Shown here: piece by piece, positions 1-64,000 of the stretch
How the letters are laid out: each line of letters starts with the position of its first letter
Position numbering within the stretch: position 1 is the first letter of the stretch
Origin: Marispirochaeta sp.
Lineage (GTDB): Bacteria > Spirochaetota > Spirochaetia > JC444 > Marispirochaetaceae
Reading direction: 5' to 3'
NCBI GenBank assembly: GCA_963676835.2
Contig: CAXXFF010000003.1
Coordinates: 640,001-704,000, forward strand
Length of the DNA: 64,000 bases
Translations under genes and position numbers: made by a program
The notes under the pieces: model-generated
What the model saw: the letters and a program-made list of their open reading frames with translations, nothing else
What the model was told of the DNA's origin: nothing
Databases searched by the model: none

Positions 1-181
1 TCGACACGGACCGACCAAAATAATCGAGCTGCGAAGGGTCACTTGCAGCAATTCTTTTTTCTACAATGTCATCCCAGGTGGACTCCACTGATGTTTCCTG
101 GCTCCCCCCTCCCCCTGCTCCGGTCTCGCCGCAGGAGAAAAAGAGAAGAATACCCAAAAAACTCATCAACGCACATTTCAT
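1..181 (-). CDS. FG-GAP-repeat lipoprotein, 5' part only (runs off the window start)
   Basis: Not in the ORF track. Manual translation gives MKCALMSFLGILLFFSC-GETGAGGGGSQ...IAASDPSQLDYFGRSVS: lipobox LFFSC, Gly linker, start of an FG-GAP-type repeat; GGAG upstream. Confidence 0.7.
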   Translation of the reverse strand, partial: MKCALMSFLGILLFFSCGETGAGGGGSQETSVESTWDDIVEKRIAASDPSQLDYFGRSVS

Positions 182-373
182 GCATACACTCCATTGCTTA
201 CTGTTTATTCAATGAAATTGTATCCATGGGTGGGAAAAAACTCTTCCCAGTTTATAATCTGGGAATAAAAAAAGGTTTTTAGTACCATAAACCGAGTTTC
301 TGCGGCCCTCTGCTTTCCTGTTTCCACTTCTTTTGCACTCCTGCCCGCCCCCCTTATCACGCATCCTGATATG

Positions 374-382
374 TGCTATAGT
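374..382 (+). promoter_or_regulatory. Candidate extended -10 promoter (TGcTATAGT) for the DEAD-box helicase gene
   Basis: TGn-TATAGT about 190 nt upstream of ATG 569; sequence match only. Confidence 0.35.
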
Positions 383-568
383 CCGTTTAATTGCGGCTCA
401 TTTTGGTTGAGACCGCAGCTTTTGATCAGTGCATCCAACCTTTAATCCCTACCAGGAATAATCAAACCCTGTTATGCAAAGACAAGCTGAATGCTTGTAA
501 TCTGCGGTTGTATGTCAGAATCATCAGACTGATCCGGGAAATCCGGTATACAACAGGCGGAAATTGAC

Positions 569-2275
569 ATGACAGAATTCTCATCTCTCCCTTTGAAGCA
601 GGAGCTTATTAATGCCTGCTCAGCCCTCGGCTTTGAGAAGCCGACCCCTATTCAGGCACGGGCCATCCCTGCCCTTATTGAATCATCCAGCGACCTCGTA
701 GCCCTGGCCGGCACGGGTACAGGAAAAACTGCAGCCTTCGGACTGCCTATGCTGCATAAGCTTGATCCCGACTCCCGAACCATTCAGGCCCTGGTTCTGA
801 GCCCTACCCGGGAGCTCTGCTGCCAGATAAGCGCAGACCTGAAGAACTTTGCCAAAGAGCTTCCAGGCGTACGCATTGTTCCCGTCTACGGCGGAGCCAG
901 TATGGGAACCCAGATTCGGGACCTTAAAAGAAACCCCCAGATTGTGGTTGCCACACCGGGCCGGCTGATTGACCATCTGGAACGGGGAAATATCGACCTT
1001 ACCAATCTTGCAACCCTTGTTCTGGACGAAGCGGACGAAATGCTTTCCATGGGGTTCCGGGAAGAGCTTGAAACCATTATTGCCGGTACCTCCGGCGAAA
1101 AGCAGACCTGCCTCTTTTCAGCGACAATGCCCCGGGATATCCGCAGCATTATCAGTTCCTACCTGAATGACCCTCAGGAAATTTCAGTGCCGAAGGAACA
1201 CCAGGACACAGGCAAGGTAGACCACCGCTACTGCATGGTAAAGCAGCATGAACGTTTTGAAACTTTAAGCAGGTTTATTGCCCGCCACAGCGACATGTAC
1301 GGTATTGTATTCTGCCGAACCAAGGACCAGACCAGAGAGATTGCCGACAAGCTTGGTGAAGCAGGTTTTGCAGCGGAAGCAATCCACGGGGATCTCTCCC
1401 AGCAGCAGCGTGACTATGTTATGCAGCGTTTCCGCAACCGCATTGTAAAGATTCTGGTTGCCACCGACGTAGCTGCCCGGGGAATCGATGTAAACGACCT
1501 TTCCCATGTTATTCACTATGAACTTCCCCATAACGCGGAATCCTATGTACACCGTTCAGGCAGAACCGGACGGGCCGGCAAGGAAGGAACTTCCGTTGCC
1601 ATAGTTACTCCGAAAGACGGCTACAAGGTACGCTCCCTGGGCAAGCGGATTAACAGTGAAGTAACCAAGATGAACGTTCCCACGGGAAACGAAATTCTTG
1701 CCTATCATATATCCGAATTCGTTGAAGAGATAAAAAACCCTGCACCCATGGGAGACCATGAGCGGGAACATTTCTCCAACGCGGTGGAGGAGCTGAATGA
1801 ACTGTCCAAAGAAGAACTCATTGAGCGGATTCTCTACTCCCGCTTCGGTGAACAGATTGAATATTACCGCAGCCGGCAGGACATAAAAGGCCACTCCGAG
1901 GATTCCGGAAGACGAGGCAGATACGACCGTAATGACCGGTATGACCGCAATGAAAGAAGCGACAGAAACCGCGGTGACCGGGGGAACAACAGACGGGCCG
2001 GCAATCCCCGGGATAGAAGAGACCGCGGCGGTTTTGATGACAACAGAAATGTGGACTTCGCCCGGGTAATGTTTCCCATGGGCTCCAAAGACGGACTCAG
2101 AAAGGGCGACCTTATCGGTCTTGCCAACAAGGTAATGAAGGGAAAGCAGTTCCCCGTCGGCAAGGTTATGTTGAAAACCAACAGTGCCACCATTGAAGTT
2201 CCCCGGGATATGTCCGCGGAACTGGCAAAAAGGCTGGATGGCAAGGTTGTCAAGGAAAAGAAGAAAAGCGCTTAA
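569..2275 (+). CDS. deaD: DEAD-box RNA helicase (DeaD/CsdA-like) with C-terminal DbpA-type RNA-binding domain
   Basis: Q motif GFEKPTPIQ, GTGKT, PTREL, DEAD, SAT, HRSGRTGRAG; R/D/N-rich linker before the C-terminal domain. Confidence 0.93.
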   Translation: MTEFSSLPLKQELINACSALGFEKPTPIQARAIPALIESSSDLVALAGTGTGKTAAFGLPMLHKLDPDSRTIQALVLSPTRELCCQISADLKNFAKELPGVRIVPVYGGASMGTQIRDLKRNPQIVVATPGRLIDHLERGNIDLTNLATLVLDEADEMLSMGFREELETIIAGTSGEKQTCLFSATMPRDIRSIISSYLNDPQEISVPKEHQDTGKVDHRYCMVKQHERFETLSRFIARHSDMYGIVFCRTKDQTREIADKLGEAGFAAEAIHGDLSQQQRDYVMQRFRNRIVKILVATDVAARGIDVNDLSHVIHYELPHNAESYVHRSGRTGRAGKEGTSVAIVTPKDGYKVRSLGKRINSEVTKMNVPTGNEILAYHISEFVEEIKNPAPMGDHEREHFSNAVEELNELSKEELIERILYSRFGEQIEYYRSRQDIKGHSEDSGRRGRYDRNDRYDRNERSDRNRGDRGNNRRAGNPRDRRDRGGFDDNRNVDFARVMFPMGSKDGLRKGDLIGLANKVMKGKQFPVGKVMLKTNSATIEVPRDMSAELAKRLDGKVVKEKKKSA

Positions 2276-2952
2276 TCCTCAAACTGAATCAACTCACGGT
2301 CCCTGTCGGTTATTTCACCATAGGGGCCGCGCATTTCCCGGGGCAGCAGATCAGCCAGCTGAACCATCATGGCTCTGGCAAGGGCCTGCCGCTCCTCCTT
2401 GCCGATCTTCTCGGGTTTGGCAAGGCGAAAGGTTTTACCCACCTTGAATACTATTCTTGTTCTGCGGAAACGGCGTACATTCCGGGAAATGTTCTGACTT
2501 CCGTAATGAGCAACAGGAATAACCGGCACATCGTTTTTAACCGCAAGGGTTACAACTCCCGGGTTGGCAGGCAGCAGAATACCGTTCCGGGAGCGGGTAC
2601 CTTCCGGAGCAAGCCCGATAATTGCATCTTCAGAAAGCAAGTCACCAATTTTACGGAATGTTGCTCCCGGAGAAGCCCCCCGCTCGATAGGAATTCCTCC
2701 CCAGCGCTTTGCAATGGTACTGATTACGGGAATCCGGGAAATTTCAACCTTCATAATTCCATAGATGGTTCTGGGCCGCATGAGCAGATAGAACATCGGG
2801 GCTTCAAGAAAGTTGATATGATTGAATATCAGAATAAGCGGCCCCTTCTCCGGCATTTTTTCCCGCAATTCAGAATCATCTATAGAACAGACCATTCGCA
2901 GCAGAAGAGAAACAACTCCATCGAAAATACGTCCCAGCATATTACCATCCAT
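2272..2952 (-). CDS. Lysophospholipid (1-acyl-sn-glycerol-3-phosphate) acyltransferase family protein
   Basis: NHINFLE (HX4D-like block), PIER, PEGTRS, VPVIPVA motifs. Confidence 0.85.
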   Translation of the reverse strand: MDGNMLGRIFDGVVSLLLRMVCSIDDSELREKMPEKGPLILIFNHINFLEAPMFYLLMRPRTIYGIMKVEISRIPVISTIAKRWGGIPIERGASPGATFRKIGDLLSEDAIIGLAPEGTRSRNGILLPANPGVVTLAVKNDVPVIPVAHYGSQNISRNVRRFRRTRIVFKVGKTFRLAKPEKIGKEERQALARAMMVQLADLLPREMRGPYGEITDRDRELIQFED

Positions 2953-3020
2953 AGCAGAAAGAACTGAGCTACCAAGATAACAGGAAAAAGCAGACTATAG
3001 TACCTTTTTTTGATAATATA

Positions 3021-3758
3021 ATGACAATGGAAGAAAACAGGTCCTCCAATGGAAAATTTCCTGAATTTGCCAAGGGCGCCAGGGATACTATTCCCCTTCT
3101 TTTAGGGGCTCTGCCCTTCGGACTTATTTACGGAACCATGGCCATTACCGCCGGAATGAGTCGTACCGCAGCAGCTGCAATGTCGGCCTTTGTCTTTGCC
3201 GGGTCTGCCCAGTTTATTGCCGTAGGCCTGATCGGAGCAGGGACACCGGTGCTGGTCGTTGTTGCCACCACCTTTGTGGTTAATCTCCGGCATATGCTCT
3301 ACAGTGCAACACTGCTGCCGAGCCTTAAAAAACTGCCCGTTTCATGGCGGGCTGTACTGGCCTTTTTTTTAACCGACGAAACCTTCGCTGTTTCGGTCCA
3401 CCGCTGGAACGCAACGGACAAATCGGAAAACAAACACTGGTATCAGCTTGGCTCCTCTTTAGCCATGTATCTCAACTGGCAGTTCTGGTGCTTTACCGGA
3501 ACCCTTATTGGTTCGAGCATTCCCGATGCCGCCGACTGGGGTCTGGATGTGGCCATGCCGGTTACCTTTATCGGTATGACCATCCCTTTTGTGCGCTCTG
3601 TTCCCATGGTTGTCTGTGTAGCTGCAGCGGCAATAACCGCTCTTCTCTTTAACGGACTCCCCTATAAAGCGGGGCTCATGATAGCCGCTGCGGTTGGCAT
3701 TATCAGCGGCCTTGCAGCAGAAAGAGTAAAGCTCAGGCGGAGAGGTGCGAAAGTATGA
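3021..3758 (+). CDS. azlC: AzlC family branched-chain amino acid export permease
   Basis: [28 protein letters not shown] signatures; hydrophobic. Confidence 0.92.
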
Positions 3759-4090
3759 CTTTAACAGAATTACTGATTATTGCCGGGATGCTTCTGGTTA
3801 CTTACAGCATCCGCAGTATCCTTCTGCTGTTTTCCGGCAAAATACAGCTCTCATCCGGAATTGAGCGGGCCCTCGCCTATGTTCCGCCAGCAGTACTCAC
3901 TGCGATAACCGTCCCGGCGGTTTTAATGCCCCGGGGAGGAATAGAAGTCAGTATGGGGAATCACTATCTTCTCAGTGCCGCTGCCGCTGTAACTGCTGGG
4001 GTAATCTTTCACCGCATAGCATTATGGGCGGCTATTGTTACAGGGCTTGCAGTCTTTGTGCTCTGGAAAATATTTTATCCCCTTGCTTAA
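3755..4090 (+). CDS. azlD: AzlD family membrane protein
   Basis: VTYSIR and [11 protein letters not shown] motifs; 4-nt overlap with azlC. Confidence 0.88.
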
Positions 4091-4118
4091 GCATCCCCGG
4101 GATAGTAGAATTTGACCA

Positions 4119-5120
4119 GTGGTGGAAGATAAAGAAATAAACGAAGACAAAAAGTCCGTACTTCTCTCCAGGGCGGCCATTTTCTCCGACCTTACCAGTG
4201 ACGAAATTAAAGTCCTTGCAGTTCATTCTGCATATTACACTTTTAACGCCGATGAGTTTCTGTACCGGAAAGGAAGCAGTGAAACAGAACTGTTCGTTCT
4301 GGATACAGGAGAGGTCAATATTATACGGGAGAGCGATTCCGGAAGAAGTCAGGTGGTTGCCCGTTTTGTTTCGGGAGAAAGCTTCGGAGAACTGGATCTT
4401 CTCTCAATGTCCCCCAGAGAAGAGTCGGCTCAGACAACCACAACAACTAATATTCTGATTTTTCCCGCCCGGGGGATCTCTTTTCAGAAAATACTCTCAT
4501 CCAATCCCGCTTGGGCGAACAGAGTGCTGAAAAAATTCATGTGCTCCGTTGCCGATAGAATCCGGCAGTCAAATAAACGGATAAAAGAAAATTCCCCATG
4601 GATACAGGAACTTCGCAGAAAATTTTATACCGATTTTCGCACCGGACTGCCGAACAGAACCTTTCTTGAAGACAATCTGTCCGGCTTTTTCTCATCAGGA
4701 CGTTGCAGTCTGCTCATGTTCAAGCCGGATAATTTCAAGGAAATTAACGACAGCTTCGGCCATAAAGCCGGTGATATTGCCATAGAAGAGATCGGCGAGT
4801 TTTTTTCCGGGATAATTGCAGAAGATGAAACAGCCGTCAGATTTATGAGTAACGAGTTTGCCGTAATTCTGCCCGACTCAGATCTGGAGAAGGCAAAAAT
4901 ACGGGCCGGAGAAATTCAGGATATGCAGTGCAGAATGAATTTCAGAAAAGCCACCGGCGGCACCAGTATGGATATAACCGTATCTGTGGGTATTGCACAG
5001 TACCCTGATCACGCAGATACCCCGGCGGAGATTATACGTCTGGCCCATGAGTACGCAATGATGGGCCGGCAGAACGGACGAAGACGGATTCTTGTTGCCG
5101 GCGAAGAGGTCTCCCCATGA
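4119..5120 (+). CDS. cNMP-binding domain plus degenerate GGDEF domain protein
   Basis: N-terminal IFSDL...GESFGE...PREESA (cNMP pocket); C-terminal TGLPNR, DNFKEINDSFGHKAGD, but the active-site loop reads MSNEF. Confidence 0.85.
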   Translation: MVEDKEINEDKKSVLLSRAAIFSDLTSDEIKVLAVHSAYYTFNADEFLYRKGSSETELFVLDTGEVNIIRESDSGRSQVVARFVSGESFGELDLLSMSPREESAQTTTTTNILIFPARGISFQKILSSNPAWANRVLKKFMCSVADRIRQSNKRIKENSPWIQELRRKFYTDFRTGLPNRTFLEDNLSGFFSSGRCSLLMFKPDNFKEINDSFGHKAGDIAIEEIGEFFSGIIAEDETAVRFMSNEFAVILPDSDLEKAKIRAGEIQDMQCRMNFRKATGGTSMDITVSVGIAQYPDHADTPAEIIRLAHEYAMMGRQNGRRRILVAGEEVSP

Positions 5121-7267
5121 TCCGCTTTGATTTTCTGAAAACCGTGGATATCTTTAAATCCCTTGACCGCTACGAACTGGAAAACCTGTCGGGCTTCCTT
5201 ACCCGCCGGGCTATTTATCGTGACGAGATCCTTTTTCATGAAGGCGATGACGGGGATGAACTCTATATAGTCTATAAAGGCAGGCTGGGAGTTTCAGTGG
5301 AGCTTCCCAGCGGAGACAGCGTGGAAGTTGCCGAGTTCGGACCGGGAGATTTTTTCGGTGAGATGAGCATTTTCCAGCAGGAACCCCGTTCTGCCGCCTG
5401 TGTGGTAAAAGAGAACGGAGTGCTTCTTTCCCTCAAGGCGGACGACTTTTTCCGCCTTGGCGACACCCGTCCCCGGACGTCAGTCCGTATTATCCACAGA
5501 ATGCTGGACATTACCGTAAGCCGTCTGCGTAATACCAACGGACTGCTTTCGGATATGGTACAGTGGGGCGAAGAGGCCAGCCGAAGAGCAGCCACAGATG
5601 AGCATACAGGTCTGTATAACCGGGAGTTCTTTGACACGACCCTTAAACAGCGTTTACGGGAAAGCAGGAGAAGAAAGGAACCCCTATGCCTTGCCATGGT
5701 AGATCTTGACAGATTCGGTAAGCTTAATGAACAATATGGAGAGGCACTGTGCGACAGTATACTGAAAACCTGTGCCGGGGTATTTACGGAGGTTTTTTCG
5801 GAACGGGATATAATTACCCGCTACGGAGGAGACGAATTTGCCATTATTTTACCAGGCAGATCCATTACGGAAGCCGCGGAACTCTGCACCAGGGTTTGCC
5901 GTGGAATACGAAATGCAGAGGCTAAGGATAATTCCGGAAAGAAGATTTCCCTGACAGCGAGTATCGGAGTTGCATCGGTACAGCGGCAGAGAATTTCCGG
6001 TGAGGAATTGATTCGAAGAGCGGACGAATCATTATATCAGGCAAAAGATGCCGGCAGAGACCGTTCAGTCTGCTACGGGGTAAGAAAGGACAAACCAATG
6101 AAAAAGTCGGATATTACCAGCATTGCCCAGAAAAACCGGATTACCAGGAATATCGCCAGAGCTATGCAGGAAGGTGAAACATTCCTCATCCTGGGTCACC
6201 ATAACCCCGATGAAGACTGTATTGCATCCATGGTCTCTATTTCTCTGCTTTTGAAAAAGCTGAATAAAAGTGTTTTTATACTTCTTACTGAAGAGGTTCA
6301 TGAACGCTATCACTACCTGCTGAATATCTGCCGTTATAATGCAATCCGCACAATATCAGACTGCAGTGAGGTCGATGATCACTTCGACACCATCTGCGTG
6401 GTTGATACACCAAAACCGGCAATGCTTCAGACATGCCCTTCTGCGGACAGACTCCTGAAGTCCCCCGAAGTCCGTATTCTCGAATTTGATCACCATCTCG
6501 CGGCCGACTCAGCCTATATTGCACCCCTGCAGTATGCCCTTGTGGCTGATGCATCCTCCACCTGTGAGCATATCGGGTATCTGGCTCTTAAAATGTGCCT
6601 GCGCCCGGAACTGGCTGGAAATATAGATACGGAACATCTTTTTACCCGCAATTTTGTCCTTGCGGTTCTTACGGGGATTGTCGGGGACTCCAAGATGGGA
6701 AAATACATCAAGAACAGAAAAGAACAGTGGTATTACGACCTTTTCAGTACTACCTTTGCCCATCTTCTGGAAGAGACAACCGAAAAAGGCTCCTCCAACC
6801 TTTCCAATATTGATGAAGTTTTTGATGAGATTACCCGGCTTTCAAAGCTTGAAGAACTCTGTTTCTCCTGGTTTATGGAGGATATCGGCGAATCACCCCT
6901 GGTCCACTACAGCCTTCTGCCCAGGAAACACACAAATCCGCTGCCCCCGGATATAGACCTCGATCTTTTGATCAACACCGCCCGGGCAGTTACGGACTCC
7001 ATGGCCGAAAAGAGCGGCAAACTCGGAATGGTGGTCTATTATGACCCCCTTGAAAAGAGTGATCTTATTCAGTTCAGGCTGCGCCGCAGTCACACCTACC
7101 GGGGGCTGGACTTGAGAAACATCCTTTCAGAAGCAGGGATTACCAATGGCGGCGGCCATGAAGGGGCTGTAGGCTTTCGGATTCCCCGGACAGAGGTTCC
7201 GGATCTGCAGGCCTTTGTAGACTCCCTGATACGTATCATCGAAGGACTTGCGGAGAACTCCGCCTAA
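5117..7267 (+). CDS. cNMP-binding + GGDEF diguanylate cyclase + DHH/DHHA1 phosphoesterase (single ORF as given)
   Basis: GDFFGEM...PRSA; TGLYNR, DLDRF, RYGGDEF, AKDAGRD; then GHHNPDED, VVDT, FDHH, GIVGDS, GGGHEGAVG. Confidence 0.88.
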   Translation: MIRFDFLKTVDIFKSLDRYELENLSGFLTRRAIYRDEILFHEGDDGDELYIVYKGRLGVSVELPSGDSVEVAEFGPGDFFGEMSIFQQEPRSAACVVKENGVLLSLKADDFFRLGDTRPRTSVRIIHRMLDITVSRLRNTNGLLSDMVQWGEEASRRAATDEHTGLYNREFFDTTLKQRLRESRRRKEPLCLAMVDLDRFGKLNEQYGEALCDSILKTCAGVFTEVFSERDIITRYGGDEFAIILPGRSITEAAELCTRVCRGIRNAEAKDNSGKKISLTASIGVASVQRQRISGEELIRRADESLYQAKDAGRDRSVCYGVRKDKPMKKSDITSIAQKNRITRNIARAMQEGETFLILGHHNPDEDCIASMVSISLLLKKLNKSVFILLTEEVHERYHYLLNICRYNAIRTISDCSEVDDHFDTICVVDTPKPAMLQTCPSADRLLKSPEVRILEFDHHLAADSAYIAPLQYALVADASSTCEHIGYLALKMCLRPELAGNIDTEHLFTRNFVLAVLTGIVGDSKMGKYIKNRKEQWYYDLFSTTFAHLLEETTEKGSSNLSNIDEVFDEITRLSKLEELCFSWFMEDIGESPLVHYSLLPRKHTNPLPPDIDLDLLINTARAVTDSMAEKSGKLGMVVYYDPLEKSDLIQFRLRRSHTYRGLDLRNILSEAGITNGGGHEGAVGFRIPRTEVPDLQAFVDSLIRIIEGLAENSA

Positions 7268-8220
7268 CTCTTCTTTTGTGAAGTCACATGCAGAAACTTT
7301 ACAAACACCTCTTTCCTGTCCAGAGATTCAGCAAGAACTTCGCCGTTAATCCAGACACCGCCGGGCTTATCCTGGTGAGAGAAAAAGATGCGAAGATCCA
7401 TAAAGCGGGTAAGCACTCCATCGGGATTTTCAATAAATGCACCCTTCCGGGTTATCCGGTAGAGAGAGGTCTTTACCGGGGCCCCTTCCTTTCCGTCGAT
7501 TTTAATAAACACCTTAAAATCCCGATTCTGCTTTTTCCCCGATACCTCACCCCAGCGGGTTACCGGTATTTCATCAGAATGTTTTAACACCAGACGTTCC
7601 GGACTTCCCTTTGTCTCAGGTCTGGTAACAAACGCGAGAATACCTGTCCGGTGAGGAATGTGAATTACCATGAAAGAATCCTGAAATGGCAGGGATTTTC
7701 CCTCCAGGGTAAAGCTCTCTTTTGAAGCGGCTGTTACCCGGGCGTCTATTATTTTTCCATTGGAAGCCTCTATTTTAACCGGAGTTCCCGGAACAAGACT
7801 TCTGGTACCTTCTCTGCTCTTTTCTACCACAGGAGAGAGAAACCCGGCCTTCTCCCCTATACGCTGCATCATATCTGCGGAAAAAACTGCCTTCTGCTGT
7901 TTTTTCAGTTCTTCACAGCAGTTCTGAAAGGTATTCTCATTGCTTACAATAAGGTACTTCTTCCAGGGCTTATCAAGACAGCCGGAAAGGCTATCGATAA
8001 AATCAAGCTCATTTATGGTCAGATCGAGAACGCGTATTCTGTCCCTGTAGAGCCTCTGTGCAAGCTTTCTGTTGGCAGCAGCCTGTCTGCGCTTAACAAG
8101 TACTGCGGTAATCAGCAGAAAAATTAGAAAGCCCGCAAGAATACTTAAACCAAGACTCACATAGCTGGGACTCTTCTGAAACCCCTGCGCCAGAGCCTGA
8201 ATAAAATCACTAATAGACAT
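7264..8220 (-). CDS. Membrane-anchored hypothetical protein, possibly with degenerate PilZ-like C-terminal domains
   Basis: One N-terminal TM helix; beta-rich C-terminus with YRITRKGA where PilZ has (D/N)xSxxG; no clear RxxxR. Confidence 0.5.
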   Translation of the reverse strand: MSISDFIQALAQGFQKSPSYVSLGLSILAGFLIFLLITAVLVKRRQAAANRKLAQRLYRDRIRVLDLTINELDFIDSLSGCLDKPWKKYLIVSNENTFQNCCEELKKQQKAVFSADMMQRIGEKAGFLSPVVEKSREGTRSLVPGTPVKIEASNGKIIDARVTAASKESFTLEGKSLPFQDSFMVIHIPHRTGILAFVTRPETKGSPERLVLKHSDEIPVTRWGEVSGKKQNRDFKVFIKIDGKEGAPVKTSLYRITRKGAFIENPDGVLTRFMDLRIFFSHQDKPGGVWINGEVLAESLDRKEVFVKFLHVTSQKKS

Positions 8221-8315
8221 TACCCGCTACCCCCGAAAAACATTCACTCTGAACCATTATAGCAGATAAAACCCCTCAGGCGGTAATGGACAGAAAAAAC
8301 AGCCCACCGTAGAAT

Positions 8316-9533
8316 GTGCGGATGAAGAAGACCGCCGTTATCGGAGCAGGCCCCGCAGGCTTTATGGCTGCCATCCATGCCGCAGAGTGCGGTGAGGTTG
8401 TTCTCTTTGAGAAAATGGGCTCTCCTGCCCGCAAGCTGTTAATCAGCGGATCCGGACAGTGCAATATTACCCATGCCGGATCTCCGGGAGATTTTATTCA
8501 TCACTACGGCTATGCCGGTAAATTCCTGAGACCCGCCCTGTTCGCATTTACTCCGGAGAATCTTACAGCGTTTTTCGTTTCCGACGGATTACGATTTGTA
8601 ACAGAAAACAACGGCAAGATTTTCCCTTCAAGCCGCAAAGCCCGGGACGTACTGCAGGTTCTGAAAAACAGGGCGGAAGCGAAAGGTATTATCCTTAAGA
8701 CCGCCGTAGAAATTATCAACATTGAACATAAAAACCAGGAGTTTGAGATTGTAACCTCCCGCAGGACTGAAGGCCCCTTTACGCACCTTATACTGGCCTG
8801 CGGCGGTAAATCCTACCCCACCACCGGATCAGACGGCAGCGGATACAAACTGGCATCAGACCTGGGACACAGCATCGTGGAACCCCGCCCGGCGTTGACG
8901 GACATCCGGATAAAATCATTTCCCCTCTCGAAAGCAGCGGGGTCATCATACTCAGGAATCAACCTGATTGCTCTGTCAGAGGGGAAGACCCTCTTTAAAA
9001 AAGAGGGGGAGCTGCTGATTACCCACAACGGGTTTTCCGGCCCTCTTATTCTTGATAATTCCCGCTCTATGAAAACCGGTGACCAGGTAATTCCCGACTT
9101 CTGCGGCCTTGGTGAGAATGCGGATCCTATCCTCAGGGACCACTGCAGCCGGGAAGGAAACCGGCAGATAAGCAGCCTCTCCTCCATGTTTACCGCAAGT
9201 GCCGCTCTTTTTACCCTGCTCATGGAACAGGCCGGAATTGACACCGGGGCGAAACTTGCAGAAGTATCAAAAAAACAGCGAAAAACCATCCTTTCCGCGC
9301 TGCGGGAGCAGGAGTATGAGATTTCCGGACTTGGTGATTTTTCCAGGGCCATGGCAACTGCTGGAGGCGTTTCAAGAAATGAGATCAATCCCAAAACCAT
9401 GGAGAGCAGGATTGTTCCGGGGCTCTATTTTGCCGGTGAAATGATTGATATAGACGGAGATACCGGCGGCTATAATCTGCAGGCTGCATTCTCCACCGGG
9501 GAACTGGCGGGAAGATCAATCTGCGGGACCTGA
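8316..9533 (+). CDS. HI0933/BaiN-like NAD(P)/FAD-dependent flavoprotein
   Basis: IGAGPAG, KLLISGSGQCNITH, GGKSYPTTGSDGSGY, TAGGV, GLYFAGE, TGGYNLQAAFSTG; true start may be ATG 8322. Confidence 0.92.
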   Translation: MRMKKTAVIGAGPAGFMAAIHAAECGEVVLFEKMGSPARKLLISGSGQCNITHAGSPGDFIHHYGYAGKFLRPALFAFTPENLTAFFVSDGLRFVTENNGKIFPSSRKARDVLQVLKNRAEAKGIILKTAVEIINIEHKNQEFEIVTSRRTEGPFTHLILACGGKSYPTTGSDGSGYKLASDLGHSIVEPRPALTDIRIKSFPLSKAAGSSYSGINLIALSEGKTLFKKEGELLITHNGFSGPLILDNSRSMKTGDQVIPDFCGLGENADPILRDHCSREGNRQISSLSSMFTASAALFTLLMEQAGIDTGAKLAEVSKKQRKTILSALREQEYEISGLGDFSRAMATAGGVSRNEINPKTMESRIVPGLYFAGEMIDIDGDTGGYNLQAAFSTGELAGRSICGT

Positions 9534-9539
9534 TAACTG

Positions 9540-9938
9540 CTACCTTCTCTTCTTAAAGGGTGGAAACAGAACAAAAAGGGCGGCAACAAGCAGTCCGAAG
9601 CCGGTGTAAAGAACTATAAAAAACCAATCCGGCAGATTATAAAACATAAACTTGCGTATAATCCTGCCTACAAAGGTAATATCGCCTTCAGCAGTCTGAC
9701 CTGCAAGCATCCTCAGGCGGTATTCCCAGACAGTGAGCGGGCACCACATACCAATAACTGATTCAAAAGCAACAAAAAGCACCGAGACAAGATGAGCAAT
9801 TCTGAACGGTACATTGTGGATGAGATCACATTTAAGAATACCGCCGATAAGGGTTATGACTGCACTGCCTAGAGTAAACAGAAGAAAAGCAAAATGAAGA
9901 ATCAGAATAATATCTGCAAGTAGAGCGTATACTGCCAT
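9540..9938 (-). CDS. DUF2784 family membrane protein
   Basis: LLADIILILHFAF...FRIAHL...CPLTVWEYRLR...G pattern. Confidence 0.8.
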   Translation of the reverse strand: MAVYALLADIILILHFAFLLFTLGSAVITLIGGILKCDLIHNVPFRIAHLVSVLFVAFESVIGMWCPLTVWEYRLRMLAGQTAEGDITFVGRIIRKFMFYNLPDWFFIVLYTGFGLLVAALFVLFPPFKKRR

Positions 9939-9962
9939 ACCCCCGTATTTTATCAGAGACTG

Positions 9963-10331
9963 CTATTCCAGGACAGTAAAACGACCCCACATGCCCATGG
10001 CACGGTGGTTTCCAACGCTGCAATAGAACTCAAAACTGCCGGCAGTGTCTGCGGAAAATTCAACAGTCTGCGATTTTCCACCAGGCATTTTTGCTGTGGC
10101 AGCACCAAATTCATCCAGAACCCAGTCGTGAAACCCGCCGCCATTTTCATAGGTCAGCCGGACAGTATCACCTTTTTTGACTACAATCTCTGCTGGAATA
10201 AAGGTAAAACCCTGGTTTGTGACCTTTATCTCTTTTATACCTGGGCCATCAGCAGAGAGATCAACCTTTTCCTGTGCAGCAAGGGGCATGAGCATTGTAA
10301 TCAGCAATGCAAAAGTAACTAATGTTTTCAT
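9963..10331 (-). CDS. Exported cupredoxin (plastocyanin/azurin-like) protein
   Basis: Start re-assigned to ATG 10331 (MKTLVTFALL signal peptide); copper ligands H(DW)...YCSVGNHRAMGM. Confidence 0.88.
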   Translation of the reverse strand: MKTLVTFALLITMLMPLAAQEKVDLSADGPGIKEIKVTNQGFTFIPAEIVVKKGDTVRLTYENGGGFHDWVLDEFGAATAKMPGGKSQTVEFSADTAGSFEFYCSVGNHRAMGMWGRFTVLE

Positions 10332-10362
10332 AGGTATAAATTCTCTATCATGACTATATTTG

Positions 10363-10851
10363 TCAAGTTTTTCTCGCCATAAGAAGCAGCATAGCCCCGG
10401 TTCCAGCCGCAGCCGCCACCAGATACTGGTAGATAAAGAGTACCGGGACCAGACCTGACAGAATACCTGCTGCAATCTGCACAATTCCACCCGCAACCAG
10501 CAGGCGGGGCGACCACCACAGCGCATTCAGAATAAACGCAGTTCCCATGAGTATCAGCCAGAAGGGGCCAAGATAGCTGATGAGAATCATTACAGGCGTC
10601 CATTTAAATACAAGGAAAGAAAGCCCCATACCCACAGCAAGAACAAAAAGCCAGAGCAGCATAATTTTACGCATCTTAGGAGACTTCATAGGCATATACA
10701 TCACCATGGGGATTATTCCTGCAATGGTCAGTACCAGCCACACCCAGTTAACCCTCGGATCAGGCCAGAAATGCGTAATCAGCCATCCGGAAAGTTCAAC
10801 CAAGGCCCAGACAAAAAAAACTATACGCGGTTTGGTCCAGAAATGTTTCAT
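10363..10851 (-). CDS. Hypothetical integral membrane protein
   Basis: 162 aa with about 6 hydrophobic segments; co-oriented upstream of the cupredoxin gene. Confidence 0.7.
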   Translation of the reverse strand: MKHFWTKPRIVFFVWALVELSGWLITHFWPDPRVNWVWLVLTIAGIIPMVMYMPMKSPKMRKIMLLWLFVLAVGMGLSFLVFKWTPVMILISYLGPFWLILMGTAFILNALWWSPRLLVAGGIVQIAAGILSGLVPVLFIYQYLVAAAAGTGAMLLLMARKT

Positions 10852-10906
10852 ACTTTGAATATACTAAACTTTTATACTCAGGTTTAACTTACTTGCGTTA
10901 CTCCCG

Positions 10907-11776
10907 GTGATTGACTATATTAGGCCAATGATATCCCTTGGAGTCCCCCTCACCGGGACGGTAAAAAGCATCGGTAGCGGAACCTGTATACTCACAGTAG
11001 AGGGAACCGATGTTCCCATGAATATCTGGGAGCTCCCGCCTAAGAGCAAGCCCGGTAAAGAGTTTACTGTATTTGTCTACAATGATGCCAAAGAGAGCTA
11101 CAAAGCAACACGGCAGACACCCCTGGCAGGGTTGAATGAGTTTGCCGTTCTTACAGTAAAAGAGGTTAAGCCCTGGGGAGCTTTCCTCGAATGGGGTATT
11201 CCCAAAGACCTGTTTCTGCCGGAACGGGAAATGTCCGGTCCAATCAATCCCGGACAGAAGGTTATTATACGGGTTGTCCTGGACCATGAGAAAACAGGCC
11301 TTATTGCCACTTCAAAACTTGATTCTCACTTTAACTATGAGACTTCAACGCTTAATACCGGGGATGAGGTTGAAATGCTGGTCTTTGCCAGCACAAAACT
11401 CGGCTATCCAGTACTAGTGAATAACCAATACCGGGGAATGCTTTACCGGAATGAAGTCTTCACAAACCTCGATTTGGGACAGAAGGTTACGGGAATAATA
11501 AAAAATATCCGCGAAGACGGCCGGCTGGACTGCTCCCTGCAGCAGGTTGGTTTTGTTCCGGCTATGGAAGATGCAAAAGAGACCTTGCTGAATACCCTCG
11601 ACTCCTTTAACGGCTTTCTTCCTCTTACCGACAAGAGCAGCCCCGATGAAATAGCCTCCATCCTCTCCATGAGCAAGAAGAATTTCAAAAAAGCCCTGGG
11701 GATTCTCTACAAGGAAAGAGTGGTCCGAATAGACAAAGATGGAATCCGGCTGGCAAAAAAGAGAAGGCAGAAATAA
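10907..11776 (+). CDS. cvfB: CvfB/YitL family S1-domain RNA-binding protein
   Basis: GAFLEWGIPKDLFLP, REDGRLD, LTDKSSPDEI, MSKKNFKKALGILYK. Confidence 0.9.
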   Translation: MIDYIRPMISLGVPLTGTVKSIGSGTCILTVEGTDVPMNIWELPPKSKPGKEFTVFVYNDAKESYKATRQTPLAGLNEFAVLTVKEVKPWGAFLEWGIPKDLFLPEREMSGPINPGQKVIIRVVLDHEKTGLIATSKLDSHFNYETSTLNTGDEVEMLVFASTKLGYPVLVNNQYRGMLYRNEVFTNLDLGQKVTGIIKNIREDGRLDCSLQQVGFVPAMEDAKETLLNTLDSFNGFLPLTDKSSPDEIASILSMSKKNFKKALGILYKERVVRIDKDGIRLAKKRRQK

Positions 11777-11831
11777 ATATTTTCCGCCCCATTGAAATTA
11801 CGACTGAAATGCTTACAATTACTGGTGTGGT

Positions 11832-13967
11832 TTGGACATGAAACTTCATAAAACAGGGCTGGTTGCTTTTTACCTGTTGCTCATCCTTACAGTAGTATTA
11901 CCCGTCTACCCCGATGCCCCTCAGCAAACAATATTAATCCTTAACTCATATCACAGTGGATACCCCTGGTCCGATTCCATTGTACAGGGAATAAAATCAG
12001 TAATTCCCCCGGAGATACAGATTTCCATAGAGTATATGGATACCAAGCGCTTCAGTTATGCAAGGATGGAACCTCATATTCATGATTTTCTCCATGAGAA
12101 ATACCGGGAGAAACTGCCTGCCGGTATAATTTCCACCGACGATAATGCTCTCACTTTTTTGCTGGCACATCATGAGGATATTTTCCCCAATGTACCGCTT
12201 GTTTTCTGCGGTGTAAATCAGACACCTCCGGATCTTCACCTCCACCGTGACCATACCACCGGTCTTTTTGAAAACAATGAACACAGGGAAACCCTGCTCA
12301 CCGCACTCAAACTTCTTCCCAGGACAAAGAAAATCTACTTTATTAATGACAATACTGTCAGTGGAACAGTACAGTACAATAAAATACGGGCCATTGCAGA
12401 GGCAGACCTTACCGGATTAGAAACTGTTTTCTTAAATGAAGACAGGAGAATTAATCTTGAACGAATATATACTGCCCTGAAGAATGCACCTCCTGACAGT
12501 ATGGTCTACTTTGCCGACCTGAATATAGATGACCGTGAAAACACCATTGATTACCAGGTTGTTCTGCCGGAACTCACCAGCGCCTATTCTCCCCCTGTCT
12601 TCGCCTCCATTGACACTTATCTTCCCTACGGAATAGTCGGCGGGAAAGTTACCTCCGGCTTTCATCAGGGAGAGCTTGCCGCCAAAATGGTGCTGGAAAC
12701 CCTTAATGGAAAACCGCCAGGGGAAATTTCCATTGAAAGTACCCTGCCCAACAGATACATATTCAATGCAAAACAGCTGAAGCGCTTCGGGATTTCCCGT
12801 GACAGCCTTCCCGCAAATAGCATCCTTATCAATAATGAGCCCTCTGTATTTATTCAGGCCCTTGGCTGGATTCTTCCCGTACTGCTGATGGCTCTTTTTT
12901 TCTTTATTCTTGCATCAGCACTTCTATTCAATATGTACAGGAGGAGAAAAGCGGAAAAGGCCCTGGCCTATGAACAGATGCTCATTAAATCCATGCTCGA
13001 TAATATTCCCGATCATATCTACTTCAAGGATGAAAAGAGCAGGTATCTTAAAATCAATGCAGCCATGGCACGGTATTTCGGCTTGCAAAATCCGGAGGAT
13101 GCAGAAGGATTAAGCAACAAAGATTTCCTTCCCGGGGACTATGCTGTTTTCATGCAGGAAACCGAGAAGAAAATTTTTGAGTCGGGCCATCCTGTAACAA
13201 TAGAGGAAGCATCCTTCACGGCGATAGGAAAGCCGCTCCGCTGGGAGTCCAATATAAAAATTCCCCTTATTAACGAAAAGGGAGAAACCATTGGAACAAT
13301 GGGAGTATCAAGGGATATTTCACAGCAGAAGACGATTAAAGAGGAGCTTGAAAAGTCACTTCACGAAAAGGAAGTGCTCCTCCGTGAGATACACCACAGG
13401 GTAAAGAACAATCTCACCATGATTGTAAGCCTGATCAGCCTGCAGGAAGGTGATATAGAAGATCCCCATACCGTGTCGTTCTATGCTTCCTTAAGAAACC
13501 GTATTCACTCCATTTCATTGATTCATGAAAGAATTTACCGGAGCAGTGATTTTACCCGGATAAATATCAAAGAATATATCGAGGACCTGTCGCAATCCAT
13601 TGCTGCTGCCTTCGGCAGTCAGTATTCCGACCTTACCATCGATATTGATGCTGATGAAACATCCCTGGTTCTGGAAAAGGCTATTCCCGCAGGGATTATT
13701 CTGAACGAGCTTATAACCAACTCCCTTAAGCATGGCATGAACAATGATGGGAAAAACATCCTTGCCATAGCATCACATAAAGAAGGGAACCTACTGATAA
13801 TAACTGTCCGCGATATGGGGAGCGGTTTTCCGGAATCATTCAAGCCGGAACAATCCAGCTCCCTGGGATTCAGACTTATACAGGCGCTGACTGCTCAACT
13901 GGATGGAACATTTATATGGAGCAACAGCGAGGGTGCAGAGAGCCGTATATCATTTCCCCTGGATTGA
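11832..13967 (+). CDS. Sensor histidine kinase (periplasmic substrate-binding-like domain, TM, PAS, HisKA_2/HATPase)
   Basis: LILNSYHSGYPW sensor start; PDHIYFKD PAS; EIHHRVKNNL; NELITNSLKHG; SLGFRLI. Confidence 0.9.
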   Translation: MDMKLHKTGLVAFYLLLILTVVLPVYPDAPQQTILILNSYHSGYPWSDSIVQGIKSVIPPEIQISIEYMDTKRFSYARMEPHIHDFLHEKYREKLPAGIISTDDNALTFLLAHHEDIFPNVPLVFCGVNQTPPDLHLHRDHTTGLFENNEHRETLLTALKLLPRTKKIYFINDNTVSGTVQYNKIRAIAEADLTGLETVFLNEDRRINLERIYTALKNAPPDSMVYFADLNIDDRENTIDYQVVLPELTSAYSPPVFASIDTYLPYGIVGGKVTSGFHQGELAAKMVLETLNGKPPGEISIESTLPNRYIFNAKQLKRFGISRDSLPANSILINNEPSVFIQALGWILPVLLMALFFFILASALLFNMYRRRKAEKALAYEQMLIKSMLDNIPDHIYFKDEKSRYLKINAAMARYFGLQNPEDAEGLSNKDFLPGDYAVFMQETEKKIFESGHPVTIEEASFTAIGKPLRWESNIKIPLINEKGETIGTMGVSRDISQQKTIKEELEKSLHEKEVLLREIHHRVKNNLTMIVSLISLQEGDIEDPHTVSFYASLRNRIHSISLIHERIYRSSDFTRINIKEYIEDLSQSIAAAFGSQYSDLTIDIDADETSLVLEKAIPAGIILNELITNSLKHGMNNDGKNILAIASHKEGNLLIITVRDMGSGFPESFKPEQSSSLGFRLIQALTAQLDGTFIWSNSEGAESRISFPLD

Positions 13968-13978
13968 CGGAACAACAG

Positions 13979-14554
13979 TTAGTAAGATGCAGTTCCGTCA
14001 AGGATCAAGTCTGCACAGAGCTGCGGATTATGTAATGAGAAATAGTTTTCCTCCCAGGGAATCCATTCAGTCTGCCATTTTTCCTGCTTCCACGCTGGAT
14101 CCCTGCGCAGGATGCGTTTGAGACGTTCATCAGACGGAATAGTTATAAACAGTTTATAGCTGTAATAGTCCCGCAGTTCTTTCCGCAGGGAGGAAACTCC
14201 CTCAACTACAACCAGCCCGGAAAGGTTATAGGACCGCTCGCTGCCGTAACTGCCGGCAGCGCAGTCAAAAGGAGCGCTGTCTACATTGGAACTTCCGAGG
14301 TTTTTCAGTATTTCAGCTTCCAGCCTCTCCCATTCGATATTTCCCATTGGTTCAGCAAGGCGTGACTCAGACCGCTTCTCAAAGGGCAGGAAGAAATCAT
14401 CCACATGGATAACTTCCGCCGGAAGCTCCGCTGCTATTCGTTCTGCCAGAGTTGTTTTTCCTGAAGTTCCCGGACCATCAATTGCAAGGCAAAAAGGCTC
14501 TTCTTTACGGGAGGCGAGGTATTCAATTAGTTGATCTGCCGATTTCACAGCCAT
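13979..14554 (-). CDS. Uridine kinase-like P-loop nucleoside kinase
   Basis: IDGPGTSGKTT, HVDDFF, VVEGV, RILRRD, WIPWEENYF. Confidence 0.8.
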   Translation of the reverse strand: MAVKSADQLIEYLASRKEEPFCLAIDGPGTSGKTTLAERIAAELPAEVIHVDDFFLPFEKRSESRLAEPMGNIEWERLEAEILKNLGSSNVDSAPFDCAAGSYGSERSYNLSGLVVVEGVSSLRKELRDYYSYKLFITIPSDERLKRILRRDPAWKQEKWQTEWIPWEENYFSLHNPQLCADLILDGTASY

Positions 14555-14628
14555 ACAGTACCGCTACACCCCACGTATTGTAAAGCGCATGGCTGTGGTA
14601 CTACTATGAAGATCAGAAAGAGGTATGC

Positions 14629-16284
14629 ATGACAAAAGCATGGTGGAAGGAAGCAGTTGTCTACCAGATTTACTGCCGCAGCTTTATGGATTCCAACGGG
14701 GACGGAATCGGTGATATCCCGGGAATAATAAGCAAACTTGATTACCTGAAAAACCTGGGAGTTGATACCATCTGGCTTAACCCGATATACAACTCTCCCA
14801 ATGATGATAACGGCTACGATATCAGCGATTACCGAAATATAATGGACGAATTCGGTACCATGGGGGATTTCGACATTCTCCTTGAAAAAGTTCACTCTCA
14901 TGGTATGCGGCTTATAATGGATCTTGTGGTGAACCATACCTCCGATGAACACCCATGGTTTGCAGAAAGCCGCTCTTCCGCTGACAATCCCAAAAGGGAT
15001 TACTATATCTGGCAGCCTGGAAAAGATGGAGAAATTCCCAACAACTGGAACAGTTTTTTTGAGGGCCCCGCCTGGGAACTGGACAGTGCAACTGGCGAAT
15101 ATTACCTGCATCTCTTTACCCGTAAACAACCGGATCTCAACTGGGACAATCCGGCAGTACGCAGGGAAGTAAGGGAGATTATACAGTTCTGGATGAAAAA
15201 AGGCATAGACGGCTTCCGCATGGATGTAATTAACCTTATATCCAAAACTCCCGGGCTGCCTGACGGCACCGATCCCCACAACATTCGCGGCCATGAATAT
15301 TTCGCCAACGGACCGAAGATTGACGAGTACCTGAGCTGGGTACAGAAAAGCCTTGAAGGCTATAACGCCATGACCGTAGGAGAAACGGTCTGCGCAGATC
15401 TGGATACCGTATCCCGCTATGTGGACGAGGAGACGGGATTTCTCAATATGGCGATCAACTTTGAACATGTCAGCATCGACCGGAACCTTGGACCCTTTGA
15501 CGAGATTCCTCTGGAAATCCCCAGACTTAAACGCTGTCTCTCATCATGGCAGGAAAAACTGGACGGCAGGGGCTGGAACTGTCTCTATATGAGCAACCAC
15601 GACCAGCCGAGACAGGTCTCCCGCTACGGCAGGGATGATAAATATCACCGGGAATCGGCAACCCTCCTGGCAACTCTGCTCCATACCCTTCAGGGGACAC
15701 CATTTATAATGCAGGGAGAAGAGCTGGGCATGACCAACGTCTCCTTTGCCTCTATCGAAGAATACAGAGATGTAGCCACCCTGAACTATTATAGAGAATC
15801 CATCCAGAATGGTGATGCACCGGAAGATGTGTTGAAGCGTGTCAACCGCTGCAGCCGGGATAACGCCCGCACCCCCATGCAGTGGACCAGCGAGACCAAC
15901 GGCGGATTTACCACCGGCACTCCCTGGATCGGACTTAACCCGAACTACACCCAGATAAACGCCCGTGATCAGGAGTGTAATCCGGATTCTGTTCTTAACT
16001 ACTACCGCAGGCTCATAAATCTGAGACGGAAACATGCTGTTATGGTGTATGGAAATTTCAGAGAGATAGATCCGCCGCATCCGCAGGTTTATGCATACCG
16101 GCGCCTTTATAACGGCAGTGAACTAACGGTAGTTCTGAACATGTCCGATACCGGGACAGAGTTTCAGCTGCATGAGACACAAAAGCAGCAGGATCTTCTT
16201 ATCGGGAACTATGCCGACAGTCCAGAGTACAGAGCGTCCATACAGCTGAGACCCTGGGAAGCTTCAGTCTGGATCAGTCTCTGA
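14629..16284 (+). CDS. GH13 alpha-glucosidase / oligo-1,6-glucosidase
   Basis: WWKEAVVYQIY, DSNGDGIGD, DLVVNHTSDEH, QPDLNW, GFRMDV, NHDQPR, RDNARTPMQW. Confidence 0.95.
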   Translation: MTKAWWKEAVVYQIYCRSFMDSNGDGIGDIPGIISKLDYLKNLGVDTIWLNPIYNSPNDDNGYDISDYRNIMDEFGTMGDFDILLEKVHSHGMRLIMDLVVNHTSDEHPWFAESRSSADNPKRDYYIWQPGKDGEIPNNWNSFFEGPAWELDSATGEYYLHLFTRKQPDLNWDNPAVRREVREIIQFWMKKGIDGFRMDVINLISKTPGLPDGTDPHNIRGHEYFANGPKIDEYLSWVQKSLEGYNAMTVGETVCADLDTVSRYVDEETGFLNMAINFEHVSIDRNLGPFDEIPLEIPRLKRCLSSWQEKLDGRGWNCLYMSNHDQPRQVSRYGRDDKYHRESATLLATLLHTLQGTPFIMQGEELGMTNVSFASIEEYRDVATLNYYRESIQNGDAPEDVLKRVNRCSRDNARTPMQWTSETNGGFTTGTPWIGLNPNYTQINARDQECNPDSVLNYYRRLINLRRKHAVMVYGNFREIDPPHPQVYAYRRLYNGSELTVVLNMSDTGTEFQLHETQKQQDLLIGNYADSPEYRASIQLRPWEASVWISL

Positions 16285-16617
16285 TTCTCCCCAGGTAGTG
16301 GCGTTCAGGGCATCAAATCCCGGAGTAGCCATGGCATCATCAAAACTGATAAATCGGTAGCCCACACACTTTGTATCATCCAGGGCATAGTAGTTGGTTC
16401 CGTCCACCGCGTAAAGCCAGCGGCCTTCGCTGCCCTCCTGACTTTCGAGAATGCGAAAGGTAAAGGGAGAGGACTCGGTGGGAAGCCGGAAATCGGCACT
16501 GGTAAGCATAAGCCGCAGGTTACCGCCCAGGGGAGTAAAGAACACTGCCCCGAGGGAGAAAAAAAGTACCGCTGCTGCTATTTGAAGAGAAATCTTAAGA
16601 ATCCGTCTGATATTCAT
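16264..16617 (-). CDS. Hypothetical protein with N-terminal hydrophobic anchor
   Basis: 117-aa ORF filling the gap between neighbours; no family recognised. Confidence 0.55.
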   Translation of the reverse strand: MNIRRILKISLQIAAAVLFFSLGAVFFTPLGGNLRLMLTSADFRLPTESSPFTFRILESQEGSEGRWLYAVDGTNYYALDDTKCVGYRFISFDDAMATPGFDALNATTWGESETDPD

Positions 16618-16706
16618 TGCTTAACCTGCCGGGTAAAATCTACAGAAAAAACCCCGGACTGAAAAGTACCATTTACCCCCGTCCTCTCTGCAGGTAGACT
16701 GTAACC

Positions 16707-17429
16707 ATGCCTCATAAGAGTCTGGAATGGCTGCTGTCCCGGCAGACAAAAACAGTACAAAAAGACCCCCGCTTTGCCCTGCTTGAGAAGTATCTCCACC
16801 AGGACCTTCAACTTAAAGGCGTAAAGCTCGGTAAGCGTGAATACAGGCTTATGAGCAAAGGGGTGATACAACCGAAGCATGTCTCCAATTTTATACAAAC
16901 CTACCGCATGCCCCGGCATCCCTTTTTCCTGCTCTTTTTCGAATTGAAACAGGATGAAGCTCTGCAAAAGGAGATCAGAAAATCCTCAAAGAAAGACTTT
17001 ATCCTGAAACAGCTTAAAGAGCTTCCCGGGGATGTACGCAACTATCTTTCTGCTCTGGCAAAAATAGAACAGAATATTAACCATGCAGGAAAGAATCCTG
17101 TCTGGAACAGAATAATGGTTCCCTCTACAAAAAAGGCCGCCATGGAATACCGCAATTTCAGCCTTGCAGACTGGGAATCCTTAACAGAACGCTTCGGGCG
17201 ACAGATATCTGTGAGATATCCCGGCGTTCCTGAAGATAGCTGGAAAAAGATGTTCAGTGCTTTTTTACTCGGATACCTGCCTGAGCCGGGGCTGATTCTG
17301 CCTGCAGACCCGGAAGAGATTCGCCGTCAGTACCGCAGGATGTCCCTGGAGTGTCATCCCGATACCGGGGGAAATGAAGTAATTTTCAGAATGCTGAAAG
17401 ATGCCCGGGATAGCCTGCTGGAATCCTAG
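16707..17429 (+). CDS. Protein with C-terminal J-domain (DnaJ-like)
   Basis: EIRRQYRRMSLECHPDTGG...FRMLKDARDSL (HPD motif). Confidence 0.75.
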   Translation: MPHKSLEWLLSRQTKTVQKDPRFALLEKYLHQDLQLKGVKLGKREYRLMSKGVIQPKHVSNFIQTYRMPRHPFFLLFFELKQDEALQKEIRKSSKKDFILKQLKELPGDVRNYLSALAKIEQNINHAGKNPVWNRIMVPSTKKAAMEYRNFSLADWESLTERFGRQISVRYPGVPEDSWKKMFSAFLLGYLPEPGLILPADPEEIRRQYRRMSLECHPDTGGNEVIFRMLKDARDSLLES

Positions 17430-17459
17430 GCTTTTTGCCTGTTTGCCTTTGACTTACAA

Positions 17460-17495
17460 CTCTGCAACTCTGCAGCTCTGCAGCACTGCAGCTCT
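17460..17495. repeat. Short tandem repeat, about 4.5 x CTCTGCAG (imperfect)
   Basis: ctctgcaa ctctgcag ctctgcag cactgcag ctct between convergent genes. Confidence 0.6.
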
Positions 17496-17509
17496 CCCGG
17501 GTTAAGCCT

Positions 17510-18337
17510 TTACATAGCCCGTTTAATTACCCAGTCGAAGATACGGTCCGGAAGTAAGGAACGGAGAAATATTGAAGGCTTTGCCATGAAACCGACGGCA
17601 TACCGGGTTTTCGGTCTGCGGGCCTTCAGGGATTTTGCTATTGTCCCGGCAATGAGTTCGGGCTGAGACAAGCCTTTTCCCCGGTACATCTTCTCTATAC
17701 GGTCTGCAGCAGCCAGAGCCTGCTTTTCGTAGGCACCACCGGTGGATGTCTTTCTCAAGTTTTCCGCAGCGATAATGCCCCAGTCGGTTTTTATTCCACC
17801 GGGCTCAATAATGATTACATCGATGCCAAAGGGTGCAGTTTCAAGACGCAGGGAATCGGAAAGACCTTCAAGGGCATGCTTGGTAGCATGATACCAGCCG
17901 CCGAAGGGGGTATAAATCTTTCCCCCCATGGAAGAGATGTTTACGATTTTTCCCCAGGATTGGTGCCGCATGGAAGGAAGAACCAGCTGGGAAAGCCGGG
18001 CAAGGCCGAAAATATTTACCTCAAACTGACGCCGGGCTTCCTGTACCGGGACATCTTCCAGCGCCCCGTAAGAGCCGTAACCTGCGTTGTTGATCAGTAT
18101 GTCGATGGAGCCTTCATTTTTTATAATAGCATCTACACCGGACTGCATTGATCCGTCGTCTGTTACATCCATGGCAAGAACCTCGGCTCCGCCGGATGAA
18201 AGCTCCTGCATCAATTCAAGCCTGCGCGCAGCGGCATACACTTTTACGCCCTCTTGAAGAAGATCTCTGACCACTGCCTTGCCAATCCCTGATGATGCTC
18301 CAGTTACAAGGGCTGTTTTTCCGGAAAGTCCTGCCAC
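17510..18337 (-). CDS. Short-chain dehydrogenase/reductase
   Basis: TGASSGIG, NNAG, YHATK (YxxxK), IEPG. Confidence 0.93.
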   Translation of the reverse strand: MAGLSGKTALVTGASSGIGKAVVRDLLQEGVKVYAAARRLELMQELSSGGAEVLAMDVTDDGSMQSGVDAIIKNEGSIDILINNAGYGSYGALEDVPVQEARRQFEVNIFGLARLSQLVLPSMRHQSWGKIVNISSMGGKIYTPFGGWYHATKHALEGLSDSLRLETAPFGIDVIIIEPGGIKTDWGIIAAENLRKTSTGGAYEKQALAAADRIEKMYRGKGLSQPELIAGTIAKSLKARRPKTRYAVGFMAKPSIFLRSLLPDRIFDWVIKRAM

Positions 18338-18394
18338 AAGCGCCTCCTATACTTCATAGAAAATAGTGATCATGGCAGGAACAGTCAAAACTAA

Positions 18395-19057
18395 TTATCC
18401 CCGGGCTTTTACCAGAGCATTTTCCACGGCAGACATTATCCCGTGACAGCTGGCAGTTGCTCCGCTGACGGTATCAACATCTGTACTCTGGGCAGTAATA
18501 ATGCGATCGGGCATCAGATCATCCACACGGACAAACCAGCGCAGTGTTTCAGAATGGGAAACATAACTGATATCGGTAATTTCACCCCCGGCTACGGTAA
18601 CCGATACAGTAAGGCCGGGAGCGTATCCATCTGCAGTTCCGGTGTATGTACCGTCTGTAAGCTGCATACCGGTGAAATCAATCCCCTGGGGAATTGTTGC
18701 ATTGGACATATGATGCCCTCTGGCCCAGGTGCTGTAGGAGAACTGAAGAAGTACAGCAACACCGAGCACAGTAACAATCTGTGACGGAATACGCTTACGG
18801 GAAAACAGTTTCCTGAGTCTTTCCGGAATCATTTTAACTGTGGTGTTAACCAGCCATTTTGCATGAAGCACAGTGTGCAGCGCTGCCAGTACTACCAGCG
18901 CAATTCCGGACCAGTCGTGAAGAAGCGCCACGGTTAAATAGGTGGAATCGGTCATTAGAATATTGAGTTCCGGAAACTTTATAATTCCGGTTATTCCACA
19001 GATCAGCAGGGAAACCAGCATTCCCATATCTACAATATAATTAACGGTTCTTTTCAT
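18395..19057 (-). CDS. DUF4405-type membrane domain fused to an FMN-binding (flavinylation) domain
   Basis: LHDWSG...LHTVLH heme-b-like His pair; DGTYTG...VDTVSGAT flavinylation motif. Confidence 0.8.
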   Translation of the reverse strand: MKRTVNYIVDMGMLVSLLICGITGIIKFPELNILMTDSTYLTVALLHDWSGIALVVLAALHTVLHAKWLVNTTVKMIPERLRKLFSRKRIPSQIVTVLGVAVLLQFSYSTWARGHHMSNATIPQGIDFTGMQLTDGTYTGTADGYAPGLTVSVTVAGGEITDISYVSHSETLRWFVRVDDLMPDRIITAQSTDVDTVSGATASCHGIMSAVENALVKARG

Positions 19058-19077
19058 GGAATCCTCCCGATGAACAT

Positions 19078-19332
19078 TTACAATCTGAATATGGCACGAT
19101 TCTGTAAAGCGATTGTGAAGAAAATATGGAGATTATGTGAAGCTAAAACAGCAGCTGCATCTTCCGGGTTGCCCGTAACAGGGATAACCAGGGGGACTGC
19201 ATCTACAGCCTCAAGGGCGTCTATATAATCACGGCTGAGAGATACCAGCTCCATTCCGGGAATTACGAATTTTTCAGGCAGAATTGTACCGCTGGAAAGA
19301 CCAATAACCGGTCTTTTCTTGTTAGTACTCAT
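19078..19332 (-). pseudogene. 5' fragment of a peptidase C26 / gamma-glutamyl-GABA hydrolase family gene
   Basis: From ATG 19332: KRPVIGLS...DYIDALEAVDAVPLVIP; similarity ends after about 60 aa, before the GGxD and GICRG motifs. Confidence 0.7.
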
Positions 19333-19337
19333 TAAAT

Positions 19338-20108
19338 TTACTCCGAAAATTTTTCCGTAAAGCTGTTGCAGACACGGTTGCGGCCGCCCTCTTTTGCAGC
19401 ATAAAGACATTTATCCGCAACACTGTAAAGCTCTTTACTGCTTAAGGCAGTGGTACTGTCCATCATGCAGTAGCCGATGGAGACTGTTAAGGCAACCGGT
19501 TCAGGGGAGGTATTGAAATTGAACCGAAGGTTTTCTATATGCTCACGGATTCGCTCGCACACCTGTAAAGCCGATTCACGGTCTGTCTCCACCAGCAGGA
19601 GAGCAAACTCCTCTCCTCCGATACGCCCTACCATATCCACAATGCGAAGCTCTTCACGGAGAACATCAGCAACCTTTCTGATAACATCATCACCTGCCAG
19701 ATGGCCGTAGTTGTCGTTTATTGCCTTGAAGTAGTCGAGATCCATCATGACAAATGCCATACTGTGCCCGTATCTTCTGCTGCGCAGAATTTCCGCTTCC
19801 AGGCCTTCAAAGAATGCCCCCCTGTTCAGCAAGCCCGTGAGGCTGTCCATGCGGCTTAAGAGGGTGATTTTCTCAAGGGCTTCTTCAAGCTGGCGGTTTG
19901 CAGATCCTAAAAGATTTCTGTTTTTCCAGATGCTGCGGTAAAAAAGGTAGGACATGGGCATACCTATGGCTATAGGCTTATAAATACTGTCAGCATAAAA
20001 AACCCCGTCAAAAAGTTGACTCCAGCCTGCAGAAAAGGCCGCGCCAAGTATTCCCACAAGGAGGGAGACCTGCCATGGTTTTATTCTATCTACAAAAGGT
20101 CGGTCCAT
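19338..20108 (-). CDS. Membrane-associated diguanylate cyclase
   Basis: Two TM helices; DSLTGLLNR, DLDYFKAINDNYGHLAGD, RxxD I-site (RIVD), RIGGEEF. Confidence 0.92.
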   Translation of the reverse strand: MDRPFVDRIKPWQVSLLVGILGAAFSAGWSQLFDGVFYADSIYKPIAIGMPMSYLFYRSIWKNRNLLGSANRQLEEALEKITLLSRMDSLTGLLNRGAFFEGLEAEILRSRRYGHSMAFVMMDLDYFKAINDNYGHLAGDDVIRKVADVLREELRIVDMVGRIGGEEFALLLVETDRESALQVCERIREHIENLRFNFNTSPEPVALTVSIGYCMMDSTTALSSKELYSVADKCLYAAKEGGRNRVCNSFTEKFSE

Positions 20109-20176
20109 CTGACCCCAGATACTGCCATCTTTTGAGAACTTTTACCAGTAGCAGGTGCACTCCAATTCCCGTAATA

Positions 20177-21124
20177 CTACTCACCGGCCTTACTGAGAAG
20201 CATAATATCTTCTGCGTCCAGAGACAGTTCCGGTGCCTCAAACAGGGTCTGCAGCTGTCTGGTACTGGTGGCACTTACAATTGGAGCTGTTATTAGGGGA
20301 TTGGCAAGAAGCCATGCAAGAGACACTGCCGCAGGGGAAGAATTATGCTTTTCTGATACCATATCCAAAGCCTCAAGAACTGCTTTACCCCGTTTATCAA
20401 AATATTTCTTGATTGCTCCGCCCCGGGTTGTTTTATCAAAGTCCTCTTCCGATCGGTATTTCCCTGTAAGAAAACCGGCCTCAAGAGACCAGTAGGTAAA
20501 AACACTTAATCCGTATTTCTTAACCACCGGTGCATACTCGTTCTCAAACTGTTCCCGAACAATCAGGTTGTAATGGGGCTGAAGAGAGGTGTATTTTGCA
20601 TATCCATTTTTTTCTGCAGCATCCATAGATTCGTTGATTCGTGCAGGAGACACATTTGAGGCTGCTATATAGCGTACTTTTCCCGCTTTAACGAGGGAAT
20701 CATAGGCCGCCATGGTTTCCTCCACAGGAGTCTTCTCATCATCAAAATGGGTATAGTAGAGATCGATGTAATCTGTCTGCAGCCGGGCAAGGCTTTCATC
20801 TACAGACTTTAGAATATGCTTTCTGCTTATATCTTTGGGGTGCTCCTTTGTCTCCGAGCCTACCTTGGTTGCAATTACAACCTTGTCCCTGTTGCCCCTG
20901 GCATTGAGCCATTTACCGATAATGGTTTCCGACTGACCACCCTTTCCGTCCACCCACCAGGCGTAGGTATCGGCGGTGTCGATAAAATTGAAGCCGTTGC
21001 CGGTAAACGCATCGAGAATTTCAAAGGACTGTTTTTCGTCCAGAGTCCAGCCAAAGACATTGCCGCCGAAGTTAATGGGGGCAATCTGCAGATCTGTGTG
21101 ATTAATAGTTACTGTTTTTGCCAT
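20177..21124 (-). CDS. Aldo/keto reductase
   Basis: GFNFIDTADTY, VIATKVG, SLARLQTDYIDLYYTH, GKVRYI. Confidence 0.93.
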   Translation of the reverse strand: MAKTVTINHTDLQIAPINFGGNVFGWTLDEKQSFEILDAFTGNGFNFIDTADTYAWWVDGKGGQSETIIGKWLNARGNRDKVVIATKVGSETKEHPKDISRKHILKSVDESLARLQTDYIDLYYTHFDDEKTPVEETMAAYDSLVKAGKVRYIAASNVSPARINESMDAAEKNGYAKYTSLQPHYNLIVREQFENEYAPVVKKYGLSVFTYWSLEAGFLTGKYRSEEDFDKTTRGGAIKKYFDKRGKAVLEALDMVSEKHNSSPAAVSLAWLLANPLITAPIVSATSTRQLQTLFEAPELSLDAEDIMLLSKAGE

Positions 21125-21321
21125 AATGTATTGTCCTTATAGTGAACAGTGCTGAGACTGTATCTGTTTTAACAAAAGGTACAAATGGTTACCGCTGCAG
21201 TCAAGTTTGGGGTTTTGGAGGGTTTCATAGAAAATTGCATATAAGAAACGTAATAATTACTGCATTATTCTTTACTTAAAATGAGTATTTAGATCCGTAC
21301 ATACAAAGATTATTTTTTCTT

Positions 21322-21583
21322 ATGCAGGTTGAATGGGATGAAAAGTCCTGATTATCTCCGCGAGGAAAGCGAATAAACTGGCACAGAGGAACTAAAGAAT
21401 CCAGATATTAACTACAGCGATATCGACGAACTTTCAGATGATTTCTGGGAGAATGCAAGAATCGAACAGCCGCAGAAAGTTTCGATTACCATTCGCCTGG
21501 ATGAAGATCTTATAGACTTCATTAAACAGAGCAGCCCGGGATCCCAGACACGCATTAATAGAATCGTGCGGCATTTACCATAA
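21322..21583 (+). pseudogene. Degraded BrnT/BrnA toxin-antitoxin pair
   Basis: ATG 21322 gives MQVEWDEKS* (BrnT N-terminus), then LIISARKANK in a shifted frame (BrnT C-terminus), then a start-less DINYSDIDELSDDFW...KVSITIRLDEDLIDFIK...QTRINRI (BrnA). Confidence 0.75.
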
Positions 21584-21667
21584 ACTTGATTTTTATTTCG
21601 AATCTCCTTTAATCAGCCAAACCGGCGCTTCTGTCTGTGTCTTAATTAATAATTGGGAAGCACTGCT

Positions 21668-21721
21668 GCATAAATAGATCATCCTGGTGTATGAAATCTG
21701 CCAAAAAAGGTATGAGATCCC
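21668..21721. promoter_or_regulatory. Orphan copy of the regulatory element found at 23846-23921
   Basis: 29/32 identity to 23846-23877 plus exact AAAAGGTATGAGATCCC; TCAT-N8-ATGA dyad. Confidence 0.6.
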
Positions 21722-21817
21722 CTATATAGTCCCATCCTCTTCAATTGCACCAAACAGATATTTTACCCGGGGTCTTTTATCTTGCATACAAATATTTAAC
21801 CCCATATACTATTCTCT

Positions 21818-23212
21818 ATGAAAAGAAAGCAACTAAAAGAGCTGCATATATGGCTGAATAATCCCCGGAGAAAACCCTTAGTACTAAGAGGCGCACGGCA
21901 GGTGGGGAAATCTACCTTGGTAAGACTGTTCTCAAAGGAGATAGAGCTTGAACTTGTAGAAATAAACCTTGAACTCCACAGGGATCTGAATCGGGTATTC
22001 GAATCACTTGACCTGGAACGGATCATTCAGAACCTTTCTTCCGTGGCGGGAAAACAGATTAACTCGGGAACGCTTCTTTTTCTGGATGAAATACAGGCAA
22101 CCCCCCAAGCCCTGGCCGCGTTAAGATATTTTTACGAACAACGACCGGATATCGCCCTCGTAGCAGCGGGCTCTCTTTTGGAGTTCACCCTTAAGGAACA
22201 CTCCTTCTCCATGCCCGTAGGACGCATTCAGTACTTGCATTTGGGACCCATGACTTATTTCGAGTTTCTTGAGGAAACCGATCCCTACTTGTTTTCCCTT
22301 ATGGAAAATTTCTCACTCGCCCGCCCCCTTCCGGAAGCATCCCATAAAAAACTCATCAGTAGTCAGAGGGATTTCATGCTTACCGGGGGCATGCCCGAAG
22401 CAGTGCTGGAATATAAGGAGAGCCGGTCCTTCTCACGGGTCAAAGATGTTCACAGATCTATCGGCAATACTTATATGGATGATTTTTCAAAATACGCCCA
22501 AAGCGGCTACCTGGCCGATCTCCAGTCATTGTTCAGGAAAATACCTGCCCAGGTAGGAAAAAAAGTTAAATACGTAAACCTTCTGCCGAATGCCAGGAGC
22601 GCCTATACGGCAAACATGCTGGAACTGCTCAGCAATGCCAGAGTTATTTCCAAAATACATACAAGCGATTTGAGCGGTATCCCTCTGGGCGCGGGGAAAA
22701 ATGAAAAAAAATTCAAGCTGCTCTTCCTTGATGTGGGTCTCCTATCTGCCATGCTCGGACTGGATATTATAGATCTGCAGGGACTCACCGAGAGGGAGCT
22801 TCTTAATGAAGGGACACTCGCCGAACAGTATGTGGGCCAGCATCTTCTTGAGGGTAATTCTTCCGATATGGATTCAGGATTGTATTACTGGATGAGAGAA
22901 GCATCAAAAAGCAATGCGGAAGTAGATTTTGCCATTGCCAGGGGAATGCAAATCTTTCCCATTGAAGTGAAATCAGGCCTTTCGGGCAGTTTGAAATCGC
23001 TTCATCAGCTTATGTTTGAAAAACAACTGCTCTACGCCTTCCGTTTTGATTTACAACCTCACTCGGTTCAAGAGATAGAAACCAAGGTTTCAACCAAAGA
23101 TGGATTAAAAGATTGCCGTTACACTCTCGTCACGCTTCCTTTATATGCTGTAGAGAAAATCCCCTCTGTTATTGATAATATCCGGCAGGGGTCAGTAGAC
23201 CCGGTCCCCTGA
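21818..23212 (+). CDS. AAA_14 / DUF4143 family ATP-binding protein
   Basis: GARQVGKS Walker A, FLDEIQ Walker B, GGMPE, DVGLL, EVDF...PIEVKSG (PD-(D/E)xK-like tail). Confidence 0.9.
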   Translation: MKRKQLKELHIWLNNPRRKPLVLRGARQVGKSTLVRLFSKEIELELVEINLELHRDLNRVFESLDLERIIQNLSSVAGKQINSGTLLFLDEIQATPQALAALRYFYEQRPDIALVAAGSLLEFTLKEHSFSMPVGRIQYLHLGPMTYFEFLEETDPYLFSLMENFSLARPLPEASHKKLISSQRDFMLTGGMPEAVLEYKESRSFSRVKDVHRSIGNTYMDDFSKYAQSGYLADLQSLFRKIPAQVGKKVKYVNLLPNARSAYTANMLELLSNARVISKIHTSDLSGIPLGAGKNEKKFKLLFLDVGLLSAMLGLDIIDLQGLTERELLNEGTLAEQYVGQHLLEGNSSDMDSGLYYWMREASKSNAEVDFAIARGMQIFPIEVKSGLSGSLKSLHQLMFEKQLLYAFRFDLQPHSVQEIETKVSTKDGLKDCRYTLVTLPLYAVEKIPSVIDNIRQGSVDPVP

Positions 23213-23250
23213 AGAAAACTTTGGATGATTTCGTTAATCGCTTGCCGTAA

Positions 23251-23407
23251 TTATTTAGATAGTAGGACGTTTATTTCCGCCTGTTCGGCAAAACGGCTGT
23301 AGTTCAGTTCCTGCCCCATCTGTCCTGCCAGAAGGCGGAGCAGCAGTTCGAAGGCCTGCTGGTTCTCCAGGACAGAGGGCAAGTGCTCAATCAGCGCTGA
23401 AACGACT
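23251..23407 (-). pseudogene. Internal fragment of a second AAA_14/DUF4143-type gene
   Basis: Manual translation LENQQAFELLLRLLAGQMGQELNYSRFAEQAEI resembles the winged-helix segment of this family; no start. Confidence 0.5.
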
Positions 23408-23410
23408 TAT

Positions 23411-23770
23411 TTAATCATCAAAGCGATATGTTGTATTAGTATCGGCGTCATAACCAAATAAATATCCACCGGCAAAGTCACAGCCTAGGGTTCCCAAACT
23501 AGAGTTGGTAATAACGGTGGCACTCGTCTCCGTGTAAGTGTAGGTTCCTGTAATAGTCCAATCATTCGCAGGGTCTAAAACTAATGATTGTCCATGACTA
23601 TTTAAGATCATATAATAATCTGTTTTCACAAAGGAATCATTCAGTAAATACCAGGTCCCCTCAAAATTATTCGTAATCGTCGTATCCGTATCCGAAGCGC
23701 CAGTGTCGGCGCAAGAGGCCAATGCAATCACAATCGATATCAGCACTAATCCCCAAAATTTTATCTTCAT
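23411..23770 (-). CDS. Small lipoprotein
   Basis: MKIKFWGLVLISIVIALASC lipobox; AAGGAG 7 nt upstream; beta-rich FEGTW domain. Confidence 0.8.
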   Translation of the reverse strand: MKIKFWGLVLISIVIALASCADTGASDTDTTITNNFEGTWYLLNDSFVKTDYYMILNSHGQSLVLDPANDWTITGTYTYTETSATVITNSSLGTLGCDFAGGYLFGYDADTNTTYRFDD

Positions 23771-23845
23771 CTTCTGTCTCCTTCTTAAAACAGCCCCTTC
23801 GGCTGTTCCGTATCTTTGTTAATAAAATGATAGTGAGGGCCGTCA

Positions 23846-23921
23846 GCATAAATAAATCATCCCGGTGTATGAATTCTACCTGTACAGAGTATGAGATTAC
23901 CGGGAAAAGGTATGAGATCCC
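23846..23921. promoter_or_regulatory. Candidate response-regulator binding array upstream of the lipoprotein gene
   Basis: TCAT-N8-ATGA dyad and GTATGA at 23867, 23889, 23910 (22 and 21 bp spacing); divergent from a NarL/LuxR regulator gene. Confidence 0.5.
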
Positions 23922-24212
23922 GGATGGAATCACCCCTTCTTATACCAGAGGAAGGCAATTCTCATCTTTTTTATCTCATATCTCATTCTTTGGGATGATT
24001 TCTAACATTCCCGGTTCCTTTTACTATTATGTGCAGACTCCTATGAATCTGACCCGGTTTACCGGTGGAACTAATTCCGATACCAACTCCATCTTCCATG
24101 TCTGCGAACAGGCGCCAAGGCTTTCTTCCCGGGCTGGAAATGGCCGGATGTTTCAGAAACGCGGAGCCAAGCAAAGCAAAATTTGAATTGAGCATGGAAA
24201 GGAATTAGACTT

Positions 24213-24896
24213 ATGCCAAGATGGATAAAAAGAATGATTAGGGTATACCTGGTTGACGATCATAAAATTTTACTCCCCGGCCTTAAAATGGCCGTTGAAA
24301 CCCTTCAGGGCTTTACCGTTACAGGACAGGCTACCGACGGTTTGACCGCGGTCAGGGAGATGGTTGAAAAGGAACCGGATATCTGTATATGCGATCTCTC
24401 CGTTCCCCTGCTGAACGGTTTCGGTATAATACGCAGACTCAAGGAGGAGAAGCTGAAAACAAAGGTAATCCTTCTTACCTCCTATTCGGATGACGGGGTG
24501 ATAAATGAGGCAATGCAGCTACAGGTGGCCGGTTACCTGCTCAAGGAGAACAGCGCCGAAGAGCTGGATATAGCCCTGGAGAATGTGGCTAAGGGTTACC
24601 GCTACTTCACTCCCCGTATCATGACACGCATGGTGGACAGTTTCAAAGGTGGACTGATCGATGAACCCCTTTCCGAGACCCGCCTGAGTCTGGATTCTCT
24701 CACTGCCCGGGAAAAGGATGTCCTTTCCCTTGTCATAAGCGGACTGTCCGGGAAGGAGATCGCTGATAATCTGAACATCTCCGAGCCTACCATGAAAACC
24801 CATAAATCCAATATTCTTAAAAAACTGCATGTTAAAACGACCAGGGAGCTGATTCTTCTTGTCAAAGAGGGGGAACAGCTTCCCTTTCTTATATAA
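24213..24896 (+). CDS. NarL/LuxR family response regulator
   Basis: LVDDH, ICDL, GYLLK receiver; LTAREKDVL...KEIADNLNISEPTMKTHKSNI HTH; start may be 24234. Confidence 0.93.
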   Translation: MPRWIKRMIRVYLVDDHKILLPGLKMAVETLQGFTVTGQATDGLTAVREMVEKEPDICICDLSVPLLNGFGIIRRLKEEKLKTKVILLTSYSDDGVINEAMQLQVAGYLLKENSAEELDIALENVAKGYRYFTPRIMTRMVDSFKGGLIDEPLSETRLSLDSLTAREKDVLSLVISGLSGKEIADNLNISEPTMKTHKSNILKKLHVKTTRELILLVKEGEQLPFLI

Positions 24897-26731
24897 TGTG
24901 CTTGGGAGCACTTGTGAAAGACAGGATTCACGATGGAAAAATGCTCTCTTTTTGTTTGATTCTGCTGATCTTTCTCCCTTCCCTGTACTCCGAGCAGAGA
25001 CATGTTTTTTTTCTGCACACCTATTCCAGTTCCAATGCCCTGCCCTGGATGAAGGGAATAAACGACGGGGTGGATCGGGCTCTGGCCCTGCGTCCCGGCT
25101 GGATCCTTCATTCCGAATATCTCGGCTGGCCCGATACGAAGGACGGCCTGAGCAACAGGGAGTGGTGTGATTACATCTCAAAAAAGTACGGACAGATAGA
25201 GTTTTCCGCCGTTCTCGCCGAAGCATCAATGGCCAGTTCCTTTATCAATAGCTATGGGGAAGAGCTTTTCGGGGATATTCCCAAGGTTCTCTACTCTGTT
25301 GAGGCTCTGGAAGAGAAGCCCAATACCTTCTATCTGAAGAGTGACCAGGATCAATCGATCAGGGAAACCTTTGCACTGGCCCGTGAACAGAACCCGGAAA
25401 GCCCGGAAGTCTTTGTTATTAATAATCAACCCGATCTTTTTGGAAAATCCATGGATGCCATAGGAGACCTTGCCGCCCGGGAGGGTATGACCTTTACCGT
25501 CCTGACCGATTTTTCCAGAGAATCTCTTTTAGAAGAGATGGATAAACTCAAGGGTGATGAGATCGTTTTTTATTTCCTTGTTTATGGAGATAACCGGGGG
25601 AACCGTTTCATCCCCGGAGAAATTCTTCAGGATATCTGCGCTCATAGCGCAGCCCCGGTTTACTCATTCTGGAGTTCCCTCATGGGAAGAGGTCTGGCGG
25701 GGGGCGTTATGCTGGATTCGGGAAAGATCGCCTCGGAGATGTTCCAGGCCGTGGACGATTTCCTTTCCCGGGGCGGTTTCGCCGGCGATTACTCCACATT
25801 ACAGACCTATCTGGACTGGAATACGGTCAAACCCCATAGTCTGCAGACGGATAATCTCCCGGAGGACATTATAATCCTTAACCGTCCTCTCCCTTTCTAT
25901 TCTGTCTATTACAAGCAGATTCTGACCCTGGGGATAGCCGTGCTGCTTCTCATTCTCTCTCTGGTCCTATTCAGCAGGCACCATATCGTCCGGGCCCACC
26001 GGAAACTGGAGAAGATGTACTGGCTTCAGGAAAGGCAGGCGCGAATGGGGGAAATGATGAATTTCGTGGCCCACCAATGGCAGCAGTATCTCTATAGTAT
26101 CTCCCTTTATGTCAACGGCATGGTGAAAAAGGAGCTGCTGAAACCGGAACGTGAACGGCATACGGAATCTCTGGCAGGAATAAAAAACACCCTTGAAAGC
26201 ATGTTCACAACCCTCAAGAATTTCCGTAATTACATTAATCCCCGGAAGAACAGGGAGCTCTTTTCCGTTTCGGAGCAGTGCGAAGCGGTCCTCTCTCTTC
26301 TGGAGGACCTTTTATCAGCCAGTGGAGTAGATCTGACCTATTCCGACCAGGGAGATTCTATGGTCTGGGGAGTAAGGAATGAACTGGAACAGGTCTTGAT
26401 AAATCTGATTGGGAATGCGGTTAACATCTTTAAAGAGAGGACTATCATACAGCCTTTCATTATTCTGACTGTAACAGGAGAAAGTGACCGGGTTCTGGTG
26501 AAAATAGAAGATAACGGGGGCGGTGTTCGACCCGAGCTGGCGGAGGAAATATTTGAAAAATACCTTACAACACGGGAGGAGGGTTCGGGCCTGGGCCTCT
26601 ACATGTCCCGGAGGATTATCCGGGAACGTTTCTACGGCAGCCTGACCCTTGAAAAAGGGGAGAAAGGGGCTCTCTTTATTATTGATATTCCCCGGGAGCC
26701 CCGCATAAAGAAGAGAGGTTCCGGACGGTAA
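24896..26731 (+). CDS. Sensor histidine kinase with periplasmic substrate-binding-like domain
   Basis: TM, MGEMMNFVAHQW H-box, QVLINLIGNA, EDNGGG, GSGLGL; stop/start overlap with the regulator. Confidence 0.9.
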   Translation: MCLGALVKDRIHDGKMLSFCLILLIFLPSLYSEQRHVFFLHTYSSSNALPWMKGINDGVDRALALRPGWILHSEYLGWPDTKDGLSNREWCDYISKKYGQIEFSAVLAEASMASSFINSYGEELFGDIPKVLYSVEALEEKPNTFYLKSDQDQSIRETFALAREQNPESPEVFVINNQPDLFGKSMDAIGDLAAREGMTFTVLTDFSRESLLEEMDKLKGDEIVFYFLVYGDNRGNRFIPGEILQDICAHSAAPVYSFWSSLMGRGLAGGVMLDSGKIASEMFQAVDDFLSRGGFAGDYSTLQTYLDWNTVKPHSLQTDNLPEDIIILNRPLPFYSVYYKQILTLGIAVLLLILSLVLFSRHHIVRAHRKLEKMYWLQERQARMGEMMNFVAHQWQQYLYSISLYVNGMVKKELLKPERERHTESLAGIKNTLESMFTTLKNFRNYINPRKNRELFSVSEQCEAVLSLLEDLLSASGVDLTYSDQGDSMVWGVRNELEQVLINLIGNAVNIFKERTIIQPFIILTVTGESDRVLVKIEDNGGGVRPELAEEIFEKYLTTREEGSGLGLYMSRRIIRERFYGSLTLEKGEKGALFIIDIPREPRIKKRGSGR

Positions 26732-26963
26732 GGGTACATATGCTAGCCTATAAGCGCGATTAACTTTTCCTGTATTTCAGTAATACTTTTATCATCGATT
26801 GTTTCAATGTAGATCGCTTTTCCGGCCTGCCAATCCAGGTTTTTTACCTGATCAGCCAGGGTGTGTATTCCGATGATTTCGGACAGTGATTCCGGCGGAA
26901 AACGGACAGCTGCCTGAAGGAAGTAAATCCTCGTCTTCAGTATGATCAGGTGTCCGTTTTGCG

Positions 26964-27704
26964 TCAATCTACAGCATAGAGTTTCCTCCTTACCGAGTCC
27001 CCGGTTATTACAATTCTATGAGAATGAAAGGCAAGACGGTCCATTATGGCATCGGCAATCGTGGGGTCACCGATAATGCTGTGCCAGTTTTCTACCGGCT
27101 GTTGGGCGATCACTATCGTAGATTTTCTCCGGTGTCGATCTTCAAGGATTTCAAGAAATGCCATCCGTGCAGTATGCTCCAGCGGTTCCAGACCGAAGTC
27201 ATCGATAATGACCAGCTTGTTTTTCATTATGCGTGACAAGTGCTTCAGGTAGGTTCCATCATCCCTTGCCGCCGCTATTTCATTGAATAAACGCGTTGTG
27301 GAAAAGTAAGCGACGGTATACCCATACTGACATGCCTGATGTCCGAAAGCCGATCCAAGAAAACTTTTTCCTCCTCCGGTCGGACCCGTGATGAGCAGGT
27401 CCTGCCCCCGGGATATCCAGGAGCAGGCTGCAAGTCTTAAGATCTGGTTTTTGTCCAGATTCCGGTCGAAGGTATAGTCGATATCTTCAATCGCTGCCTT
27501 ATAGCGGAAACGGGCCGCATTGGCAAGGCGCGCCAGTCGGCGATTGTGTTTCTCATCCCATTCTGAGTCGACAAGGTAGCTGATAACCTCATCGGTCGTA
27601 AGATCCATATGGCGTCCGGTCTCCTGCAGTGTACGGAAGGCCTGTACCATTCCGTGGAGACGCATCTCGGTCATCTTGTTGATTGTCGCCTGATTATTAT
27701 TCAT
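26964..27704 (-). CDS. istB: IS21 helper ATPase IstB
   Basis: GPTGGGKS, IIDDFG, IADAIMDRL, GDSVR. Confidence 0.95.
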   Translation of the reverse strand: MNNNQATINKMTEMRLHGMVQAFRTLQETGRHMDLTTDEVISYLVDSEWDEKHNRRLARLANAARFRYKAAIEDIDYTFDRNLDKNQILRLAACSWISRGQDLLITGPTGGGKSFLGSAFGHQACQYGYTVAYFSTTRLFNEIAAARDDGTYLKHLSRIMKNKLVIIDDFGLEPLEHTARMAFLEILEDRHRRKSTIVIAQQPVENWHSIIGDPTIADAIMDRLAFHSHRIVITGDSVRRKLYAVD

Positions 27705-27712
27705 CGGTTACC

Positions 27713-29275
27713 TCATTTGTAGATTGCAGAATCCCGCAGGTTCTTGTGATCGGCGAAGAGAAACACCTGTTTGTTCTGCTGTTCATCCTTTTCTTGTCGC
27801 ATGATTTCATCCAGATATGCACGAACATCCCGATAACTGATTCTCGAGTAGTTCAACGCACGTCGGCAGGCCCAGTTCAGCCGGTGTGATCCGGCATCCT
27901 TTGCCAGGTTCAGCACACCAAGGCAGGATTTGTACGCCTGCTGCTCATGTGGCTTGCTGTTTAATAGATGTGAAATCACCAGGAACGTCTCTTCTCCAAT
28001 CGACTGAGCCCAGGTGGTAAACTTCTCCGCCGACCATGATTCAACAAACTGATGGTGCCTGGGCATGTGTGCGGACTGTGTGGAGTATTGTCCTTTCTTT
28101 CTGCTCCGGCGGTGCTGGGCTACGCGTACATTCTTGTGATATACCGCTATAATTCGCTCATCAAAGATCACTTTGACCTGTTCTCCCTTCAGCTGCCAGG
28201 GAACAGAGTAGTAGTGCTTATCTTTTGACAGGATAAAGTGATAGTCCGGTGCAATCTTGTGAGTTTCGAAGTATTTCATTGGATACGGTTCGCCCGGCAG
28301 CGTCTTCAGCGCAGACCGTTCGATCTCTTCAAACAACTGACGCCGTGAGATTTGCAGCTTTGTCAGTTTCCGGGTATTGTGTTCTTCAAGAAGTTCTGCG
28401 ATGGCCTGGTTGAGCTCAGCCAACGAATGGAACCTCTTGCCGTACAGCGGGGCGAATATCCGCTGATAGGTTAACTTGACGGCATTCTCCGCCAGGGATT
28501 TGTCTTTCGGTTTATAGGCCCTGGCGGGGATTATCGTCGTCCGGTAGTAATCGGCAAAATCATCGAACAACGGATTAAGCTCCGGCTCATATTTACTCGC
28601 ACTGAGCACGGCCGCCTTCAGGTTATCCGGGACGAGAGCTCGCGGAACCCCGCCGAAGTACCTCAGAGCCCGTTCTGTGGAGCGGACAAAGGCCTCTTGT
28701 TTCTGGCTCTCACTTGCTTCAACATAGGCCAGCTGACTTGCTCCGAGTACCGCAACGAATATTTGTGCCCGCTGCTCATCTCCATCAGGATAGTAAGGGA
28801 ACGTTTCTCCGGCATAGTCGAGATATGCCATATCTCCAGGCTCGTGGGGCTGACGCATCGTCACCTCACCGGAGTCCAGAAACACCGTAAAGTGGTGACA
28901 GAACTGACTGTATCTATATCCGTTTGGATACTTTCTACGGTATTCCTTCCATAGGAACTGCTTCGTCATCCCCCGCTGTTTCAGCCGTTTGGCGTACTCG
29001 GGGAACAGTGTCGTTAGTTGTGTATACTGCTCACTTTCTTCCTGCTTTTTCTCTTCGAACAGGCCAAGCAGCTGCTCATCGGTAAGCTTTTGGCTTGCTG
29101 CATAGCTGATCCCGGTGCGGCGGAATCGCACCAGATATTCGCTGACTGTGGTTTTAGATACTCCGGTCAGTTGGGATACATCCCGAAGTCCCAGCTTGCT
29201 CTCGTACGTGAGCGCAAGCAGTTTACGCATGTGTTTCACATGAATCCTCGCTCTCGACATTCTGTACTCCGTCAA
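27713..29275 (-). CDS. istA: IS21 transposase IstA
   Basis: N-terminal HTH, PGDMAYLDY, FGGVPRALVPDNLK, PKDKSLAEN, YYSVP. Confidence 0.95.
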   Translation of the reverse strand: MTEYRMSRARIHVKHMRKLLALTYESKLGLRDVSQLTGVSKTTVSEYLVRFRRTGISYAASQKLTDEQLLGLFEEKKQEESEQYTQLTTLFPEYAKRLKQRGMTKQFLWKEYRRKYPNGYRYSQFCHHFTVFLDSGEVTMRQPHEPGDMAYLDYAGETFPYYPDGDEQRAQIFVAVLGASQLAYVEASESQKQEAFVRSTERALRYFGGVPRALVPDNLKAAVLSASKYEPELNPLFDDFADYYRTTIIPARAYKPKDKSLAENAVKLTYQRIFAPLYGKRFHSLAELNQAIAELLEEHNTRKLTKLQISRRQLFEEIERSALKTLPGEPYPMKYFETHKIAPDYHFILSKDKHYYSVPWQLKGEQVKVIFDERIIAVYHKNVRVAQHRRSRKKGQYSTQSAHMPRHHQFVESWSAEKFTTWAQSIGEETFLVISHLLNSKPHEQQAYKSCLGVLNLAKDAGSHRLNWACRRALNYSRISYRDVRAYLDEIMRQEKDEQQNKQVFLFADHKNLRDSAIYK

Positions 29276-29675
29276 ATAGTAGTTTTGCTATTGTGACGAG
29301 AGTGCTCGTGTTAATCGAGGATTTCTTATTTCAGGTTAAAGCAATTCCGGCGCTCCGGAAAAACTGTCCGTTTTCGGCCGGAACAGGTGTCCGTTTTTGC
29401 CCGGAATCACTGTCCGCTTTCCTCCGGAATGGGTGTCCGTTTTCGGCCGGTGTACACAAGGGCGGCTCCGGAAATTTTATCACCGTTAATTATTGTTTCA
29501 AAAGGATAACCTTTTATTCTGCTCGTTACCGGACAGCCGATCATTAGTCCGGTTTTCCGGTTGTATTCAAAAGGAGATAAAACAACCGCAGGCCGTTTAC
29601 CCCCCTGCTCATGTCCGGACTGGGAAGTAAAATTCAACCAAACTATATCACCTTTTTCAGGTATGTAACTTTTTC

Positions 29676-29918
29676 TCACCAGATTTCTTTGCCTTCGGAG
29701 TTTCCCCAATCAAGCTGGCTATGCAGATTCGCTTCGGTAATCTTATCCAGCAGAGAATTGATGTCCCGGTTTCTGTTGGTTTCGATAATAATTTTGTCCT
29801 GGTCCTCTTCTATATTTACAGTGGACCCGTTTTCAAGGGATAAGTTTTTAATCATACTCATTGGAATACGTATTCCCAAGCTGTTGCCCCATTTTTGTAT
29901 CTTTGCTTTCACATTCAT
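29676..29918 (-). CDS. mazE: AbrB/MazE family antitoxin
   Basis: Start re-assigned to ATG 29918: KIQKWGNSLGIRIP...LLDKITEANLH...DWGNSEGKEIW; stop overlaps the mazF GTG; imperfect palindrome GTATATACTTTGTTTATAC just upstream. Confidence 0.92.
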   Translation of the reverse strand: MNVKAKIQKWGNSLGIRIPMSMIKNLSLENGSTVNIEEDQDKIIIETNRNRDINSLLDKITEANLHSQLDWGNSEGKEIW

Positions 29919-29923
29919 AGTAT

Positions 29924-30666
29924 ATACTTTGTTTATACGATATTCAAGAAACAATCCATTCCACCTTATGATTATAAATACACTCAAAGAGTATTCAGTC
30001 TTTTTGTTCCAAAGATTTTACTATGACCGATCACCCATTGGGATTACTAAATTCAAACAAGTATCTTCCCATTTTGAACCAGAATAAACATCAAGGATTG
30101 TAAAACGAATGACTGTTTCACCGTCATCTATTTTCTTCGGCAAACGTATCTCCTGAAACTGCGGTGTATCAGTAAGCACTACCTCGAAATCAATATCATG
30201 TTCTTCAATTTGAATCCGCATTTTTTTTATTCGAGAGTTATATTCATATAAATAAGGTTTTGAAAAATCCACATACCCATTAGAAATCAGCAGAAAATCA
30301 ACCGGCCAGTTCCACGTCACGGTTTCAATTTCGAACCATTCGCCAATACCCTGCCCGTCAATACCTTCTACCCAGGGGATGTTATCAGTAGAGGAAAATT
30401 GAATGGTGTTTTGACCATTGTAATCTTTATTGCCTTCAACCAAGGATGAACTACTACGAACTGAAACAACCCTTGGGTTTGCCCCACTCCATCTCAATCC
30501 CTCATCAGAACTAAACAAGAGAAAATTCTTATCAAATAAAAGTAATTTTCGAGGATGCACAAGCATTCCCAGTTTTTCTTTGTAAGTGTAATTTTTATTG
30601 CTGCTCAGGTATAAGTAATCAAAGTTATATTCTTTTTTTGATTGCCAGGTACCACGTTCGTAATAA
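29924..30666. repeat. Direct repeat copy A (~740 bp): 3' two-thirds of the candidate immunity gene plus downstream DNA
   Basis: Aligns by eye with 34667-35409 at offset 4743, with scattered substitutions. Confidence 0.9.
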
Positions 30667-30944
30667 GAGCTATTTGGAAATACAGAATCAGTCTTAATAG
30701 GCTGAGGTAAACTAAATCTTAAGGACGATTCTTTATTTTGGGCATTATCCAAGCGAAACTCATAAAAAGATCGATCAAACAAAAAATTGCCCATATAACA
30801 TGAGTAACCACTTTGGTCGAGCTTAACATAATCAAATCCTCCAAAGTAGCTTAGACGATTATTTAACTCGATTGGTCCTAAATAATCTTCTGCAAGACAT
30901 ACCAAAACCAAATTCAGTATTATGAAAATTATAACTTTATTCAT
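30021..30944 (-). CDS. Exported NADase-type (discoidin-like) glycan-binding domain protein; candidate immunity protein for the orphan Rhs tip
   Basis: Signal peptide; SSSL..., PWVEGIDGQGIGEW, ISNGY...YNSRIKK, ILDVYSGSKWEDTC; AT-rich; 20 nt after the orphan toxin stop. Confidence 0.75.
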   Translation of the reverse strand: MNKVIIFIILNLVLVCLAEDYLGPIELNNRLSYFGGFDYVKLDQSGYSCYMGNFLFDRSFYEFRLDNAQNKESSLRFSLPQPIKTDSVFPNSSYYERGTWQSKKEYNFDYLYLSSNKNYTYKEKLGMLVHPRKLLLFDKNFLLFSSDEGLRWSGANPRVVSVRSSSSLVEGNKDYNGQNTIQFSSTDNIPWVEGIDGQGIGEWFEIETVTWNWPVDFLLISNGYVDFSKPYLYEYNSRIKKMRIQIEEHDIDFEVVLTDTPQFQEIRLPKKIDDGETVIRFTILDVYSGSKWEDTCLNLVIPMGDRS

Positions 30945-30964
30945 AGCTTCTCCTAATTAAATGA

Positions 30965-32065
30965 TCACCTAGTCCAGTTCTTTGGAGTTTCATAACTAAA
31001 ACCCAATATACTCATGCCAAAACTTTCACCTTGTTTAAAACCAATCCCATCAATCGAATTTCTTAACCTTTCATAATCTTTGTTAGAAAAAATTTGGCAC
31101 CCCCAACTCAGAGCATTAGGCCGCTCTGGAAAATTTTTACTACCAGTTGAATGTATCCAAAAATTCCAAATCTTCTCAATTCCTTTTTTCTCAAGACCAT
31201 GGAGTTGTGCTGTTTCACTTGTTATTGACATAGCGTTCTTATAACTATTGGTTTCTCCGATTAGCTCTACTTGATAATCCTCACCAATAGGAAGTGTTGC
31301 GTTTGGATAATTTACATTACTTAAATCATCATCATGCTTTTCCAATTCAGTTTGATCTCCCGACCTATAATTCTTCTCACTCTGAACACCCGCATATTCC
31401 TGAAGGACTTGGTTCCCTACATACAGTTTTGCACTATCATTCTGATCAACTCGACCTTCACCTCGCTGAATTTCCAGGTGCGTTTCCTGTTTAAGGTCTC
31501 TTCCCTCATAAGCAAGTATTGGGTTGCCATTTACATCATCTGCATAAACCTCTGCCAAACCCGTTGGATCCACATACTTCAAAGGATTATTACTACAATA
31601 CCCATACCAGTTCATCCCATCCATCGCCGGGTCACTCGACATCCACCGCCCCCGCTTCGGATCAAGATACCGCGCTCCGTAATAATACAACCCTGTCTCC
31701 TCATCGTACTCCTTTCCGGTAAACCGAAACGGAATCACATCCGCCAGGGGATCAGTCTGCTCCTCCCACAGCTCTCCATAAGGAGTATACTCCAGGTGTT
31801 CATATTTCTCACCTTCATGGTCCGTAACAAACTGGGCACTACCTAAATGATCAGGGTGATAGTAGTAGGTATTTACCCGCTCATAGTCGAAGTTGGTACC
31901 GGACACATTGTCCTTTTCCAGGCTCAACCGCGTGGCTATCCTACTTTCTCCAAGGTATATATGCTTACTCTGCCGAAAATCAGACCCTTCGATTACCCCC
32001 TGAAAAAACTGGTCAAAGTACAGGGTTTCCTCGCTGGCACTAAGGTTATATTTACTGGTGCGCAT
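30965..32065 (-). CDS. Orphan Rhs core plus variable C-terminal toxin domain (L,D-transpeptidase-like)
   Basis: YYHPDHLGS, PFRFTGKEYDEETGLYYYGARY, NPLKYVDPTGL, near-identical to the giant gene; different tip containing FWIH-x14-SWGC. Confidence 0.88.
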   Translation of the reverse strand: MRTSKYNLSASEETLYFDQFFQGVIEGSDFRQSKHIYLGESRIATRLSLEKDNVSGTNFDYERVNTYYYHPDHLGSAQFVTDHEGEKYEHLEYTPYGELWEEQTDPLADVIPFRFTGKEYDEETGLYYYGARYLDPKRGRWMSSDPAMDGMNWYGYCSNNPLKYVDPTGLAEVYADDVNGNPILAYEGRDLKQETHLEIQRGEGRVDQNDSAKLYVGNQVLQEYAGVQSEKNYRSGDQTELEKHDDDLSNVNYPNATLPIGEDYQVELIGETNSYKNAMSITSETAQLHGLEKKGIEKIWNFWIHSTGSKNFPERPNALSWGCQIFSNKDYERLRNSIDGIGFKQGESFGMSILGFSYETPKNWTR

Positions 32066-32226
32066 ATTATCCGAGTCGTACAGATATTTTACCTGAGTAT
32101 TGGTGGTATCAAAGCCTACAAGGCGGTTTTCTTCATCCCAGGTGTAGGTTCGTAACCGTCAATTAAACCCCACCTTATGCCGACATCAATGAATGCCCTA
32201 CAATCCTCCCTTAATGGAGGAATCGC

Positions 32227-32556
32227 ATGGTCAAATATAACCGGGAACAGCAGTGTGAACATCTTAGAAATTGGGAAAAAAGCGGGTTAAGCGGGCAGGA
32301 GTATTGCCGGCAGCACGAAATACCACCCACAACGTTTTACAGCTGGAAAAAAGCCGAAAGGAAACGTGCCGTACAAACCGGAATAGGCTCTGAAACAGCA
32401 GCAGCCCGGTTCATACCAGTAAAAAGCTCTTTTCATCATTTATCCGAAAAAGAAACCATAACCATAAAGTTGCACGATATTGTTATTACTCTGCCGGTAA
32501 CAGCAAATCATGACCAGCTAAAAGCAGTATTAACAGCCTTGAGGGTTTATGAATGA
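32227..32556 (+). CDS. tnpA: IS66 accessory protein TnpA
   Basis: WEKSGLSGQEYCRQHEIPPTTFYSWKK HTH; FIPV. Confidence 0.88.
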   Translation: MVKYNREQQCEHLRNWEKSGLSGQEYCRQHEIPPTTFYSWKKAERKRAVQTGIGSETAAARFIPVKSSFHHLSEKETITIKLHDIVITLPVTANHDQLKAVLTALRVYE

Positions 32557-32900
32557 CCCCAGATTTATCAGCCGTACAGATATTTATCCGGCCAGGCATC
32601 ACTGATATGCGTAAAGCAATCAACGGCTTAGTTGTCATGGTGCAGGACTATATGAATGAAAATCCGTTAAGCGGCAATCTGTTTCTGTTCTGCAACCGCG
32701 AACGACGAATCATGAAGGCATTGTATTGGGACCGGAATGGTTTCTGCCTGTGGCAGAAGAAACTGGAAAAGCATAAATTCCCCTGGCCCGTAACTGAAGA
32801 AGATGCTCTTGCCATTACCCCGGAACAGCTATCGATGCTGTTGAAAGGCATCGATTTCTGGAATGAACATACTACTTTGGAATATTCCCGTGTTTCTTAA
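32553..32900 (+). CDS. tnpB: IS66 accessory protein TnpB
   Basis: TDMRKAINGL, LFLFCNR, YWDRNGFCLWQKKLE, FPWP. Confidence 0.95.
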   Translation: MTPDLSAVQIFIRPGITDMRKAINGLVVMVQDYMNENPLSGNLFLFCNRERRIMKALYWDRNGFCLWQKKLEKHKFPWPVTEEDALAITPEQLSMLLKGIDFWNEHTTLEYSRVS

Positions 32901-32962
32901 AGCATTTTAATGGTGTAAAGGAATTTACAGAGAAAGAGCTGTATGCTAGAATTTTTTTCAGT

Positions 32963-34492
32963 ATGGATGTTGCAGCCCTTCCGAAGGAAGTACAAGACTA
33001 CATTCACTCTCTTGAGACAGCAAACAGTTCCTGGGAACATCGCTACGGTGCCTTGGAGGAGCAGTACAAGTTGCTTCTTCTTCAGAAATTTGGCCGTAAA
33101 AGTGAAAAAGAACAACAGGATGAGTATCAACCGCTGTTGTTCGGACTTGAAGAGAATGGTACTTCGGAGAACGATGCATCAGAGACTTCCGTACCAGTTC
33201 AGTCCCATCCCCGCAGGAAATCCGGCAGAAAACCAATTGATGAAAGCCTTCCCCGGGAAGAGATCATCATTGATATTCCCGAAGATGAAAAACAGTGTGC
33301 CTGCGGCCATGCGCTGGTTCGTATCGGCGAAGAGACCAGCGAGCGCTTACAGGTAATCCCCCCGAAGATGTGGGTAGAACTGATTATCCGTCCCAAGTAT
33401 GCCTGCAAGAACTGTGAAGGCTCCGGGGATGAAGAGAAGCCGGCAGTAAGGGTTGCTGCCCCCCCTGCAAGTATCATCCCTAAAAGCATTGTAACGCCTG
33501 GATTGCTCTCCTTCATCATAGTGAATAAATTTGTAGATCATCTGCCCTATTACCGGCAGGAGAAACGATTTGAGCGGATCGGCATCCACATAAGCCGTCA
33601 GAACATGAGCAACTGGCAGCAGATGACGTATGAAAAGATTGAACCTTTAATTGAGACTCTGAAAATGCATATCCGGTCAGGGCCGGTCATCAACATGGAT
33701 GAAACCCCGGTCCAGGTACACGGAGAACCGGAACGCCCAGACACGGCGAAATCCTATATGTGGCTTGCCCGCGGCGGCCCTCCGGAAAACCCGGGATTGC
33801 TTTACTCATACCGGGAAACCCGCGGGTCCCGACATATTAAAGAACTTCTCGATGGATTCAGCGGCTTTTTACAGACTGACGGCTATGATGCGTATCGTAC
33901 AGCCCTGGCGGGGAATGAACAGATAGTCCATGTCGGCTGCATGGCCCATGTTCGGCGAAAGTTTCATGAAGCTGCAAAGGCCTCGAAGAAAGCAGCAAGT
34001 GCACAGGAAGCATTGAATGCCATCAGGAAACTGTATGGGATTGAAGAGCGTCTTCGCAGTATGGAATTGCCCGAAGACCAGTTTGTTGACCAGCGCAAAT
34101 CTCAGGCGGAACCGGTTTTGCAGAAGTTTAGAACCTGGCTTGAAAAACGCAGTCAGCAGGTTCCTCCTTCGTTATTGCTTGGGAAAGCAATTCAGTACAC
34201 CTTGAACGAATGGGAGAAACTGGTACACTACCTTGATTCGCCTTATCTGACGCCGGACAACAATAGCGCGGAGCAGGCCATCCGGCCATTTGTGCTGGGC
34301 CGAAAGAACTGGTTATTTTCCGGTAGTCCAAAGGGGGCTGAAAGTTCCTGTGCCATGTATTCACTGATTGAGACAGCCAAACAAAATAATGTGAACCCGA
34401 ACGACTACCTGAGACGCGTTTTTGAGGAAGCTCCACTCATGAATGAATCTGATAACTGGGAAAAATTGCTGCCATGGAATATTTCCCTCTGA
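32963..34492 (+). CDS. tnpC: IS66 transposase TnpC
   Basis: FGRKSEK, Zn finger, HLPYYRQ, MDETP, LQTDGY, CMAHVRRKF, DNNSAEQAIRPFVLGRKNWLF, LLPWN. Confidence 0.96.
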   Translation: MDVAALPKEVQDYIHSLETANSSWEHRYGALEEQYKLLLLQKFGRKSEKEQQDEYQPLLFGLEENGTSENDASETSVPVQSHPRRKSGRKPIDESLPREEIIIDIPEDEKQCACGHALVRIGEETSERLQVIPPKMWVELIIRPKYACKNCEGSGDEEKPAVRVAAPPASIIPKSIVTPGLLSFIIVNKFVDHLPYYRQEKRFERIGIHISRQNMSNWQQMTYEKIEPLIETLKMHIRSGPVINMDETPVQVHGEPERPDTAKSYMWLARGGPPENPGLLYSYRETRGSRHIKELLDGFSGFLQTDGYDAYRTALAGNEQIVHVGCMAHVRRKFHEAAKASKKAASAQEALNAIRKLYGIEERLRSMELPEDQFVDQRKSQAEPVLQKFRTWLEKRSQQVPPSLLLGKAIQYTLNEWEKLVHYLDSPYLTPDNNSAEQAIRPFVLGRKNWLFSGSPKGAESSCAMYSLIETAKQNNVNPNDYLRRVFEEAPLMNESDNWEKLLPWNISL

Positions 34493-34527
34493 TTTTTTTC
34501 TCTGGGTGAGGTTTAATTGACGGTTAC

Positions 34528-34650
34528 GTATCAAAGCCTACAAGGCGGTTTTCCTCATCCCAGGTGTAGGTTCTGCAATAGGTGCTTGCCTGGTCGTCCT
34601 CTTCCGTACGCATAAGGGCAAAACCGCGGTTTACGCTGCGAAGGTCTCCG
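34528..34650 (-). pseudogene. Rhs homology fragment (GDLRSVNRGFALMRTEEDDQASTYCRTYTWDEENRLVGFDT)
   Basis: Matches 37793-37915 of the giant gene with 2 visible substitutions; its first 46 bp also repeat on the other side of IS66. Confidence 0.88.
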
Positions 34651-34666
34651 ATTATTGATAGTTTAA

Positions 34667-35409
34667 ATACTTTGTTCATACGGGGATCAAGGAACAATCC
34701 ATTCCATCTTATGATTATAAATACACTCAAAGTGTATTCAGTCTTTTTGTTAGAAAGATGTTACTATGGCCGATCACCCATTGGTATTACTAAATTCAAA
34801 CAAGTATCTTCCCATTTTGAACCAGGATAAACATCAAGGATGGTAAAACGAATTATTGTTTCACCGTCATCTATTTTCTTCGGCAAACGTATCTCCTGAA
34901 ACTGCGGTGTATTAGTTAGCTCTACTTCGAATTCAATATCATGTTCTTCGATTTCAATCCGCATTTTTTTTATTCGAGAGTTATATTCATATAAATAAGG
35001 TTTTGCAAAATCCACATACCCATTAGAAATCAGCAGAAAATCAACCGGCCAGTTCCACGTCTCGGTTTCAATTTCGAACCATTCGCCAATACCCTGCCCG
35101 TCAATACCTTCTACCCAGGGGATGTTATCGGTTGAAGAAAATTGAACGGTATTTTGACCATTGTATTCTTTAATACCTTCAACAAAGGATGAACTACTAC
35201 GAACTGAAACAACCCTTGGGTTTGCTCCACTCCATCTCAATCCCTCATCAGAACTAAACAAGAGATAGTTTTCATCAAAAAGAAGCAGTTTACGAGGATG
35301 CACAAGCATTCCCAGTTTTTCTTTGTAAGTGTAATTATTATTGCTTCGTAGGTATAAGTAATCAAAGTTATTTTCTTTTTTTGATTGCCAGGTACCATGT
35401 TCATAGTAT
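34667..35409. repeat. Direct repeat copy B (~740 bp)
   Basis: Counterpart of 29924-30666. Confidence 0.9.
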
Positions 35410-35687
35410 TCACTCCCTACTGTAAGTCCACTATCTTTCAATGGATCAGGATACACAAAGAAAGCTGACGGGATGCGCTTCTCAGATAAACCTATCATAT
35501 ACTCGTAAAACTTTATATCAAACAAAAAGTCTCCAATAAAATTGGATGTTCCACCTCCATCAAGAAGAACTCGATCAAATGCGCCAAAAAAACTAATACG
35601 TTTCTCTAATCTTACAGGCTCTATATTGTTTTCTGCGACGAGACTAATTGATAGAGATAGCAAAAAAACAAATAAAATTTTTTTCAT
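34764..35687 (-). CDS. Exported NADase-type glycan-binding domain protein; candidate orphan immunity protein
   Basis: Signal peptide; C-terminal ~210 aa nearly identical to 30021-30944, N-terminal ~95 aa divergent. Confidence 0.75.
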   Translation of the reverse strand: MKKILFVFLLSLSISLVAENNIEPVRLEKRISFFGAFDRVLLDGGGTSNFIGDFLFDIKFYEYMIGLSEKRIPSAFFVYPDPLKDSGLTVGSEYYEHGTWQSKKENNFDYLYLRSNNNYTYKEKLGMLVHPRKLLLFDENYLLFSSDEGLRWSGANPRVVSVRSSSSFVEGIKEYNGQNTVQFSSTDNIPWVEGIDGQGIGEWFEIETETWNWPVDFLLISNGYVDFAKPYLYEYNSRIKKMRIEIEEHDIEFEVELTNTPQFQEIRLPKKIDDGETIIRFTILDVYPGSKWEDTCLNLVIPMGDRP

Positions 35688-35720
35688 TCCATTACCGGCC
35701 CCATCACTTTACAGGAATAA

Positions 35721-36635
35721 TTATTCTCTTTGCGAAAATATACTGGTCAGTCTATTGTATTCATCAGCACCCAACTCATGGTGCTCCTTCAAAGACTGAT
35801 CGTCAAGTTCAGAAAAAATACCAGACACCGCTGTATCGTTATATTTATATCCCGGATAAACTTCTATAATTTTTATTTTTATCTTTTTTACTTCCCGCGG
35901 AAAGTATACTGTATGAAATCTTACTTCATCAATAAAACGATATTCTATAGAAAAATTATCATAGTCATCATTCGAAATGATTTTGATTGTTTTTAGTCTA
36001 TTATTTGCTTTGTACAACGCTCGATTTGATAAATCTATATAACCATTCATAATGGAAATATTTTGATATGATTCATTAAATTCAACGTCAATCTCCTCAC
36101 CAATTCCTGGTCCTTCAACACCTTCAACCCAAGGGTAGGTTGATGAGAATGTTCCCCAAAACGGTTTAGAATTGATATTCCAGAATTCTCCATGATAGCC
36201 CATATCAATAACTACGTGTTTTAAATTTTCACTTTTGTATTGAATTAGATTCCCGTTAATCACTTCTTGAAAAAAACTTGTTGCGGTTATATCGCTTATA
36301 ATCGGTTTTACATTTGTATCTACAATAAGTACATCTTTATAGCCCCTGGGCTTCTCGAGATTATTAAAAAGAACGCTTGATCTATCTCCAAGAATAACGA
36401 TATATGTTCTATCCGAAGTTTTTAGATAACCGTAACCATCTTCTTCATAGCTAATATCTTCTTCATTGAAAGAATAGAAGCAATTACAAGCAGAATCAAA
36501 GATATAGCCTTTCCCTGAATAAAAAGCTATTTTTTTGTCAGGGTTAATCTGATCGATAAAGTTATATTCAAATGGTGTTGAGAAAAGATCTGTAATAACT
36601 ATAAACAATATTAAAATATAAGTATTTCTTGGCAC
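35721..36635 (-). CDS. Exported NADase-type glycan-binding domain protein; candidate cognate immunity protein of the giant toxin
   Basis: Starts 1 nt after the toxin stop; hydrophobic N-terminus; PWVEGVEGPGIGE, IMNGY...ANNRLK, EVYPGYKYNDTA; very AT-rich. Confidence 0.75.
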   Translation of the reverse strand: MPRNTYILILFIVITDLFSTPFEYNFIDQINPDKKIAFYSGKGYIFDSACNCFYSFNEEDISYEEDGYGYLKTSDRTYIVILGDRSSVLFNNLEKPRGYKDVLIVDTNVKPIISDITATSFFQEVINGNLIQYKSENLKHVVIDMGYHGEFWNINSKPFWGTFSSTYPWVEGVEGPGIGEEIDVEFNESYQNISIMNGYIDLSNRALYKANNRLKTIKIISNDDYDNFSIEYRFIDEVRFHTVYFPREVKKIKIKIIEVYPGYKYNDTAVSGIFSELDDQSLKEHHELGADEYNRLTSIFSQRE

Positions 36636-36636
36636 T

Positions 36637-39600
36637 TCAAAACTCCTTTAACAGACCATTTATTATTGTCCCTTCTTGTATCCCCCAAGATTCCATAAAA
36701 TCAATTGAATCGTTGAATTCAGACGATGATGGGATAAAACAGCCATCACTACCTTTATTGTTGTAATCAACTTCTGGATTACCAAGACTCGCATTTCCAT
36801 GATAAAGCCAGCGCCCACCTCTATTTGCACCTCCTCCAACGGCATTCCCGTCACGTCCAATAACTGTGCCATCTATGGTTGATGTATTTTGAATCTCCAG
36901 AACAACTCCAGGAATGGATCCACTTGTTGATTTATACTCCATATCAAATTTACCTGGAGCAATAGTATTACCCTGTAACTGTGAGCCAGATATAGGCTGG
37001 TCTCGATTGCCTTCAGTTTGAATATCTACTGTCTGTAACCCTCCAACAAAATGCTTGCCCTTTTCTCCAAGAATAGTCTCTGCTGAAATGACCAGAAAAT
37101 CTTTCCCTTGGGTATCCAACTCACCATATTTACTTTCATAACTCGATCTACTTCGAAATACCTCTGCAGTGAACTTTGTAGGTTCATATTGTCGGTCGGT
37201 AATAATTTCACCCGTTTTAACATGCTCACCGATAACATCTGCCAACCCCGTAGGATCCACATACTTCAAAGGATTATTACTACAATACCCATACCAGTTC
37301 ATCCCATCCATCGCCGGATCACTCGACATCCATCTCCCCCGCTTCGGATCAAGGTACCTCGCTCCGTAATAATACAGCCCCGTCTCCTCATCATACTCCT
37401 TTCCGGTAAACCGGAACGGAATCACATCCGCTAACGGATCAATCTGTTCCTCCCACAGCTCTCCATAAGGAGTATACTCCAGGTGTTCATATTTCTCACC
37501 TTCATGGTCCGTGACAAACTGGGCACTGCCTAAATGATCAGGGTGGTAATAGTAGGTATTTACCCGCTCATAATCGAAGTTGGTACCGGAAATATTATCC
37601 TTCTCCAGGCTCAACCGCGTGGCAATTCTGCTTTCCCCCAGATAAATATGCTTACTCTGCCGGAAATCTGACCCTTCGGTTACCCCCTGAAAAAACTGGT
37701 CAAAGTACAGGGTTTCCTCGCTGGCACTAAGGTTATATTTGCTGGTACGCATATTATCTGCGTCATACAGATATTTTACCTGGGTGTTGGTGGTATCAAA
37801 GCCTACAAGGCGGTTTTCCTCATCCCAGGTGTAGGTTCTGCAGTAGGTGCTTGCCTGGTCGTCCTCTTCCGTACGCATAAGGGCAAAACCGCGGTTTACG
37901 CTTCGAAGGTCTCCGTCGACGGACAGAGTGGACTCCCCAGCCTCAGCCTCGGCGGAAGGCCCGCCTTTCCGTTCTTCTATAACATTGCCGTTTTTATCGT
38001 AGGAGTAATAAATATTGCCTATCCACTGTACCCGGTGAGGTGTTCCCTCATAGTAGCTGTACTCCTGCTCATAATTGAGGGCACCCTTGGGGGTGGTTGA
38101 AGGAACATAACGCTGGCTGGAGTTTTTCTGCTGAAAGTTCCCCAGGCTGTCATAGACATAGTCCTGACTATAGATACTGGTAGTTACATCAATGCCGTCC
38201 GGATGGTGCCGGTAGGTGCCATCCGCTCCGGTCAGCTGGTTTAAGGCATCGTAACCATAGGTCTGGGTTGTGGTGTAGCCGTACACATCGTTGGTATACC
38301 CGGTTATGTTACCCACCGTATCAAAACTGTAGCTAATGTTCTGGTAGCGCCGGGCTGCCCCTTCCTTCCCGGTTTCTATGCTGTCCAGCCAGCGGCGGTA
38401 GGGGTTGTAGGTGTAATGTGTTTCAACGCTGTTGCCGTACTTCATGTACACCCTCTGGCCGTAGGTGTCGTAGCCGATGTCTTCTATATAGGTAGTAGAC
38501 TGCCCCTTGGTGATTCCGGTGACACTCTGCACCTGACCACCGGTGTTGTAGGTATAGGCAACTGTTTCCCCGTCGGGATAGGTAATCTCTTCCAGCCGGC
38601 CCAGGTAGTCGTATACAAACGAGGTACTGGCCGTTTCCGCATCAAGGGTCTGATCCAGACGATTCAGGGTTCTGATGGTTTCACTTACTTCGCCGAGCTT
38701 TCCGTAGGCATATTCGATGGTCCCCGAAGCATCGCTGCGAGTTATAAGTCTACCCGCAAGGTTATCGGCAGTGTCTACCGGGCTACCGTAGGCGTATTCC
38801 GTTGCGGTTGTTTTCGGGTAATTGACTCTAATTAAGCGGTTCAGTCCATCGTAGTCGTACCGGATGGATCTGCCGGAAGCGCGGAGATTTGAATCGATTT
38901 TTTCCGTCAGGTTGCCTGAATCATCATACCTGAACACAATTTTACCTGCATCATAACTTTCTACACTTGTTCTGCGGCCTGCCAGATCGTACTGGTAAGT
39001 CACAGGGTATGTTAAACCTGTTTCCAGCTGGTGTTCAAGGCTCTGCTGCAGCTCACCCAGGGGTGAGTAGCTGTATTCCGCTTTTTTCAATATTCTGCTG
39101 CCGGAATCGAGCATACGAAGTTCCGCAACCTGCCCCCGGATGTTTTTCAGGGTTTCCGTTCTGTTCTGCTTCGGATCGATGGTCAGTTCCCGCATCGTAT
39201 TACCTTCAATGCCATATTCCATCTGCATTTCTGCATCGTCATCGGGATCTTTAGGATCATCGGGGAATACAATATGCTTTACCCTGTCCAGGGGGTCGTA
39301 GGTTTTTATGGTAGGAAGAGACAAGCCCGCCAGGGCCGGCAGAACCGTGTTAAGCCCGCCGGAGACAGGCTGGCTGTCTGCTGTTTCCAAAAACACCGTC
39401 TGTCCTTCCTGGACAGTCCGGCCTGCACCGTCCTGTGCAATCAGCCCGGAACAGTTCCAGCCGTAGAGAGTATCATTTCCATCCCTCACCTCACCCTCTT
39501 TGGCTGTCTGAATAATCCGGCCCAGTCCGTCCGCAAAGGTAGCGGTGAGCATATCCTCACTGGAGGCAGTATCGTGGCTGATTTTGTTTACCGTTACTGC

Positions 39601-42600
39601 AGTCCATGGGAAACTCTCCGTTCGGTACTGAAAGGCAACAGCAGGCATGTCGCCGCTGTCCGGTTCATAGGGGCTTCTTACCCGGGCCATACGGCCGAAG
39701 CTGTCATACTCCCGGTACTGGCTGTTCAGGTTCTGGTCGGTAAGCTGCAGTTCTTTGCCGTATTTATAGTCCCACTGCATGCTGGTGGAATAGCTTGGCG
39801 TACCGGAAATAATAGAGTTGCCCGTACCAATAGTAAGCGGGAATGTATGCACACTGCTGTCGTAAACAACAGCAGTTTCACAACCCCGGGGATCAATAAC
39901 GGAAGTCAGGTTGCCAAACCCGTCATACGCAAGGGTATGCAGGGTATAGTCATCCCTGGTGTAGTACTGTTCAAGCTGCCTGAGGTTTCCGGTATCAGCG
40001 AAATACCGCCCTATGCGCTTGCGCAGGAGATTATCTTCGGCATCATACACAAGAATGGTTTCCGGGTGGGCATGCATATAGGCGTCTGCATCGAGATCGG
40101 CATAGGTAATTTCTGCCCGCATGTCATCCTCGGGGTCGCCCACAAGGCCTGCATCGGTAAGCTCCCGGACATTACCGTAGGAATCATACAGAGTATATTC
40201 CATCAGCTTATCCAGCCTGGCGCCGGTTTCCTGGTCGAAAACGGTTTCCGTTTCACTCTCCAGCCGGGGAATAACGCTGCCGGAGGCAAAGGGAATATAG
40301 CTGTAGGTCATGGAGCTTTCACTGTATTCCTGTGCCGCCGGATCGAGAGGATGCACGTCGTAGACGGCCCGTTTGATCAGCAGCCCCCGGCGGAAAAAGT
40401 TATCGTCATAGGCAGGATCAACCGCATAGGTGTCCTCCTGTACCGAAGCAATGGCGGTGTTTGCAGGAACCTCGGAATCGTAGTTTTCATAGCGCAGGGT
40501 TCTGACGGTGGTAAAGCCGCAGAACATCCGTTCCGTTCTATCGTATACACCCTGTTCAAACTCAAAACCCGTAACAAACTCATGGGCTCCGGGACGTTCA
40601 GTATCGCCTTCAATGCCGTCCTTCATGGTGATTGTTTCAGGGACCCATCTGCTCTGGGGCATTTCCACGGTGTTACCCACTCGTTTGTAGCTCAGCTCGG
40701 TGCTGCCGCCGAAGGGGGTATGGATGGTTTTCAGCAGGCCAACCGTGCCGAGGGCGGATTCCATTACCCGGATTCTGTTTTCTCCAGGTACCCGTAAAAC
40801 ATGGTCGGGAAGCCCGTCGCCGGTAATATCCTGAAACTTTAAACTTGTAGATGTATGTACATACGAACCACTTATTCCCGGAGTCATTTCAAACAGGATT
40901 AACCACAACACAGGGATTTGAAATGTTACCGTACCGTTTACCCCGAGGGAAAGACCGGCGGAATATTCCAGCGTATCATCAACATTAAAGGGATTCAAAC
41001 CGGCACCAAACTTATCTATAAAATCAAGTCCCCCAAGATCTATAGAGAAATCAGGAAGAGCTGATATATCGATGCCTGTAAAATTTCTTACCGCGGAAGT
41101 TATTTCATTACAAATTGATGCGGTCATCATTCCTGCAAAATTTATACCAGACCAATCGGGCCTATAAATTTTAACCGGTTCTTCCGCGAAAGTATCGCCT
41201 AAATTGAAGCAGACCTCAAAGAATCCTTCATCAGGCATTTTTGCCACCTGGTCAGGTAAGCCGTCTCCATTCATGTCCAGCATACGATAAATAGTTCGAT
41301 TCACAGAACCAGTTTCACTCCCGCTTGCGCCGAAACCGATAGCACCGGCAGTTACGCCGGTTGATACCGATCCACCGAAACTACCTGCATTGCTGTATTC
41401 AATTCCTTCTGACTCTTGCTGGCTTTCGAATATTTCGGGCAACAAAACTTTATATAGCCCCCCATTCCATTGAGTTTGTGGATCGAAACCGTTTCCGGTA
41501 TTCAGGGCAACTGAAGAGGACCCGCTGCCAGTACGCTCCAACTGGTCCGGCAAACCATCTCCATTGATATCCCTGAAACCGATGTTCTGGATATTAGACG
41601 AGGTAGTGCCGTTTATGCTTACACTTGCACCGGAAGAACCATCCGTAGCAGTTATCTGGTTGGATTCAACCTTTCCATCCTTATAAGTCTGCATAATCCC
41701 GCCAATAACCGCCATGGGGGAAGAACCGAAGCCGTAACATTCATTGCTGCTTTTTGTCATATAATTGAGTCTGGCTGACAACCCCGTTTCGTTCTGCAGT
41801 GTAAACGTATTATCTGATGCTATGCTTCCATACTGCACCGTAACAGAAGTACCGCCATCTGAAGGGAACTGGACTACATCCGGATACCGATCGCCGTTGA
41901 TATCTATAAAATCCTTGTACATCCATGAATTACCGGTATTCCTGCTTCCACCGATAAGATTCATAAACGCGCTGAGATTGATATCAACGTTGTCATTCTT
42001 GCTTTTTCTCAAATCGCCCAGCTGTCCCTGACCACATAATGTAGAGCTTGTAGGTGCTGAATAATAGAGGTCACCACCTAAACGTGCCGGGTGATACCTG
42101 TCTTCCTGCAAATAGGGAGCAAACGTATATTCATTAAATACCATTGTGCCTGTTTCATCCCATTCAGCTTCAGAATAGGAAGAATTGCTGCCAATCCAGG
42201 CGTTTTCAGGTACAAGTTCCTTGTATACGCGCCCGTCCTCAGTAATTTTATAGGAATCATCCTCCTCGCTATAGTTAGGTGACATCGCTAAAAACCAGGG
42301 TGGATCAACAGGATCACTGCTCTGCAATACCTCAAGGGAAGGAACCTCTCCGTTGCCCTCTTCATATTCGGGTACTTCTACAAGCTTCTCGGCATCCCAG
42401 TCGTAATACCCGGTCCAGACTCCGTAAAACCAGCCATGAACTCCACCGGCAAAAGATTCTCGGCTGTAAGATTTTTTGGACAGATTATTAAGATAATCAC
42501 CCTCCGATGAAGAAGGCAGGCTTTCAGGAAATTTTGCAAGGATAAGATTATCCAGAGCGGAATAATCGATAAGGTTTAGATCCGAGTAATCGGAGAGAGA

Positions 42601-45600
42601 ATCAGCCTGACGGAAAAGAACTTTTTTATTTATCGATATACCTTCACTGTCAAATACCGGCAAGCGGCAGCTGCCTGCAGAAACATCTGTAACAGTTGTA
42701 TCCGAATTTTCCGGTGAGAAACTCGTTAGCGCTGTTTCACTCACCAATCCTTCGTCGGTGACTTCAAAATCACCATTGGCATTATAGATAATTCCCCTCT
42801 CAAGCTCAGTCCAGGTCCGGATGCCAAGATCCGATAAAGATGAAATAACAACTGCAGTATCCTCAGGCTTATCAAGAATGTCCTTTATCACATAGTTACT
42901 GTCGTCATCAGAGTAGAATGGAAAAACCTCATCCATCGCACGGTAACGGCCGCATGCTAAAGTGAATAATGCCGTTTGATCAACGTTAAAATTTTGCTGC
43001 AGTGAATACCAGTTATTTAAATCTGAATCTAAGTACTCTACAAATAATTCAGTAATATCATTACGTATCCCTGCATCCTGAGAAGCCAGGAAAATTGCAA
43101 ATTCATCTTCACTTAACAGAATAATTCCCTGTATGCCGGGGTCAATAGTATCAAGGATTGAATCCGGAATATCATGAAGAGCATCAGTTTGCTGTAGATA
43201 TATAAGCAGGCCGCTTTCAAACCCCGGGCCTTTCGGCATATAAGTATCCAAAAACTCATCATATTCAAAAGAATCTGTCATAGAGAGAAGATCAGCCTCG
43301 CTTAGCCCAGAAGAGGCTGCCAGCCAGTCAGTGCTGCTTACGGGAAAAAGAGAGGAAACCCCATACTGCTCCCCGGAAATTACAGAAGGGATAACAGTCT
43401 CTTCGAACAACGCCTCCGGTATCGATTGAAGCAAGGAAGTCTCACCTTCCAAATTAAAAAATCGCGTAATACCATCTTCAACAACTTCACAATGAAACCC
43501 ATCACCTGTTTCGGAGACTGTTCCGGCAGGTGTTGTACCTGATTCATCATGCTTAAGAATTTGTGGTTCTGCTCCTGCATTTAAAATGTATGAATAGGAT
43601 GGATTTTGAGTATCTTCCTCCAGAAAAACCTGGTCCAGTAGAAAACTACCATTTTCAATTAACACCTTTTCACTGCCATTCCAGTCAGCCTCAAGTCGAA
43701 TTTCCGGAGAAAGATCCTCGTCAGTAACCGTAGCAGTAAGCAGACGAAACTCACCGGTAGAATCCGGATAGCCCTGAGGCAAATCTTCTGCATCCGGGTA
43801 CACCAGCGATCGTAAGGCATCCATACCGATAAGTGATCGCCACGGATCATCATATTTACGAATAACTGCAAGTCCGGCTGAATCTGTACAATAATAGACC
43901 TTCTCTTCCGGAGAATAGGTAAAAGAATAAAAAAGTGTATAACGATCAGACGCAGAAATCTGGTGAGTAAAGCCAACGGGAGTAATATTGTAGTCAGGTG
44001 AGACTAAATTAAGCAGAGGTTCAAACATGACTGCAGGAACTCTGGTAAAGTTAAGGTAACAATTTCTTATTAACACATCCTGCAGAGTGGGATTGGCTTC
44101 TACAAGTGCTTTCCAGTTAGAACGACGGTTATAAACCCTGACATTCTGCTCATCGATTTGTTCAAAGGTGGAGGTGTAGAGGGGATCAAATCCCGAATCA
44201 CCATCAGGTAGGCTTCTGTAAGTCTTTAATGGAATGTCCACAAACGTGCTGAGGTCCTCCATTGATTCCAGCAATTTGATAGAGGAGTAGTGAATAGTGG
44301 AGTTCCATAAAACATCATCTCCTCTCGGATCTCCTTTTGTATCAAGATGAAAATATATTGGCTCTCCTTTATTAATATGAACATTTTCAATCTCCAGAGG
44401 GTTTGTACTTACTCCACCTGGCAAAATATCACTGGCAGCTTCTATCCCTCCCGGCGCCCGCACTACAGCAACAGCATCACAATAACTGCTGAACCCGGTT
44501 TCCACAGGAGTAAATGAATTGGACACATTAACGGTTCCGGACCTGTAGGCCTTCCATTTTCTGACTGGCTCCTGAATAAAATAGCCTTTCTCCAGGCTGG
44601 CGCCTTGCTTGCTCGAAACCTCGGCTATTTCACTGCTGTCAGAAGGAGTTTCGATTATCTTTGAAATAAATCCTTTACCCTCATTATTCAGATAATATCC
44701 GTCAAAATCGGTGGCTGCAAAATCTACAAAACCATCTCCATTCAGATCAGAAAAACTGCTTCTTGTTTTTGATTGCCCCCACTGCCAGGTAGTCGATCCG
44801 CTTAAAGGAATAACTCCAGCGGAAAGTCCGAAATTGTATGATGAAGATCGGACCTCATTAACATTTCGCGACAGAGAACCAAAATCTATAGCCTTAGCTC
44901 CAGTGTTGAAAACACCTTCATCCTGAGGGAAACACACCGCATCCTTTCCTCTGGACAATACGACATCTGACAAACCATCTCCGGTTAAGTCCATAAGTGA
45001 CAACTCAGTTCTGGCTTTGGAAGTATTTGCATCGGCACGTAATCCAAAATGGGCATACCGTTCCCACTTAAGGCCGCCAAAGAAATCAATTTTGGGCCCA
45101 TACAGACCAATCCCCGTGTACAGGCTTACACCTACTCCGGAAGTCCGGTCTTCCTGCAGAGCTGGCACTTTGGCAGGATCTTCAAGCACAATGGACCGCT
45201 CCCCTTCCCCGAAACCTTTATACCCGTCACCCTGAACCTCCGGCTCATAGTAATCAAAGCGGTAGCAGTAAAACTCACTGCCGGAGCCGTCGCTTTCGGA
45301 AAGCTCCGCCAACTGGGTCTGGCCGAAAATATTCTGTCCATAGGTAAAATCATAACGCCGGAACATGAGACCGTCATAAGAAACCTCAACACCTTGTAAC
45401 AGGCGGGTCAGCTTGGAGACAAACTTGCCCCGGGCATCGCTGCGACGGTCCGGCCTGGCTTCGGGAGAAGAGTCCATGTCAAAATGAATACGGTAGAGCC
45501 CGGTCGAGCCGTCTCCGGTATGGCCGGAATAACGGATATCGGAAAGATACGCTGTCTTGTTTGCAAGGTCTTTATCGTAGGAATAATCCGCCGTATTACC

Positions 45601-46707
45601 GTTGGAATCAATAATCCTGCTCAAATACCAGTGGTAGATTCTGCTGCGGTCACCCGCATCCGGACCCGTCCAGCCGTCGCCGGTGCCGTAGATACGCTTC
45701 GTTCCGCCCTTGTCGGTAACCTCCCAGCGGCGGTCATCATTCACATACCAGAGTATCCGCTCAAAGCTCCCCTCTTTCCGCCGGATGTACTTCATGGCAC
45801 CGTCTTCCATTTCGCCGCTGAAGAGCAGCTCCTCTCCGTTCAACAGAAAAGTATCTTCCGTATCGTAATCGGGAAGGCCGAAACGGGTATCGATGGAAAC
45901 CGACGGTACACTTATGTCAAAGCCCCGGCCCATCCAGCTGTTCTGCTGTTCCGATGAGTAGGAAACAGACAGCTGAGGCGTTGCGGAACCCCGCCCTTTG
46001 GGAATGCGTAAAGGCAGTGAAAAGCCTGCGCCCCCCATGGTGTCCGCCTTAAGGCCCTGCACCCGGGGAACCTCCGCCGTTGGGTCGGCTGCTTTGAGGT
46101 CTTTTATACTGTTGACATTAAACTCCACCGCCTGAGGCCCTTCCGGCAAAGTCAGGGTGGAGGTAATCATATCGGTAAAATGGGTGGTAAGGCTGGTAAT
46201 AACTGCGGCATCATGGTCGATACCGTAACGTTCAAGCTTGTTCCATTTTCCCGGAGCCTCATCATAATACCAAGTGTAAAGATTGGAGAGAGCTGTTTCC
46301 GAAGCAAGTATCTGCCTGTCGAAGGGAAGGGAGACTTTAACCGCCCGGGAAAAGGTCTGTCCGTCGGGGAGAAAACGGTATCCTGCCGCCCCGGAGGTTA
46401 CATTGGCCATACCGCTGTTAAGCCGGGCAATATTGCTAAGCTTTTCTACGGTAATGACGGTAGTTTTGCTTACTGCCCCGGAGGGGACCTCCATGGAGAC
46501 CTCGGGCGAGCGGAACACTCCTCCTTCCCCGGGAGTAACGGTAAACTCGGCAATAACCTCATTGCCCGGTTCCTCACTCACCTGTACCGCCGGCGTGGTT
46601 GGAGAGAGAGAAACCTCTCCGGGTTGGGCGAAAACAGGGGGAGCAACGGAGCTCAAAAAGAACAGCTCCAGAAGGAAAAAGCTTATTAGCCGGTTTCTTA
46701 TATTCAT
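36637..46707 (-). CDS. Giant TcB/TcC-like SpvB-FG-GAP-TcdB_midN-Rhs polymorphic toxin with Sec signal peptide and ZU5-like N-terminal domain
   Basis: Signal ending PPVFA|Q; SpvB motif GGAGFSLPL...PQLSVSYSS...WMGRGFD; six DxxGD(G/R)xxD repeats; GLLKTIHTPFGGSTELSY; many YD repeats; Rhs core ending DPTGL; ~200-aa AT-rich tip. Confidence 0.92.
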   Translation of the reverse strand: MNIRNRLISFFLLELFFLSSVAPPVFAQPGEVSLSPTTPAVQVSEEPGNEVIAEFTVTPGEGGVFRSPEVSMEVPSGAVSKTTVITVEKLSNIARLNSGMANVTSGAAGYRFLPDGQTFSRAVKVSLPFDRQILASETALSNLYTWYYDEAPGKWNKLERYGIDHDAAVITSLTTHFTDMITSTLTLPEGPQAVEFNVNSIKDLKAADPTAEVPRVQGLKADTMGGAGFSLPLRIPKGRGSATPQLSVSYSSEQQNSWMGRGFDISVPSVSIDTRFGLPDYDTEDTFLLNGEELLFSGEMEDGAMKYIRRKEGSFERILWYVNDDRRWEVTDKGGTKRIYGTGDGWTGPDAGDRSRIYHWYLSRIIDSNGNTADYSYDKDLANKTAYLSDIRYSGHTGDGSTGLYRIHFDMDSSPEARPDRRSDARGKFVSKLTRLLQGVEVSYDGLMFRRYDFTYGQNIFGQTQLAELSESDGSGSEFYCYRFDYYEPEVQGDGYKGFGEGERSIVLEDPAKVPALQEDRTSGVGVSLYTGIGLYGPKIDFFGGLKWERYAHFGLRADANTSKARTELSLMDLTGDGLSDVVLSRGKDAVCFPQDEGVFNTGAKAIDFGSLSRNVNEVRSSSYNFGLSAGVIPLSGSTTWQWGQSKTRSSFSDLNGDGFVDFAATDFDGYYLNNEGKGFISKIIETPSDSSEIAEVSSKQGASLEKGYFIQEPVRKWKAYRSGTVNVSNSFTPVETGFSSYCDAVAVVRAPGGIEAASDILPGGVSTNPLEIENVHINKGEPIYFHLDTKGDPRGDDVLWNSTIHYSSIKLLESMEDLSTFVDIPLKTYRSLPDGDSGFDPLYTSTFEQIDEQNVRVYNRRSNWKALVEANPTLQDVLIRNCYLNFTRVPAVMFEPLLNLVSPDYNITPVGFTHQISASDRYTLFYSFTYSPEEKVYYCTDSAGLAVIRKYDDPWRSLIGMDALRSLVYPDAEDLPQGYPDSTGEFRLLTATVTDEDLSPEIRLEADWNGSEKVLIENGSFLLDQVFLEEDTQNPSYSYILNAGAEPQILKHDESGTTPAGTVSETGDGFHCEVVEDGITRFFNLEGETSLLQSIPEALFEETVIPSVISGEQYGVSSLFPVSSTDWLAASSGLSEADLLSMTDSFEYDEFLDTYMPKGPGFESGLLIYLQQTDALHDIPDSILDTIDPGIQGIILLSEDEFAIFLASQDAGIRNDITELFVEYLDSDLNNWYSLQQNFNVDQTALFTLACGRYRAMDEVFPFYSDDDSNYVIKDILDKPEDTAVVISSLSDLGIRTWTELERGIIYNANGDFEVTDEGLVSETALTSFSPENSDTTVTDVSAGSCRLPVFDSEGISINKKVLFRQADSLSDYSDLNLIDYSALDNLILAKFPESLPSSSEGDYLNNLSKKSYSRESFAGGVHGWFYGVWTGYYDWDAEKLVEVPEYEEGNGEVPSLEVLQSSDPVDPPWFLAMSPNYSEEDDSYKITEDGRVYKELVPENAWIGSNSSYSEAEWDETGTMVFNEYTFAPYLQEDRYHPARLGGDLYYSAPTSSTLCGQGQLGDLRKSKNDNVDINLSAFMNLIGGSRNTGNSWMYKDFIDINGDRYPDVVQFPSDGGTSVTVQYGSIASDNTFTLQNETGLSARLNYMTKSSNECYGFGSSPMAVIGGIMQTYKDGKVESNQITATDGSSGASVSINGTTSSNIQNIGFRDINGDGLPDQLERTGSGSSSVALNTGNGFDPQTQWNGGLYKVLLPEIFESQQESEGIEYSNAGSFGGSVSTGVTAGAIGFGASGSETGSVNRTIYRMLDMNGDGLPDQVAKMPDEGFFEVCFNLGDTFAEEPVKIYRPDWSGINFAGMMTASICNEITSAVRNFTGIDISALPDFSIDLGGLDFIDKFGAGLNPFNVDDTLEYSAGLSLGVNGTVTFQIPVLWLILFEMTPGISGSYVHTSTSLKFQDITGDGLPDHVLRVPGENRIRVMESALGTVGLLKTIHTPFGGSTELSYKRVGNTVEMPQSRWVPETITMKDGIEGDTERPGAHEFVTGFEFEQGVYDRTERMFCGFTTVRTLRYENYDSEVPANTAIASVQEDTYAVDPAYDDNFFRRGLLIKRAVYDVHPLDPAAQEYSESSMTYSYIPFASGSVIPRLESETETVFDQETGARLDKLMEYTLYDSYGNVRELTDAGLVGDPEDDMRAEITYADLDADAYMHAHPETILVYDAEDNLLRKRIGRYFADTGNLRQLEQYYTRDDYTLHTLAYDGFGNLTSVIDPRGCETAVVYDSSVHTFPLTIGTGNSIISGTPSYSTSMQWDYKYGKELQLTDQNLNSQYREYDSFGRMARVRSPYEPDSGDMPAVAFQYRTESFPWTAVTVNKISHDTASSEDMLTATFADGLGRIIQTAKEGEVRDGNDTLYGWNCSGLIAQDGAGRTVQEGQTVFLETADSQPVSGGLNTVLPALAGLSLPTIKTYDPLDRVKHIVFPDDPKDPDDDAEMQMEYGIEGNTMRELTIDPKQNRTETLKNIRGQVAELRMLDSGSRILKKAEYSYSPLGELQQSLEHQLETGLTYPVTYQYDLAGRRTSVESYDAGKIVFRYDDSGNLTEKIDSNLRASGRSIRYDYDGLNRLIRVNYPKTTATEYAYGSPVDTADNLAGRLITRSDASGTIEYAYGKLGEVSETIRTLNRLDQTLDAETASTSFVYDYLGRLEEITYPDGETVAYTYNTGGQVQSVTGITKGQSTTYIEDIGYDTYGQRVYMKYGNSVETHYTYNPYRRWLDSIETGKEGAARRYQNISYSFDTVGNITGYTNDVYGYTTTQTYGYDALNQLTGADGTYRHHPDGIDVTTSIYSQDYVYDSLGNFQQKNSSQRYVPSTTPKGALNYEQEYSYYEGTPHRVQWIGNIYYSYDKNGNVIEERKGGPSAEAEAGESTLSVDGDLRSVNRGFALMRTEEDDQASTYCRTYTWDEENRLVGFDTTNTQVKYLYDADNMRTSKYNLSASEETLYFDQFFQGVTEGSDFRQSKHIYLGESRIATRLSLEKDNISGTNFDYERVNTYYYHPDHLGSAQFVTDHEGEKYEHLEYTPYGELWEEQIDPLADVIPFRFTGKEYDEETGLYYYGARYLDPKRGRWMSSDPAMDGMNWYGYCSNNPLKYVDPTGLADVIGEHVKTGEIITDRQYEPTKFTAEVFRSRSSYESKYGELDTQGKDFLVISAETILGEKGKHFVGGLQTVDIQTEGNRDQPISGSQLQGNTIAPGKFDMEYKSTSGSIPGVVLEIQNTSTIDGTVIGRDGNAVGGGANRGGRWLYHGNASLGNPEVDYNNKGSDGCFIPSSSEFNDSIDFMESWGIQEGTIINGLLKEF

Positions 46708-46756
46708 GTACTACTCCAGTTTTTAATTCACATTTTTTATCAGTTTACGTTTGTCG

Positions 46757-47428
46757 CTATAATTCGGTAAAAATCACATGCACCGATTCCTGAGGGAAAC
46801 TGTCTTCAGGAGAGATAACCACCAGATACCCGTTAGCCCCGCTCTGGTGCAGAGGCGGTTCCTCATCGAGAAATGTTGTTTCCAGCACATCGTTCAGATA
46901 GAGCTGATAGTTGCTTTCGCTGTTATCCCAGACAACCCGGATGCGGTTGCCTTTGTTGTAACCGTCAAGCAGGTTGTCCGAATCGGTCCAGGGAAAAAAC
47001 GGAAAGAATTCATCATCGACAACTTCTCCCACAATGTATTCAGCCGATGCATTTATCAGAACCACCAGCATGGTTTCCCCTGTATCCGGGTCGCCTGAGT
47101 CATAGTGGCAGAGAACAATTCCGTATCCTGCGACATCAGACCCGGAAACCTTATTACACTTTACTTCCCGTTCTGAAAAAGGATCTGCACTAGTACCGTT
47201 TAAAGCCCACAGGGTGTACCCCAGGGGGCTCCACCAGGCGGTATCGTTGGTAAGAAAAACAACTTCCCCCGGCCCACCGCCGTCAACAAAAAGCTCCCCC
47301 ACCTCTGCGATATCTTCACCGCCGGTACCGGAAGATGTGGCAGGTGTCGGGGTTACCGGACACCCGGTCAAAAGAACTGATAGAATAACCAGACCGAGGC
47401 AGAGACATCCTTCAATACGATTCTTCAT
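46757..47428 (-). CDS. Lipoprotein, beta-sandwich (concanavalin/DUF1080-like) domain suspected
   Basis: Lipobox VLLTGC; GYGIV...NRIRVVW...YQLYLND pattern; starts 1 nt after the upstream stop. Confidence 0.7.
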   Translation of the reverse strand: MKNRIEGCLCLGLVILSVLLTGCPVTPTPATSSGTGGEDIAEVGELFVDGGGPGEVVFLTNDTAWWSPLGYTLWALNGTSADPFSEREVKCNKVSGSDVAGYGIVLCHYDSGDPDTGETMLVVLINASAEYIVGEVVDDEFFPFFPWTDSDNLLDGYNKGNRIRVVWDNSESNYQLYLNDVLETTFLDEEPPLHQSGANGYLVVISPEDSFPQESVHVIFTEL

Positions 47429-47429
47429 A

Positions 47430-48251
47430 TCAGCCGTCCGAATGGGGAATGGGCGAATCGCTCACAAATACCAGGGTGTATTCGATAACCGTTCCACCGG
47501 CTAACGGAGATTCATCTATGCAGACATCGGGATCGGGAAAAATCTTGAAGCGGAAAGCTGCCTCGGCAAACTGCTCATTATCGATGCAAAAAGCCTGGTC
47601 GCTGGTTATCTGCTCCGAAGCCCCTGCACCTTCCCGGAGATACCGGAGACAGGAACCATCCACTCCTATGGCGGGACTCTGCTGAACAACCTTCAATGTA
47701 AGGCGGTGTCCCGGATCGATGACAACATAAAACCAGTCATCATCCTGTATCCAGCGCATTCCCCCGCTCTGCTGATAGTAGTAGCTATTGCAGCTTAAGC
47801 TCACCTCGTTGCAGGGAAAATAGAAGGCAGAATCTTTGGTGTCGTTCGACTCATGGAGATCCTTGATACACTCATTGCCGATTCCCAGGGCGGGTTCCGA
47901 CGGGCCGAACTCGCTGTTTCCCTTAAGCTTGGCAAGGGTATACAGGTAGCGTTTTTCATCTTCAACGGCAGTATCGTTGTAGCTCCTTCCTGTGCCCTGG
48001 TATACTGTTGAATAGACCGGAACAACGTCGGTATCCTCCGCCCGGCGGAGGATGTACTCGTCAGCAGCTTCATCATCATCCCAGGAAACCTGAACAGAAA
48101 GTTCCTGCTCAAAGGAGATCGCATATGGCGGAGAAATTTCCGGATCCCGGGCAAGCCGGTTCATGGCGTCCATAAGGTCACCGTCGCAGCCGTAGATAAT
48201 TATGCAGAGAACCGTCAGCAAAGTAAGCCGGGAAAGAAATACCTTGTACAT
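47430..48251 (-). CDS. Lipoprotein with fibronectin-III-like and PPC-like segments
   Basis: Lipobox IIYGC; VSWDDD...YILRR...VYQG...YNDT...YLYT; ESNDTKDSA...DDDWF; AGGAG upstream. Confidence 0.7.
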   Translation of the reverse strand: MYKVFLSRLTLLTVLCIIIYGCDGDLMDAMNRLARDPEISPPYAISFEQELSVQVSWDDDEAADEYILRRAEDTDVVPVYSTVYQGTGRSYNDTAVEDEKRYLYTLAKLKGNSEFGPSEPALGIGNECIKDLHESNDTKDSAFYFPCNEVSLSCNSYYYQQSGGMRWIQDDDWFYVVIDPGHRLTLKVVQQSPAIGVDGSCLRYLREGAGASEQITSDQAFCIDNEQFAEAAFRFKIFPDPDVCIDESPLAGGTVIEYTLVFVSDSPIPHSDG

Positions 48252-48317
48252 TTTTGCTCCTGTTTTTTTGTTTTCTTTTTTCTATTCATCTCTTCATTTC
48301 TACTTTTACCAGATTCT

Positions 48318-49361
48318 TTATTGCTTCAATTGGCCGATGCGGTAGTGCCCGGACAAGCCCAGAACAAGGGCAGCCTGCACGGGAGAGTAGAACGCAAACT
48401 CCAGAGCAGACCGGACTCCGATAGTCCAGGAATCAGTCAGCCCGTAGCGGTAGCCAAGCTGCAGAAAACAGCCCGCTGCGGTGTTGAAGGTGGAGTAGGC
48501 ACCGTAATAGAGCCGGTCCTGAAAGAGCAGATCGAACTGCATGCTCAGCCCGCCGCCAAGGTCTATAAACTGATTCTCCGCCAGCCCGGCACTCATGGTA
48601 AGGGGAAGATTCAGCCTGAAGCTGTGCAGAATAAAGCTCTCGTAATCCGCATCATTGACCGCAAGCGAATAGGCCAGGGTTAAGCCTGTCTGAAACTCCC
48701 AGGGAACATCCCCCCGCATAAACAGGGGCTGCACCGGGGTAAGCAGAAGACCTGACTCAAGCCGCGCTATCCCGGTGGATGTTTCCCCCCAGTCCCCTCC
48801 CGCGGGGGTCCAGTAATTTAAGTACAGAGGCAGAACGAAGATATTCTTCTCAGGAGCCGGCATGGGATCATAGGCACTCATGCCCAGGTCGGTATACAGA
48901 TAATCCAGGATTTTCCTCGTCAGCTCCTGCACCAACCGGTCATAATGATCCGCCGTATCCCGGGCAAGAAACAGTATCTCGATCTTCCGTGTTTCATGGT
49001 TATACATTCTCAGTTCGCAATCCCAGCCTATTTCCGTTCGGGTAAAAAAGCCGAAGAGCAGATAGGTAATGCCCCGGTCAGCACATAAGCGGGCAGCCTC
49101 CAGGTATCCTTCCGGAGAGTCCGCCCCTTGAGAGAGAGATTGAATCTGAGCAATGCCCTCATGATCTGTAATCTTAATGCTTTTCAGCAGATCGCCTGTA
49201 AAATCTCCACTGTCTATTTTTTCAACCCGATCCTCTGTCAGATTTCGGATGGATACCGGCGCCAGATAGATATCCAGAGCATGAAGTTGTAACAAGGAAC
49301 AAAGCAGAAATAATAGGCATAGAATTAAACGCCTGAGAGATGCTCTTGTATAATCAGCCAT
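48318..49361 (-). CDS. Exported protein with N-terminal alpha/beta (TolB-N/CsgG-like) domain and C-terminal outer-membrane beta-barrel
   Basis: Signal ending LHA|L; YLLFG...ELRMYN; alternating strands such as LQLGYRYGL...WTIGVRSALEF...LGLSGHYRI. Confidence 0.6.
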   Translation of the reverse strand: MADYTRASLRRLILCLLFLLCSLLQLHALDIYLAPVSIRNLTEDRVEKIDSGDFTGDLLKSIKITDHEGIAQIQSLSQGADSPEGYLEAARLCADRGITYLLFGFFTRTEIGWDCELRMYNHETRKIEILFLARDTADHYDRLVQELTRKILDYLYTDLGMSAYDPMPAPEKNIFVLPLYLNYWTPAGGDWGETSTGIARLESGLLLTPVQPLFMRGDVPWEFQTGLTLAYSLAVNDADYESFILHSFRLNLPLTMSAGLAENQFIDLGGGLSMQFDLLFQDRLYYGAYSTFNTAAGCFLQLGYRYGLTDSWTIGVRSALEFAFYSPVQAALVLGLSGHYRIGQLKQ

Positions 49362-50733
49362 GTACAGCAGCTCCAGTTAATTGAAGTAGTTCCTGCGCCT
49401 GCACAAGCTCACTGCTGTCTGATTCTGCAGAGGAATCAATAATGCCCGAAAGAATAGTCCGGGCCTCACTGTTTTTTCCCCCGTCCAGAAGCAGCCGGCA
49501 TTTTATGAGCAGCAGGGCATTGCTCCGGTAATACCCGAGACCGGTGTTCACATACCTCCAGGCATCTTCGGATGTTCCATTTGTATAATTGATTTCGGCT
49601 ATGAAGCAGCAGCAGTCGGCCGCTTTTTCCAAGTCTTCCCGGGTCTGCAGGCTCAGTGATTCAAGAGACTTTTCTCTGGTATGAACCGCCTGCTTAAACT
49701 TATATTGGCAGAGGTAGCAATCAGACAAAAGCTTGAGAACTTCATAAGATCCTTGCAGAGACTTACGGGTAAGAATACCTTCAGCGTCGGCATAGTTCTC
49801 AAGCAGAATTGCCGTACGGGCTGCACCTATCAGAGATGGTCGATGTTCAGGATTAATTTCCATACTTCGGGAAAACAGTTCAAAAGCCTCGAGGTGATCT
49901 TCCCTCTGCTCCTTCAACAGAGCCGCATAATAAATATAGAGAAAGTTCTCAGGGTCCTTTCTTCGAAGCAGAACCATCTCATACTCTGCCCGCGGAAGAT
50001 CTCCCATCTGCACACAGACTGTCACCAGCTTATCCAGGTATTCAGTACTGTCCGGGTCCAGGTCCCTCAGGCGGTGGTAATAGCGGTAAGCTGATTCCCA
50101 CTCCTGCTGTTCCACAGAAACCTCCGCAAGTACTTTTAAAGCAAGATGATTTGCCGGATCAGCAGCCAGCACTGCCCCCATGGAAGCTGCCACCCGTTTG
50201 TAATTTGTCGAATCCATGGGATTTGCATAAAACAGTGCCGCATTGAAATAGAGCTGTGCCGGTATTGATTCGGGAGCAATGGCAAGAACATCCGACATGG
50301 TAGATGCACAGAGAATAAACTCTTTCTCTTTAAACAGAAGGATTCCGTCATCAACCATGGTTTGCAGGAATGCTGTACCAGCAGGCGAAACACCAGATGA
50401 TTCGCGCACAGCCATGGCAAGAGCTCGCTGATCCTGACGGAGGGCATAGATACTGGAATTCATCTGCCGTTCCAGCAGACTCACCTTATTTTTGAGCTGG
50501 AACTGGGCTGTTTTTATCTCGACAAAATAATCCAGGTTTTGAGAAAAACCGGAATTAAGACTGGAAAGCAGCCGGTCGGTATTCTCTGCACTCAGTTCCA
50601 GGATTGCCTGCTGCTGCTCGTTCTGTGTCTGCAGAAAACAGAGCAGTGACTCATTTATCTCGGAGGTCCTATGCAGAATCAGGCCATAGGAGGTGATGAT
50701 TGTAGTTAAAATTAGAGCAGACAGCTTCTTCAT
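49354..50733 (-). CDS. Tetratricopeptide-repeat protein with N-terminal anchor and coiled coil
   Basis: Repeated helical units ending LAIAP, LAADP, RDLDP, RRKDP, MEINP; 8-nt overlap with the next gene. Confidence 0.8.
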   Translation of the reverse strand: MKKLSALILTTIITSYGLILHRTSEINESLLCFLQTQNEQQQAILELSAENTDRLLSSLNSGFSQNLDYFVEIKTAQFQLKNKVSLLERQMNSSIYALRQDQRALAMAVRESSGVSPAGTAFLQTMVDDGILLFKEKEFILCASTMSDVLAIAPESIPAQLYFNAALFYANPMDSTNYKRVAASMGAVLAADPANHLALKVLAEVSVEQQEWESAYRYYHRLRDLDPDSTEYLDKLVTVCVQMGDLPRAEYEMVLLRRKDPENFLYIYYAALLKEQREDHLEAFELFSRSMEINPEHRPSLIGAARTAILLENYADAEGILTRKSLQGSYEVLKLLSDCYLCQYKFKQAVHTREKSLESLSLQTREDLEKAADCCCFIAEINYTNGTSEDAWRYVNTGLGYYRSNALLLIKCRLLLDGGKNSEARTILSGIIDSSAESDSSELVQAQELLQLTGAAVHG

Positions 50734-50787
50734 ACAAAAAGAAACCGCAAAAAGTGCTGTCTGCTTCTAGGTTATAAAACTTTTTTT

Positions 50788-52803
50788 CTAAAACTCCATA
50801 AAATCATCATCAGAATCATCTGCAAACGATTCTTCCGGTGCGGATGGCCGCAATGTAACGCCAGAAGCAGCATTACCTGCAGGCTGCCCCTCAGGCAGCA
50901 GCTTCTGTCTGGCCGGTGCCGGTTTGGGTTTTTCTATTCGTTGTTGCTCTCCGTCTATCCTGAAAAACCTTATACTATCCCTTAGCCGTTCTGCTTCCCC
51001 TGCAAGCTCCTGGGCAGTTGCCGCAAGCTCTTCCGCGGAGGAGGCATTTGCCTGAATAACCCCGTCCAACTGCTGGATGGCTGTGTTAATCTGCTCTGCA
51101 CCGATCTGCTGCTCTTTGCTTGAAGAGGAGATCTCCTGAACCAGGTCGGCGGTCCGCTTTATATCAGGTACAAGCTTTTCAAGAATTTCTCCGGACATCT
51201 GGTTTACCTTTACCGAGTCCCGGCTTCGTTCAGTAATTTCCTTGGCGGCATCCCGGCTCCGTTCCGCAAGCTTACGAACCTCTGCAGCCACCACGGCAAA
51301 GCCCTTCCCGGCTTCTCCCGCCCTGGCCGCTTCAATGGCGGCATTAAGGGCCAGCAGATTTGTCTGCCGGGCAATTTCATCGATAATAGAAATCTTCTCG
51401 GCAATTTCATTCATGGCCTTCAGAGAACCGGCCACTGCTGTACCGGATTCCTCTGCATCAAGGGCAGCCTGAATAGCAATCTTCTCTGTCTGAAATGAGT
51501 AATCCGCACTCTGGGTAATAGTTGAAGACATCTCTTCAACCGAGGCAGAAACCTCTTCCGCATTGGCCGCCTGTTCCGTTGAACCGGAAGAGAGGGACTG
51601 GGAAGATTCAGAAATAGCGCGGCTGCCGTCAGCTATGTGGTCAGCAGAAGAACTGACGCTGCCTACCACTGCTCTTAACTGTTCAATCATTCTTCCCATT
51701 GACCGGGCAAGCCCGCCTAACTCATCTTTACGGCCAGTCAGCTTTTTATCCGTAAAAAGCCTGAGTTTCCCGTTGGCAACTTCTTCCAGAGAGCGGGAAA
51801 TTAAGATAATCGGACGGGAAAAGGAGCGGCTGGTAATCCAGCTGGTAACAACAAAGAGAACAATAGAAGCGGCGAAAAGAGTCAGATACAGAACAACAAG
51901 TCTGTCCACAGGGGCAAAAACCTCAGAGGAATCTGCAAAGGTCAGCAGGGTCCAGCCGCCGGAAAGCAGCTGAAAGCCAACAAGCTTTCTTCCATGCTGT
52001 ATAACACCGGATACTTTCCCCGAAGCAACTGCAGCAGCAAGCTGTTCTGCCAATGTCGTATCCAGATCTTTAAGGGTCTTTCCTTCATTGGTTTCCACCG
52101 GATTGGCAATAAAGGTACCGCCGCTTCCCAGGAGGGCATAATATCCCTTCTGCATGAACTTTCTGCTTATAAGATCATCCCGAAGATCCACAACAAAGTT
52201 ATCTATACCGACAACCCCTACAACCCGGTTTTCGACTGTTAGAGATTGGGTGTAGCTTATCAGCTTGCCGTCAAAGCCTTCCCAGTCGTAGGGATCTGTA
52301 ATATTTACGCCCTTCTCTTCTGCGCCCCACATCCATTCCCAGTTGGGATCATGACCAATATCAGCCCGGGTATATACAGACTGACTTTCTAATCCGATGC
52401 TGCCGTCATCCTGCCGGCGGACGGTAAACTTCATATAATCCGGCGAAACATACTCCGGCGAGTACCATACATACAGATCGAGAAGATCATTGCCGGAAAG
52501 AATTCCCCGGGCGGCCGGAAGAAGCTGTCCCTGAATCTCTTCCATTACTTCTGCATCGGCCAGAGATTCGAGGGACAGATACTCTGCAAGTACACCTTTG
52601 TAAGCTCTGGTAAGATAACTGAGACGATTGAAATATCCCTCTATTTCCCCGGCCCAGACTTCCGTTGATTTGCTGATTATTTCATGGGTATCGGCGGTAA
52701 GAGAAGAAAGTGACTGGGTCAGACTGACCGCCATAAACAGTGCAATAATGATAATAAAAGGAATAATGGTTGCCAGAAGAAACCTGGTGGAGATCTTTTT
52801 CAC
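50788..52803 (-). CDS. Methyl-accepting chemotaxis protein (dCache, HAMP)
   Basis: Start re-assigned to GTG 52803; two TM helices, [40 protein letters not shown]-terminal DDDFMEF. Confidence 0.95.
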
Positions 52804-53051
52804 AGGATGTTTCCCCCTCTGCTTTAAGTATATAAAGCCCACAACGAAGTGCAACATTTTGCCCGGTAATTAAAGGAGAACTTACACTGAGTTAGATTTT
52901 AAATACCCCGGGGCTTGAAGGAGAAATGGAATCTCCCTCGTGTATACATTCTCCCCCTCTCCGTTTAGTATAAGCCCTGCTCCTGTACAACCCGCTGTAA
53001 ACAAAGGCAAACAGGACAATCACCCGACAGAATCCTTCAGAAAAGGCGTAT

Positions 53052-53597
53052 ATGAATATTTATCTGGACCTGTTTCTAACCTTTGCCCGTATAGGCGGGC
53101 TTACCTTCGGCGGCGGCTATGCCATGCTGCCAATTCTGCAGCGTGAGGTTGTAGAAAAGAGAAAGTGGGTAAGCCACGATGAACTGATGGACTACTACGC
53201 CGTGGGACAGTGTACCCCCGGCATTATAGCCATAAACACCGCAACCTTTATCGGGAACCGGCAGAAGGGAGTCCCCGGCGGCATAAGCGCCACCCTGGGC
53301 ATGGTGTTTCCATCCCTGATAATTATCACCATTATTGCAGCATTTATCAGCAATTTTGCGGAACTGCCGCTGATTAAAAACGCCTTTGCAGGGATTCGGG
53401 TTTGTGTGTTTGTGCTGGTGGTTCAGGCCATACTCAAACTCAAAAAAAATGCCCTTATTGATCTGTGGACAGGAATAATCTTCGCCATAGTGTTCCTCGC
53501 ATCCGTACTTACCAGCCTTTCGCCGGTAATCTTCATCCTGCTTGCAGGTGCAGCGGGAGCGGTGCTGCAGAGCATGAAAGGAAAGATACACCAATGA
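53052..53597 (+). CDS. chrA: Short-chain chromate transporter subunit 1
   Basis: FARIGGLTFGGGYAM, GQCTPG. Confidence 0.92.
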   Translation: MNIYLDLFLTFARIGGLTFGGGYAMLPILQREVVEKRKWVSHDELMDYYAVGQCTPGIIAINTATFIGNRQKGVPGGISATLGMVFPSLIIITIIAAFISNFAELPLIKNAFAGIRVCVFVLVVQAILKLKKNALIDLWTGIIFAIVFLASVLTSLSPVIFILLAGAAGAVLQSMKGKIHQ

Positions 53598-54166
53598 TAT
53601 TTCTACAGCTCTACTTCGAATACTTTAAAGCCGGACTTTTTGCCATAGGCGGAGGGCTTGCCACCCTGCCATTCCTCTACACCATGTCCGACAATACTTC
53701 ATGGTTTACCCACACCCAGCTGGCAGACATGCTTGCAGTATCGGAATCGACCCCCGGACCGATAGGGGTGAATATGTCTACCTATGTTGGTTTTACCACC
53801 GCGGGACTTCCTGGAAGCATCGTGGCTACCATGGGGCTGGTGAGTCCCTCGGTTATTGTTGTGCTTATAATTGCCCGGTTTCTGCAGAAGTTTAATGAAA
53901 CCCCTCTGGTAAAAGGCACCTTTTACGGCTTAAGGCCTGCTTCTCTTGGGCTTATTGCGGCTGCAGGCTGGGGAGTTCTGCAGATTTCCCTGCTCAACCT
54001 GCCCCTCTTTCGTGAAACAGAAAGTTATCTGAATCTGTTTCACTGGAAGGGAATGCTCCTTGCCCTGGGGATTTTTCTGGTATTAAAATTCAGGAAAGTA
54101 CATCCCGTTGCTCTCATTGCAGTATCTGCAGTAACCGGAGCCGTTTTTCGATTTGCCGGGGCTTAA
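53594..54166 (+). CDS. chrA: Short-chain chromate transporter subunit 2
   Basis: Start re-assigned to ATG 53594 (ATGA overlap); GLFAIGGGLA, SESTPGPIGVN. Confidence 0.92.
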   Translation: MIFLQLYFEYFKAGLFAIGGGLATLPFLYTMSDNTSWFTHTQLADMLAVSESTPGPIGVNMSTYVGFTTAGLPGSIVATMGLVSPSVIVVLIIARFLQKFNETPLVKGTFYGLRPASLGLIAAAGWGVLQISLLNLPLFRETESYLNLFHWKGMLLALGIFLVLKFRKVHPVALIAVSAVTGAVFRFAGA

Positions 54167-54252
54167 TAATCAGGCCCCGAACTGAGAAATTATCAGGTAA
54201 GTACTTTATATTTAACATGTAAAAACTATATTTCAAAAAAGGAGATTATGTC

Positions 54253-55089
54253 GTGAAAAGAAACAGTAAAATAAGTGTTGAAGGGAACGAAATATCCATT
54301 TTTACAAAAGATGAACAGGACTATATTTCTTTGACTGATATGGTTCGGGAAATGGAAAATGGACCAGCACTTATTGAGAAATGGCTGAGAAATAAAAACA
54401 CTATTGAGTTCATTGGAATTTGGGAGCAAATTTATAATCCAGGGTTTAATTCCCCCGAATTCGAGGGAATTAAAAACCAGGCGGGATTAAACAGGTTTAT
54501 CTTATCAGTTAAGCAATGGGTGGAGAAAACAGGTTCTATCGGAATCATAGCAAAAGCGGGACGTTATGGAGGAACTTATGCTCATAAAGATATTGCTTTT
54601 GAATTTGCATCCTGGATATCACCTAAATTTAAGCTGTATTTGATAAAGGAATTTCAGCGCTTAAAGGATGATGAATTAAAACTGCTCGGCTGGGATATTC
54701 GCAGGAACCTTGCAAAAATAAATTATCGTATTCATACTGATGCCATTAAGGAAAACCTTGTCCCCGATCTCCTGTCGAAACAGCAGATAAACCTGGTGTA
54801 TGCCGAAGAGGCGGATGTTCTGAATATGGCCCTCTTCGGAAAAACTGCCGTGCAGTGGCGGAAGGACAACCCTGGTATATCCGGAAATATCCGTGATTAT
54901 GCAAATGTTTCCCAGCTGGTATGCCTGGCTAACCTGGAAATTCTGAATGCCCACTTTTTGCAGGAGCATATATCTCAAAATGAGCGTTTACTCAGGCTTA
55001 ATCAAACGGCTATATCACAGATGAAGGTTCTGACACAGGAAAGAAGAATAGAAATGATTGAGCAGGATATTTCGTCGCATGAGAAATAG
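54253..55089 (+). CDS. KilA-N domain protein
   Basis: DYISLTDM, WLRNKNTIEF, GRYGGTYAHKDIAFEFASWISP. Confidence 0.92.
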   Translation: MKRNSKISVEGNEISIFTKDEQDYISLTDMVREMENGPALIEKWLRNKNTIEFIGIWEQIYNPGFNSPEFEGIKNQAGLNRFILSVKQWVEKTGSIGIIAKAGRYGGTYAHKDIAFEFASWISPKFKLYLIKEFQRLKDDELKLLGWDIRRNLAKINYRIHTDAIKENLVPDLLSKQQINLVYAEEADVLNMALFGKTAVQWRKDNPGISGNIRDYANVSQLVCLANLEILNAHFLQEHISQNERLLRLNQTAISQMKVLTQERRIEMIEQDISSHEK

Positions 55090-55093
55090 AGTG

Positions 55094-55126
55094 TACTTAA
55101 TTGAGACTGGAATACTCAATTAAGTA
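55094..55126. terminator. AT-rich 12-bp hairpin after kilA-N (terminator or protein-binding site)
   Basis: TACTTAATTGAG-N9-CTCAATTAAGTA perfect inverted repeat; no clear U-tract. Confidence 0.4.
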
Positions 55127-55160
55127 TTAGTCTGATGTTAATGAAACGTTATTTACTGAA

Positions 55161-55366
55161 AAATTACCCGCAGACCTTTCTCAATTTGCTATAACCACTG
55201 ATTGGGATTAAACCCAATCACCCCCCGAACATCATCTCATGGGTCTCCAGAGATCCGTAACCTTCAACCTCTTCCCGCACAAGACCGTTTCCGGACAGTG
55301 TCGAGCGTACAATCCGCTTATTAAAGGGGCTGATATTTTCGTAGTTGAGAAAATCCTCCACGGGCA
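55161..55366. repeat. Duplicate of the Nudix gene 3' end and downstream flank
   Basis: Matches 56292-56496 with 5 substitutions and one 1-bp indel by eye. Confidence 0.93.
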
Positions 55367-55648
55367 CAACAATAATTGAGTATCCATCCAGTTATTTACA
55401 GATATATTGCTATTGAACCTGCCAACTGCTCCGAACAATTTCATATACACTCAAAAGTAGGTTATAATATTGGTATAAGGCATTTCTAAAAACGTAGTAT
55501 TTTTGCCATAGCCTAGGAGGATAGATTTTATAGCGCCCGCAAACTCTTGTGGTAACAAGAGTTGAGGACCGCGGGAAATCTTGACGACACAGGATATGGA
55601 GAAAAGAGTAGTTTTTAGAGGTGGCCTATATATACAAAGGAGGTAGAA

Positions 55649-55867
55649 ATGAGACAAACACTTTACGTTGATGGAGAAGTCCTGGATGAGCATACCATTC
55701 ATGTAAAAGAAAATCTGAAAGCTGCAATAGGCAAGGTAAAACTTATAGTAGAGATGCCCGATCAGCAGGAAACAGATTCAGCGAGTAGCTTTGAACAGTA
55801 TTTCCGCAACCAGAACCTGGACTTAAAAGGTTTTAAATTTAATCGGGATTCGGCAAATGAGCGTTAA
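55649..55867 (+). CDS. Putative antitoxin of a PIN-domain TA pair
   Basis: 72 aa, strong SD AAGGAGG, C-terminal FKFNRDSANER, overlaps the PIN gene. Confidence 0.75.
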   Translation: MRQTLYVDGEVLDEHTIHVKENLKAAIGKVKLIVEMPDQQETDSASSFEQYFRNQNLDLKGFKFNRDSANER

Positions 55868-56255
55868 ATCGTTCATCGATACAAATGTTCTCGTATATTT
55901 ACTGGATACCGATCTTCACAAAAAAAATATTGCGTTAAACCTGTTTAAGAATACTCCGACGATCTCATTAAACGTTTTAAACGAGTATAGTAATGTTTGT
56001 CGTAAGAAATTCCGCCGTCCCATATCAAATATCAAAAGTGATATAGAAATACTTATACAAAAAGTAAATCTGATTATTCCTGATCTGCATACTGTTCAAC
56101 ATGCCTTAGAACTTGCAGAACAGCTGGGATATTCTCACTTTGACAGTTTAATGCTTGCATCTGCTCTTGAGTCTGACTGTACCGTTTTCTATTCTGAGGA
56201 TCTTCAAGATGGACAGTTAATCAAGGGGTCACTAAGGATATGTAACCCTTTTTAA
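55857..56255 (+). CDS. PIN-domain (VapC-like) toxin
   Basis: FIDTNVLVY, VLNEY, FDSLMLASAL, YSEDLQDG. Confidence 0.92.
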   Translation: MSVKSFIDTNVLVYLLDTDLHKKNIALNLFKNTPTISLNVLNEYSNVCRKKFRRPISNIKSDIEILIQKVNLIIPDLHTVQHALELAEQLGYSHFDSLMLASALESDCTVFYSEDLQDGQLIKGSLRICNPF

Positions 56256-56347
56256 CGACTGTACTTTCCAATAATAAGTGATACAGTAAACAAATTACCC
56301 GCAACCTTTCACAATTTGCTATAACCACTGATTGGGATTAAACCCAA

Positions 56348-57097
56348 TCACCCCCCGAACATCATCTCATGGGTCTCCAGGGATCCGTAACCTTCAACCT
56401 CTTCCCGTACAAGACCGTTTCCGGACAGTGTCGAGCGTACAATCCGCTTATTAAAGGGGCTGATGTTTTCGTGGTTGAGAAAATCCTCCACGGGCATCCA
56501 GAGGGCCTCGTGGATCTCTTCGGTATCCATGGTAATATCGAAACTCAAAGGTTTCAGGCGGCAGACATAGTAGATATCCGACTTTTCATAACGGTAGCCG
56601 TGCCAATGGCGGAAGCAGGAAATATACTGAAACTCCGTCTGTATTCCAGTCTCTTCCAGAACCTCCCGCACAACAGCTTCGGAGATATGTTCGCCGGAAT
56701 TGAGTGCCCCTCCGGGCAGCTTAAAACGTCGGGTTTCAGTAATGTAGTACTTCTCGCTTATAACCAGCAGCCTGTTCTGATCATCCAGAACCACCCCGCC
56801 GGCGCCTATATAATGGGTAGCATAGGGAGGAATATAGGACCCCTCAACAAGAGTACAGGTCATATGCAGATATTCAGGCTCCGCATGATGGTAAATAAAT
56901 CCCCTGCCGGCTGCGATGGGGACAAATTCGGATTTCGCCAGGGGAAGGGTCATCCAGAGAACCTTGATATTCTGATTATTAAGATCTTTTATTGTTTCAT
57001 CGAGTCGGAGAATAAATTCTTCATTATTATCCGGCAGCCCGGCGGCATCAATTACAGCTCCGCCAAAGGGATTCAGTTCGTAGGGTAATGTCTGCAT
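56348..57097 (-). CDS. Nudix hydrolase (Nudt6-like, with N-terminal extension)
   Basis: Nudix box GGALNSGEHISEAVVREVLEETGI; GFIYHHA and PPYATHYIGAGG. Confidence 0.92.
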   Translation of the reverse strand: MQTLPYELNPFGGAVIDAAGLPDNNEEFILRLDETIKDLNNQNIKVLWMTLPLAKSEFVPIAAGRGFIYHHAEPEYLHMTCTLVEGSYIPPYATHYIGAGGVVLDDQNRLLVISEKYYITETRRFKLPGGALNSGEHISEAVVREVLEETGIQTEFQYISCFRHWHGYRYEKSDIYYVCRLKPLSFDITMDTEEIHEALWMPVEDFLNHENISPFNKRIVRSTLSGNGLVREEVEGYGSLETHEMMFGG

Positions 57098-57142
57098 GAC
57101 AGGACTGTACCGGGACTTTCCGAAAATTACAAGATTACCATA

Positions 57143-58279
57143 TCAGGCTGACCAGATTTTCTTGACCATCTCAATACGGCTGTTGATTATCTCCGGAGTC
57201 ATGCCTATAAGCTGCAGAGCGAGACCTGCCGTGGGCAGTTCATCGTGAATCTGCTGAAGATCGCTATCAGACAGGTCACCAAGAATGTACAGCCGTTTAT
57301 GCTCAAGGATAGTTTTAAACCACGGCATCATCTCGGCGATGCTCATGCCCACATCATCCAGGTTGACTTCTATTACATCCAGTTCGGGAATTTGTACAAG
57401 GTCGTCTACAGTATAAAGTGCCCCGGAATGGAGATGAATGCCGGTTAGAGGCAGGTTGCCCGCCAGTTTCTGTTCCGACGACAGTACATACTGACGGTAC
57501 AGATCCGGCGACCAGTATGAGAGGGCATCATCCTGAAACCAGCCGCAGCGCTGCTCAGCCCACAAGGTCTGCAGACTGAAGGAGTACCCTCCCTCCCAGG
57601 GAACAATATGCTTCTGCTGAGCCTCGGCAACACTTTCCCAGCGGCGGGTTATTACCTTCAGAGCCTCTGTTACATTCTCCGGCTGATCATAAATATCAAA
57701 GATTGTCTGCTCCGCACCCCGCAGAACTGAAAGAAGGTCCACGGGTCCACGCATAAGGCTCATAGCAACAGGGAATCGTCCCTCGGACAGGCGGTTGAGC
57801 CAGTCAAGAAACTCGAGCAGCACATCCAGCCAGTCCAGGCGAAGCCGTTTCTCTTCAATTATTTCTGCACTTGAAAAACTCCCGTGCTCTGCCTGAATAT
57901 TTCCATCTTTATTCGAAATCGGTGAGCCGAGAATTGCCTCTACCCAGGGAAACACCATAAGAGGAAAAGCCGCCCAGGGAATATCCTCGTCAATTTTCAG
58001 GTGTGCAGTATATAGCCTCTCATAGTCTTCACGGAAACTCTCAAAGGAAATATCCGATGGTAAGAGCAGGCCGTTTTCCATTTTCGCCAAGCCGGTTCTG
58101 TAGTTATATCCAACCTCGAAGTTACCCATCCATGCTGCAAGCAGAGGGCGGTCTACTTTTTTTCGGTCCCAGAAATCTCTGCTGCGCTGAAGATTAATAT
58201 TAAGTTTACTCTTTTCCACCATTACGTCCTTTGTACTCATTCGGGAACCATGAATCTGGGTGATATATTCTATGCACAA
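57143..58279 (-). CDS. Uroporphyrinogen decarboxylase / methyltransferase (UroD/MetE-like) superfamily protein
   Basis: GPVDLLSVLRG, FQDD...WSPDLYRQYV, IHLHS; the true start may be a later codon. Confidence 0.65.
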   Translation of the reverse strand: MCIEYITQIHGSRMSTKDVMVEKSKLNINLQRSRDFWDRKKVDRPLLAAWMGNFEVGYNYRTGLAKMENGLLLPSDISFESFREDYERLYTAHLKIDEDIPWAAFPLMVFPWVEAILGSPISNKDGNIQAEHGSFSSAEIIEEKRLRLDWLDVLLEFLDWLNRLSEGRFPVAMSLMRGPVDLLSVLRGAEQTIFDIYDQPENVTEALKVITRRWESVAEAQQKHIVPWEGGYSFSLQTLWAEQRCGWFQDDALSYWSPDLYRQYVLSSEQKLAGNLPLTGIHLHSGALYTVDDLVQIPELDVIEVNLDDVGMSIAEMMPWFKTILEHKRLYILGDLSDSDLQQIHDELPTAGLALQLIGMTPEIINSRIEMVKKIWSA

Positions 58280-58352
58280 TACACCCGATTCTACATTTTT
58301 ATATTTACCGTCTTGCTGTTGCCTGTATCCTGCAGCTATTCACAGAAGAATA

Positions 58353-59633
58353 TCAGTGAATAATCAGATTAGGAAGAAACAGGGATATCAGCGGTATATA
58401 CGCTACGGCTAAAATTACAACAAACGAAATTGCGATTAACGGAAGAATTTCAATAATCAGGGCTTTCAACGGAACCTTTCCTACAGCAGAAGCTACATAG
58501 AGGATAATCCCAACCGGAGGCGTTATTCCTCCGAAGATAAAGGTTAATACCATGATCATAGCGAAATGTACCGGGTCGAGTCCGATTGACGCGGCAATAG
58601 GTGCAAAAATCGGTACCATGATTATTGCCGCAGCGGTGGTATCCATAAAAAGGCCGATAACAAGCATTACCAGAATCATGGCAAAAAGTACCACATTCGG
58701 ATTGCTCGATATCCCGGTAATGATTCCCGACACCGCAACAGGAAACCCTTCCTTGGCAAGAAGCCAGGAAAATGCGCTCGCGGAAGCGACAATAAGCATG
58801 GCCATTCCGGTGGTTCTGGCACTGTTCAGCATGGTCTTAAGAATATTGGTCAGTTTGAACTCTTTATACACAAAAATGCCGATTATCAGGCCATAACCGG
58901 AAGCGACAGCTCCAGCTTCAGTGGCAGTAAAACCTCCGGACAGAATCCCTCCAATAATAATCAGGGGCATTATTAACGCAGGTATTGCATCGAGAAAACC
59001 CAACCATAACTGCTTCCAGGTAAATGGAATAGATGTACCGTCATATTTCTCCGGATTTTGTTTTGCCCGGATAAAGGCATAAACCATCTGCGCAAGGCCG
59101 GTAACAATTCCGGGGATAAATCCTGCAAGAAAGAGCTTTCCAATCGAAATACCGGTAATTGATCCATACAGAACCATTAAAATACTGGGAGGTATAATAG
59201 ACCCGATAGTTGCACTGGCAGCTGTAATTGCAGCAGAATATGGTCGGTGAAAACCCGCCTTTTCCATGGAGGAAATTACCATGTTACCGATAGACGCAAC
59301 ATCTGCTGTAGAAGAACCGGAAATACCTGCCATCAGCATACTGGCAAATATATTTACATGTGCCAGCCCTCCTGCAATAAATCCAACCAGAGACTGAGCG
59401 AAGGTGATAATACGCTTTGTAACCCCACATTCATTCATTATTTCCCCGGCAAAAATAAAGAGGGGAATGGCCATAAGGGTAAAAGAGTCTGCTCCGGCAA
59501 ACATCCGCTGTGTAATAATTATCAGGTTACTGCCGGTTATGCCCAGATAAAAGAGAGTAGAAAGACCGAGGGTAAAACTGACGGGAACGCCGAAGAGCAG
59601 TAAAAGAAAGAAAAAGATTATTACAGTTACCAT
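58353..59633 (-). CDS. dctM: TRAP transporter large permease
   Basis: AIPLFIFAGEIM, ISGSSTAD, IIPPS, TATEA, ITPPVG. Confidence 0.95.
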   Translation of the reverse strand: MVTVIIFFFLLLLFGVPVSFTLGLSTLFYLGITGSNLIIITQRMFAGADSFTLMAIPLFIFAGEIMNECGVTKRIITFAQSLVGFIAGGLAHVNIFASMLMAGISGSSTADVASIGNMVISSMEKAGFHRPYSAAITAASATIGSIIPPSILMVLYGSITGISIGKLFLAGFIPGIVTGLAQMVYAFIRAKQNPEKYDGTSIPFTWKQLWLGFLDAIPALIMPLIIIGGILSGGFTATEAGAVASGYGLIIGIFVYKEFKLTNILKTMLNSARTTGMAMLIVASASAFSWLLAKEGFPVAVSGIITGISSNPNVVLFAMILVMLVIGLFMDTTAAAIIMVPIFAPIAASIGLDPVHFAMIMVLTFIFGGITPPVGIILYVASAVGKVPLKALIIEILPLIAISFVVILAVAYIPLISLFLPNLIIH

Positions 59634-60128
59634 TTATTGTATTCCTGCCTGTGGGTTTTCGATGTGACTTGCCTGAATGAGCAGCTCTAACAGCATGGAT
59701 ATACCACTGAGGGGTAATACTGAATAGGGAATAGCCATGGATATAAACATGGCAGAGGACTTTGTATCTATACTTATCACCGCCATCTTGAATCCCACAT
59801 AGGAAAAAACAAACAGAAAAACGGCAACAAAGATACGATCAATAATGTGCAGGATCTTTTTCATTCCTTCAGAAAAATTTTCTATAATAATATCCAGCCC
59901 GATATGCGAGTTTTCACGAAACGCAAGTATAGCGCCTAAGTAGGTAATCGAAACAAAAAGATATCTCGACAACTCGCCGGAGATTGCGATTGGAGCGTTA
60001 AAAACAAAACGCATAATGACGTTCAACGTGACAACAAAGAACATGGAAGAAAAAAGGAAAATTATTAACCCATCAAGCAGCTTCCTGCATATATGAATTA
60101 TATTCAGGACTGATTCTTTTGTATTCAT
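59634..60128 (-). CDS. dctQ: TRAP transporter small permease
   Basis: NVIMRFVFN...ELSRY...HIGLD; 4 TM helices. Confidence 0.9.
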   Translation of the reverse strand: MNTKESVLNIIHICRKLLDGLIIFLFSSMFFVVTLNVIMRFVFNAPIAISGELSRYLFVSITYLGAILAFRENSHIGLDIIIENFSEGMKKILHIIDRIFVAVFLFVFSYVGFKMAVISIDTKSSAMFISMAIPYSVLPLSGISMLLELLIQASHIENPQAGIQ

Positions 60129-60146
60129 GTATAATTCCTGAAATAG

Positions 60147-60175
60147 AGCCCGCAGGGAAAGCTTCCCTGCGGGCT
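60147..60175. terminator. GC-rich hairpin between dctP and dctQ (partial terminator or mRNA stabiliser)
   Basis: AGCCCGCAGGGAA-agc-TTCCCTGCGGGCT, 13-bp perfect stem. Confidence 0.7.
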
Positions 60176-60184
60176 TTTAAATAA

Positions 60185-61198
60185 TTAGCGGACTGATTCG
60201 ATTAAACTTTTCAGAACTTTTGCGTCTTCAAGACGCATAACATCGAAAGCACTGTAGTCAATCGCACTACGAAGGGATGCATTATCCATTTCGACTATTT
60301 CCAGCTCTGATTTAAGCTTCTCTCTAAAGGTGGTATCATTCTTTTTGGTAAGTTCAAGTCCAAACATTCCTGCTTCTTTTGCAGCCTCAACAAGCTGATT
60401 CTGCTGTTCTGCAGTCAGCTTCTGGTAGACTGAATCGGAAATGGAAAAAGTAGTCGGTGCGGATATGTGGTTTGAGAGGTTCATATAGTTGACTACCTCA
60501 TGCATGGAAGCTGAATAAATACTTTCGGGAGTATTCTCAAGACCGCCGACAACGCCTGTTTCAAGGGCGGTATATGTTTCTCCCCAGGCTACCGGAGTGG
60601 GCGCCGCACCAAGCAGCTTAAATGTATTAACATATGTAGGAGACTCGGGAACACGAATCTTAAGCCCCTTGAGATCGCCAGCGGTATGTACCGGTGCATT
60701 AGTAGTAAAGATCTGGCGGAAAGCCAAACTGTAATATCCCAGTACTTTGACACCGGTTTTGTTAAGAATAATTTCTGCAAGCTTTTTTCCGGCATCGCCT
60801 TCCAGGGCTCTTGTCTGATGCTCGTAACTTTCATACATAAAAGGCAGTACAAAAACACCCGCTTCTTCAACAAATGCAGGATAAAATTCAACAGCAATAA
60901 TGGCCATATCGAGGGTTCCGGTTTTCAGAGCTTCAAGATTTTCCCGCTCTGTACCCAATGAAGCCGAAGGGAAAACCTCGACGGTTACACTTCCGCCTGT
61001 TTTCTCTTTTACCAGCTCAGCAAATTTCAGTGAGGTCTGATGTATAGAATGGGATGCAGCCATCTGATGGGACATCTGAAGCTTGACTGTTTTTGCTTCT
61101 CCACTTTCCTTCGACCCTTCAGCCCAACCGGTAACGGTCATACTGAAAACCAGCAGCAGGGTTAACAGTACAATTACACCATTTCGCGATTTTTTCAT
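60185..61198 (-). CDS. dctP: TRAP transporter solute-binding protein
   Basis: FAELVKEKTGG, DLKGLKIRVP, GETYTALETGVVGGLEN. Confidence 0.95.
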   Translation of the reverse strand: MKKSRNGVIVLLTLLLVFSMTVTGWAEGSKESGEAKTVKLQMSHQMAASHSIHQTSLKFAELVKEKTGGSVTVEVFPSASLGTERENLEALKTGTLDMAIIAVEFYPAFVEEAGVFVLPFMYESYEHQTRALEGDAGKKLAEIILNKTGVKVLGYYSLAFRQIFTTNAPVHTAGDLKGLKIRVPESPTYVNTFKLLGAAPTPVAWGETYTALETGVVGGLENTPESIYSASMHEVVNYMNLSNHISAPTTFSISDSVYQKLTAEQQNQLVEAAKEAGMFGLELTKKNDTTFREKLKSELEIVEMDNASLRSAIDYSAFDVMRLEDAKVLKSLIESVR

Positions 61199-61225
61199 AA
61201 AACTCTCCTTTTGAAAATGACGCTT

Positions 61226-61240
61226 TCTTGTCGTACAAGA
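61226..61240. promoter_or_regulatory. Candidate FadR/GntR operator
   Basis: TCTTGT-cgt-ACAAGA palindrome 28 nt upstream of the dctP start, next to a FadR-family gene. Confidence 0.6.
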
Positions 61241-61564
61241 TTTGAATTATTCTCCGACCCAATCCGTATTTTGTCAAATAAAAAGACAGTTTTTTTCATA
61301 CAAATTGTTGTTTTGTTATATTTTTATCGCAATTTCACCAAAAAGGTGAGGACTAATCAAGCATCCACCACCATTCTTGTACTATTATTACAATACAAGT
61401 ACGATAATGAATACCAAAGAAAGGACACTAATTATGATTCATAAATTCGATTTTTCATTGGTTTCAATCAGATAATAGATACCGGTTAGGATGAATTAGA
61501 TATTGTATATGGCTTGAGTGTTAAAGGCGGTACAAGATAATGGGGAAAAATAGGTCAGCCTGAT

Positions 61565-62317
61565 TTACTCGGTGATTCCATATTTATCACCGAGTTTCTC
61601 AAAGTGAAGATCATCAATTGCTTTCTGCAGGTGGGATTTCATCATCTGCTTTGCCAGATCTGCATCCCGCGTTTCAAGGGCATTAAGAATAAGAGCATGA
61701 TAGTACATTCCCATTTTAAAGCCGAAGGTTTCATTGATACCTTCAAGGCTACTTGTTTTCTGGTGCATGACTTTGTTGAAAGAATCAATCAGAAGGATAT
61801 TTCCGGTTGAAAGGATTATCTCCTCATGGAAAAGCATATCGTAATGAACAAACTCCTTGATATTCTCAATGGAATCTCTCATTTTTTCCAGAAAACGCCG
61901 GAGGTTATCAAGGTTTTTATCGGTGAGCTTTTGGGCAGCCCTGTAACAGGCTTCCGGCTCAATAATAACCCGGTATTCAAGCAGGGTCAGGGCATCTACT
62001 ACATCAATCTGCGAGTTGGAATGAAGCCGTAACTTGTTTCTTGTCAGGTCATCATCCCTGAGAAATGTACCTTTACGTTTTATACTTTCCATCGCACCCA
62101 GACCGATAAACTGCTGTATAGCGGCACGAACGCTCGACCGGCTAACCCCCAGAGTATCCTTGAGCGAGTTTTCAGAAGGAATTTTCTCGCCGACCTTCCA
62201 GTTGCCGTCGGCAATATTGTCGATAAAATAGTTTATTACTTTTTCGGTAACGTGGTTTCTTACCTTTTTATATTCTGTATCTGTTTCCTCAGCATTCATC
62301 ATGGATGCAAACCTCAA
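61565..62317 (-). CDS. FadR/GntR family transcriptional regulator
   Basis: GEKIPSE...LGVSRSSVR...KGTF wHTH; DMLFH...TGN...H FCD domain. Confidence 0.93.
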   Translation of the reverse strand: MRFASMMNAEETDTEYKKVRNHVTEKVINYFIDNIADGNWKVGEKIPSENSLKDTLGVSRSSVRAAIQQFIGLGAMESIKRKGTFLRDDDLTRNKLRLHSNSQIDVVDALTLLEYRVIIEPEACYRAAQKLTDKNLDNLRRFLEKMRDSIENIKEFVHYDMLFHEEIILSTGNILLIDSFNKVMHQKTSSLEGINETFGFKMGMYYHALILNALETRDADLAKQMMKSHLQKAIDDLHFEKLGDKYGITE

Positions 62318-62430
62318 GTATCGAATAGATGCCCTGGTAAAGACATTCCTTATCCTGGAACGATTCGGGTAACCGCCCGCTCATTCAGCAAGCAGAGAAT
62401 AAAGCCGGAAAATATATGTACGCGCAGCAA

Positions 62431-62991
62431 TCAGACAGCTGACGGCTGCAAAGTACCCCGGCTAATGTTATTCGCTGTATCTTCATCAAGAAGATAGCCG
62501 ATGATGGCCGCTGCAAACTCCGCTGCGGTACCGGCTCCCCGGCTGGTAATGATATTACCATCTTTTACTACCCTGTCACTTGAAAAGGAGGCATTTTTCC
62601 ACTCTTTTTCAAAACCGGGATAACAGGTAGCAGATTTTCCGTCGAGAACGCCTTTGGAATACAACACCACAGAGGGGGCTGCGCAAATGGACGCAACAAG
62701 CTTTCCGGCATCAACGGCTTTGCGGATAATGTTGTCTGCTTCTGCGGAGGCGGCAATATTTGCAGCTCCGGGCATACCGCCTGGTATAACCACAGCATCA
62801 AATTCACCGGAAAAATCCGCCGCGGGGATGTCTGCAAGGATGGTGATATCGTGGGCTCCCCGGATTTCCCTGCCGCCTATGCCGAGGGTTGTTACGTCAA
62901 TACCCGCCCGGCGCAGGAAATCTATAGGAGTAACCGCTTCAACCTCTTCGAAGCCTTCTGCAAGAAATACGATTGCTTTTTTACTGCCCAT
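62431..62991 (-). CDS. yajL: DJ-1/ThiJ family glyoxalase/deglycase
   Basis: GFEEVEA, PGGMPGA, ICAAP, TCYPG, TSRGAGTA. Confidence 0.93.
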   Translation of the reverse strand: MGSKKAIVFLAEGFEEVEAVTPIDFLRRAGIDVTTLGIGGREIRGAHDITILADIPAADFSGEFDAVVIPGGMPGAANIAASAEADNIIRKAVDAGKLVASICAAPSVVLYSKGVLDGKSATCYPGFEKEWKNASFSSDRVVKDGNIITSRGAGTAAEFAAAIIGYLLDEDTANNISRGTLQPSAV

Positions 62992-63053
62992 ACGTGAACC
63001 TCCAATGCCCTGTGTGATCCTATCCTCTCGAAAATCTTATTAATCTCTTCAGC

Positions 63054-64000
63054 TTATCCCTTCAGAGCCTCATGTGCTTCGAGTATAATTTTCTCAGTTT
63101 CGTCCCAGCCGATACAGGCATCGGTTATGGACACACCGTATTGAAGCTCGGAAATATTCTCGGGTATTTTCTGACTGCCTGGAAACAGATTGCTTTCCAG
63201 CATAAAACCTACAACTTCTTCCAGGCCTCTGCGCCGGTAATCGGTAACAGCCCGCAGAACCCGCCCCTGCTTGAAGGGATCCTTACCGGAGTTCATATGG
63301 CTGCAGTCAACCATAACAGCAGGCTTCATACCCCGGGCCTTCAGCAGTTCCCGGGCTTCTTCAATATTCTCTTCGTAGTAGTTGGGTGCATCCCGTCCGC
63401 CCCGGAGAATAAGATGGTTATCCGGGTTTCCCATGGTATGCAGGACACAGGTGTTTCCCGCCCGGTCAATTCCGATAAAACTCTGGGGATGCCCGGTGGC
63501 CTCCATTGCATCCAGCGCAAGGGTGAGGTTTCCGGAGGTACCGTTCTTGTAGCCCACCGGCATGGAGAGTCCTGATGCCATCTGACGGTGGGTCTGGCTT
63601 TCGGTGGTTCTGGCACCGATTGCCGCCCAGGAGATGCAGTCTGCAATATACTGGGGAATAATGGGGTCAAGAATTTCCGACCCAACGGGAACACCCATTT
63701 CGTTGATCTCAATAAGGATTTCCCGGGCCTGTTTCAGCCCTTTTTCTATCTTGTAGCTGCCGTCAAGATCGGGGTCGGTAATCATACCCCGCCATCCGAG
63801 GATGGTTCTTGGTTTTTCGAAATAGACCCGCATTAAGAGCAGCATGGTATCGGCTGTCTTCTCCTGAAGATCTTTCAATTTCTGTGCAAACTCGATGGCG
63901 GATTTCCTGTTATGGATTGAGCAGGGGCCAACGATCCCCAGGAGACGCTTGTCTGTACCCTGGAGTATATTCTTGACTGATTCCCGGCCGTAAAACACAA
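63054..64000 (-). CDS. Class I 3-deoxy-7-phosphoheptulonate (DAHP) synthase, 5' end outside the window
   Basis: VGPCSIH, RVYFEKPRT, IGARTTESQTHR, DCSH, YGVSITDAC. Confidence 0.95.
   Translation of the reverse strand, partial: VFYGRESVKNILQGTDKRLLGIVGPCSIHNRKSAIEFAQKLKDLQEKTADTMLLLMRVYFEKPRTILGWRGMITDPDLDGSYKIEKGLKQAREILIEINEMGVPVGSEILDPIIPQYIADCISWAAIGARTTESQTHRQMASGLSMPVGYKNGTSGNLTLALDAMEATGHPQSFIGIDRAGNTCVLHTMGNPDNHLILRGGRDAPNYYEENIEEARELLKARGMKPAVMVDCSHMNSGKDPFKQGRVLRAVTDYRRRGLEEVVGFMLESNLFPGSQKIPENISELQYGVSITDACIGWDETEKIILEAHEALKG

Follow-up and report, generated by a model that had tools for sequence, protein, structure and literature searches.

The locus described here probably codes for an Rhs polymorphic toxin of the shell type with a predicted wall-attacking tip, which would be exported by Sec and then through a type II secretion system (T2SS) secretin, and against which discoidin-domain proteins would provide periplasmic immunity. 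The window, the whole 64,000-nucleotide stretch of DNA that was analysed, belongs to a genome (G000) that is 97% complete. In it, nine genes, all on the minus strand, and an IS66 element on the plus strand occupy positions 30021-50733 by their ORF coordinates. An earlier note on this DNA had described ten co-oriented genes with small gaps or overlaps. The order, span and spacing are as described, with intergenic gaps of 1-66 bp outside IS66, but the count becomes nine genes plus the insertion sequence. The features are as follows:

49354-50733, minus strand: TPR gene (accessory 1), 459 aa, 8 bp overlap with the barrel gene
48318-49361, minus strand: barrel gene (accessory 2), 347 aa
47430-48251, minus strand: lipo1 (accessory 3), 273 aa
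46757-47428, minus strand: lipo2 (accessory 4), 223 aa, immediately upstream of the giant
36637-46707, minus strand: giant toxin gene, 3356 aa
36637-37242, minus strand: tip 1, the C-terminal part of the giant (residues 3156-3356)
35721-36635, minus strand: imm1, discoidin-domain protein
34764-35687, minus strand: imm2, orphan discoidin-domain protein
34528-34650, minus strand: Rhs-core fragment, 123 bp, the beginning of the silent cassette's homology arm
32152-34527, plus strand: IS66-family element with tnpA, tnpB and tnpC (Pfam IS66 families)
30965-32151, minus strand: orphan cassette, Rhs core and tip 2 (the orphan ORF itself, 30965-32065)
30965-31558, minus strand: tip 2, part of the orphan cassette
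30021-30944, minus strand: imm3, discoidin-domain protein

A co-oriented chemoreceptor gene upstream (50788-52857) was considered as a further member and rejected, because it is not kept beside the block in the compared relatives' loci.

Shell and class of the giant

Judged by its domains, the giant is a polymorphic toxin of the TcdB/TcaC class, a kind already described. It matches SpvB (residues 224-381), FG-GAP, FG-GAP_3, TcdB_toxin_midN (residues 1952-2071) and RHS_repeat above the Pfam cut-offs, as well as Rhs_assc_core, with the YD/RHS repeats following TcdB_midN. Its PDB match is TcdB2-TccC3 (E 1.9e-37). The N-terminus is signal-peptide-like in a hydropathy script, with a basic start, a hydrophobic core and VFA-Q at residues 25-28. 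A ZU5-like N-terminal domain gives a weak Pfam match in three of eight homologues (best E 0.0015) and none in the window's giant itself; an invariant HF[T/S] lies in this domain at residues 176-178. The autoprotease motif PxxxxDPTGL spans residues 3146-3155 (DPTG, 3151-3154), and the Rhs core also contains D3130. Residues from about 750 to 1400 form a variable region. Among close relatives, the shell is 50-79% identical and the tips are less than 20% identical. This interchange of tips on a conserved shell, together with the presence of cassettes, agrees with the earlier description of a polymorphic toxin.

The same note had called the toxin class a candidate undescribed one, which does not stand: Zhang 2012 (PMC3482391) defines the class, LD-peptidase tips included. 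Specifically, it reports toxins with a signal peptide, ZU5, SpvB, a propeller and RHS repeats, with spirochaetes among the hosts; ZU5 is frequent and non-obligatory, and Tox-LD-peptidase tips are tabulated for the class with ZU5 and RHS (Tables 1-2). The window's system resembles these toxins in its signal peptide, SpvB domain, integrin-like propeller, RHS repeats and LD-peptidase-type tips, and in a ZU5-like domain that is matched weakly and in homologues only. However, in that paper SpvB plus propeller is treated as an export pathway of its own, no secretin is named and "T2SS" means the general secretory pathway. Immunity there is Imm16/Imm57, no spirochaete LD-peptidase tips are listed, and its examined passages mention neither the four-gene block nor gsp linkage nor discoidin immunity.

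The giant shares SpvB, TcdB_midN, the RHS core and the DPxG autoprotease motif with the Tc BC subcomplex (TcdB2-TccC3, YenB-YenC2). It differs in being a single polypeptide by nature, longer by about 900 residues and equipped with a leader peptide, and the window's system has immunity-like genes, cassettes and bacterial-wall tips, with no TcA found. The clear homology to TcB and TcC would fit the BC part of a eukaryote-directed Tc-like toxin with a highly divergent TcA-like partner. We consider this highly improbable. None of the 23 spirochaete-type carriers, G000 among them, has a match to TcA_TcB_BD (PF18276, the sole TcA family searched), while the positives worked (6 of the 31 other genomes). 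The peptidoglycan-type tips, like the immunity-like genes, suggest that the targets are bacteria, and Song 2021, in its accessible part, notes that classic Tc loci have no immunity genes.

A T6SS sheath was likewise found in none of the 23 spirochaete-type carriers, versus 2 of the 31 others, and profiles PF05954, PF05638, PF05943 and PF05488 (PAAR/VgrG/Hcp/sheath) gave nothing in G000 with positive controls. The earlier statement that the window has no tcA, vgrG or hcp extends to the genome: TcA, VgrG, Hcp, sheath and PAAR were all undetected in G000. Among Pfam families, the T9SS sorting domain Por_Secre_tail is not matched by the giant; a genome search for GldN was blank, and its control was equally silent. 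WapA-type YD/Rhs toxins of Gram-positive bacteria are exported by Sec, carry a polymorphic tip, are followed by an immunity gene and use no injection machine. The giant resembles them in its signal peptide, YD shell, polymorphic tip and downstream immunity. Unlike the giant, they lack a TcB half and leave cells that are not bounded by an outer membrane.

Tips and their discoidin-domain partners

Tip 2 is predicted to adopt an L,D-transpeptidase fold. For its AF2 model (pLDDT 73.2), chains of the YkuD/LD-transpeptidase family fill the first 20 VIA-align rows (Z 6.1-10.5), and rank 21 falls to Z 3.1. The best row has Z 10.5 and rmsd 3.8 over 128 aligned residues, and the top structural matches are Pgp2, Csd6 and Ldt. 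Foldseek returned nothing below E 0.001 for tip 2; nevertheless, its best rows were of the LD-transpeptidase family. As a prediction, the fold bears out the earlier suggestion of wall-targeting tips. Tip 1 is a predicted cell-wall enzyme that shares the His/Cys motif of tip 2. Both tips contain the catalytic motif HX14-17(S/T)xGC, with a spacing of 16 in tip 1 and 14 in tip 2, and its His, Gly and Cys are invariant (6/6). The tip 1 motif is His3303...S-D-G-Cys3323, of which the His and Ser-Asp-Gly-Cys are invariant in five of five aligned sequences; the tip 2 motif is His136...S-W-G-Cys154. The tip 1 and tip 2 families align weakly in hhalign (probability 23, E 9e-4), with His and Cys in register. 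Neither tip matches Pfam, and a sequence-profile search of PDB gave a chance match only.

Tlde1/Tox-LD-peptidase effectors (PMC9638812) have the predicted fold of tip 2, with Z 6.5 and rmsd 3.6 over 110 aligned residues between Tlde1a (7uma) and tip 2, and also contain the His...Ser-x-Gly-Cys motif. In Tlde1 the motif is HX14-17(S/T)HGC, whereas the window tips have Asp (tip 1) or Trp (tip 2) in place of the second His. Tlde1 is loaded on T6SS and partnered by Tldi1, whereas the window tips are borne by an Rhs shell and are partnered by a discoidin-domain protein. In fold, tip 2 is nearer to the carboxypeptidases Pgp2 and Csd6 than to Tlde1.

The discoidin-domain genes imm1 and imm3 likely encode exported cognate immunity proteins for tip 1 and tip 2, respectively, to judge from position and from the coupling to such tips. 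All three discoidin proteins score above the cut-offs of PF25302 and NF047619, with E 1.1e-18 and 4.1e-26 for imm1, and 6.1e-22 and 2.8e-28 for imm3. imm1 has a hydrophobic leader and a GC content of 31.5%. imm2 and imm3 are 74.5% identical, with about 40% identity over the first 100 columns and about 90% thereafter. A hydrophobic leader is present in the gene directly after the tip in 28 of 35 cases. Four of 52 tips bear the catalytic motif, and a discoidin gene comes next in three of these four, two of them in the window; locus L169 also shows the coupling. This coupling supports the earlier suggestion that discoidin proteins act as immunity. Viewed from the other side, an LD-transpeptidase-type motif gene lies directly upstream in 7 of 29 discoidin loci, and weakly in two more; 20 of the 29 have no such tip upstream. 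NF047619 was detected in 58 of 151 genomes. Complex prediction of tip 2 with imm3 scored 0.00 in two runs, with controls not folded. The recurrence of discoidin genes after L,D-transpeptidase-type tips looks new; literature searches, with subscription papers mostly outside their scope, found no description of discoidin immunity. A common, unassigned spirochaete family, NF047619, would hereby gain a proposed role, immunity against LD-transpeptidase-type toxins.

L,D-transpeptidase folds usually belong to housekeeping enzymes, as the top matches Pgp2, Csd6 and Ldt illustrate, discoidin/FN3 domains are common in adhesins, and the middle of the giant is variable. These features would suit an adhesin or a surface wall-remodelling protein with a non-toxic tip, which we regard as very unlikely. 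The tips of relatives are swapped for nuclease, RNase and amidase domains, each with a different small gene next to it. Eight of 35 match Pfam above cut-off, namely M23, NlpC/P60, Ntox21, HNH, M91 (two) and DUF6973 (two). Turnover of toxins and their immunity genes typically leaves silent cassettes and tip/immunity pairs of low GC, and tip 1 has about 40% GC compared with about 51% in conserved parts of the shell. Moreover, Zhang 2012 lists the LD-peptidase tip class as toxin.

The accessory block and its link to type II secretion

The full TPR/barrel/lipo1/lipo2 block accompanies the giant at 18 of 20 spirochaete-type loci, whereas homologues of the giant outside the spirochaetes showed no such block. 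Synteny across genomes thus confirms the accessory genes as co-conserved with the giant in spirochaetes, as the earlier note had proposed, and this co-conservation looks new from the loci compared. The TPR protein (TPR_19, E 7.7e-14) has an N-terminal hydrophobic segment, and its homologues occupy the equivalent position in relatives, being shorter (190-330 aa) in several. lipo1 and lipo2 are predicted lipoproteins. In lipo1, Cys22 after the hydrophobic leader is invariant (10 of 10 aligned), and the N-terminal domain is FN3-like, with a weak match to the Fn3 protein 3mpc (E 0.025); homologues number 273 representatives at E<=1e-30. In lipo2, Cys23 is invariant in 10 of 10 aligned sequences, and no Pfam or PDB match was obtained. 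lipo2 is an unclean marker: nine weaker matches (E about 1e-9 to 1e-27) are solitary, one is beside lipo1 without a giant, and an initial contig profile search with lipo2 alone found no relatives.

The barrel protein, which has no Pfam match of its own, is predicted to be an outer-membrane protein with an eight-stranded beta-barrel. Its AF2 model (pLDDT 79.6, pTM 0.51) has an N-terminal alpha/beta domain and eight long C-terminal strands, and Foldseek matches it to OmpA (E 2.7e-7), TolB (E 4.4e-7) and OmpW (E 1.2e-6). An eight-stranded barrel is too narrow for protein passage. The barrel was dropped as an export pore on the strength of this model.

Of the 20 spirochaete-type loci whose flank is complete, 17 (two from one genome) have gspD/E/F/G within 10 kb upstream; most of these loci belong to one Treponema clade, so the counts overstate independence. 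The layouts are collinear, divergent, reshuffled or interleaved. In G545 a gsp operon, the block, a giant of 3495 aa whose tip is of this type, and a discoidin gene form one continuous run. GspD, E, F and G of G004 are Pfam-confirmed. In the window's genome all four families are present in an orthologous gsp operon on another contig (G000:C1:834791-844787), whose GspD has 62% identity with the GspD encoded next to the giant in G004; the two fall in one supported clade (96/99). The earlier claim that the system is self-contained is not supported, because no more than eight strands are predicted for the barrel and most relatives have the block linked to a gsp operon or to a lone secretin.

When 151 genomes were drawn evenly from the class, Secretin_N is found in 12 of 17 lipo1 carriers versus 16 of 134 others. 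A Fisher test on this contrast is given no weight here, since eight of the 17 helped to build the profile and related genomes are not independent. Four of the five carriers missing Secretin_N have a secretin by other searches. Among the nine carriers outside profile building, seven have Secretin_N and the other two an adjacent gspD.

In four genomes the sole secretin is a protein of 400 aa encoded between lipo1 and lipo2. GspG is absent from all four, and GspE from the three tested, so a standard T2SS piston cannot work there. This would fit accessory proteins that form an export or display route of their own, with the gsp operon merely co-travelling on an island or exporting lipoproteins only. 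The block is also tighter to the giant than gsp is (18 of 20 loci), remaining adjacent in G000, G001 and G003, where the gsp operon lies elsewhere. We nevertheless find this explanation rather unlikely, since the barrel model is eight-stranded like OmpA/OmpW and too narrow for protein passage, and since the secretin is retained inside the block where the remaining T2SS is lost. In addition, four non-spirochaete giant loci without the block (L122, L127, L142 and L147) still adjoin gsp genes, with a different secretin type beside the giant, and a second Rhs family with other accessories abuts other spirochaete gsp operons, in 7 of 20 cases. gsp neighbours are found at 0 of 16 actinobacterial/chloroflexal giant loci.

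In G121, a single-contig genome of 99% completeness, two full-length giants and lipo2 occur with no secretin, GspG, barrel or lipo1 match. This favours an antibacterial giant without active export across the outer membrane, released by vesicles or lysis; the size of the folded shell points the same way, and exported immunity would be needed either way. G011 also has no secretin, its barrel is truncated and its giant is in pieces. Release by vesicles or lysis is in our judgement unlikely, as it leaves the repeated gsp linkage, in several layouts and with two unrelated secretin groups, unexplained.

T2SS export of such shell toxins, a likely route in view of the gene linkage, was not found described and looks new. 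No description of a gsp-Rhs link was found either, in searches with subscription literature mostly outside their scope; Additional File 1 of Zhang 2012 may list such neighbourhoods. In Plesiomonas, T2SS deletion lowered killing of E. coli, with Rhs unmentioned in the accessible part of the report (PMC9743648), and a treponeme survey, in its accessible part, reports RHS/YD genes and no complete secretion system (PMC8049484).

Proposed route and the silent cassette

Under secretin export, the giant would cross the inner membrane by Sec, lose its signal peptide near residue 27 and form a TcB-TcC-like cocoon on folding in the periplasm. Aspartates D3130 and D3151 of the Rhs core would cleave after L3155, leaving the 201-aa tip inside, and the ZU5-like domain may cleave itself at HF/T. 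The secretin would then pass the folded particle through the outer membrane. Rather than forming the pore, the barrel, the TPR protein and the two lipoproteins would help to load the particle or tether it to the surface. At about 370 kDa, the folded shell is a large load for a secretin. The target would be a neighbour, probably a related spirochaete, whose peptidoglycan the tip may trim or miscross-link as Tlde1 does.

Compared with Gsp T2SS, the proposed cargo here is a shell toxin of 3,000 residues or more, and in four genomes a 400-aa secretin is left of the system, with GspG missing. When the TcdB/TcaC class was defined in 2012, the way in which its members leave a two-membrane cell without TcA or T6SS was not settled; the gsp linkage offers a concrete answer. 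If true, interbacterial Rhs delivery would join the jobs of T2SS, spirochaetes would gain a competition system, and it would have to be asked how a secretin passes such a large particle. More tentatively, and less likely than not, the spirochaete T2SS may be mainly an interbacterial launcher that exports the folded Rhs cocoons (2,000-3,500 residues) of two separate shell families, with family-specific lipoprotein/barrel adaptors and, in one genus, a lone 400-residue secretin without pseudopilus or ATPase. T2SS is not exclusive to the giant, however, because about 20 of 41 genomes have a secretin and no TcdB_midN giant.

The silent cassette would supply a replacement tip with its immunity gene through recombination in the Rhs core. 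The Rhs core of the orphan cassette has 92.7% DNA identity to the giant over 605 bp, and the fragment at 34528-34650 is a copy of giant codons ~2931-2972 (98% identical), indicating that IS66 landed in the homology arm of the cassette. The element is flanked by a 46-bp direct repeat, and the orphan ORF begins at an internal ATG without a ribosome-binding site.

The Rhs locus and its accessory block

All nine co-oriented genes and the IS66 element that the earlier note described in the window are present where it placed them, the genes on the minus strand. The largest encodes the SpvB/Rhs protein, hereinafter the giant:

36637-46707, minus strand: giant, 3356 aa, with SpvB, FG-GAP, TcdB_toxin_midN and RHS_repeat all above Pfam cut-offs

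The giant matches fused TcdB2-TccC3 structures (E 1.9e-37). Its N-terminus resembles a signal peptide by hydropathy, and its Rhs core contains D3130 and DPTGL at 3151-3155. When eight giant homologues are aligned over residues about 55-180, HF[T/S] is invariant in all eight, and a weak ZU5 match covers the same residues in three. HF/S-type motifs self-cleave.

The genome containing the window (G000; 4.43 Mb, four contigs, 97% complete) has two Rhs cores in total, both within this locus. Its longest ORF, 4,564 aa with a leader-like start, lies at G000:C2:198172-211866. In the window, at 29407-29987 and 26964-29458, a mazE-mazF pair follows imm3, the last of three discoidin-domain genes, and mazF is interrupted by an IS21-type element with numerous identical copies across G000.

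Four genes precede the giant, encoding a TPR protein, a barrel protein and two lipoproteins (lipo1 and lipo2). This block is kept with the giant in spirochaete relatives (G001, G003, G004 and others). Where homologues of lipo1 or the giant have a named source, it is Marispirochaeta, Treponema or another spirochaete, which makes a spirochaete host very likely. Among the matches listed, the five genes are intact in G001 (twice), G003 (twice), G004, G005, G013 and G035, at different chromosomal sites; in G231, G294, G110, G289, G207, G312 and G250, a shorter first gene, barrel, lipo1 and lipo2 precede the giant. Using the giant's N-terminus as query, 72 GTDB loci were retrieved, part of them on the same contigs as in our other sets of relatives, and the counts are not additive. 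In 20 spirochaete-type loci the sequence extends at least 10 kb upstream; the complete four-gene block is present in 18 of these and the lipoprotein pair in 19; no block gene was found at the non-spirochaete giant loci of the 72. The modelled barrel protein has an alpha/beta domain and eight OmpA/OmpW-like strands, with a TolB match as well. Three proteins of 1,100-3,000 aa from spirochaete metagenome bins (P0008, P0009, P0010) carry many lipo1-like repeats and have no Pfam family above cut-off.

Passages of Zhang 2012 (PMC3482391) define this toxin class and name spirochaetes, and tabulate Tox-LD-peptidase with TcdB/TcaC, ZU5 and RHS and with immunity Imm16/Imm57. The toxin, proposed earlier as undescribed, is therefore a member of a described class, and the locus is a spirochaete-specific variant of it. 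Elsewhere, Song 2021 (PMC7861908) sets tcB-tcC fusions aside, and Staton 2021 (PMC8049484) reports that two treponeme species carry RHS/YD genes, without a complete secretion system being seen. In an extract on Plesiomonas (PMC9743648), T2SS deletion lowered killing, with Rhs unnamed there. In the literature searched, with incomplete coverage, no account was found of the link between type II secretion (gsp) genes and Rhs, of the four-gene block or of discoidin immunity.

Polymorphic tips and discoidin genes

Compared with close relatives, the giant has 50-79% identity at both shell ends, 28-41% over residues 750-1400 and <20% in the C-terminal tip. The tips and imm genes have a GC content of 31-40%, versus about 51% for the conserved shell. 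Eight of 35 tips score above Pfam cut-off (M23, NlpC/P60, Ntox21, HNH, two M91 and two DUF6973), and a crude script finds a hydrophobic leader in 28 of the 35 genes immediately 3' of a tip. The locus is very probably an antibacterial polymorphic toxin.

The tip of the orphan cassette (tip 2) was modelled from a six-row alignment (pLDDT 73.2). Its best 20 of 48,161 chains are all YkuD/LD-transpeptidase-family, led by Pgp2 (Z 10.5, rmsd 3.8, 128 aligned), and Z falls to 3.1 at rank 21; Tlde1a gives Z 6.5. In the giant's tip (tip 1), His3303 and S-D-G-Cys3323 are kept in all five aligned sequences. The two tips align weakly (probability 23, E 9e-4), with His opposite His and Cys opposite Cys. Both depart from the Tlde1 motif, as given in an extract of PMC9638812, at its second His.

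The orphan is a silent cassette without a ribosome-binding site; its homology arm (123 + 605 bp) is interrupted by IS66. The 74.5% identity of imm2 to imm3 suggests that the giant may formerly have borne a tip-2-like toxin. A 46-bp direct repeat lies on both sides of the window IS66 (32106-32151 and 34528-34573); of eight other copies checked, four have the usual 8-bp repeat and four have none by script.

All three imm genes pass PF25302 and NF047619. A His...GC motif is present in 4 of 52 Rhs tips from the loci sampled. A discoidin gene directly follows three of them (two from the window, one from G121), the locus of the fourth ending without any downstream ORF, and none directly follows a motif-less tip among the 52. 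Of 151 genomes from the class, 58 have an NF047619 match. Among the 30 loci listed, 29 are from genomes other than G000; in these the gene directly upstream bears the motif in 7 and a looser motif in 2, is M23-like in 1, and is no tip in 19. The same order, a discoidin gene following the tip, occurs on a metagenome contig retrieved with tip 2. Gene adjacency thus points to discoidin genes coupled to LD-type tips, with putative binding, and makes discoidin-domain proteins a candidate new immunity family. Three more discoidin-domain genes in G000 without an upstream tip (C2:1526280-1526630, C2:1433761-1434339, C4:340261-340830) are possibly orphan immunity.

Export and the gsp operon

The reported lack of VgrG and Hcp in the window extends to all of G000, where VgrG, Hcp, sheath and PAAR were not found and controls were positive. 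For TcA, likewise reported missing, TcA_TcB_BD was found in 0/23 spirochaete-type carriers versus 6/31 other genomes; for the T6SS sheath the counts are 0/23 and 2/31. The self-contained weapon first proposed is, however, not supported: a gsp operon is tied to the block in relatives, and its orthologue in G000 is a ten-gene operon on contig C1 with secretin and T2SSE ATPase. Of the first interpretation, the polymorphic toxin, co-conserved block, wall-targeting tip, discoidin coupling and absence of TcA/T6SS are supported; the undescribed class and self-contained route are not.

Specifically, gspD/E/F/G lie <=10 kb upstream in 17/20 spirochaete-type loci, a count in which L093 and L095 are a single genome and two records, labelled 'uncultured bacterium' and 'Clostridia', are classed by gene content. 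Gsp genes and block are collinear, divergent (G004, L103, G545), reshuffled (L082, G501, G487) or interleaved (G526). G545 has the window's whole arrangement, including LD-type tip and discoidin gene, adjoining its gsp operon. Among 151 evenly drawn genomes, Secretin_N was found in 12/17 lipo1 carriers versus 16/134 non-carriers; other searches find a secretin in four of the five remaining carriers, and the fifth (G011) has a broken block. In a tree of 45 secretin cores, giant-linked ones fall in four spirochaete groups, whose mutual branching is not settled, and one distant non-spirochaete group; G000 GspD groups with the giant-linked GspD of G004 (96/99). In L060 (G231:C1), a second giant and three further tip cassettes lie within the gsp operon, between gspG and downstream genes.

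Genus g35 has a 400-aa secretin within the block in its four full-block genomes and no secretin in the other five; GspG, searched for across the whole genomes, was found in 0/9. This secretin, without N-terminal domains, lies between lipo1 and lipo2 (L042-L044, L047; G289, G207, G312, G250), and GspE, likewise sought across the genome, was not found in the three such genomes tested. In these motor-less genomes, either another force drives export or the secretin serves otherwise. Further evidence counts against secretin export. Two full-length giants occur in G121, where searches matched neither secretin nor barrel nor lipo1; gsp operon and block are at separate places in G000, G001 and G003; a secretin occurs where this giant is missing in about 20 of the 41 genomes compared; and most collinear gsp-block loci represent one clade. 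On balance, export probably needs the secretin, and T2SS is likely the export machine of this variant. We lean, from sequence, towards the whole model, a wall-attacking toxin that would be exported by Sec and then T2SS, with discoidin immunity; it would account for export, not for tip entry into the target.

Other giants and other toxins at gsp operons

Gsp neighbours occur in 0/16 actinobacterial and chloroflexal giant loci with full flank, as expected because Sec alone suffices there; the search profiles are spirochaete-built, and distant secretins could escape them. Four non-spirochaete loci (L122, L127, L142, L147) have gsp neighbours.

Twenty further spirochaete gsp operons were compared, picked from secretin-bearing genomes and in two cases cut at contig edges; seven of them abut a different, DUF6531-type Rhs giant. 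This second leader-bearing family (about 1,950 aa, DUF6531 + RHS) lies beside or within the operons of L158, L159, L161, L164, L165, L167 and L168. A DUF5780 lipoprotein and a clostripain-family gene precede several of its giants, and its tips include NlpC/P60 and LD-transpeptidase-like motifs.

A non-Rhs cassette array lies head-to-head with the G000 gsp operon (G000:C1:822300-833200; L058, L059) and at the same place in G002, with related arrays at G000 C1:555600-562600 and L149:15461-20000. Repeated tip-like ORFs alternate with SH3-bearing and exported genes, interrupted by IS21. These ORFs have no Pfam match and bear a putatively peptidase-like HxH motif; no full-length carrier was identified for the array.

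Bacteroidota giants lie directly behind a 640-650-aa gene (L113:7083-9020, L135:1377-3335, L134:7308-9230). Two of the three genes encode a T9SS sorting domain, and the protein may link the giant to another kind of outer-membrane machine, as an adaptor.

Follow-up and report, generated by a model that had tools for sequence, protein, structure and literature searches.

The window analysed here, a 64,000-nucleotide stretch of the Marispirochaeta sp. genome, contains an Rhs polymorphic-toxin locus of this spirochaete, in which two sets of toxin tips and adjoining imm genes, tip1-imm1-imm2 and tip2-imm3, lie on the minus strand among the following features:

46757..50733, minus strand: four genes upstream of the Rhs gene (a TPR protein, a 347-aa protein and two lipoprotein-like ORFs)
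36637..46707, minus strand: full-length Rhs polymorphic toxin, 3,356 aa, with a signal-peptide-like start, SpvB, FG-GAP, TcdB_midN, RHS repeats and Rhs core
36637..37242, minus strand: tip1, 201 aa, modelled L,D-transpeptidase (YkuD) fold, His148/Ser165/Cys168
35721..36635, minus strand: imm1, 304 aa, GTG start, with a small beta-rich N-terminal part and a C-terminal PF25302 domain
34764..35687, minus strand: imm2, 307 aa, orphan paralogue of imm3
34654..35408, unstranded: 755-bp repeat, copy 1 (3' part of the imm gene plus ~110 bp downstream)
34528..34650, minus strand: orphan Rhs core fragment, upstream piece, 98% identical to 37793-37915
32152..34527, plus strand: IS66 element interrupting the orphan Rhs cassette
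30965..32151, minus strand: orphan Rhs cassette, downstream piece, comprising core (ORF from 32065) and tip2
31555-30965, minus strand: tip2, 196 aa, His135/Ser150/Cys153
30021..30944, minus strand: imm3, 307 aa, PF25302
29913..30665, unstranded: 755-bp repeat, copy 2
29407..29987, minus strand: mazE plus a 5' portion of mazF that stops at an IS21 element; lower border of the locus

The initial annotation described an AT-rich gene of ~305 codons with a signal peptide and characteristic motifs 1-20 nt behind each tip, and coordinates, GC content, hydropathy and motifs all agree with this: imm1 begins 1 nt after the tip1 stop and imm3 20 nt after that of tip2. The third copy, said to have no toxin directly upstream, is imm2, separated from imm1 by 33 nt that contain no toxin. 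The GC content of imm1, imm2 and imm3 is 0.315, 0.361 and 0.355, that of the Rhs core is 0.486 and that of the contigs is 0.47-0.49. Both imm2 and imm3 lie in copies of the 755-bp repeat, which are 92% identical to each other, and the IS66 element has 46 bp of Rhs core on either side without an 8-bp target duplication. Contigs of one sequencing run, possibly that of the source sample, span the tip1-imm1-imm2 and tip2-imm3 junctions with zero differences; no RNA data set is listed as containing the stretch. The four genes upstream of the Rhs gene are candidate export or display helpers; in relatives, the gene for the 347-aa protein is found 11-14 kb before an Rhs core.

Scores above the Pfam cut-off for SpvB, TcdB_toxin_midN and RHS_repeat identify the Rhs protein as a TcdB/TcaC-type carrier. 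Its Rhs core is confirmed by TIGR03696, the two dissimilar tips sit on cores that are 99% identical, and genomes of the same genus have other tips. Carrier residues ~50-190, which we take to be ZU5-like in appearance, gave zero ZU5 matches in Pfam or NCBIfam. In the structure model of tip1 (pLDDT 92), the best 20 matches are all L,D-transpeptidase-fold proteins, led by Csd6 (Z 10.7, rmsd 3.2, 125 aligned; next unrelated row Z 3.7) and including Pgp2 (Z 10.5), so the modelled fold of tip1 is that of an L,D-transpeptidase, as the initial annotation had proposed for these toxins. The His and Cys residues are invariant in 44/44 and 47/47 rows of two tip1-family alignments. The second tip is predicted to be an L,D-peptidase fold with conserved H, S and C, on the basis of a profile comparison only, in which it matches the tip1 family with E 2e-8 and has His and SxGC in register; BLASTP found no significant alignment between tip1 and tip2. 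A word-index search with tip2 among longer proteins returned only itself, the tip profile had zero matches among PDB sequences, and tip1 had zero matches among phage records. Most such tips score below the cut-off of Pfam YkuD or have no match to it. PF10908 appears in the atlas as a lead (0.81) only, and no PF10908 match was obtained in tip1 or tip2 (E up to 0.1) or in 58 neighbours and homologues (0.05). Stand-alone homologues lie in prophage-like cassettes beside small membrane genes and Mu-like late-activator genes, and several tip homologues form the ends of 2,800-3,900-aa proteins that lack any Pfam family.

All three imm proteins exceed the curated cut-offs of PF25302 (68-79 bits, cut-off 27) and NF047619 (92-99 bits, cut-off 38), and PF25302 is the sole Pfam or NCBIfam family in each. 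The PWVEG, NGY and VY-type motifs quoted in the initial annotation are present in all three, and its reported likeness to the translocation domain of the streptococcal NADase is borne out by homology of PF25302 to that domain (7ji1, E 1.2e-6). By a simple hydropathy heuristic the proteins have signal-peptide-like starts, each with a single N-terminal hydrophobic stretch (best 11-residue hydropathy 2.9-3.4, elsewhere <=1.5). The imm1 model shows a discoidin/CBM32-like jelly-roll (CBM32 2j1a, Z 11.1, rmsd 3.0, 132 aligned), in searches that hardly probed the N-terminal part. A complex prediction for tip1 and imm1, from alignments of 47 and 23 rows, gave a score of 0.01 and a mark of 0.32 and is neutral on binding. 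Pfam searches with the three proteins gave no Imm16 or Imm57 match (E up to 0.1) and no DUF2195 match. Imm2 and imm3 are 74.5% identical overall, with 39% identity over residues 21-95 and 91% over the remainder. The proposal that such genes occupy the immunity position three times thus holds for the number of genes; because imm2 and imm3 are paralogues within the 755-bp repeat, the window has two independent immunity types, and three independent recruitments are excluded. The genome has three further PF25302 genes (six in total), none of them behind an Rhs tip, and PF25302 is present in 97 of 251 sampled genomes of the class.

Counting how often the domain lies behind toxin tips had been set beforehand as a refutation test, and the domain proved to be enriched there: among Rhs tips selected without regard to PF25302, it follows 4/7 transpeptidase-like tips vs 0/111 others (Fisher p 4.6e-6, in a sample whose kin are not independent). 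Rhs tips with other predicted cell-wall-hydrolase domains (M23, NlpC/P60, TseH, amidase) were followed by PF25302 in 0/9 cases, one of which has just 608 bp of flank. These counts exclude a general Rhs accessory (0/111) and a general partner of all cell-wall toxins (0/9). A count from the tip side, also blind to PF25302, placed the domain behind 4/5 carrier or cassette homologues of tip1 and 0/6 stand-alone ones. From the domain side, 30 of 153 PF25302 genes (26 genomes) lie directly behind transpeptidase-like tips, with a motif background of 12/2,831 ORFs; the domain is C-terminal in all 30, none of the 58 genes with an N-terminal domain is tip-linked, and 29 of the 30 proteins have a hydrophobic start. 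The pairing recurs in other spirochaete genomes, and orphan imm copies and arrays of PF25302 genes are also seen. Both collection scans used the imm3-type alignment because the variability of tip alignments A2 and A3 ruled out a pattern scan with them; of the 101 ORFs with the domain, 14 were preceded by transpeptidase-like tips (several of these are loci already counted or near-copies), and the pairing was found in none of the named non-spirochaete records.

The immunity subtype also tracks the tip subtype. Ten of the 13 best matches of imm1 were labelled by script as directly behind transpeptidase-like tips, one more (G330) is behind a frameshifted tip of this kind, and the two best matches of imm3 outside its own genome sit behind the two best relatives of tip2. 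Across 26 pairs, tip and imm distances are correlated (Mantel rho 0.44, p 2e-4), co-variation that may stem in part from joint inheritance of whole cassettes; in the case of the tip2 pair, ranking all pairs gave no significant correlation (rho 0.14, p 0.51). A quick tree placed 34/34 tip-linked domains in one 70-row branch (SH-aLRT 90).

The link between tip and PF25302 is not obligatory. By the script rule, 123 of the 153 PF25302 genes lack a transpeptidase-like tip immediately upstream, as do 3/6 in this genome. Among eight carrier-borne tips from outside the training alignment and domain search, PF25302 came next in two only, with scores of 26.2 and 27.3 bits (cut-off 27); one of the others was followed by an N-terminal remnant and five by neither. 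For two Rhs tips the partner is an unrelated protein of 136 aa. Four PF25302 genes follow C39-like tips: two in G158, behind Peptidase_C39_2 tips (E 9.5e-24 and 1.3e-18), form a separate tree branch, and near-identical PF25302 proteins lie behind a transpeptidase-like tip in G021/G091 and behind a tip in G048/G172 whose C39-like assignment is an atlas lead only. The true partners of the latter tip could be two small genes of the same array.

These observations make it probable that one discoidin subfamily within PF25302 provides periplasmic immunity against L,D-peptidase polymorphic toxins. The initial annotation had predicted a new immunity family for L,D-transpeptidase-like toxins; the enrichment upholds this for one subfamily, not for the domain family as a whole. 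In the proposed mechanism, the carrier would be exported via its signal peptide and delivered to neighbours, where the C-terminal L,D-transpeptidase-fold thiol peptidase would attack peptidoglycan stem peptides; of this, the fold and the catalytic residues are seen in the model. Stem peptides are of DAP type in E. coli and of ornithine type in many spirochaetes. The gene behind each tip would encode a secreted protein of two parts, a small variable beta domain and the PF25302 discoidin, that neutralises its own tip in the periplasm, most likely through binding; what the data show here is gene position, recurrence and co-variation. Imm1 and imm3 are the predicted cognates of tip1 and tip2, and imm2 may be an orphan retained as protection from a tip2-like toxin that relatives carry. 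The arrangement of the locus, judged from the two repeats, would fit gain of one cassette by a single crossover that pushed the other downstream.

It is also conceivable, if improbable, that the discoidin domain binds peptidoglycan or mimics its stem peptide and protects the wall against several cysteine peptidases instead of binding one cognate toxin. The CBM32-like fold of imm1, the occurrence of PF25302 behind C39-like tips and the near-identity of the domain in imm2 and imm3 while their N-terminal parts diverge would all suit such class-wide protection, but immunity subtype follows tip subtype, none of the nine other cell-wall-hydrolase tips has the domain, and the G048/G172 array offers its C39-like tip two other possible partners. 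We consider it very unlikely that the domain instead binds a glycan on the target-cell surface and assists the released tip in its delivery or positioning. This would be in keeping with the homology to the translocation domain of the streptococcal NADase, for which the available text of one source assumes contact with the host surface (PMC5596348), and no T6SS sheath gene was found in the genome, which leaves room for another delivery route. A delivery helper, however, should go with the carrier, not the tip, and the domain is absent behind all 111 other tips on like carriers; orphan copies and arrays are what one expects of immunity genes, and neither tip has another immunity candidate behind it.

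Least probable is the absence of any toxin pair: the tip would be a transpeptidase for remodelling the wall or for anchoring, and the protein encoded after it would be a substrate or regulator of that enzyme, or else the domain would merely gather in mobile AT-rich islands. The closest structures to tip1 are indeed those of cell-shape enzymes, many PF25302 genes are in ordinary neighbourhoods and several tip homologues end very large proteins without a Pfam family, yet the tips sit at the variable site after the Rhs core, which in relatives is taken by M23 and other domains, island clustering fails to explain the 0/111, and stand-alone homologues sit in prophage-like cassettes, as suits a lytic enzyme.

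If the immunity role proposed for the PF25302 subfamily is correct, it would define a new family of immunity proteins built on a lectin-type fold, flag L,D-peptidase toxins that have escaped detection and offer a first way into spirochaete cell-wall warfare, a subject on which we found no dedicated study. L,D-transpeptidases are linked to beta-lactam tolerance, and a protein that blocks their active site would serve well as a probe for the enzyme class. The locus itself, with two tips and three proteins, is a ready-made test of specificity. More speculatively, and with the odds against it, two or more recruitments may have made PF25302 an inhibitor scaffold for peptidoglycan peptidases that depend on cysteine and have unrelated folds, L,D-transpeptidase in one case and C39-like in the other, with the ligand-binding face mimicking the stem peptide or shielding the wall; the domain could then be a natural inhibitor of L,D-transpeptidases more widely, and the streptococcal translocation domain could derive from an interbacterial conflict module.

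Among known systems, Csd6 and Pgp2, L,D-carboxypeptidases that are presumably the cell's own shape enzymes, have the nearest solved folds to tip1 but share 12-13% identity with it and no sequence-profile match. The toxin class is not new, as L,D-peptidase toxins on RHS proteins have been predicted since 2012 (Zhang et al., 2012; PMC3482391); an immunity role for the PF25302 family, like a function for free PF25302 proteins, was not found in print. The available portion of that paper describes Tox-LD-peptidase as an H/S/C L,D-peptidase at the RHS C-terminus, with TcdB/TcaC-type carriers and linked immunity genes, features shared with this locus, and gives ZU5 as an associated carrier domain; the partners listed there are Imm16 (DUF2750) and Imm57, whereas the predicted partner at this locus is a separate protein with PF25302 that matches neither. 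Within the same portion, spirochaetes are absent from the listing for this toxin, and discoidin domains are mentioned solely as adhesion modules inside toxins (PMC3482391).

The Tlde1/Tldi1 system (Tae5/Tai5; DUF2778/DUF2195), as described in the accessible parts of two preprints (bioRxiv 10.1101/2020.02.18.954545, 10.1101/2022.08.05.502956), shares the L,D-transpeptidase fold with His and Cys, periplasmic action, immunity proteins with signal peptides, orphan immunity genes and some Rhs-fused members, and Tlde1a is a structural match of the tip1 model (rank 18, Z 6.8, rmsd 3.2, 114 aligned). Tldi1, however, is given there as a 138-aa DUF2195 protein, and the imm proteins are ~300 aa with a discoidin domain. 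Membership of the tips in Tlde1 is excluded by the lack of a PF10908 match and of T6SS VipB/PF05943, the single marker searched in this genome (G000, 97% complete). The streptococcal NAD-glycohydrolase, from which PF25302 borrows its name, has a homologous discoidin/F5-8 type C translocation domain (PF25302, NF047619, 7ji1); the imm proteins are not NADase toxins, as they are without the catalytic domain, and the domain that is fused in front of the toxin in streptococci forms part of a free, secreted protein encoded behind the toxin in this spirochaete.

The pairing of transpeptidase-like Rhs tips (with an L,D-transpeptidase (YkuD)-type profile or motif) with genes for PF25302/NF047619, the NADase-type glycan-binding (discoidin-like) domain, is real and recurrent, and a PF25302 subfamily probably constitutes a periplasmic immunity family for L,D-transpeptidase-fold Rhs tips. 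In the window, two tips and three PF25302 genes (imm1 to imm3) are arranged as follows.

46707-36637, minus strand: Rhs polymorphic toxin, 3,356 aa, with SpvB, FG-GAP, TcdB_midN and RHS repeats (Pfam), the Rhs core (NCBIfam), then tip1
C-terminus of the 3,356-aa Rhs protein, minus strand: tip1, 201 aa
Start 1 nt behind the tip1 stop, minus strand: imm1, 304 aa
33 nt behind imm1, minus strand: imm2, 307 aa
Behind imm2, minus strand: orphan Rhs cassette, made up of a core piece, an IS66 element, and the remaining core with tip2 (196 aa)
32152-34527: IS66 element, splitting the Rhs core of the orphan cassette
20 nt behind tip2, minus strand: imm3, 307 aa
26964-29987, behind imm3: mazE (intact) and mazF (truncated where it meets an IS21 element)

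The initial annotation had described AT-rich genes with signal peptides close behind each toxin stop, plus a third copy lacking a toxin directly upstream, and this picture holds: the gaps are 1 nt (tip1-imm1) and 20 nt (tip2-imm3), imm2 follows imm1 by 33 nt, GC is 0.315-0.361 in the three genes vs 0.486 in the Rhs core, and each product begins with a single hydrophobic, signal-peptide-like stretch by a heuristic criterion. Toxin-antitoxin pairs, like mazE/mazF here, also lie behind Rhs cassettes in same-genus genomes. Because the IS66 copy lacks an 8-bp target duplication (differing in this from 5 of the genome's 8 other full copies) and 46 bp of Rhs core are present on both its sides, recombination between two IS copies is suggested to have removed or joined cassettes. 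Four genes upstream of Rhs (46757-50733) may form a system by which spirochaete Rhs proteins are exported or displayed; one encodes a 347-aa product without a Pfam or NCBIfam family, and in same-genus genomes its homologues lie 11-14 kb ahead of an Rhs core at 5 of 6 sites.

With tip1 as query, a full HMMER scan produced 54 matches, of which 43 were aligned with it after exclusion of 11 repetitive or short ones, and the catalytic residues are conserved (His148 and Cys168 in 44/44 rows, Ser165 in 41/44). BLASTP found no alignment between tip1 and tip2; tip2 matches the tip1-family profile (E 2e-8), and its His and SxGC line up with those of the profile. The tip1 model (pLDDT 92, from an alignment of 47 rows) has only L,D-transpeptidase-fold chains as its first 20 structural matches, led by Csd6 (Z 10.7, rmsd 3.2, 125 aligned) and including Tlde1a (Z 6.8, rank 18), the next row having Z 3.7; the first six Foldseek rows are also of this fold. 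A Pfam scan of the tips did not match the Tlde1 profile, and VipB (T6SS) was not found in the window's genome.

Six stand-alone tip1 homologues of 175-225 aa (L021:1294-1854, L025:1492-2019, L026:1249-1839, L028:510-1040, L029:1159-1836 and L407:951-1490) belong to phrog_26752 (unknown function), which tip1 itself matches at E 6.8e-11. They lie in prophage-like cassettes adjoining genes for a late transcriptional activator and small membrane proteins, none has PF25302 behind it, and they may be endolysins of L,D-transpeptidase fold belonging to Mu-like prophages of spirochaetes. Another, L023:1222-1893, follows an FtsK-like gene of G108, a spirochaete whose genome is very small (1.1 Mb); neither a phage nor an immunity context was seen around it. 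A tip1-like domain also ends P0010, P0011, P0014, P0016, P0017 and P0031, proteins of 2,866-3,899 aa without any Pfam family that are an unnamed non-Rhs toxin carrier type.

All three imm proteins carry the C-terminal PF25302/NF047619 domain over the Pfam and NCBIfam cut-offs. The products of imm2 and imm3 are 74.5% identical overall (39% over residues 21-95, 91% over the remainder), and imm1 shares 26-28% identity with either; among named records, the imm3 type finds its best relatives in Spirochaetaceae, Spirochaetes and Treponema, which points to a spirochaete as the source organism, and the N-terminal part of imm2 resembles that of a G332 protein more fully than imm3's does. In the imm1 model (pLDDT 78, C-terminal domain confident) this domain matches discoidin folds, CBM32 among them (Z 11.1, rmsd 3.0, 132 aligned), and the N-terminal part is small, beta-rich and barely covered by fold searches. 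The likeness to the streptococcal NADase translocation domain proposed in the initial annotation is upheld by the PF25302 family profile, which matches 7ji1 (E 1.2e-6).

Recurrence was counted from several sides. An Rhs-core search of 251 genomes yielded, among the matches listed, 150 of 278; all 148 outside the window's genome were taken, giving 130 scorable cassettes, of which 12 had <1.1 kb of flank and were left out of the count (11 with other tips and one with a transpeptidase-like tip whose next gene is complete and non-PF25302). The enrichment expected of an immunity family was found: among the matches listed, PF25302 follows 4/7 transpeptidase-like tips vs 0/111 other tips (Fisher p 4.6e-6, kin not being independent), and in one of the three exceptions a transposase stands between the tip and a PF25302 remnant. 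M23, NlpC/P60, TseH or amidase domains occur in 9/122 distinct other tips among these matches, and PF25302 lies behind 0/9 of them. In a tip-side count chosen blind to PF25302 (11 tip1 homologues in 300 other genomes), the domain follows 4/5 carrier or cassette homologues and 0/6 stand-alone ones. A tip-alignment search gave, among the matches listed, 30 loci of 46; in this partly circular set, outside the window's genome, PF25302 lies behind 16/25 carrier or cassette tips and 0/4 stand-alone ones.

PF25302 itself occurs in 97/251 genomes (among the matches listed, 150 of 187). Listed matches, tip-search loci and the window's genome gave 155 genes, or 153 without two truncated duplicates, and the domain profile built here was confirmed by Pfam for 75/75 of the scored genes checked. 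Of the genes so assembled, 30/153, from 26 genomes, directly follow a transpeptidase-like C-terminus, called by profile in 22 and by motif only in 8 (motif background, 12/2,831 ORFs of the window's genome). The domain is C-terminal in 30/30 of these, and 0/58 genes with an N-terminal domain are so placed. A quick tree built from 153 domains (midpoint-drawn, not rooted) places 34/34 tip-linked rows, made up of the 30 and four assigned manually, within one 70-row branch (SH-aLRT 90). Poly-immunity loci (L127, G326:C4; L203, G158:C11; L233, G385:C44) are arrays in which tip fragments are interspersed among three or four PF25302 genes. A conserved group of 244-aa PF25302 proteins (L015, L002, L003, L005 and kin), with host GC and an N-terminal domain, keeps a single gene neighbourhood across the genus, with no toxin link.

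Against the pairing, most PF25302 genes have no upstream toxin, including 3/6 in the window's genome. Of eight tips new to the analysis, only two are followed by PF25302 (one truncated, just under cut-off), one by an N-terminal remnant and five by neither; an unrelated 136-aa partner lies behind two Rhs tips. Besides PF25302, two unnamed families, one 136-aa secreted and one 330-aa lipoprotein-like, both without a Pfam match, occur behind transpeptidase-like tips (L156:1146-1559; L192, next gene 136 aa; L405:448-1437; L411:426-1427).

Four PF25302 genes behind C39-like tips also count against it: for two of them the tip has a clear Pfam match and the PF25302 domain lies on a distant branch, and the other two (the tips being C39-like by an atlas lead only) encode proteins nearly identical to those behind transpeptidase-like tips in sister genomes. 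C39-like peptidase tips precede PF25302 at L202:1021-2998 and 3582-5251 (G158) and at L298:1083-2857, where the Pfam scan left the upstream protein unmatched; the PF25302 proteins at L202 and L298 have the domain near the N-terminus and form a separate branch. Class-wide shielding by the discoidin domain is unlikely, a role of the PF25302 protein as a targeting helper more doubtful still, and a non-toxin reading of the tip-imm pair the most improbable of these alternatives. The closest relatives of imm1 sit behind tip1-like tips and those of imm3 behind tip2's two closest relatives. Tips and imm proteins co-vary over 26 pairs (Mantel rho 0.44, p 2e-4), the tip1 pair having rho 0.65 and the tip2 pair 0.14 (p 0.51); block inheritance of cassettes can explain part of this.

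Under the immunity reading, the Rhs carrier would be exported by its signal peptide and the tip released from the Rhs shell, a step established for Rhs proteins; the freed tip may then attack peptidoglycan stem peptides, and the imm protein would neutralise it in the periplasm by direct binding. A 755-bp repeat, together with the duplication of the core, is consistent with a single crossover that may have brought in one cassette and left imm2 an orphan that would counter toxins of the tip2 type.

In the available text, Zhang et al. (2012; PMC3482391) predicted L,D-peptidase toxins carried by RHS proteins and partnered by Imm16 and Imm57; spirochaetes are unlisted there for such toxins, and neighbourhood tables in its supplement may bear on novelty. 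In the portions available, Tlde1 immunity is DUF2195 and the immunity proteins of its two sister families are unannotated (bioRxiv 10.1101/2020.02.18.954545, 10.1101/2022.08.05.502956), the streptococcal NADase translocation domain is described (PMC5596348), and PMC12994826 carries no mention of discoidin. In literature coverage that extends to few subscription journals, and partly to excerpts, no paper was found that connects toxin immunity with PF25302 or with a discoidin protein. The toxin class is known, and the immunity family on a lectin-type fold that accompanies it here is apparently undescribed.

Follow-up and report, generated by a model that had tools for sequence, protein, structure and literature searches.

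The window analysed here, a 64,000-nucleotide stretch of a Marispirochaeta sp. genome, contains on its reverse strand an open reading frame of 3,356 amino acids (36637..46707), which joins a carrier to a putative C-terminal toxin. Pfam identifies an SpvB domain (aa 224-381), a TcdB_toxin_midN domain (aa 1952-2071), FG-GAP repeats and YD/RHS repeats in the carrier, and NCBIfam an Rhs core (aa 3078-3155) with the motif DPTGL at its end (aa 3151-3155; 37257-37243). The N-terminus resembles a signal peptide when judged by eye. A segment close to it was taken, from a resemblance seen by eye, to be possibly ZU5-like; Pfam and PDB sequence searches of the carrier gave no ZU5 match and returned spurious WD40 matches alone. 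Promoter and terminator counts at the locus equal those of shuffled sequence.

The 201 residues that follow DPTGL (tip 1; 37242-36640, or 36637..37242 with the stop codon, reverse strand) are predicted to adopt a YkuD/L,D-transpeptidase (LDT) fold. They include NTIAPGKF (aa 3247-3254), WLYH (aa 3300-3303) and SDGCFI (aa 3320-3325), and in the composite motif WLYH-x16-SDGCFI the gap between His and Ser is exactly 16 residues. The predicted catalytic triad consists of H3303 (36801-36799), G3304 and C3323 (36741-36739), joined by S3320. These elements had been picked out in the initial annotation, and all of them, DPTGL included, are present at the positions given here. The consensus to which it had compared them, H-x14-17-(S/T)HGC, holds for the spacing and for His, Ser and Cys, but the residue before GC is Asp and not His. 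The pattern H-x14-17-[ST]xGC arises by chance in 0.11% of 100,000 shuffles of tip 1, and among 2,362 genome frames of at least 300 amino acids the carrier ORF is the single one that has it within the last 100 residues.

The toxin frame is followed on the same strand by i1 (35721..36635), which starts with GTG one nucleotide after the toxin stop codon and encodes a 304-residue candidate cognate immunity protein with a PF25302/NF047619 domain. A second PF25302 gene, i2 (34764..35687, 307 aa, reverse strand), has no tip of its own and is likely an orphan immunity gene. Beyond it lie a fragment of an Rhs carrier (34528..34650, reverse strand; 98% DNA identity to 37793-37915) and an IS66 element with three ORFs (32152..34527, forward strand), which interrupts an orphan cassette. 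This cassette comprises an Rhs core, 93% identical in DNA sequence to 37234-37838, with tip 2 of 196 residues and the motif H-x12-SWGC (together 30965..32151, reverse strand), and a third PF25302 gene, i3 (30021..30944, 307 aa, reverse strand), a candidate immunity gene for tip 2. The i2 and i3 proteins are 75% identical, and all three partners combine a start that looks like a signal peptide by eye with the PF25302 domain. Tips and partner genes are AT-richer than the carrier (GC 0.32-0.40 versus 0.49). With its tips, orphan cassette and secreted partner genes, the layout is that of a polymorphic toxin locus. Tip 1 and i1 also occur, without differences, in one contig of one DNA run, possibly the source of the window itself.

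Tip 2 matches the tip 1 family profile at E 2e-5, hhalign gives a probability of 46% with His and GC aligned, and both tips share their nearest Atlas clusters; these sequence comparisons place tip 2 as a remote relative within the His/Cys family of tip 1. No longer homologue of tip 2 was found, the search having returned tip 2 itself and nothing else. On either side of the IS66 element stands one copy of a 46-bp direct repeat (window 32106-32151 and 34528-34573), and the two copies differ at a single position. Direct repeats of IS66 usually measure 8 bp, and the longer one may have arisen when two cassettes recombined. After i3, the segment 26964-29987 contains genes that appear mazE-like and mazF-like by eye. 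The mazF-like frame continues into an IS21 element (istA/istB), and near the secretin cluster on contig C1 of the genome lies another IS21 copy with an identical beginning.

A scan of 1.84 billion representatives yielded 54 matches to tip 1 at E ≤0.001, and the family alignment, 57 proteins minus four repetitive matches, has 53 rows. His and Cys are invariant in all 53, while Ser is conserved in 50/53 and Gly in 44/53; before GC, the four commonest residues are Asp (36/53), Lys (6), Gly (4) and Glu (3). Searches against Pfam, NCBIfam and PDB sequences assigned no family to tip 1. The Pfam YkuD profile (PF03734) does not match it at E values up to 10 and touches two of 34 family members, with a best E of 0.016. 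An AlphaFold2 model built from 34 sequences (pLDDT 92.5, pTM 0.88) was compared with 48,161 chains. The top 20 matches are all of YkuD/LDT type (Z 6.2-10.8) and the next unrelated chain reaches 3.4, which bears out the YkuD-type fold that the initial annotation had proposed for checking by AlphaFold and Foldseek. Pgp2 is the best match (Z 10.8, rmsd 3.8, 129 residues aligned; Foldseek E 2.9e-4), followed by Csd6 (Z 10.4), Bd1075 (9.1), DpaA (7.3) and Tlde1a (6.8), and several transpeptidases match at Z 6.2-9.1; sequence identity over the structural matches is 10-16%. By predicted fold and motif, tip 1 belongs to the YkuD/L,D-transpeptidase superfamily.

Pgp2, Csd6 and Bd1075 share with tip 1 the spacing of the His-Gly...Cys triad and are its closest structural matches (Z 9.1-10.8), but they are housekeeping enzymes and not toxins, are 10-12% identical to it, and Pgp2 and Csd6 contain an NTF2 domain. 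The available text on Csd6 gives the LDT motif as H(S/G/D)X14-19C and places Lys174 two residues before the Cys (PMC4599014). Tip 1 fits this motif as H-G-x18-C and, like Csd6, has no His two residues before the Cys; because Csd6 has a Lys at that place, activity of tip 1 is still possible. In Tlde1a, according to the accessible part of its description, the His before GC helps to position D-Ala4 (PMC9638812). Tip 1 has Asp instead, and its substrate or specificity may therefore differ.

Tip 1 resembles the Tlde1/DUF2778 effectors (Tlde1a, PDB 7UMA) in its LDT fold, in His, Ser and Cys and in a predicted periplasmic wall target, and some Tlde1 members are fused to Rhs, as reported in the available text of a preprint on DUF2778 (10.1101/2020.02.18.954545). 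In contrast to Tlde1, tip 1 has SDGC and not SHGC, a single Cys and no disulfides, and it is attached to a Sec-type carrier with a different partner gene and no detected T6SS markers. PF10908 (DUF2778) matches none of 34 family members, and the nearest Atlas cluster containing the Tlde1/DUF2778 family scores only 0.82 against tip 1. Assignment to Tlde1/DUF2778 was thus rejected for lack of a PF10908 match, for the SDGC motif and for the missing T6SS markers, and by profile tip 1 falls outside this family, with which a parallel had been drawn earlier. The T6SS setting of a Tlde1-like effector is likewise not borne out: searches of the 97%-complete genome detected the controls but neither VipB nor Phage_base_V.

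A closer precedent is Tox-LD-peptidase, which Zhang et al. (2012) listed in Table 2 with RHS repeats, ZU5 and TcdB/TcaC export (PMC3482391). As far as the available part of that paper goes, both systems have a C-terminal L,D-peptidase domain with H, S and C on an RHS protein, a TcdB/TcaC-type carrier (signal peptide, SpvB, beta-propeller) and a linked immunity gene. The carrier described here has the features of TcdB/TcaC export, namely SpvB, an integrin-like propeller and RHS according to Pfam and a signal peptide by eye. The immunity proteins given for Tox-LD-peptidase are Imm16 and Imm57, and no spirochaetes are listed in the sections consulted (PMC3482391). The partner here is instead a PF25302 protein, a difference that comes from comparison with the table and not from an alignment; i1 matches PF25302/NF047619 alone, and neither Imm16 nor Imm57. 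Tip and carrier would work like a Tox-LD-peptidase or Tlde1 toxin, and the class is that of the TcdB/TcaC-type polymorphic toxins, not Tlde1.

The i1 protein consists of a variable N-terminal beta region and the C-terminal PF25302/NF047619 domain. In its model (pLDDT 76.7), residues 105-280 match CBM32/discoidin folds with a best Z of 14.9, and the N-terminal half was barely probed. In the phylum, the tip profile matches 23 of 401 genomes, and a record of Treponema socranskii contains a family member; a single-tip pattern scan of genome contigs found no relative. Across 30 loci, a homologue of the window's partner occurs in 19/19 carrier or orphan loci and in 0/11 stand-alone loci. In wider regions, a PF25302-type gene lies directly after 19 of 21 His/Cys tips versus none of 28 other tips, although the partner profile used for this count was built partly from the counted genes themselves. 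The 28 other tips had a visible next gene, three further tips had none, and three open-ended frames, two frames without a tip and two duplicates were left out. Pfam independently places PF25302 after 17/17 His/Cys tips versus 0/21 other tips scanned. The two exceptions among the 21 come down to an IS in one case and a split gene in the other. The related genomes in all these counts are kin and not independent samples.

Since a PF25302 gene follows 19/21 His/Cys tips and 0/28 other tips, i1 is likely the immunity protein of tip 1. The link between tip and PF25302 runs one way. PF25302 is common in the phylum (222/401 genomes), and three more secreted PF25302 genes without a tip upstream are found in the host genome (C2:1525815, C2:1433548, C4:339943); the domain is therefore not dedicated to immunity, and the scattered tipless genes could be orphan immunity genes or unrelated lectins. 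Complex prediction for tip 1 with mature i1, using alignments, gave no answer, at a score of 0.00 in both runs. A literature search for PF25302 or its names found no mention.

The SpvB-type carrier is present in 60 of 401 genomes, and its tips vary widely in the 20 regions read. Pfam names 4 of 19 such tips, as NlpC/P60, M23 and two DUF6973, leaving 15 unnamed and assigning no nuclease or ADP-ribosyltransferase name within this set. By eye, several further tips are presumably papain-type or M15 peptidases, one an HNH and one a restriction-type nuclease. Because NlpC/P60, M23 and similar tips are found, wall-directed tips are not exceptional on this carrier. The initial annotation had called the cargo unusual for a shell that more often carries nucleases or ADP-ribosyltransferases; wall-lytic tips on related carriers, and the listing of Tox-LD-peptidase in 2012, speak against this view.

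Most long homologues of the tip are attached to a second carrier of 2,500-3,900 residues that is unrelated to Rhs. These proteins are related to one another, and no family was found for 18 of 19 scanned in Pfam or for 2 of 2 in NCBIfam. Examples (P0008, P0014, L038:3359-12295, L039:3248-12808, L040, L043-L046) look secreted and have variable C-terminal tips followed by varied partners, including ankyrin, RCC1-like, SH3 and PF25302 proteins. The second carrier is apparently an unannotated polymorphic toxin carrier of spirochaetes. In an unrooted tree of 52 rows, from which neither direction of transfer nor donor is claimed, tip 1 and three Rhs-borne tips cluster together (100/100); a larger group of 34 rows (98/99) encloses this cluster, and 29 of the 34 are on the second carrier. 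The nesting of Rhs-borne tips among second-carrier tips indicates that the tip moved between carriers. At another locus (L041:8469-15754), a clostripain-family gene stands before the gene for a 1,981-residue Rhs protein that lacks SpvB, bears a related tip and has a PF25302 protein as its partner.

Tip 1 also matches phrog_26752 (E 7e-11), a group of phage proteins of unknown function. These direct sequence relatives share the H...S-x-GC motif but, unlike tip 1, are stand-alone proteins of 175-240 residues in the late operons of Mu-like prophages, with neither carrier nor partner gene. In all six prophage regions read, the homologue has small membrane genes and phage genes as neighbours. It is next to or just before the terminase genes in five, two of which have it close after the late activator, and among head genes in the sixth. 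The neighbouring small membrane proteins have weak spanin or holin matches (E 2e-5 to 6e-3). In phage Mu, the lysis genes stand in this late-operon position. Small membrane ORFs follow the homologue in 16/16 viral contigs and a partner gene in none, orf48 of phage TJE1 is another member of the tip family, and structure matches among viral proteins include DUF5675 proteins and a lysin. The stand-alone homologues look to occupy the lysis slot of Mu-like prophages, and this position supports wall hydrolysis for the tip. A branch of the unrooted tree (96/92) separates the eight phage rows and G102 (L035:7245-7913), a chromosomal stand-alone gene, from the other rows. G102, from a 1.1-Mb genome, is intact, nested among the phage copies and adjacent to ftsK. 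Its surroundings contain neither phage genes nor a partner gene, and it is possibly a domesticated wall enzyme.

Upstream of the carrier, three genes, two lipoprotein-like and one secreted (46757..49361, reverse strand), are candidate export or anchoring accessories, and a TPR protein (49354..50733, reverse strand) heads the same gene run. Of 20 carrier regions, 7 have all three accessory genes and 10 have one or more of them, and one relative of the secreted gene has a weak match to an outer-membrane beta-barrel; the TPR gene was not found beside related carriers. A secretin gene or gspD/E/F/G cluster adjoins 5/20 carrier regions, four of the five being from one genus. The host genome, which three FlaA genes mark as that of a spirochaete, has a gspD/E/F/G cluster with pseudopilin-like genes (C1:834791-844784). 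This cluster ends in a PEGA-type lipoprotein, a homologue of which occurs in four carrier regions. In L118, L119, L121 and L124, a short secretin gene (~400 aa) lies between the conserved upstream genes and directly before the carrier. In a more distant group (L113, L116, L125, L128), a lipoprotein-like gene of ~500 aa with weak carboxypeptidase-regulatory and propeller matches precedes the carrier instead, and some tips are M15- or M23-like. It is reasonable to infer export by Sec followed by type II secretion. The Tc-type shell named in the initial annotation stands as far as the fused B-C part is concerned; TcA was not found, in searches whose controls were silent too. Three TcA profiles (PF18276, PF03538, PF20220) gave no match in the 97%-complete genome, and there is no TcA-sized gene beside the carrier.

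Taken together, the locus probably encodes an antibacterial polymorphic toxin that combines a secreted shell, self-cleavage, a stem-hydrolysing tip and protection by i1. The carrier, given its signal-peptide-like start, would be exported by Sec and would fold into a fused TcB-TcC/RHS shell, as its domains suggest; this shell architecture is known from structures. It would cross the outer membrane by means of the conserved upstream genes and probably type II secretion, to which the loci are linked. The Rhs core would cleave itself after DPTGL, as the cores of Rhs/TcC proteins do, and would hold the 201-residue tip. In the periplasm of a neighbouring cell, presumably of a related bacterium, the His-Gly-Cys triad may then attack peptidoglycan stems, the tip being most likely a hydrolase (L,D-carboxypeptidase and/or cross-link endopeptidase) and not a cross-linker. 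Co-expressed, secreted i1 would protect the producer in its periplasm, while i2 and i3 would act against tip-2-like variants, as the gene order suggests. The wall-toxin role that had been proposed for the tip is still a prediction, and is favoured by the polymorphic locus, the orphan cassette, the secreted partners and the phage homologues in lysis cassettes.

The same toxin could rely on another chemistry, either that of a transpeptidase, which would exchange D-amino acids or form wrong cross-links, or that of a DpaA/LdtF-like amidase acting on protein–peptidoglycan links. True transpeptidases and DpaA follow closely behind the carboxypeptidases at Z 6-9, the Asp of SDGC departs from the Tlde1a pocket, and Tlde1a itself has dual activity according to the accessible part of its description (PMC9638812). 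This version is nevertheless unlikely: the three best structural matches are shape-determining enzymes, the available texts describe Pgp2 and Csd6 as L,D-carboxypeptidases (PMC8038945, PMC4599014), and the phage homologues, situated in lysis cassettes, need to break more bonds than they form. Rather improbable, too, is a wall toxin whose PF25302 protein serves as a lectin-like delivery or targeting cofactor and not as an inhibitor. The partner lies directly downstream and varies together with the tip, its N-terminal half is variable, it is present as the extra tipless copy i2, and it is absent after 28/28 other tips on the same carriers. The CBM32/discoidin fold of the conserved half of i1 (Z 14.9), the naming of PF25302 by Pfam after a toxin translocation domain, and its wide occurrence without tips would fit such a cofactor.

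A tip directed at the producer itself, which would open its peptidoglycan to release the shell or would anchor the shell, with the partner as a regulator, is very unlikely. No Pfam YkuD enzyme was found in the host genome, and G102 beside ftsK suggests that a housekeeping use exists, but unrelated tips occupy the same carrier position in relatives, and orphan tip–partner cassettes are typical of conflict systems. It is scarcely credible that the protein supplies the B and C parts of a Tc (ABC) complex directed against eukaryotic cells, as the SpvB and TcdB_toxin_midN domains could suggest. The protein shares SpvB, TcdB_midN, an RHS shell and a core with DPxG with Tc B-C subunits and differs from them in the fusion of B and C, the signal peptide, a wall-type cargo with immunity-like genes after it, and the lack of a detectable TcA nearby. 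The absence of TcA is unproven, given the silent search controls; against a Tc complex stand the three TcA-family profiles that remained unmatched, the lack of an adjacent TcA-sized gene, and a tip with the fold of peptidoglycan enzymes.

The central combination is not new, since the 2012 prediction already placed an L,D-peptidase tip on an Rhs carrier of TcdB/TcaC type, which limits the surprise. What looks new is a spirochaete clade of LDT-fold tips missed by Pfam, a secreted PF25302 partner with a CBM32/discoidin fold as the likely immunity protein, the kinship of the tip with phage lysis-slot genes, the presence of the same tip family on a second, unannotated carrier of ~3,000 residues, and the linkage of carrier loci to type II secretion genes. 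The literature searched for polymorphic toxins of spirochaetes, fusions lacking TcA, endolysins of YkuD type and links to secretins, a search outside which most subscription papers fell, does not describe this clade. Literature on interbacterial toxins of spirochaetes is sparse, and no such system was found described in it.

More tentatively, and with some doubt, these loci may represent a previously undescribed spirochaete competition system. Wall toxins of LDT fold would be delivered both by B-C shells that lack TcA and leave through type II secretion and by the second, unannotated carrier; they would be kin to a new class of Mu-like prophage endolysins, phrog_26752, and would be blocked by a new, CBM32/discoidin-based immunity family. 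The locus in the window would be a small toxin–immunity set of two tips and three partner genes. If true, this would give a function to the phrog_26752 phage family, as an unannotated family with a lysin role, to part of PF25302, as a named lectin-fold immunity family, and to G102 in its reduced genome. Type II secretion would then be an exit for B-C shells that work without TcA and without a T6SS.
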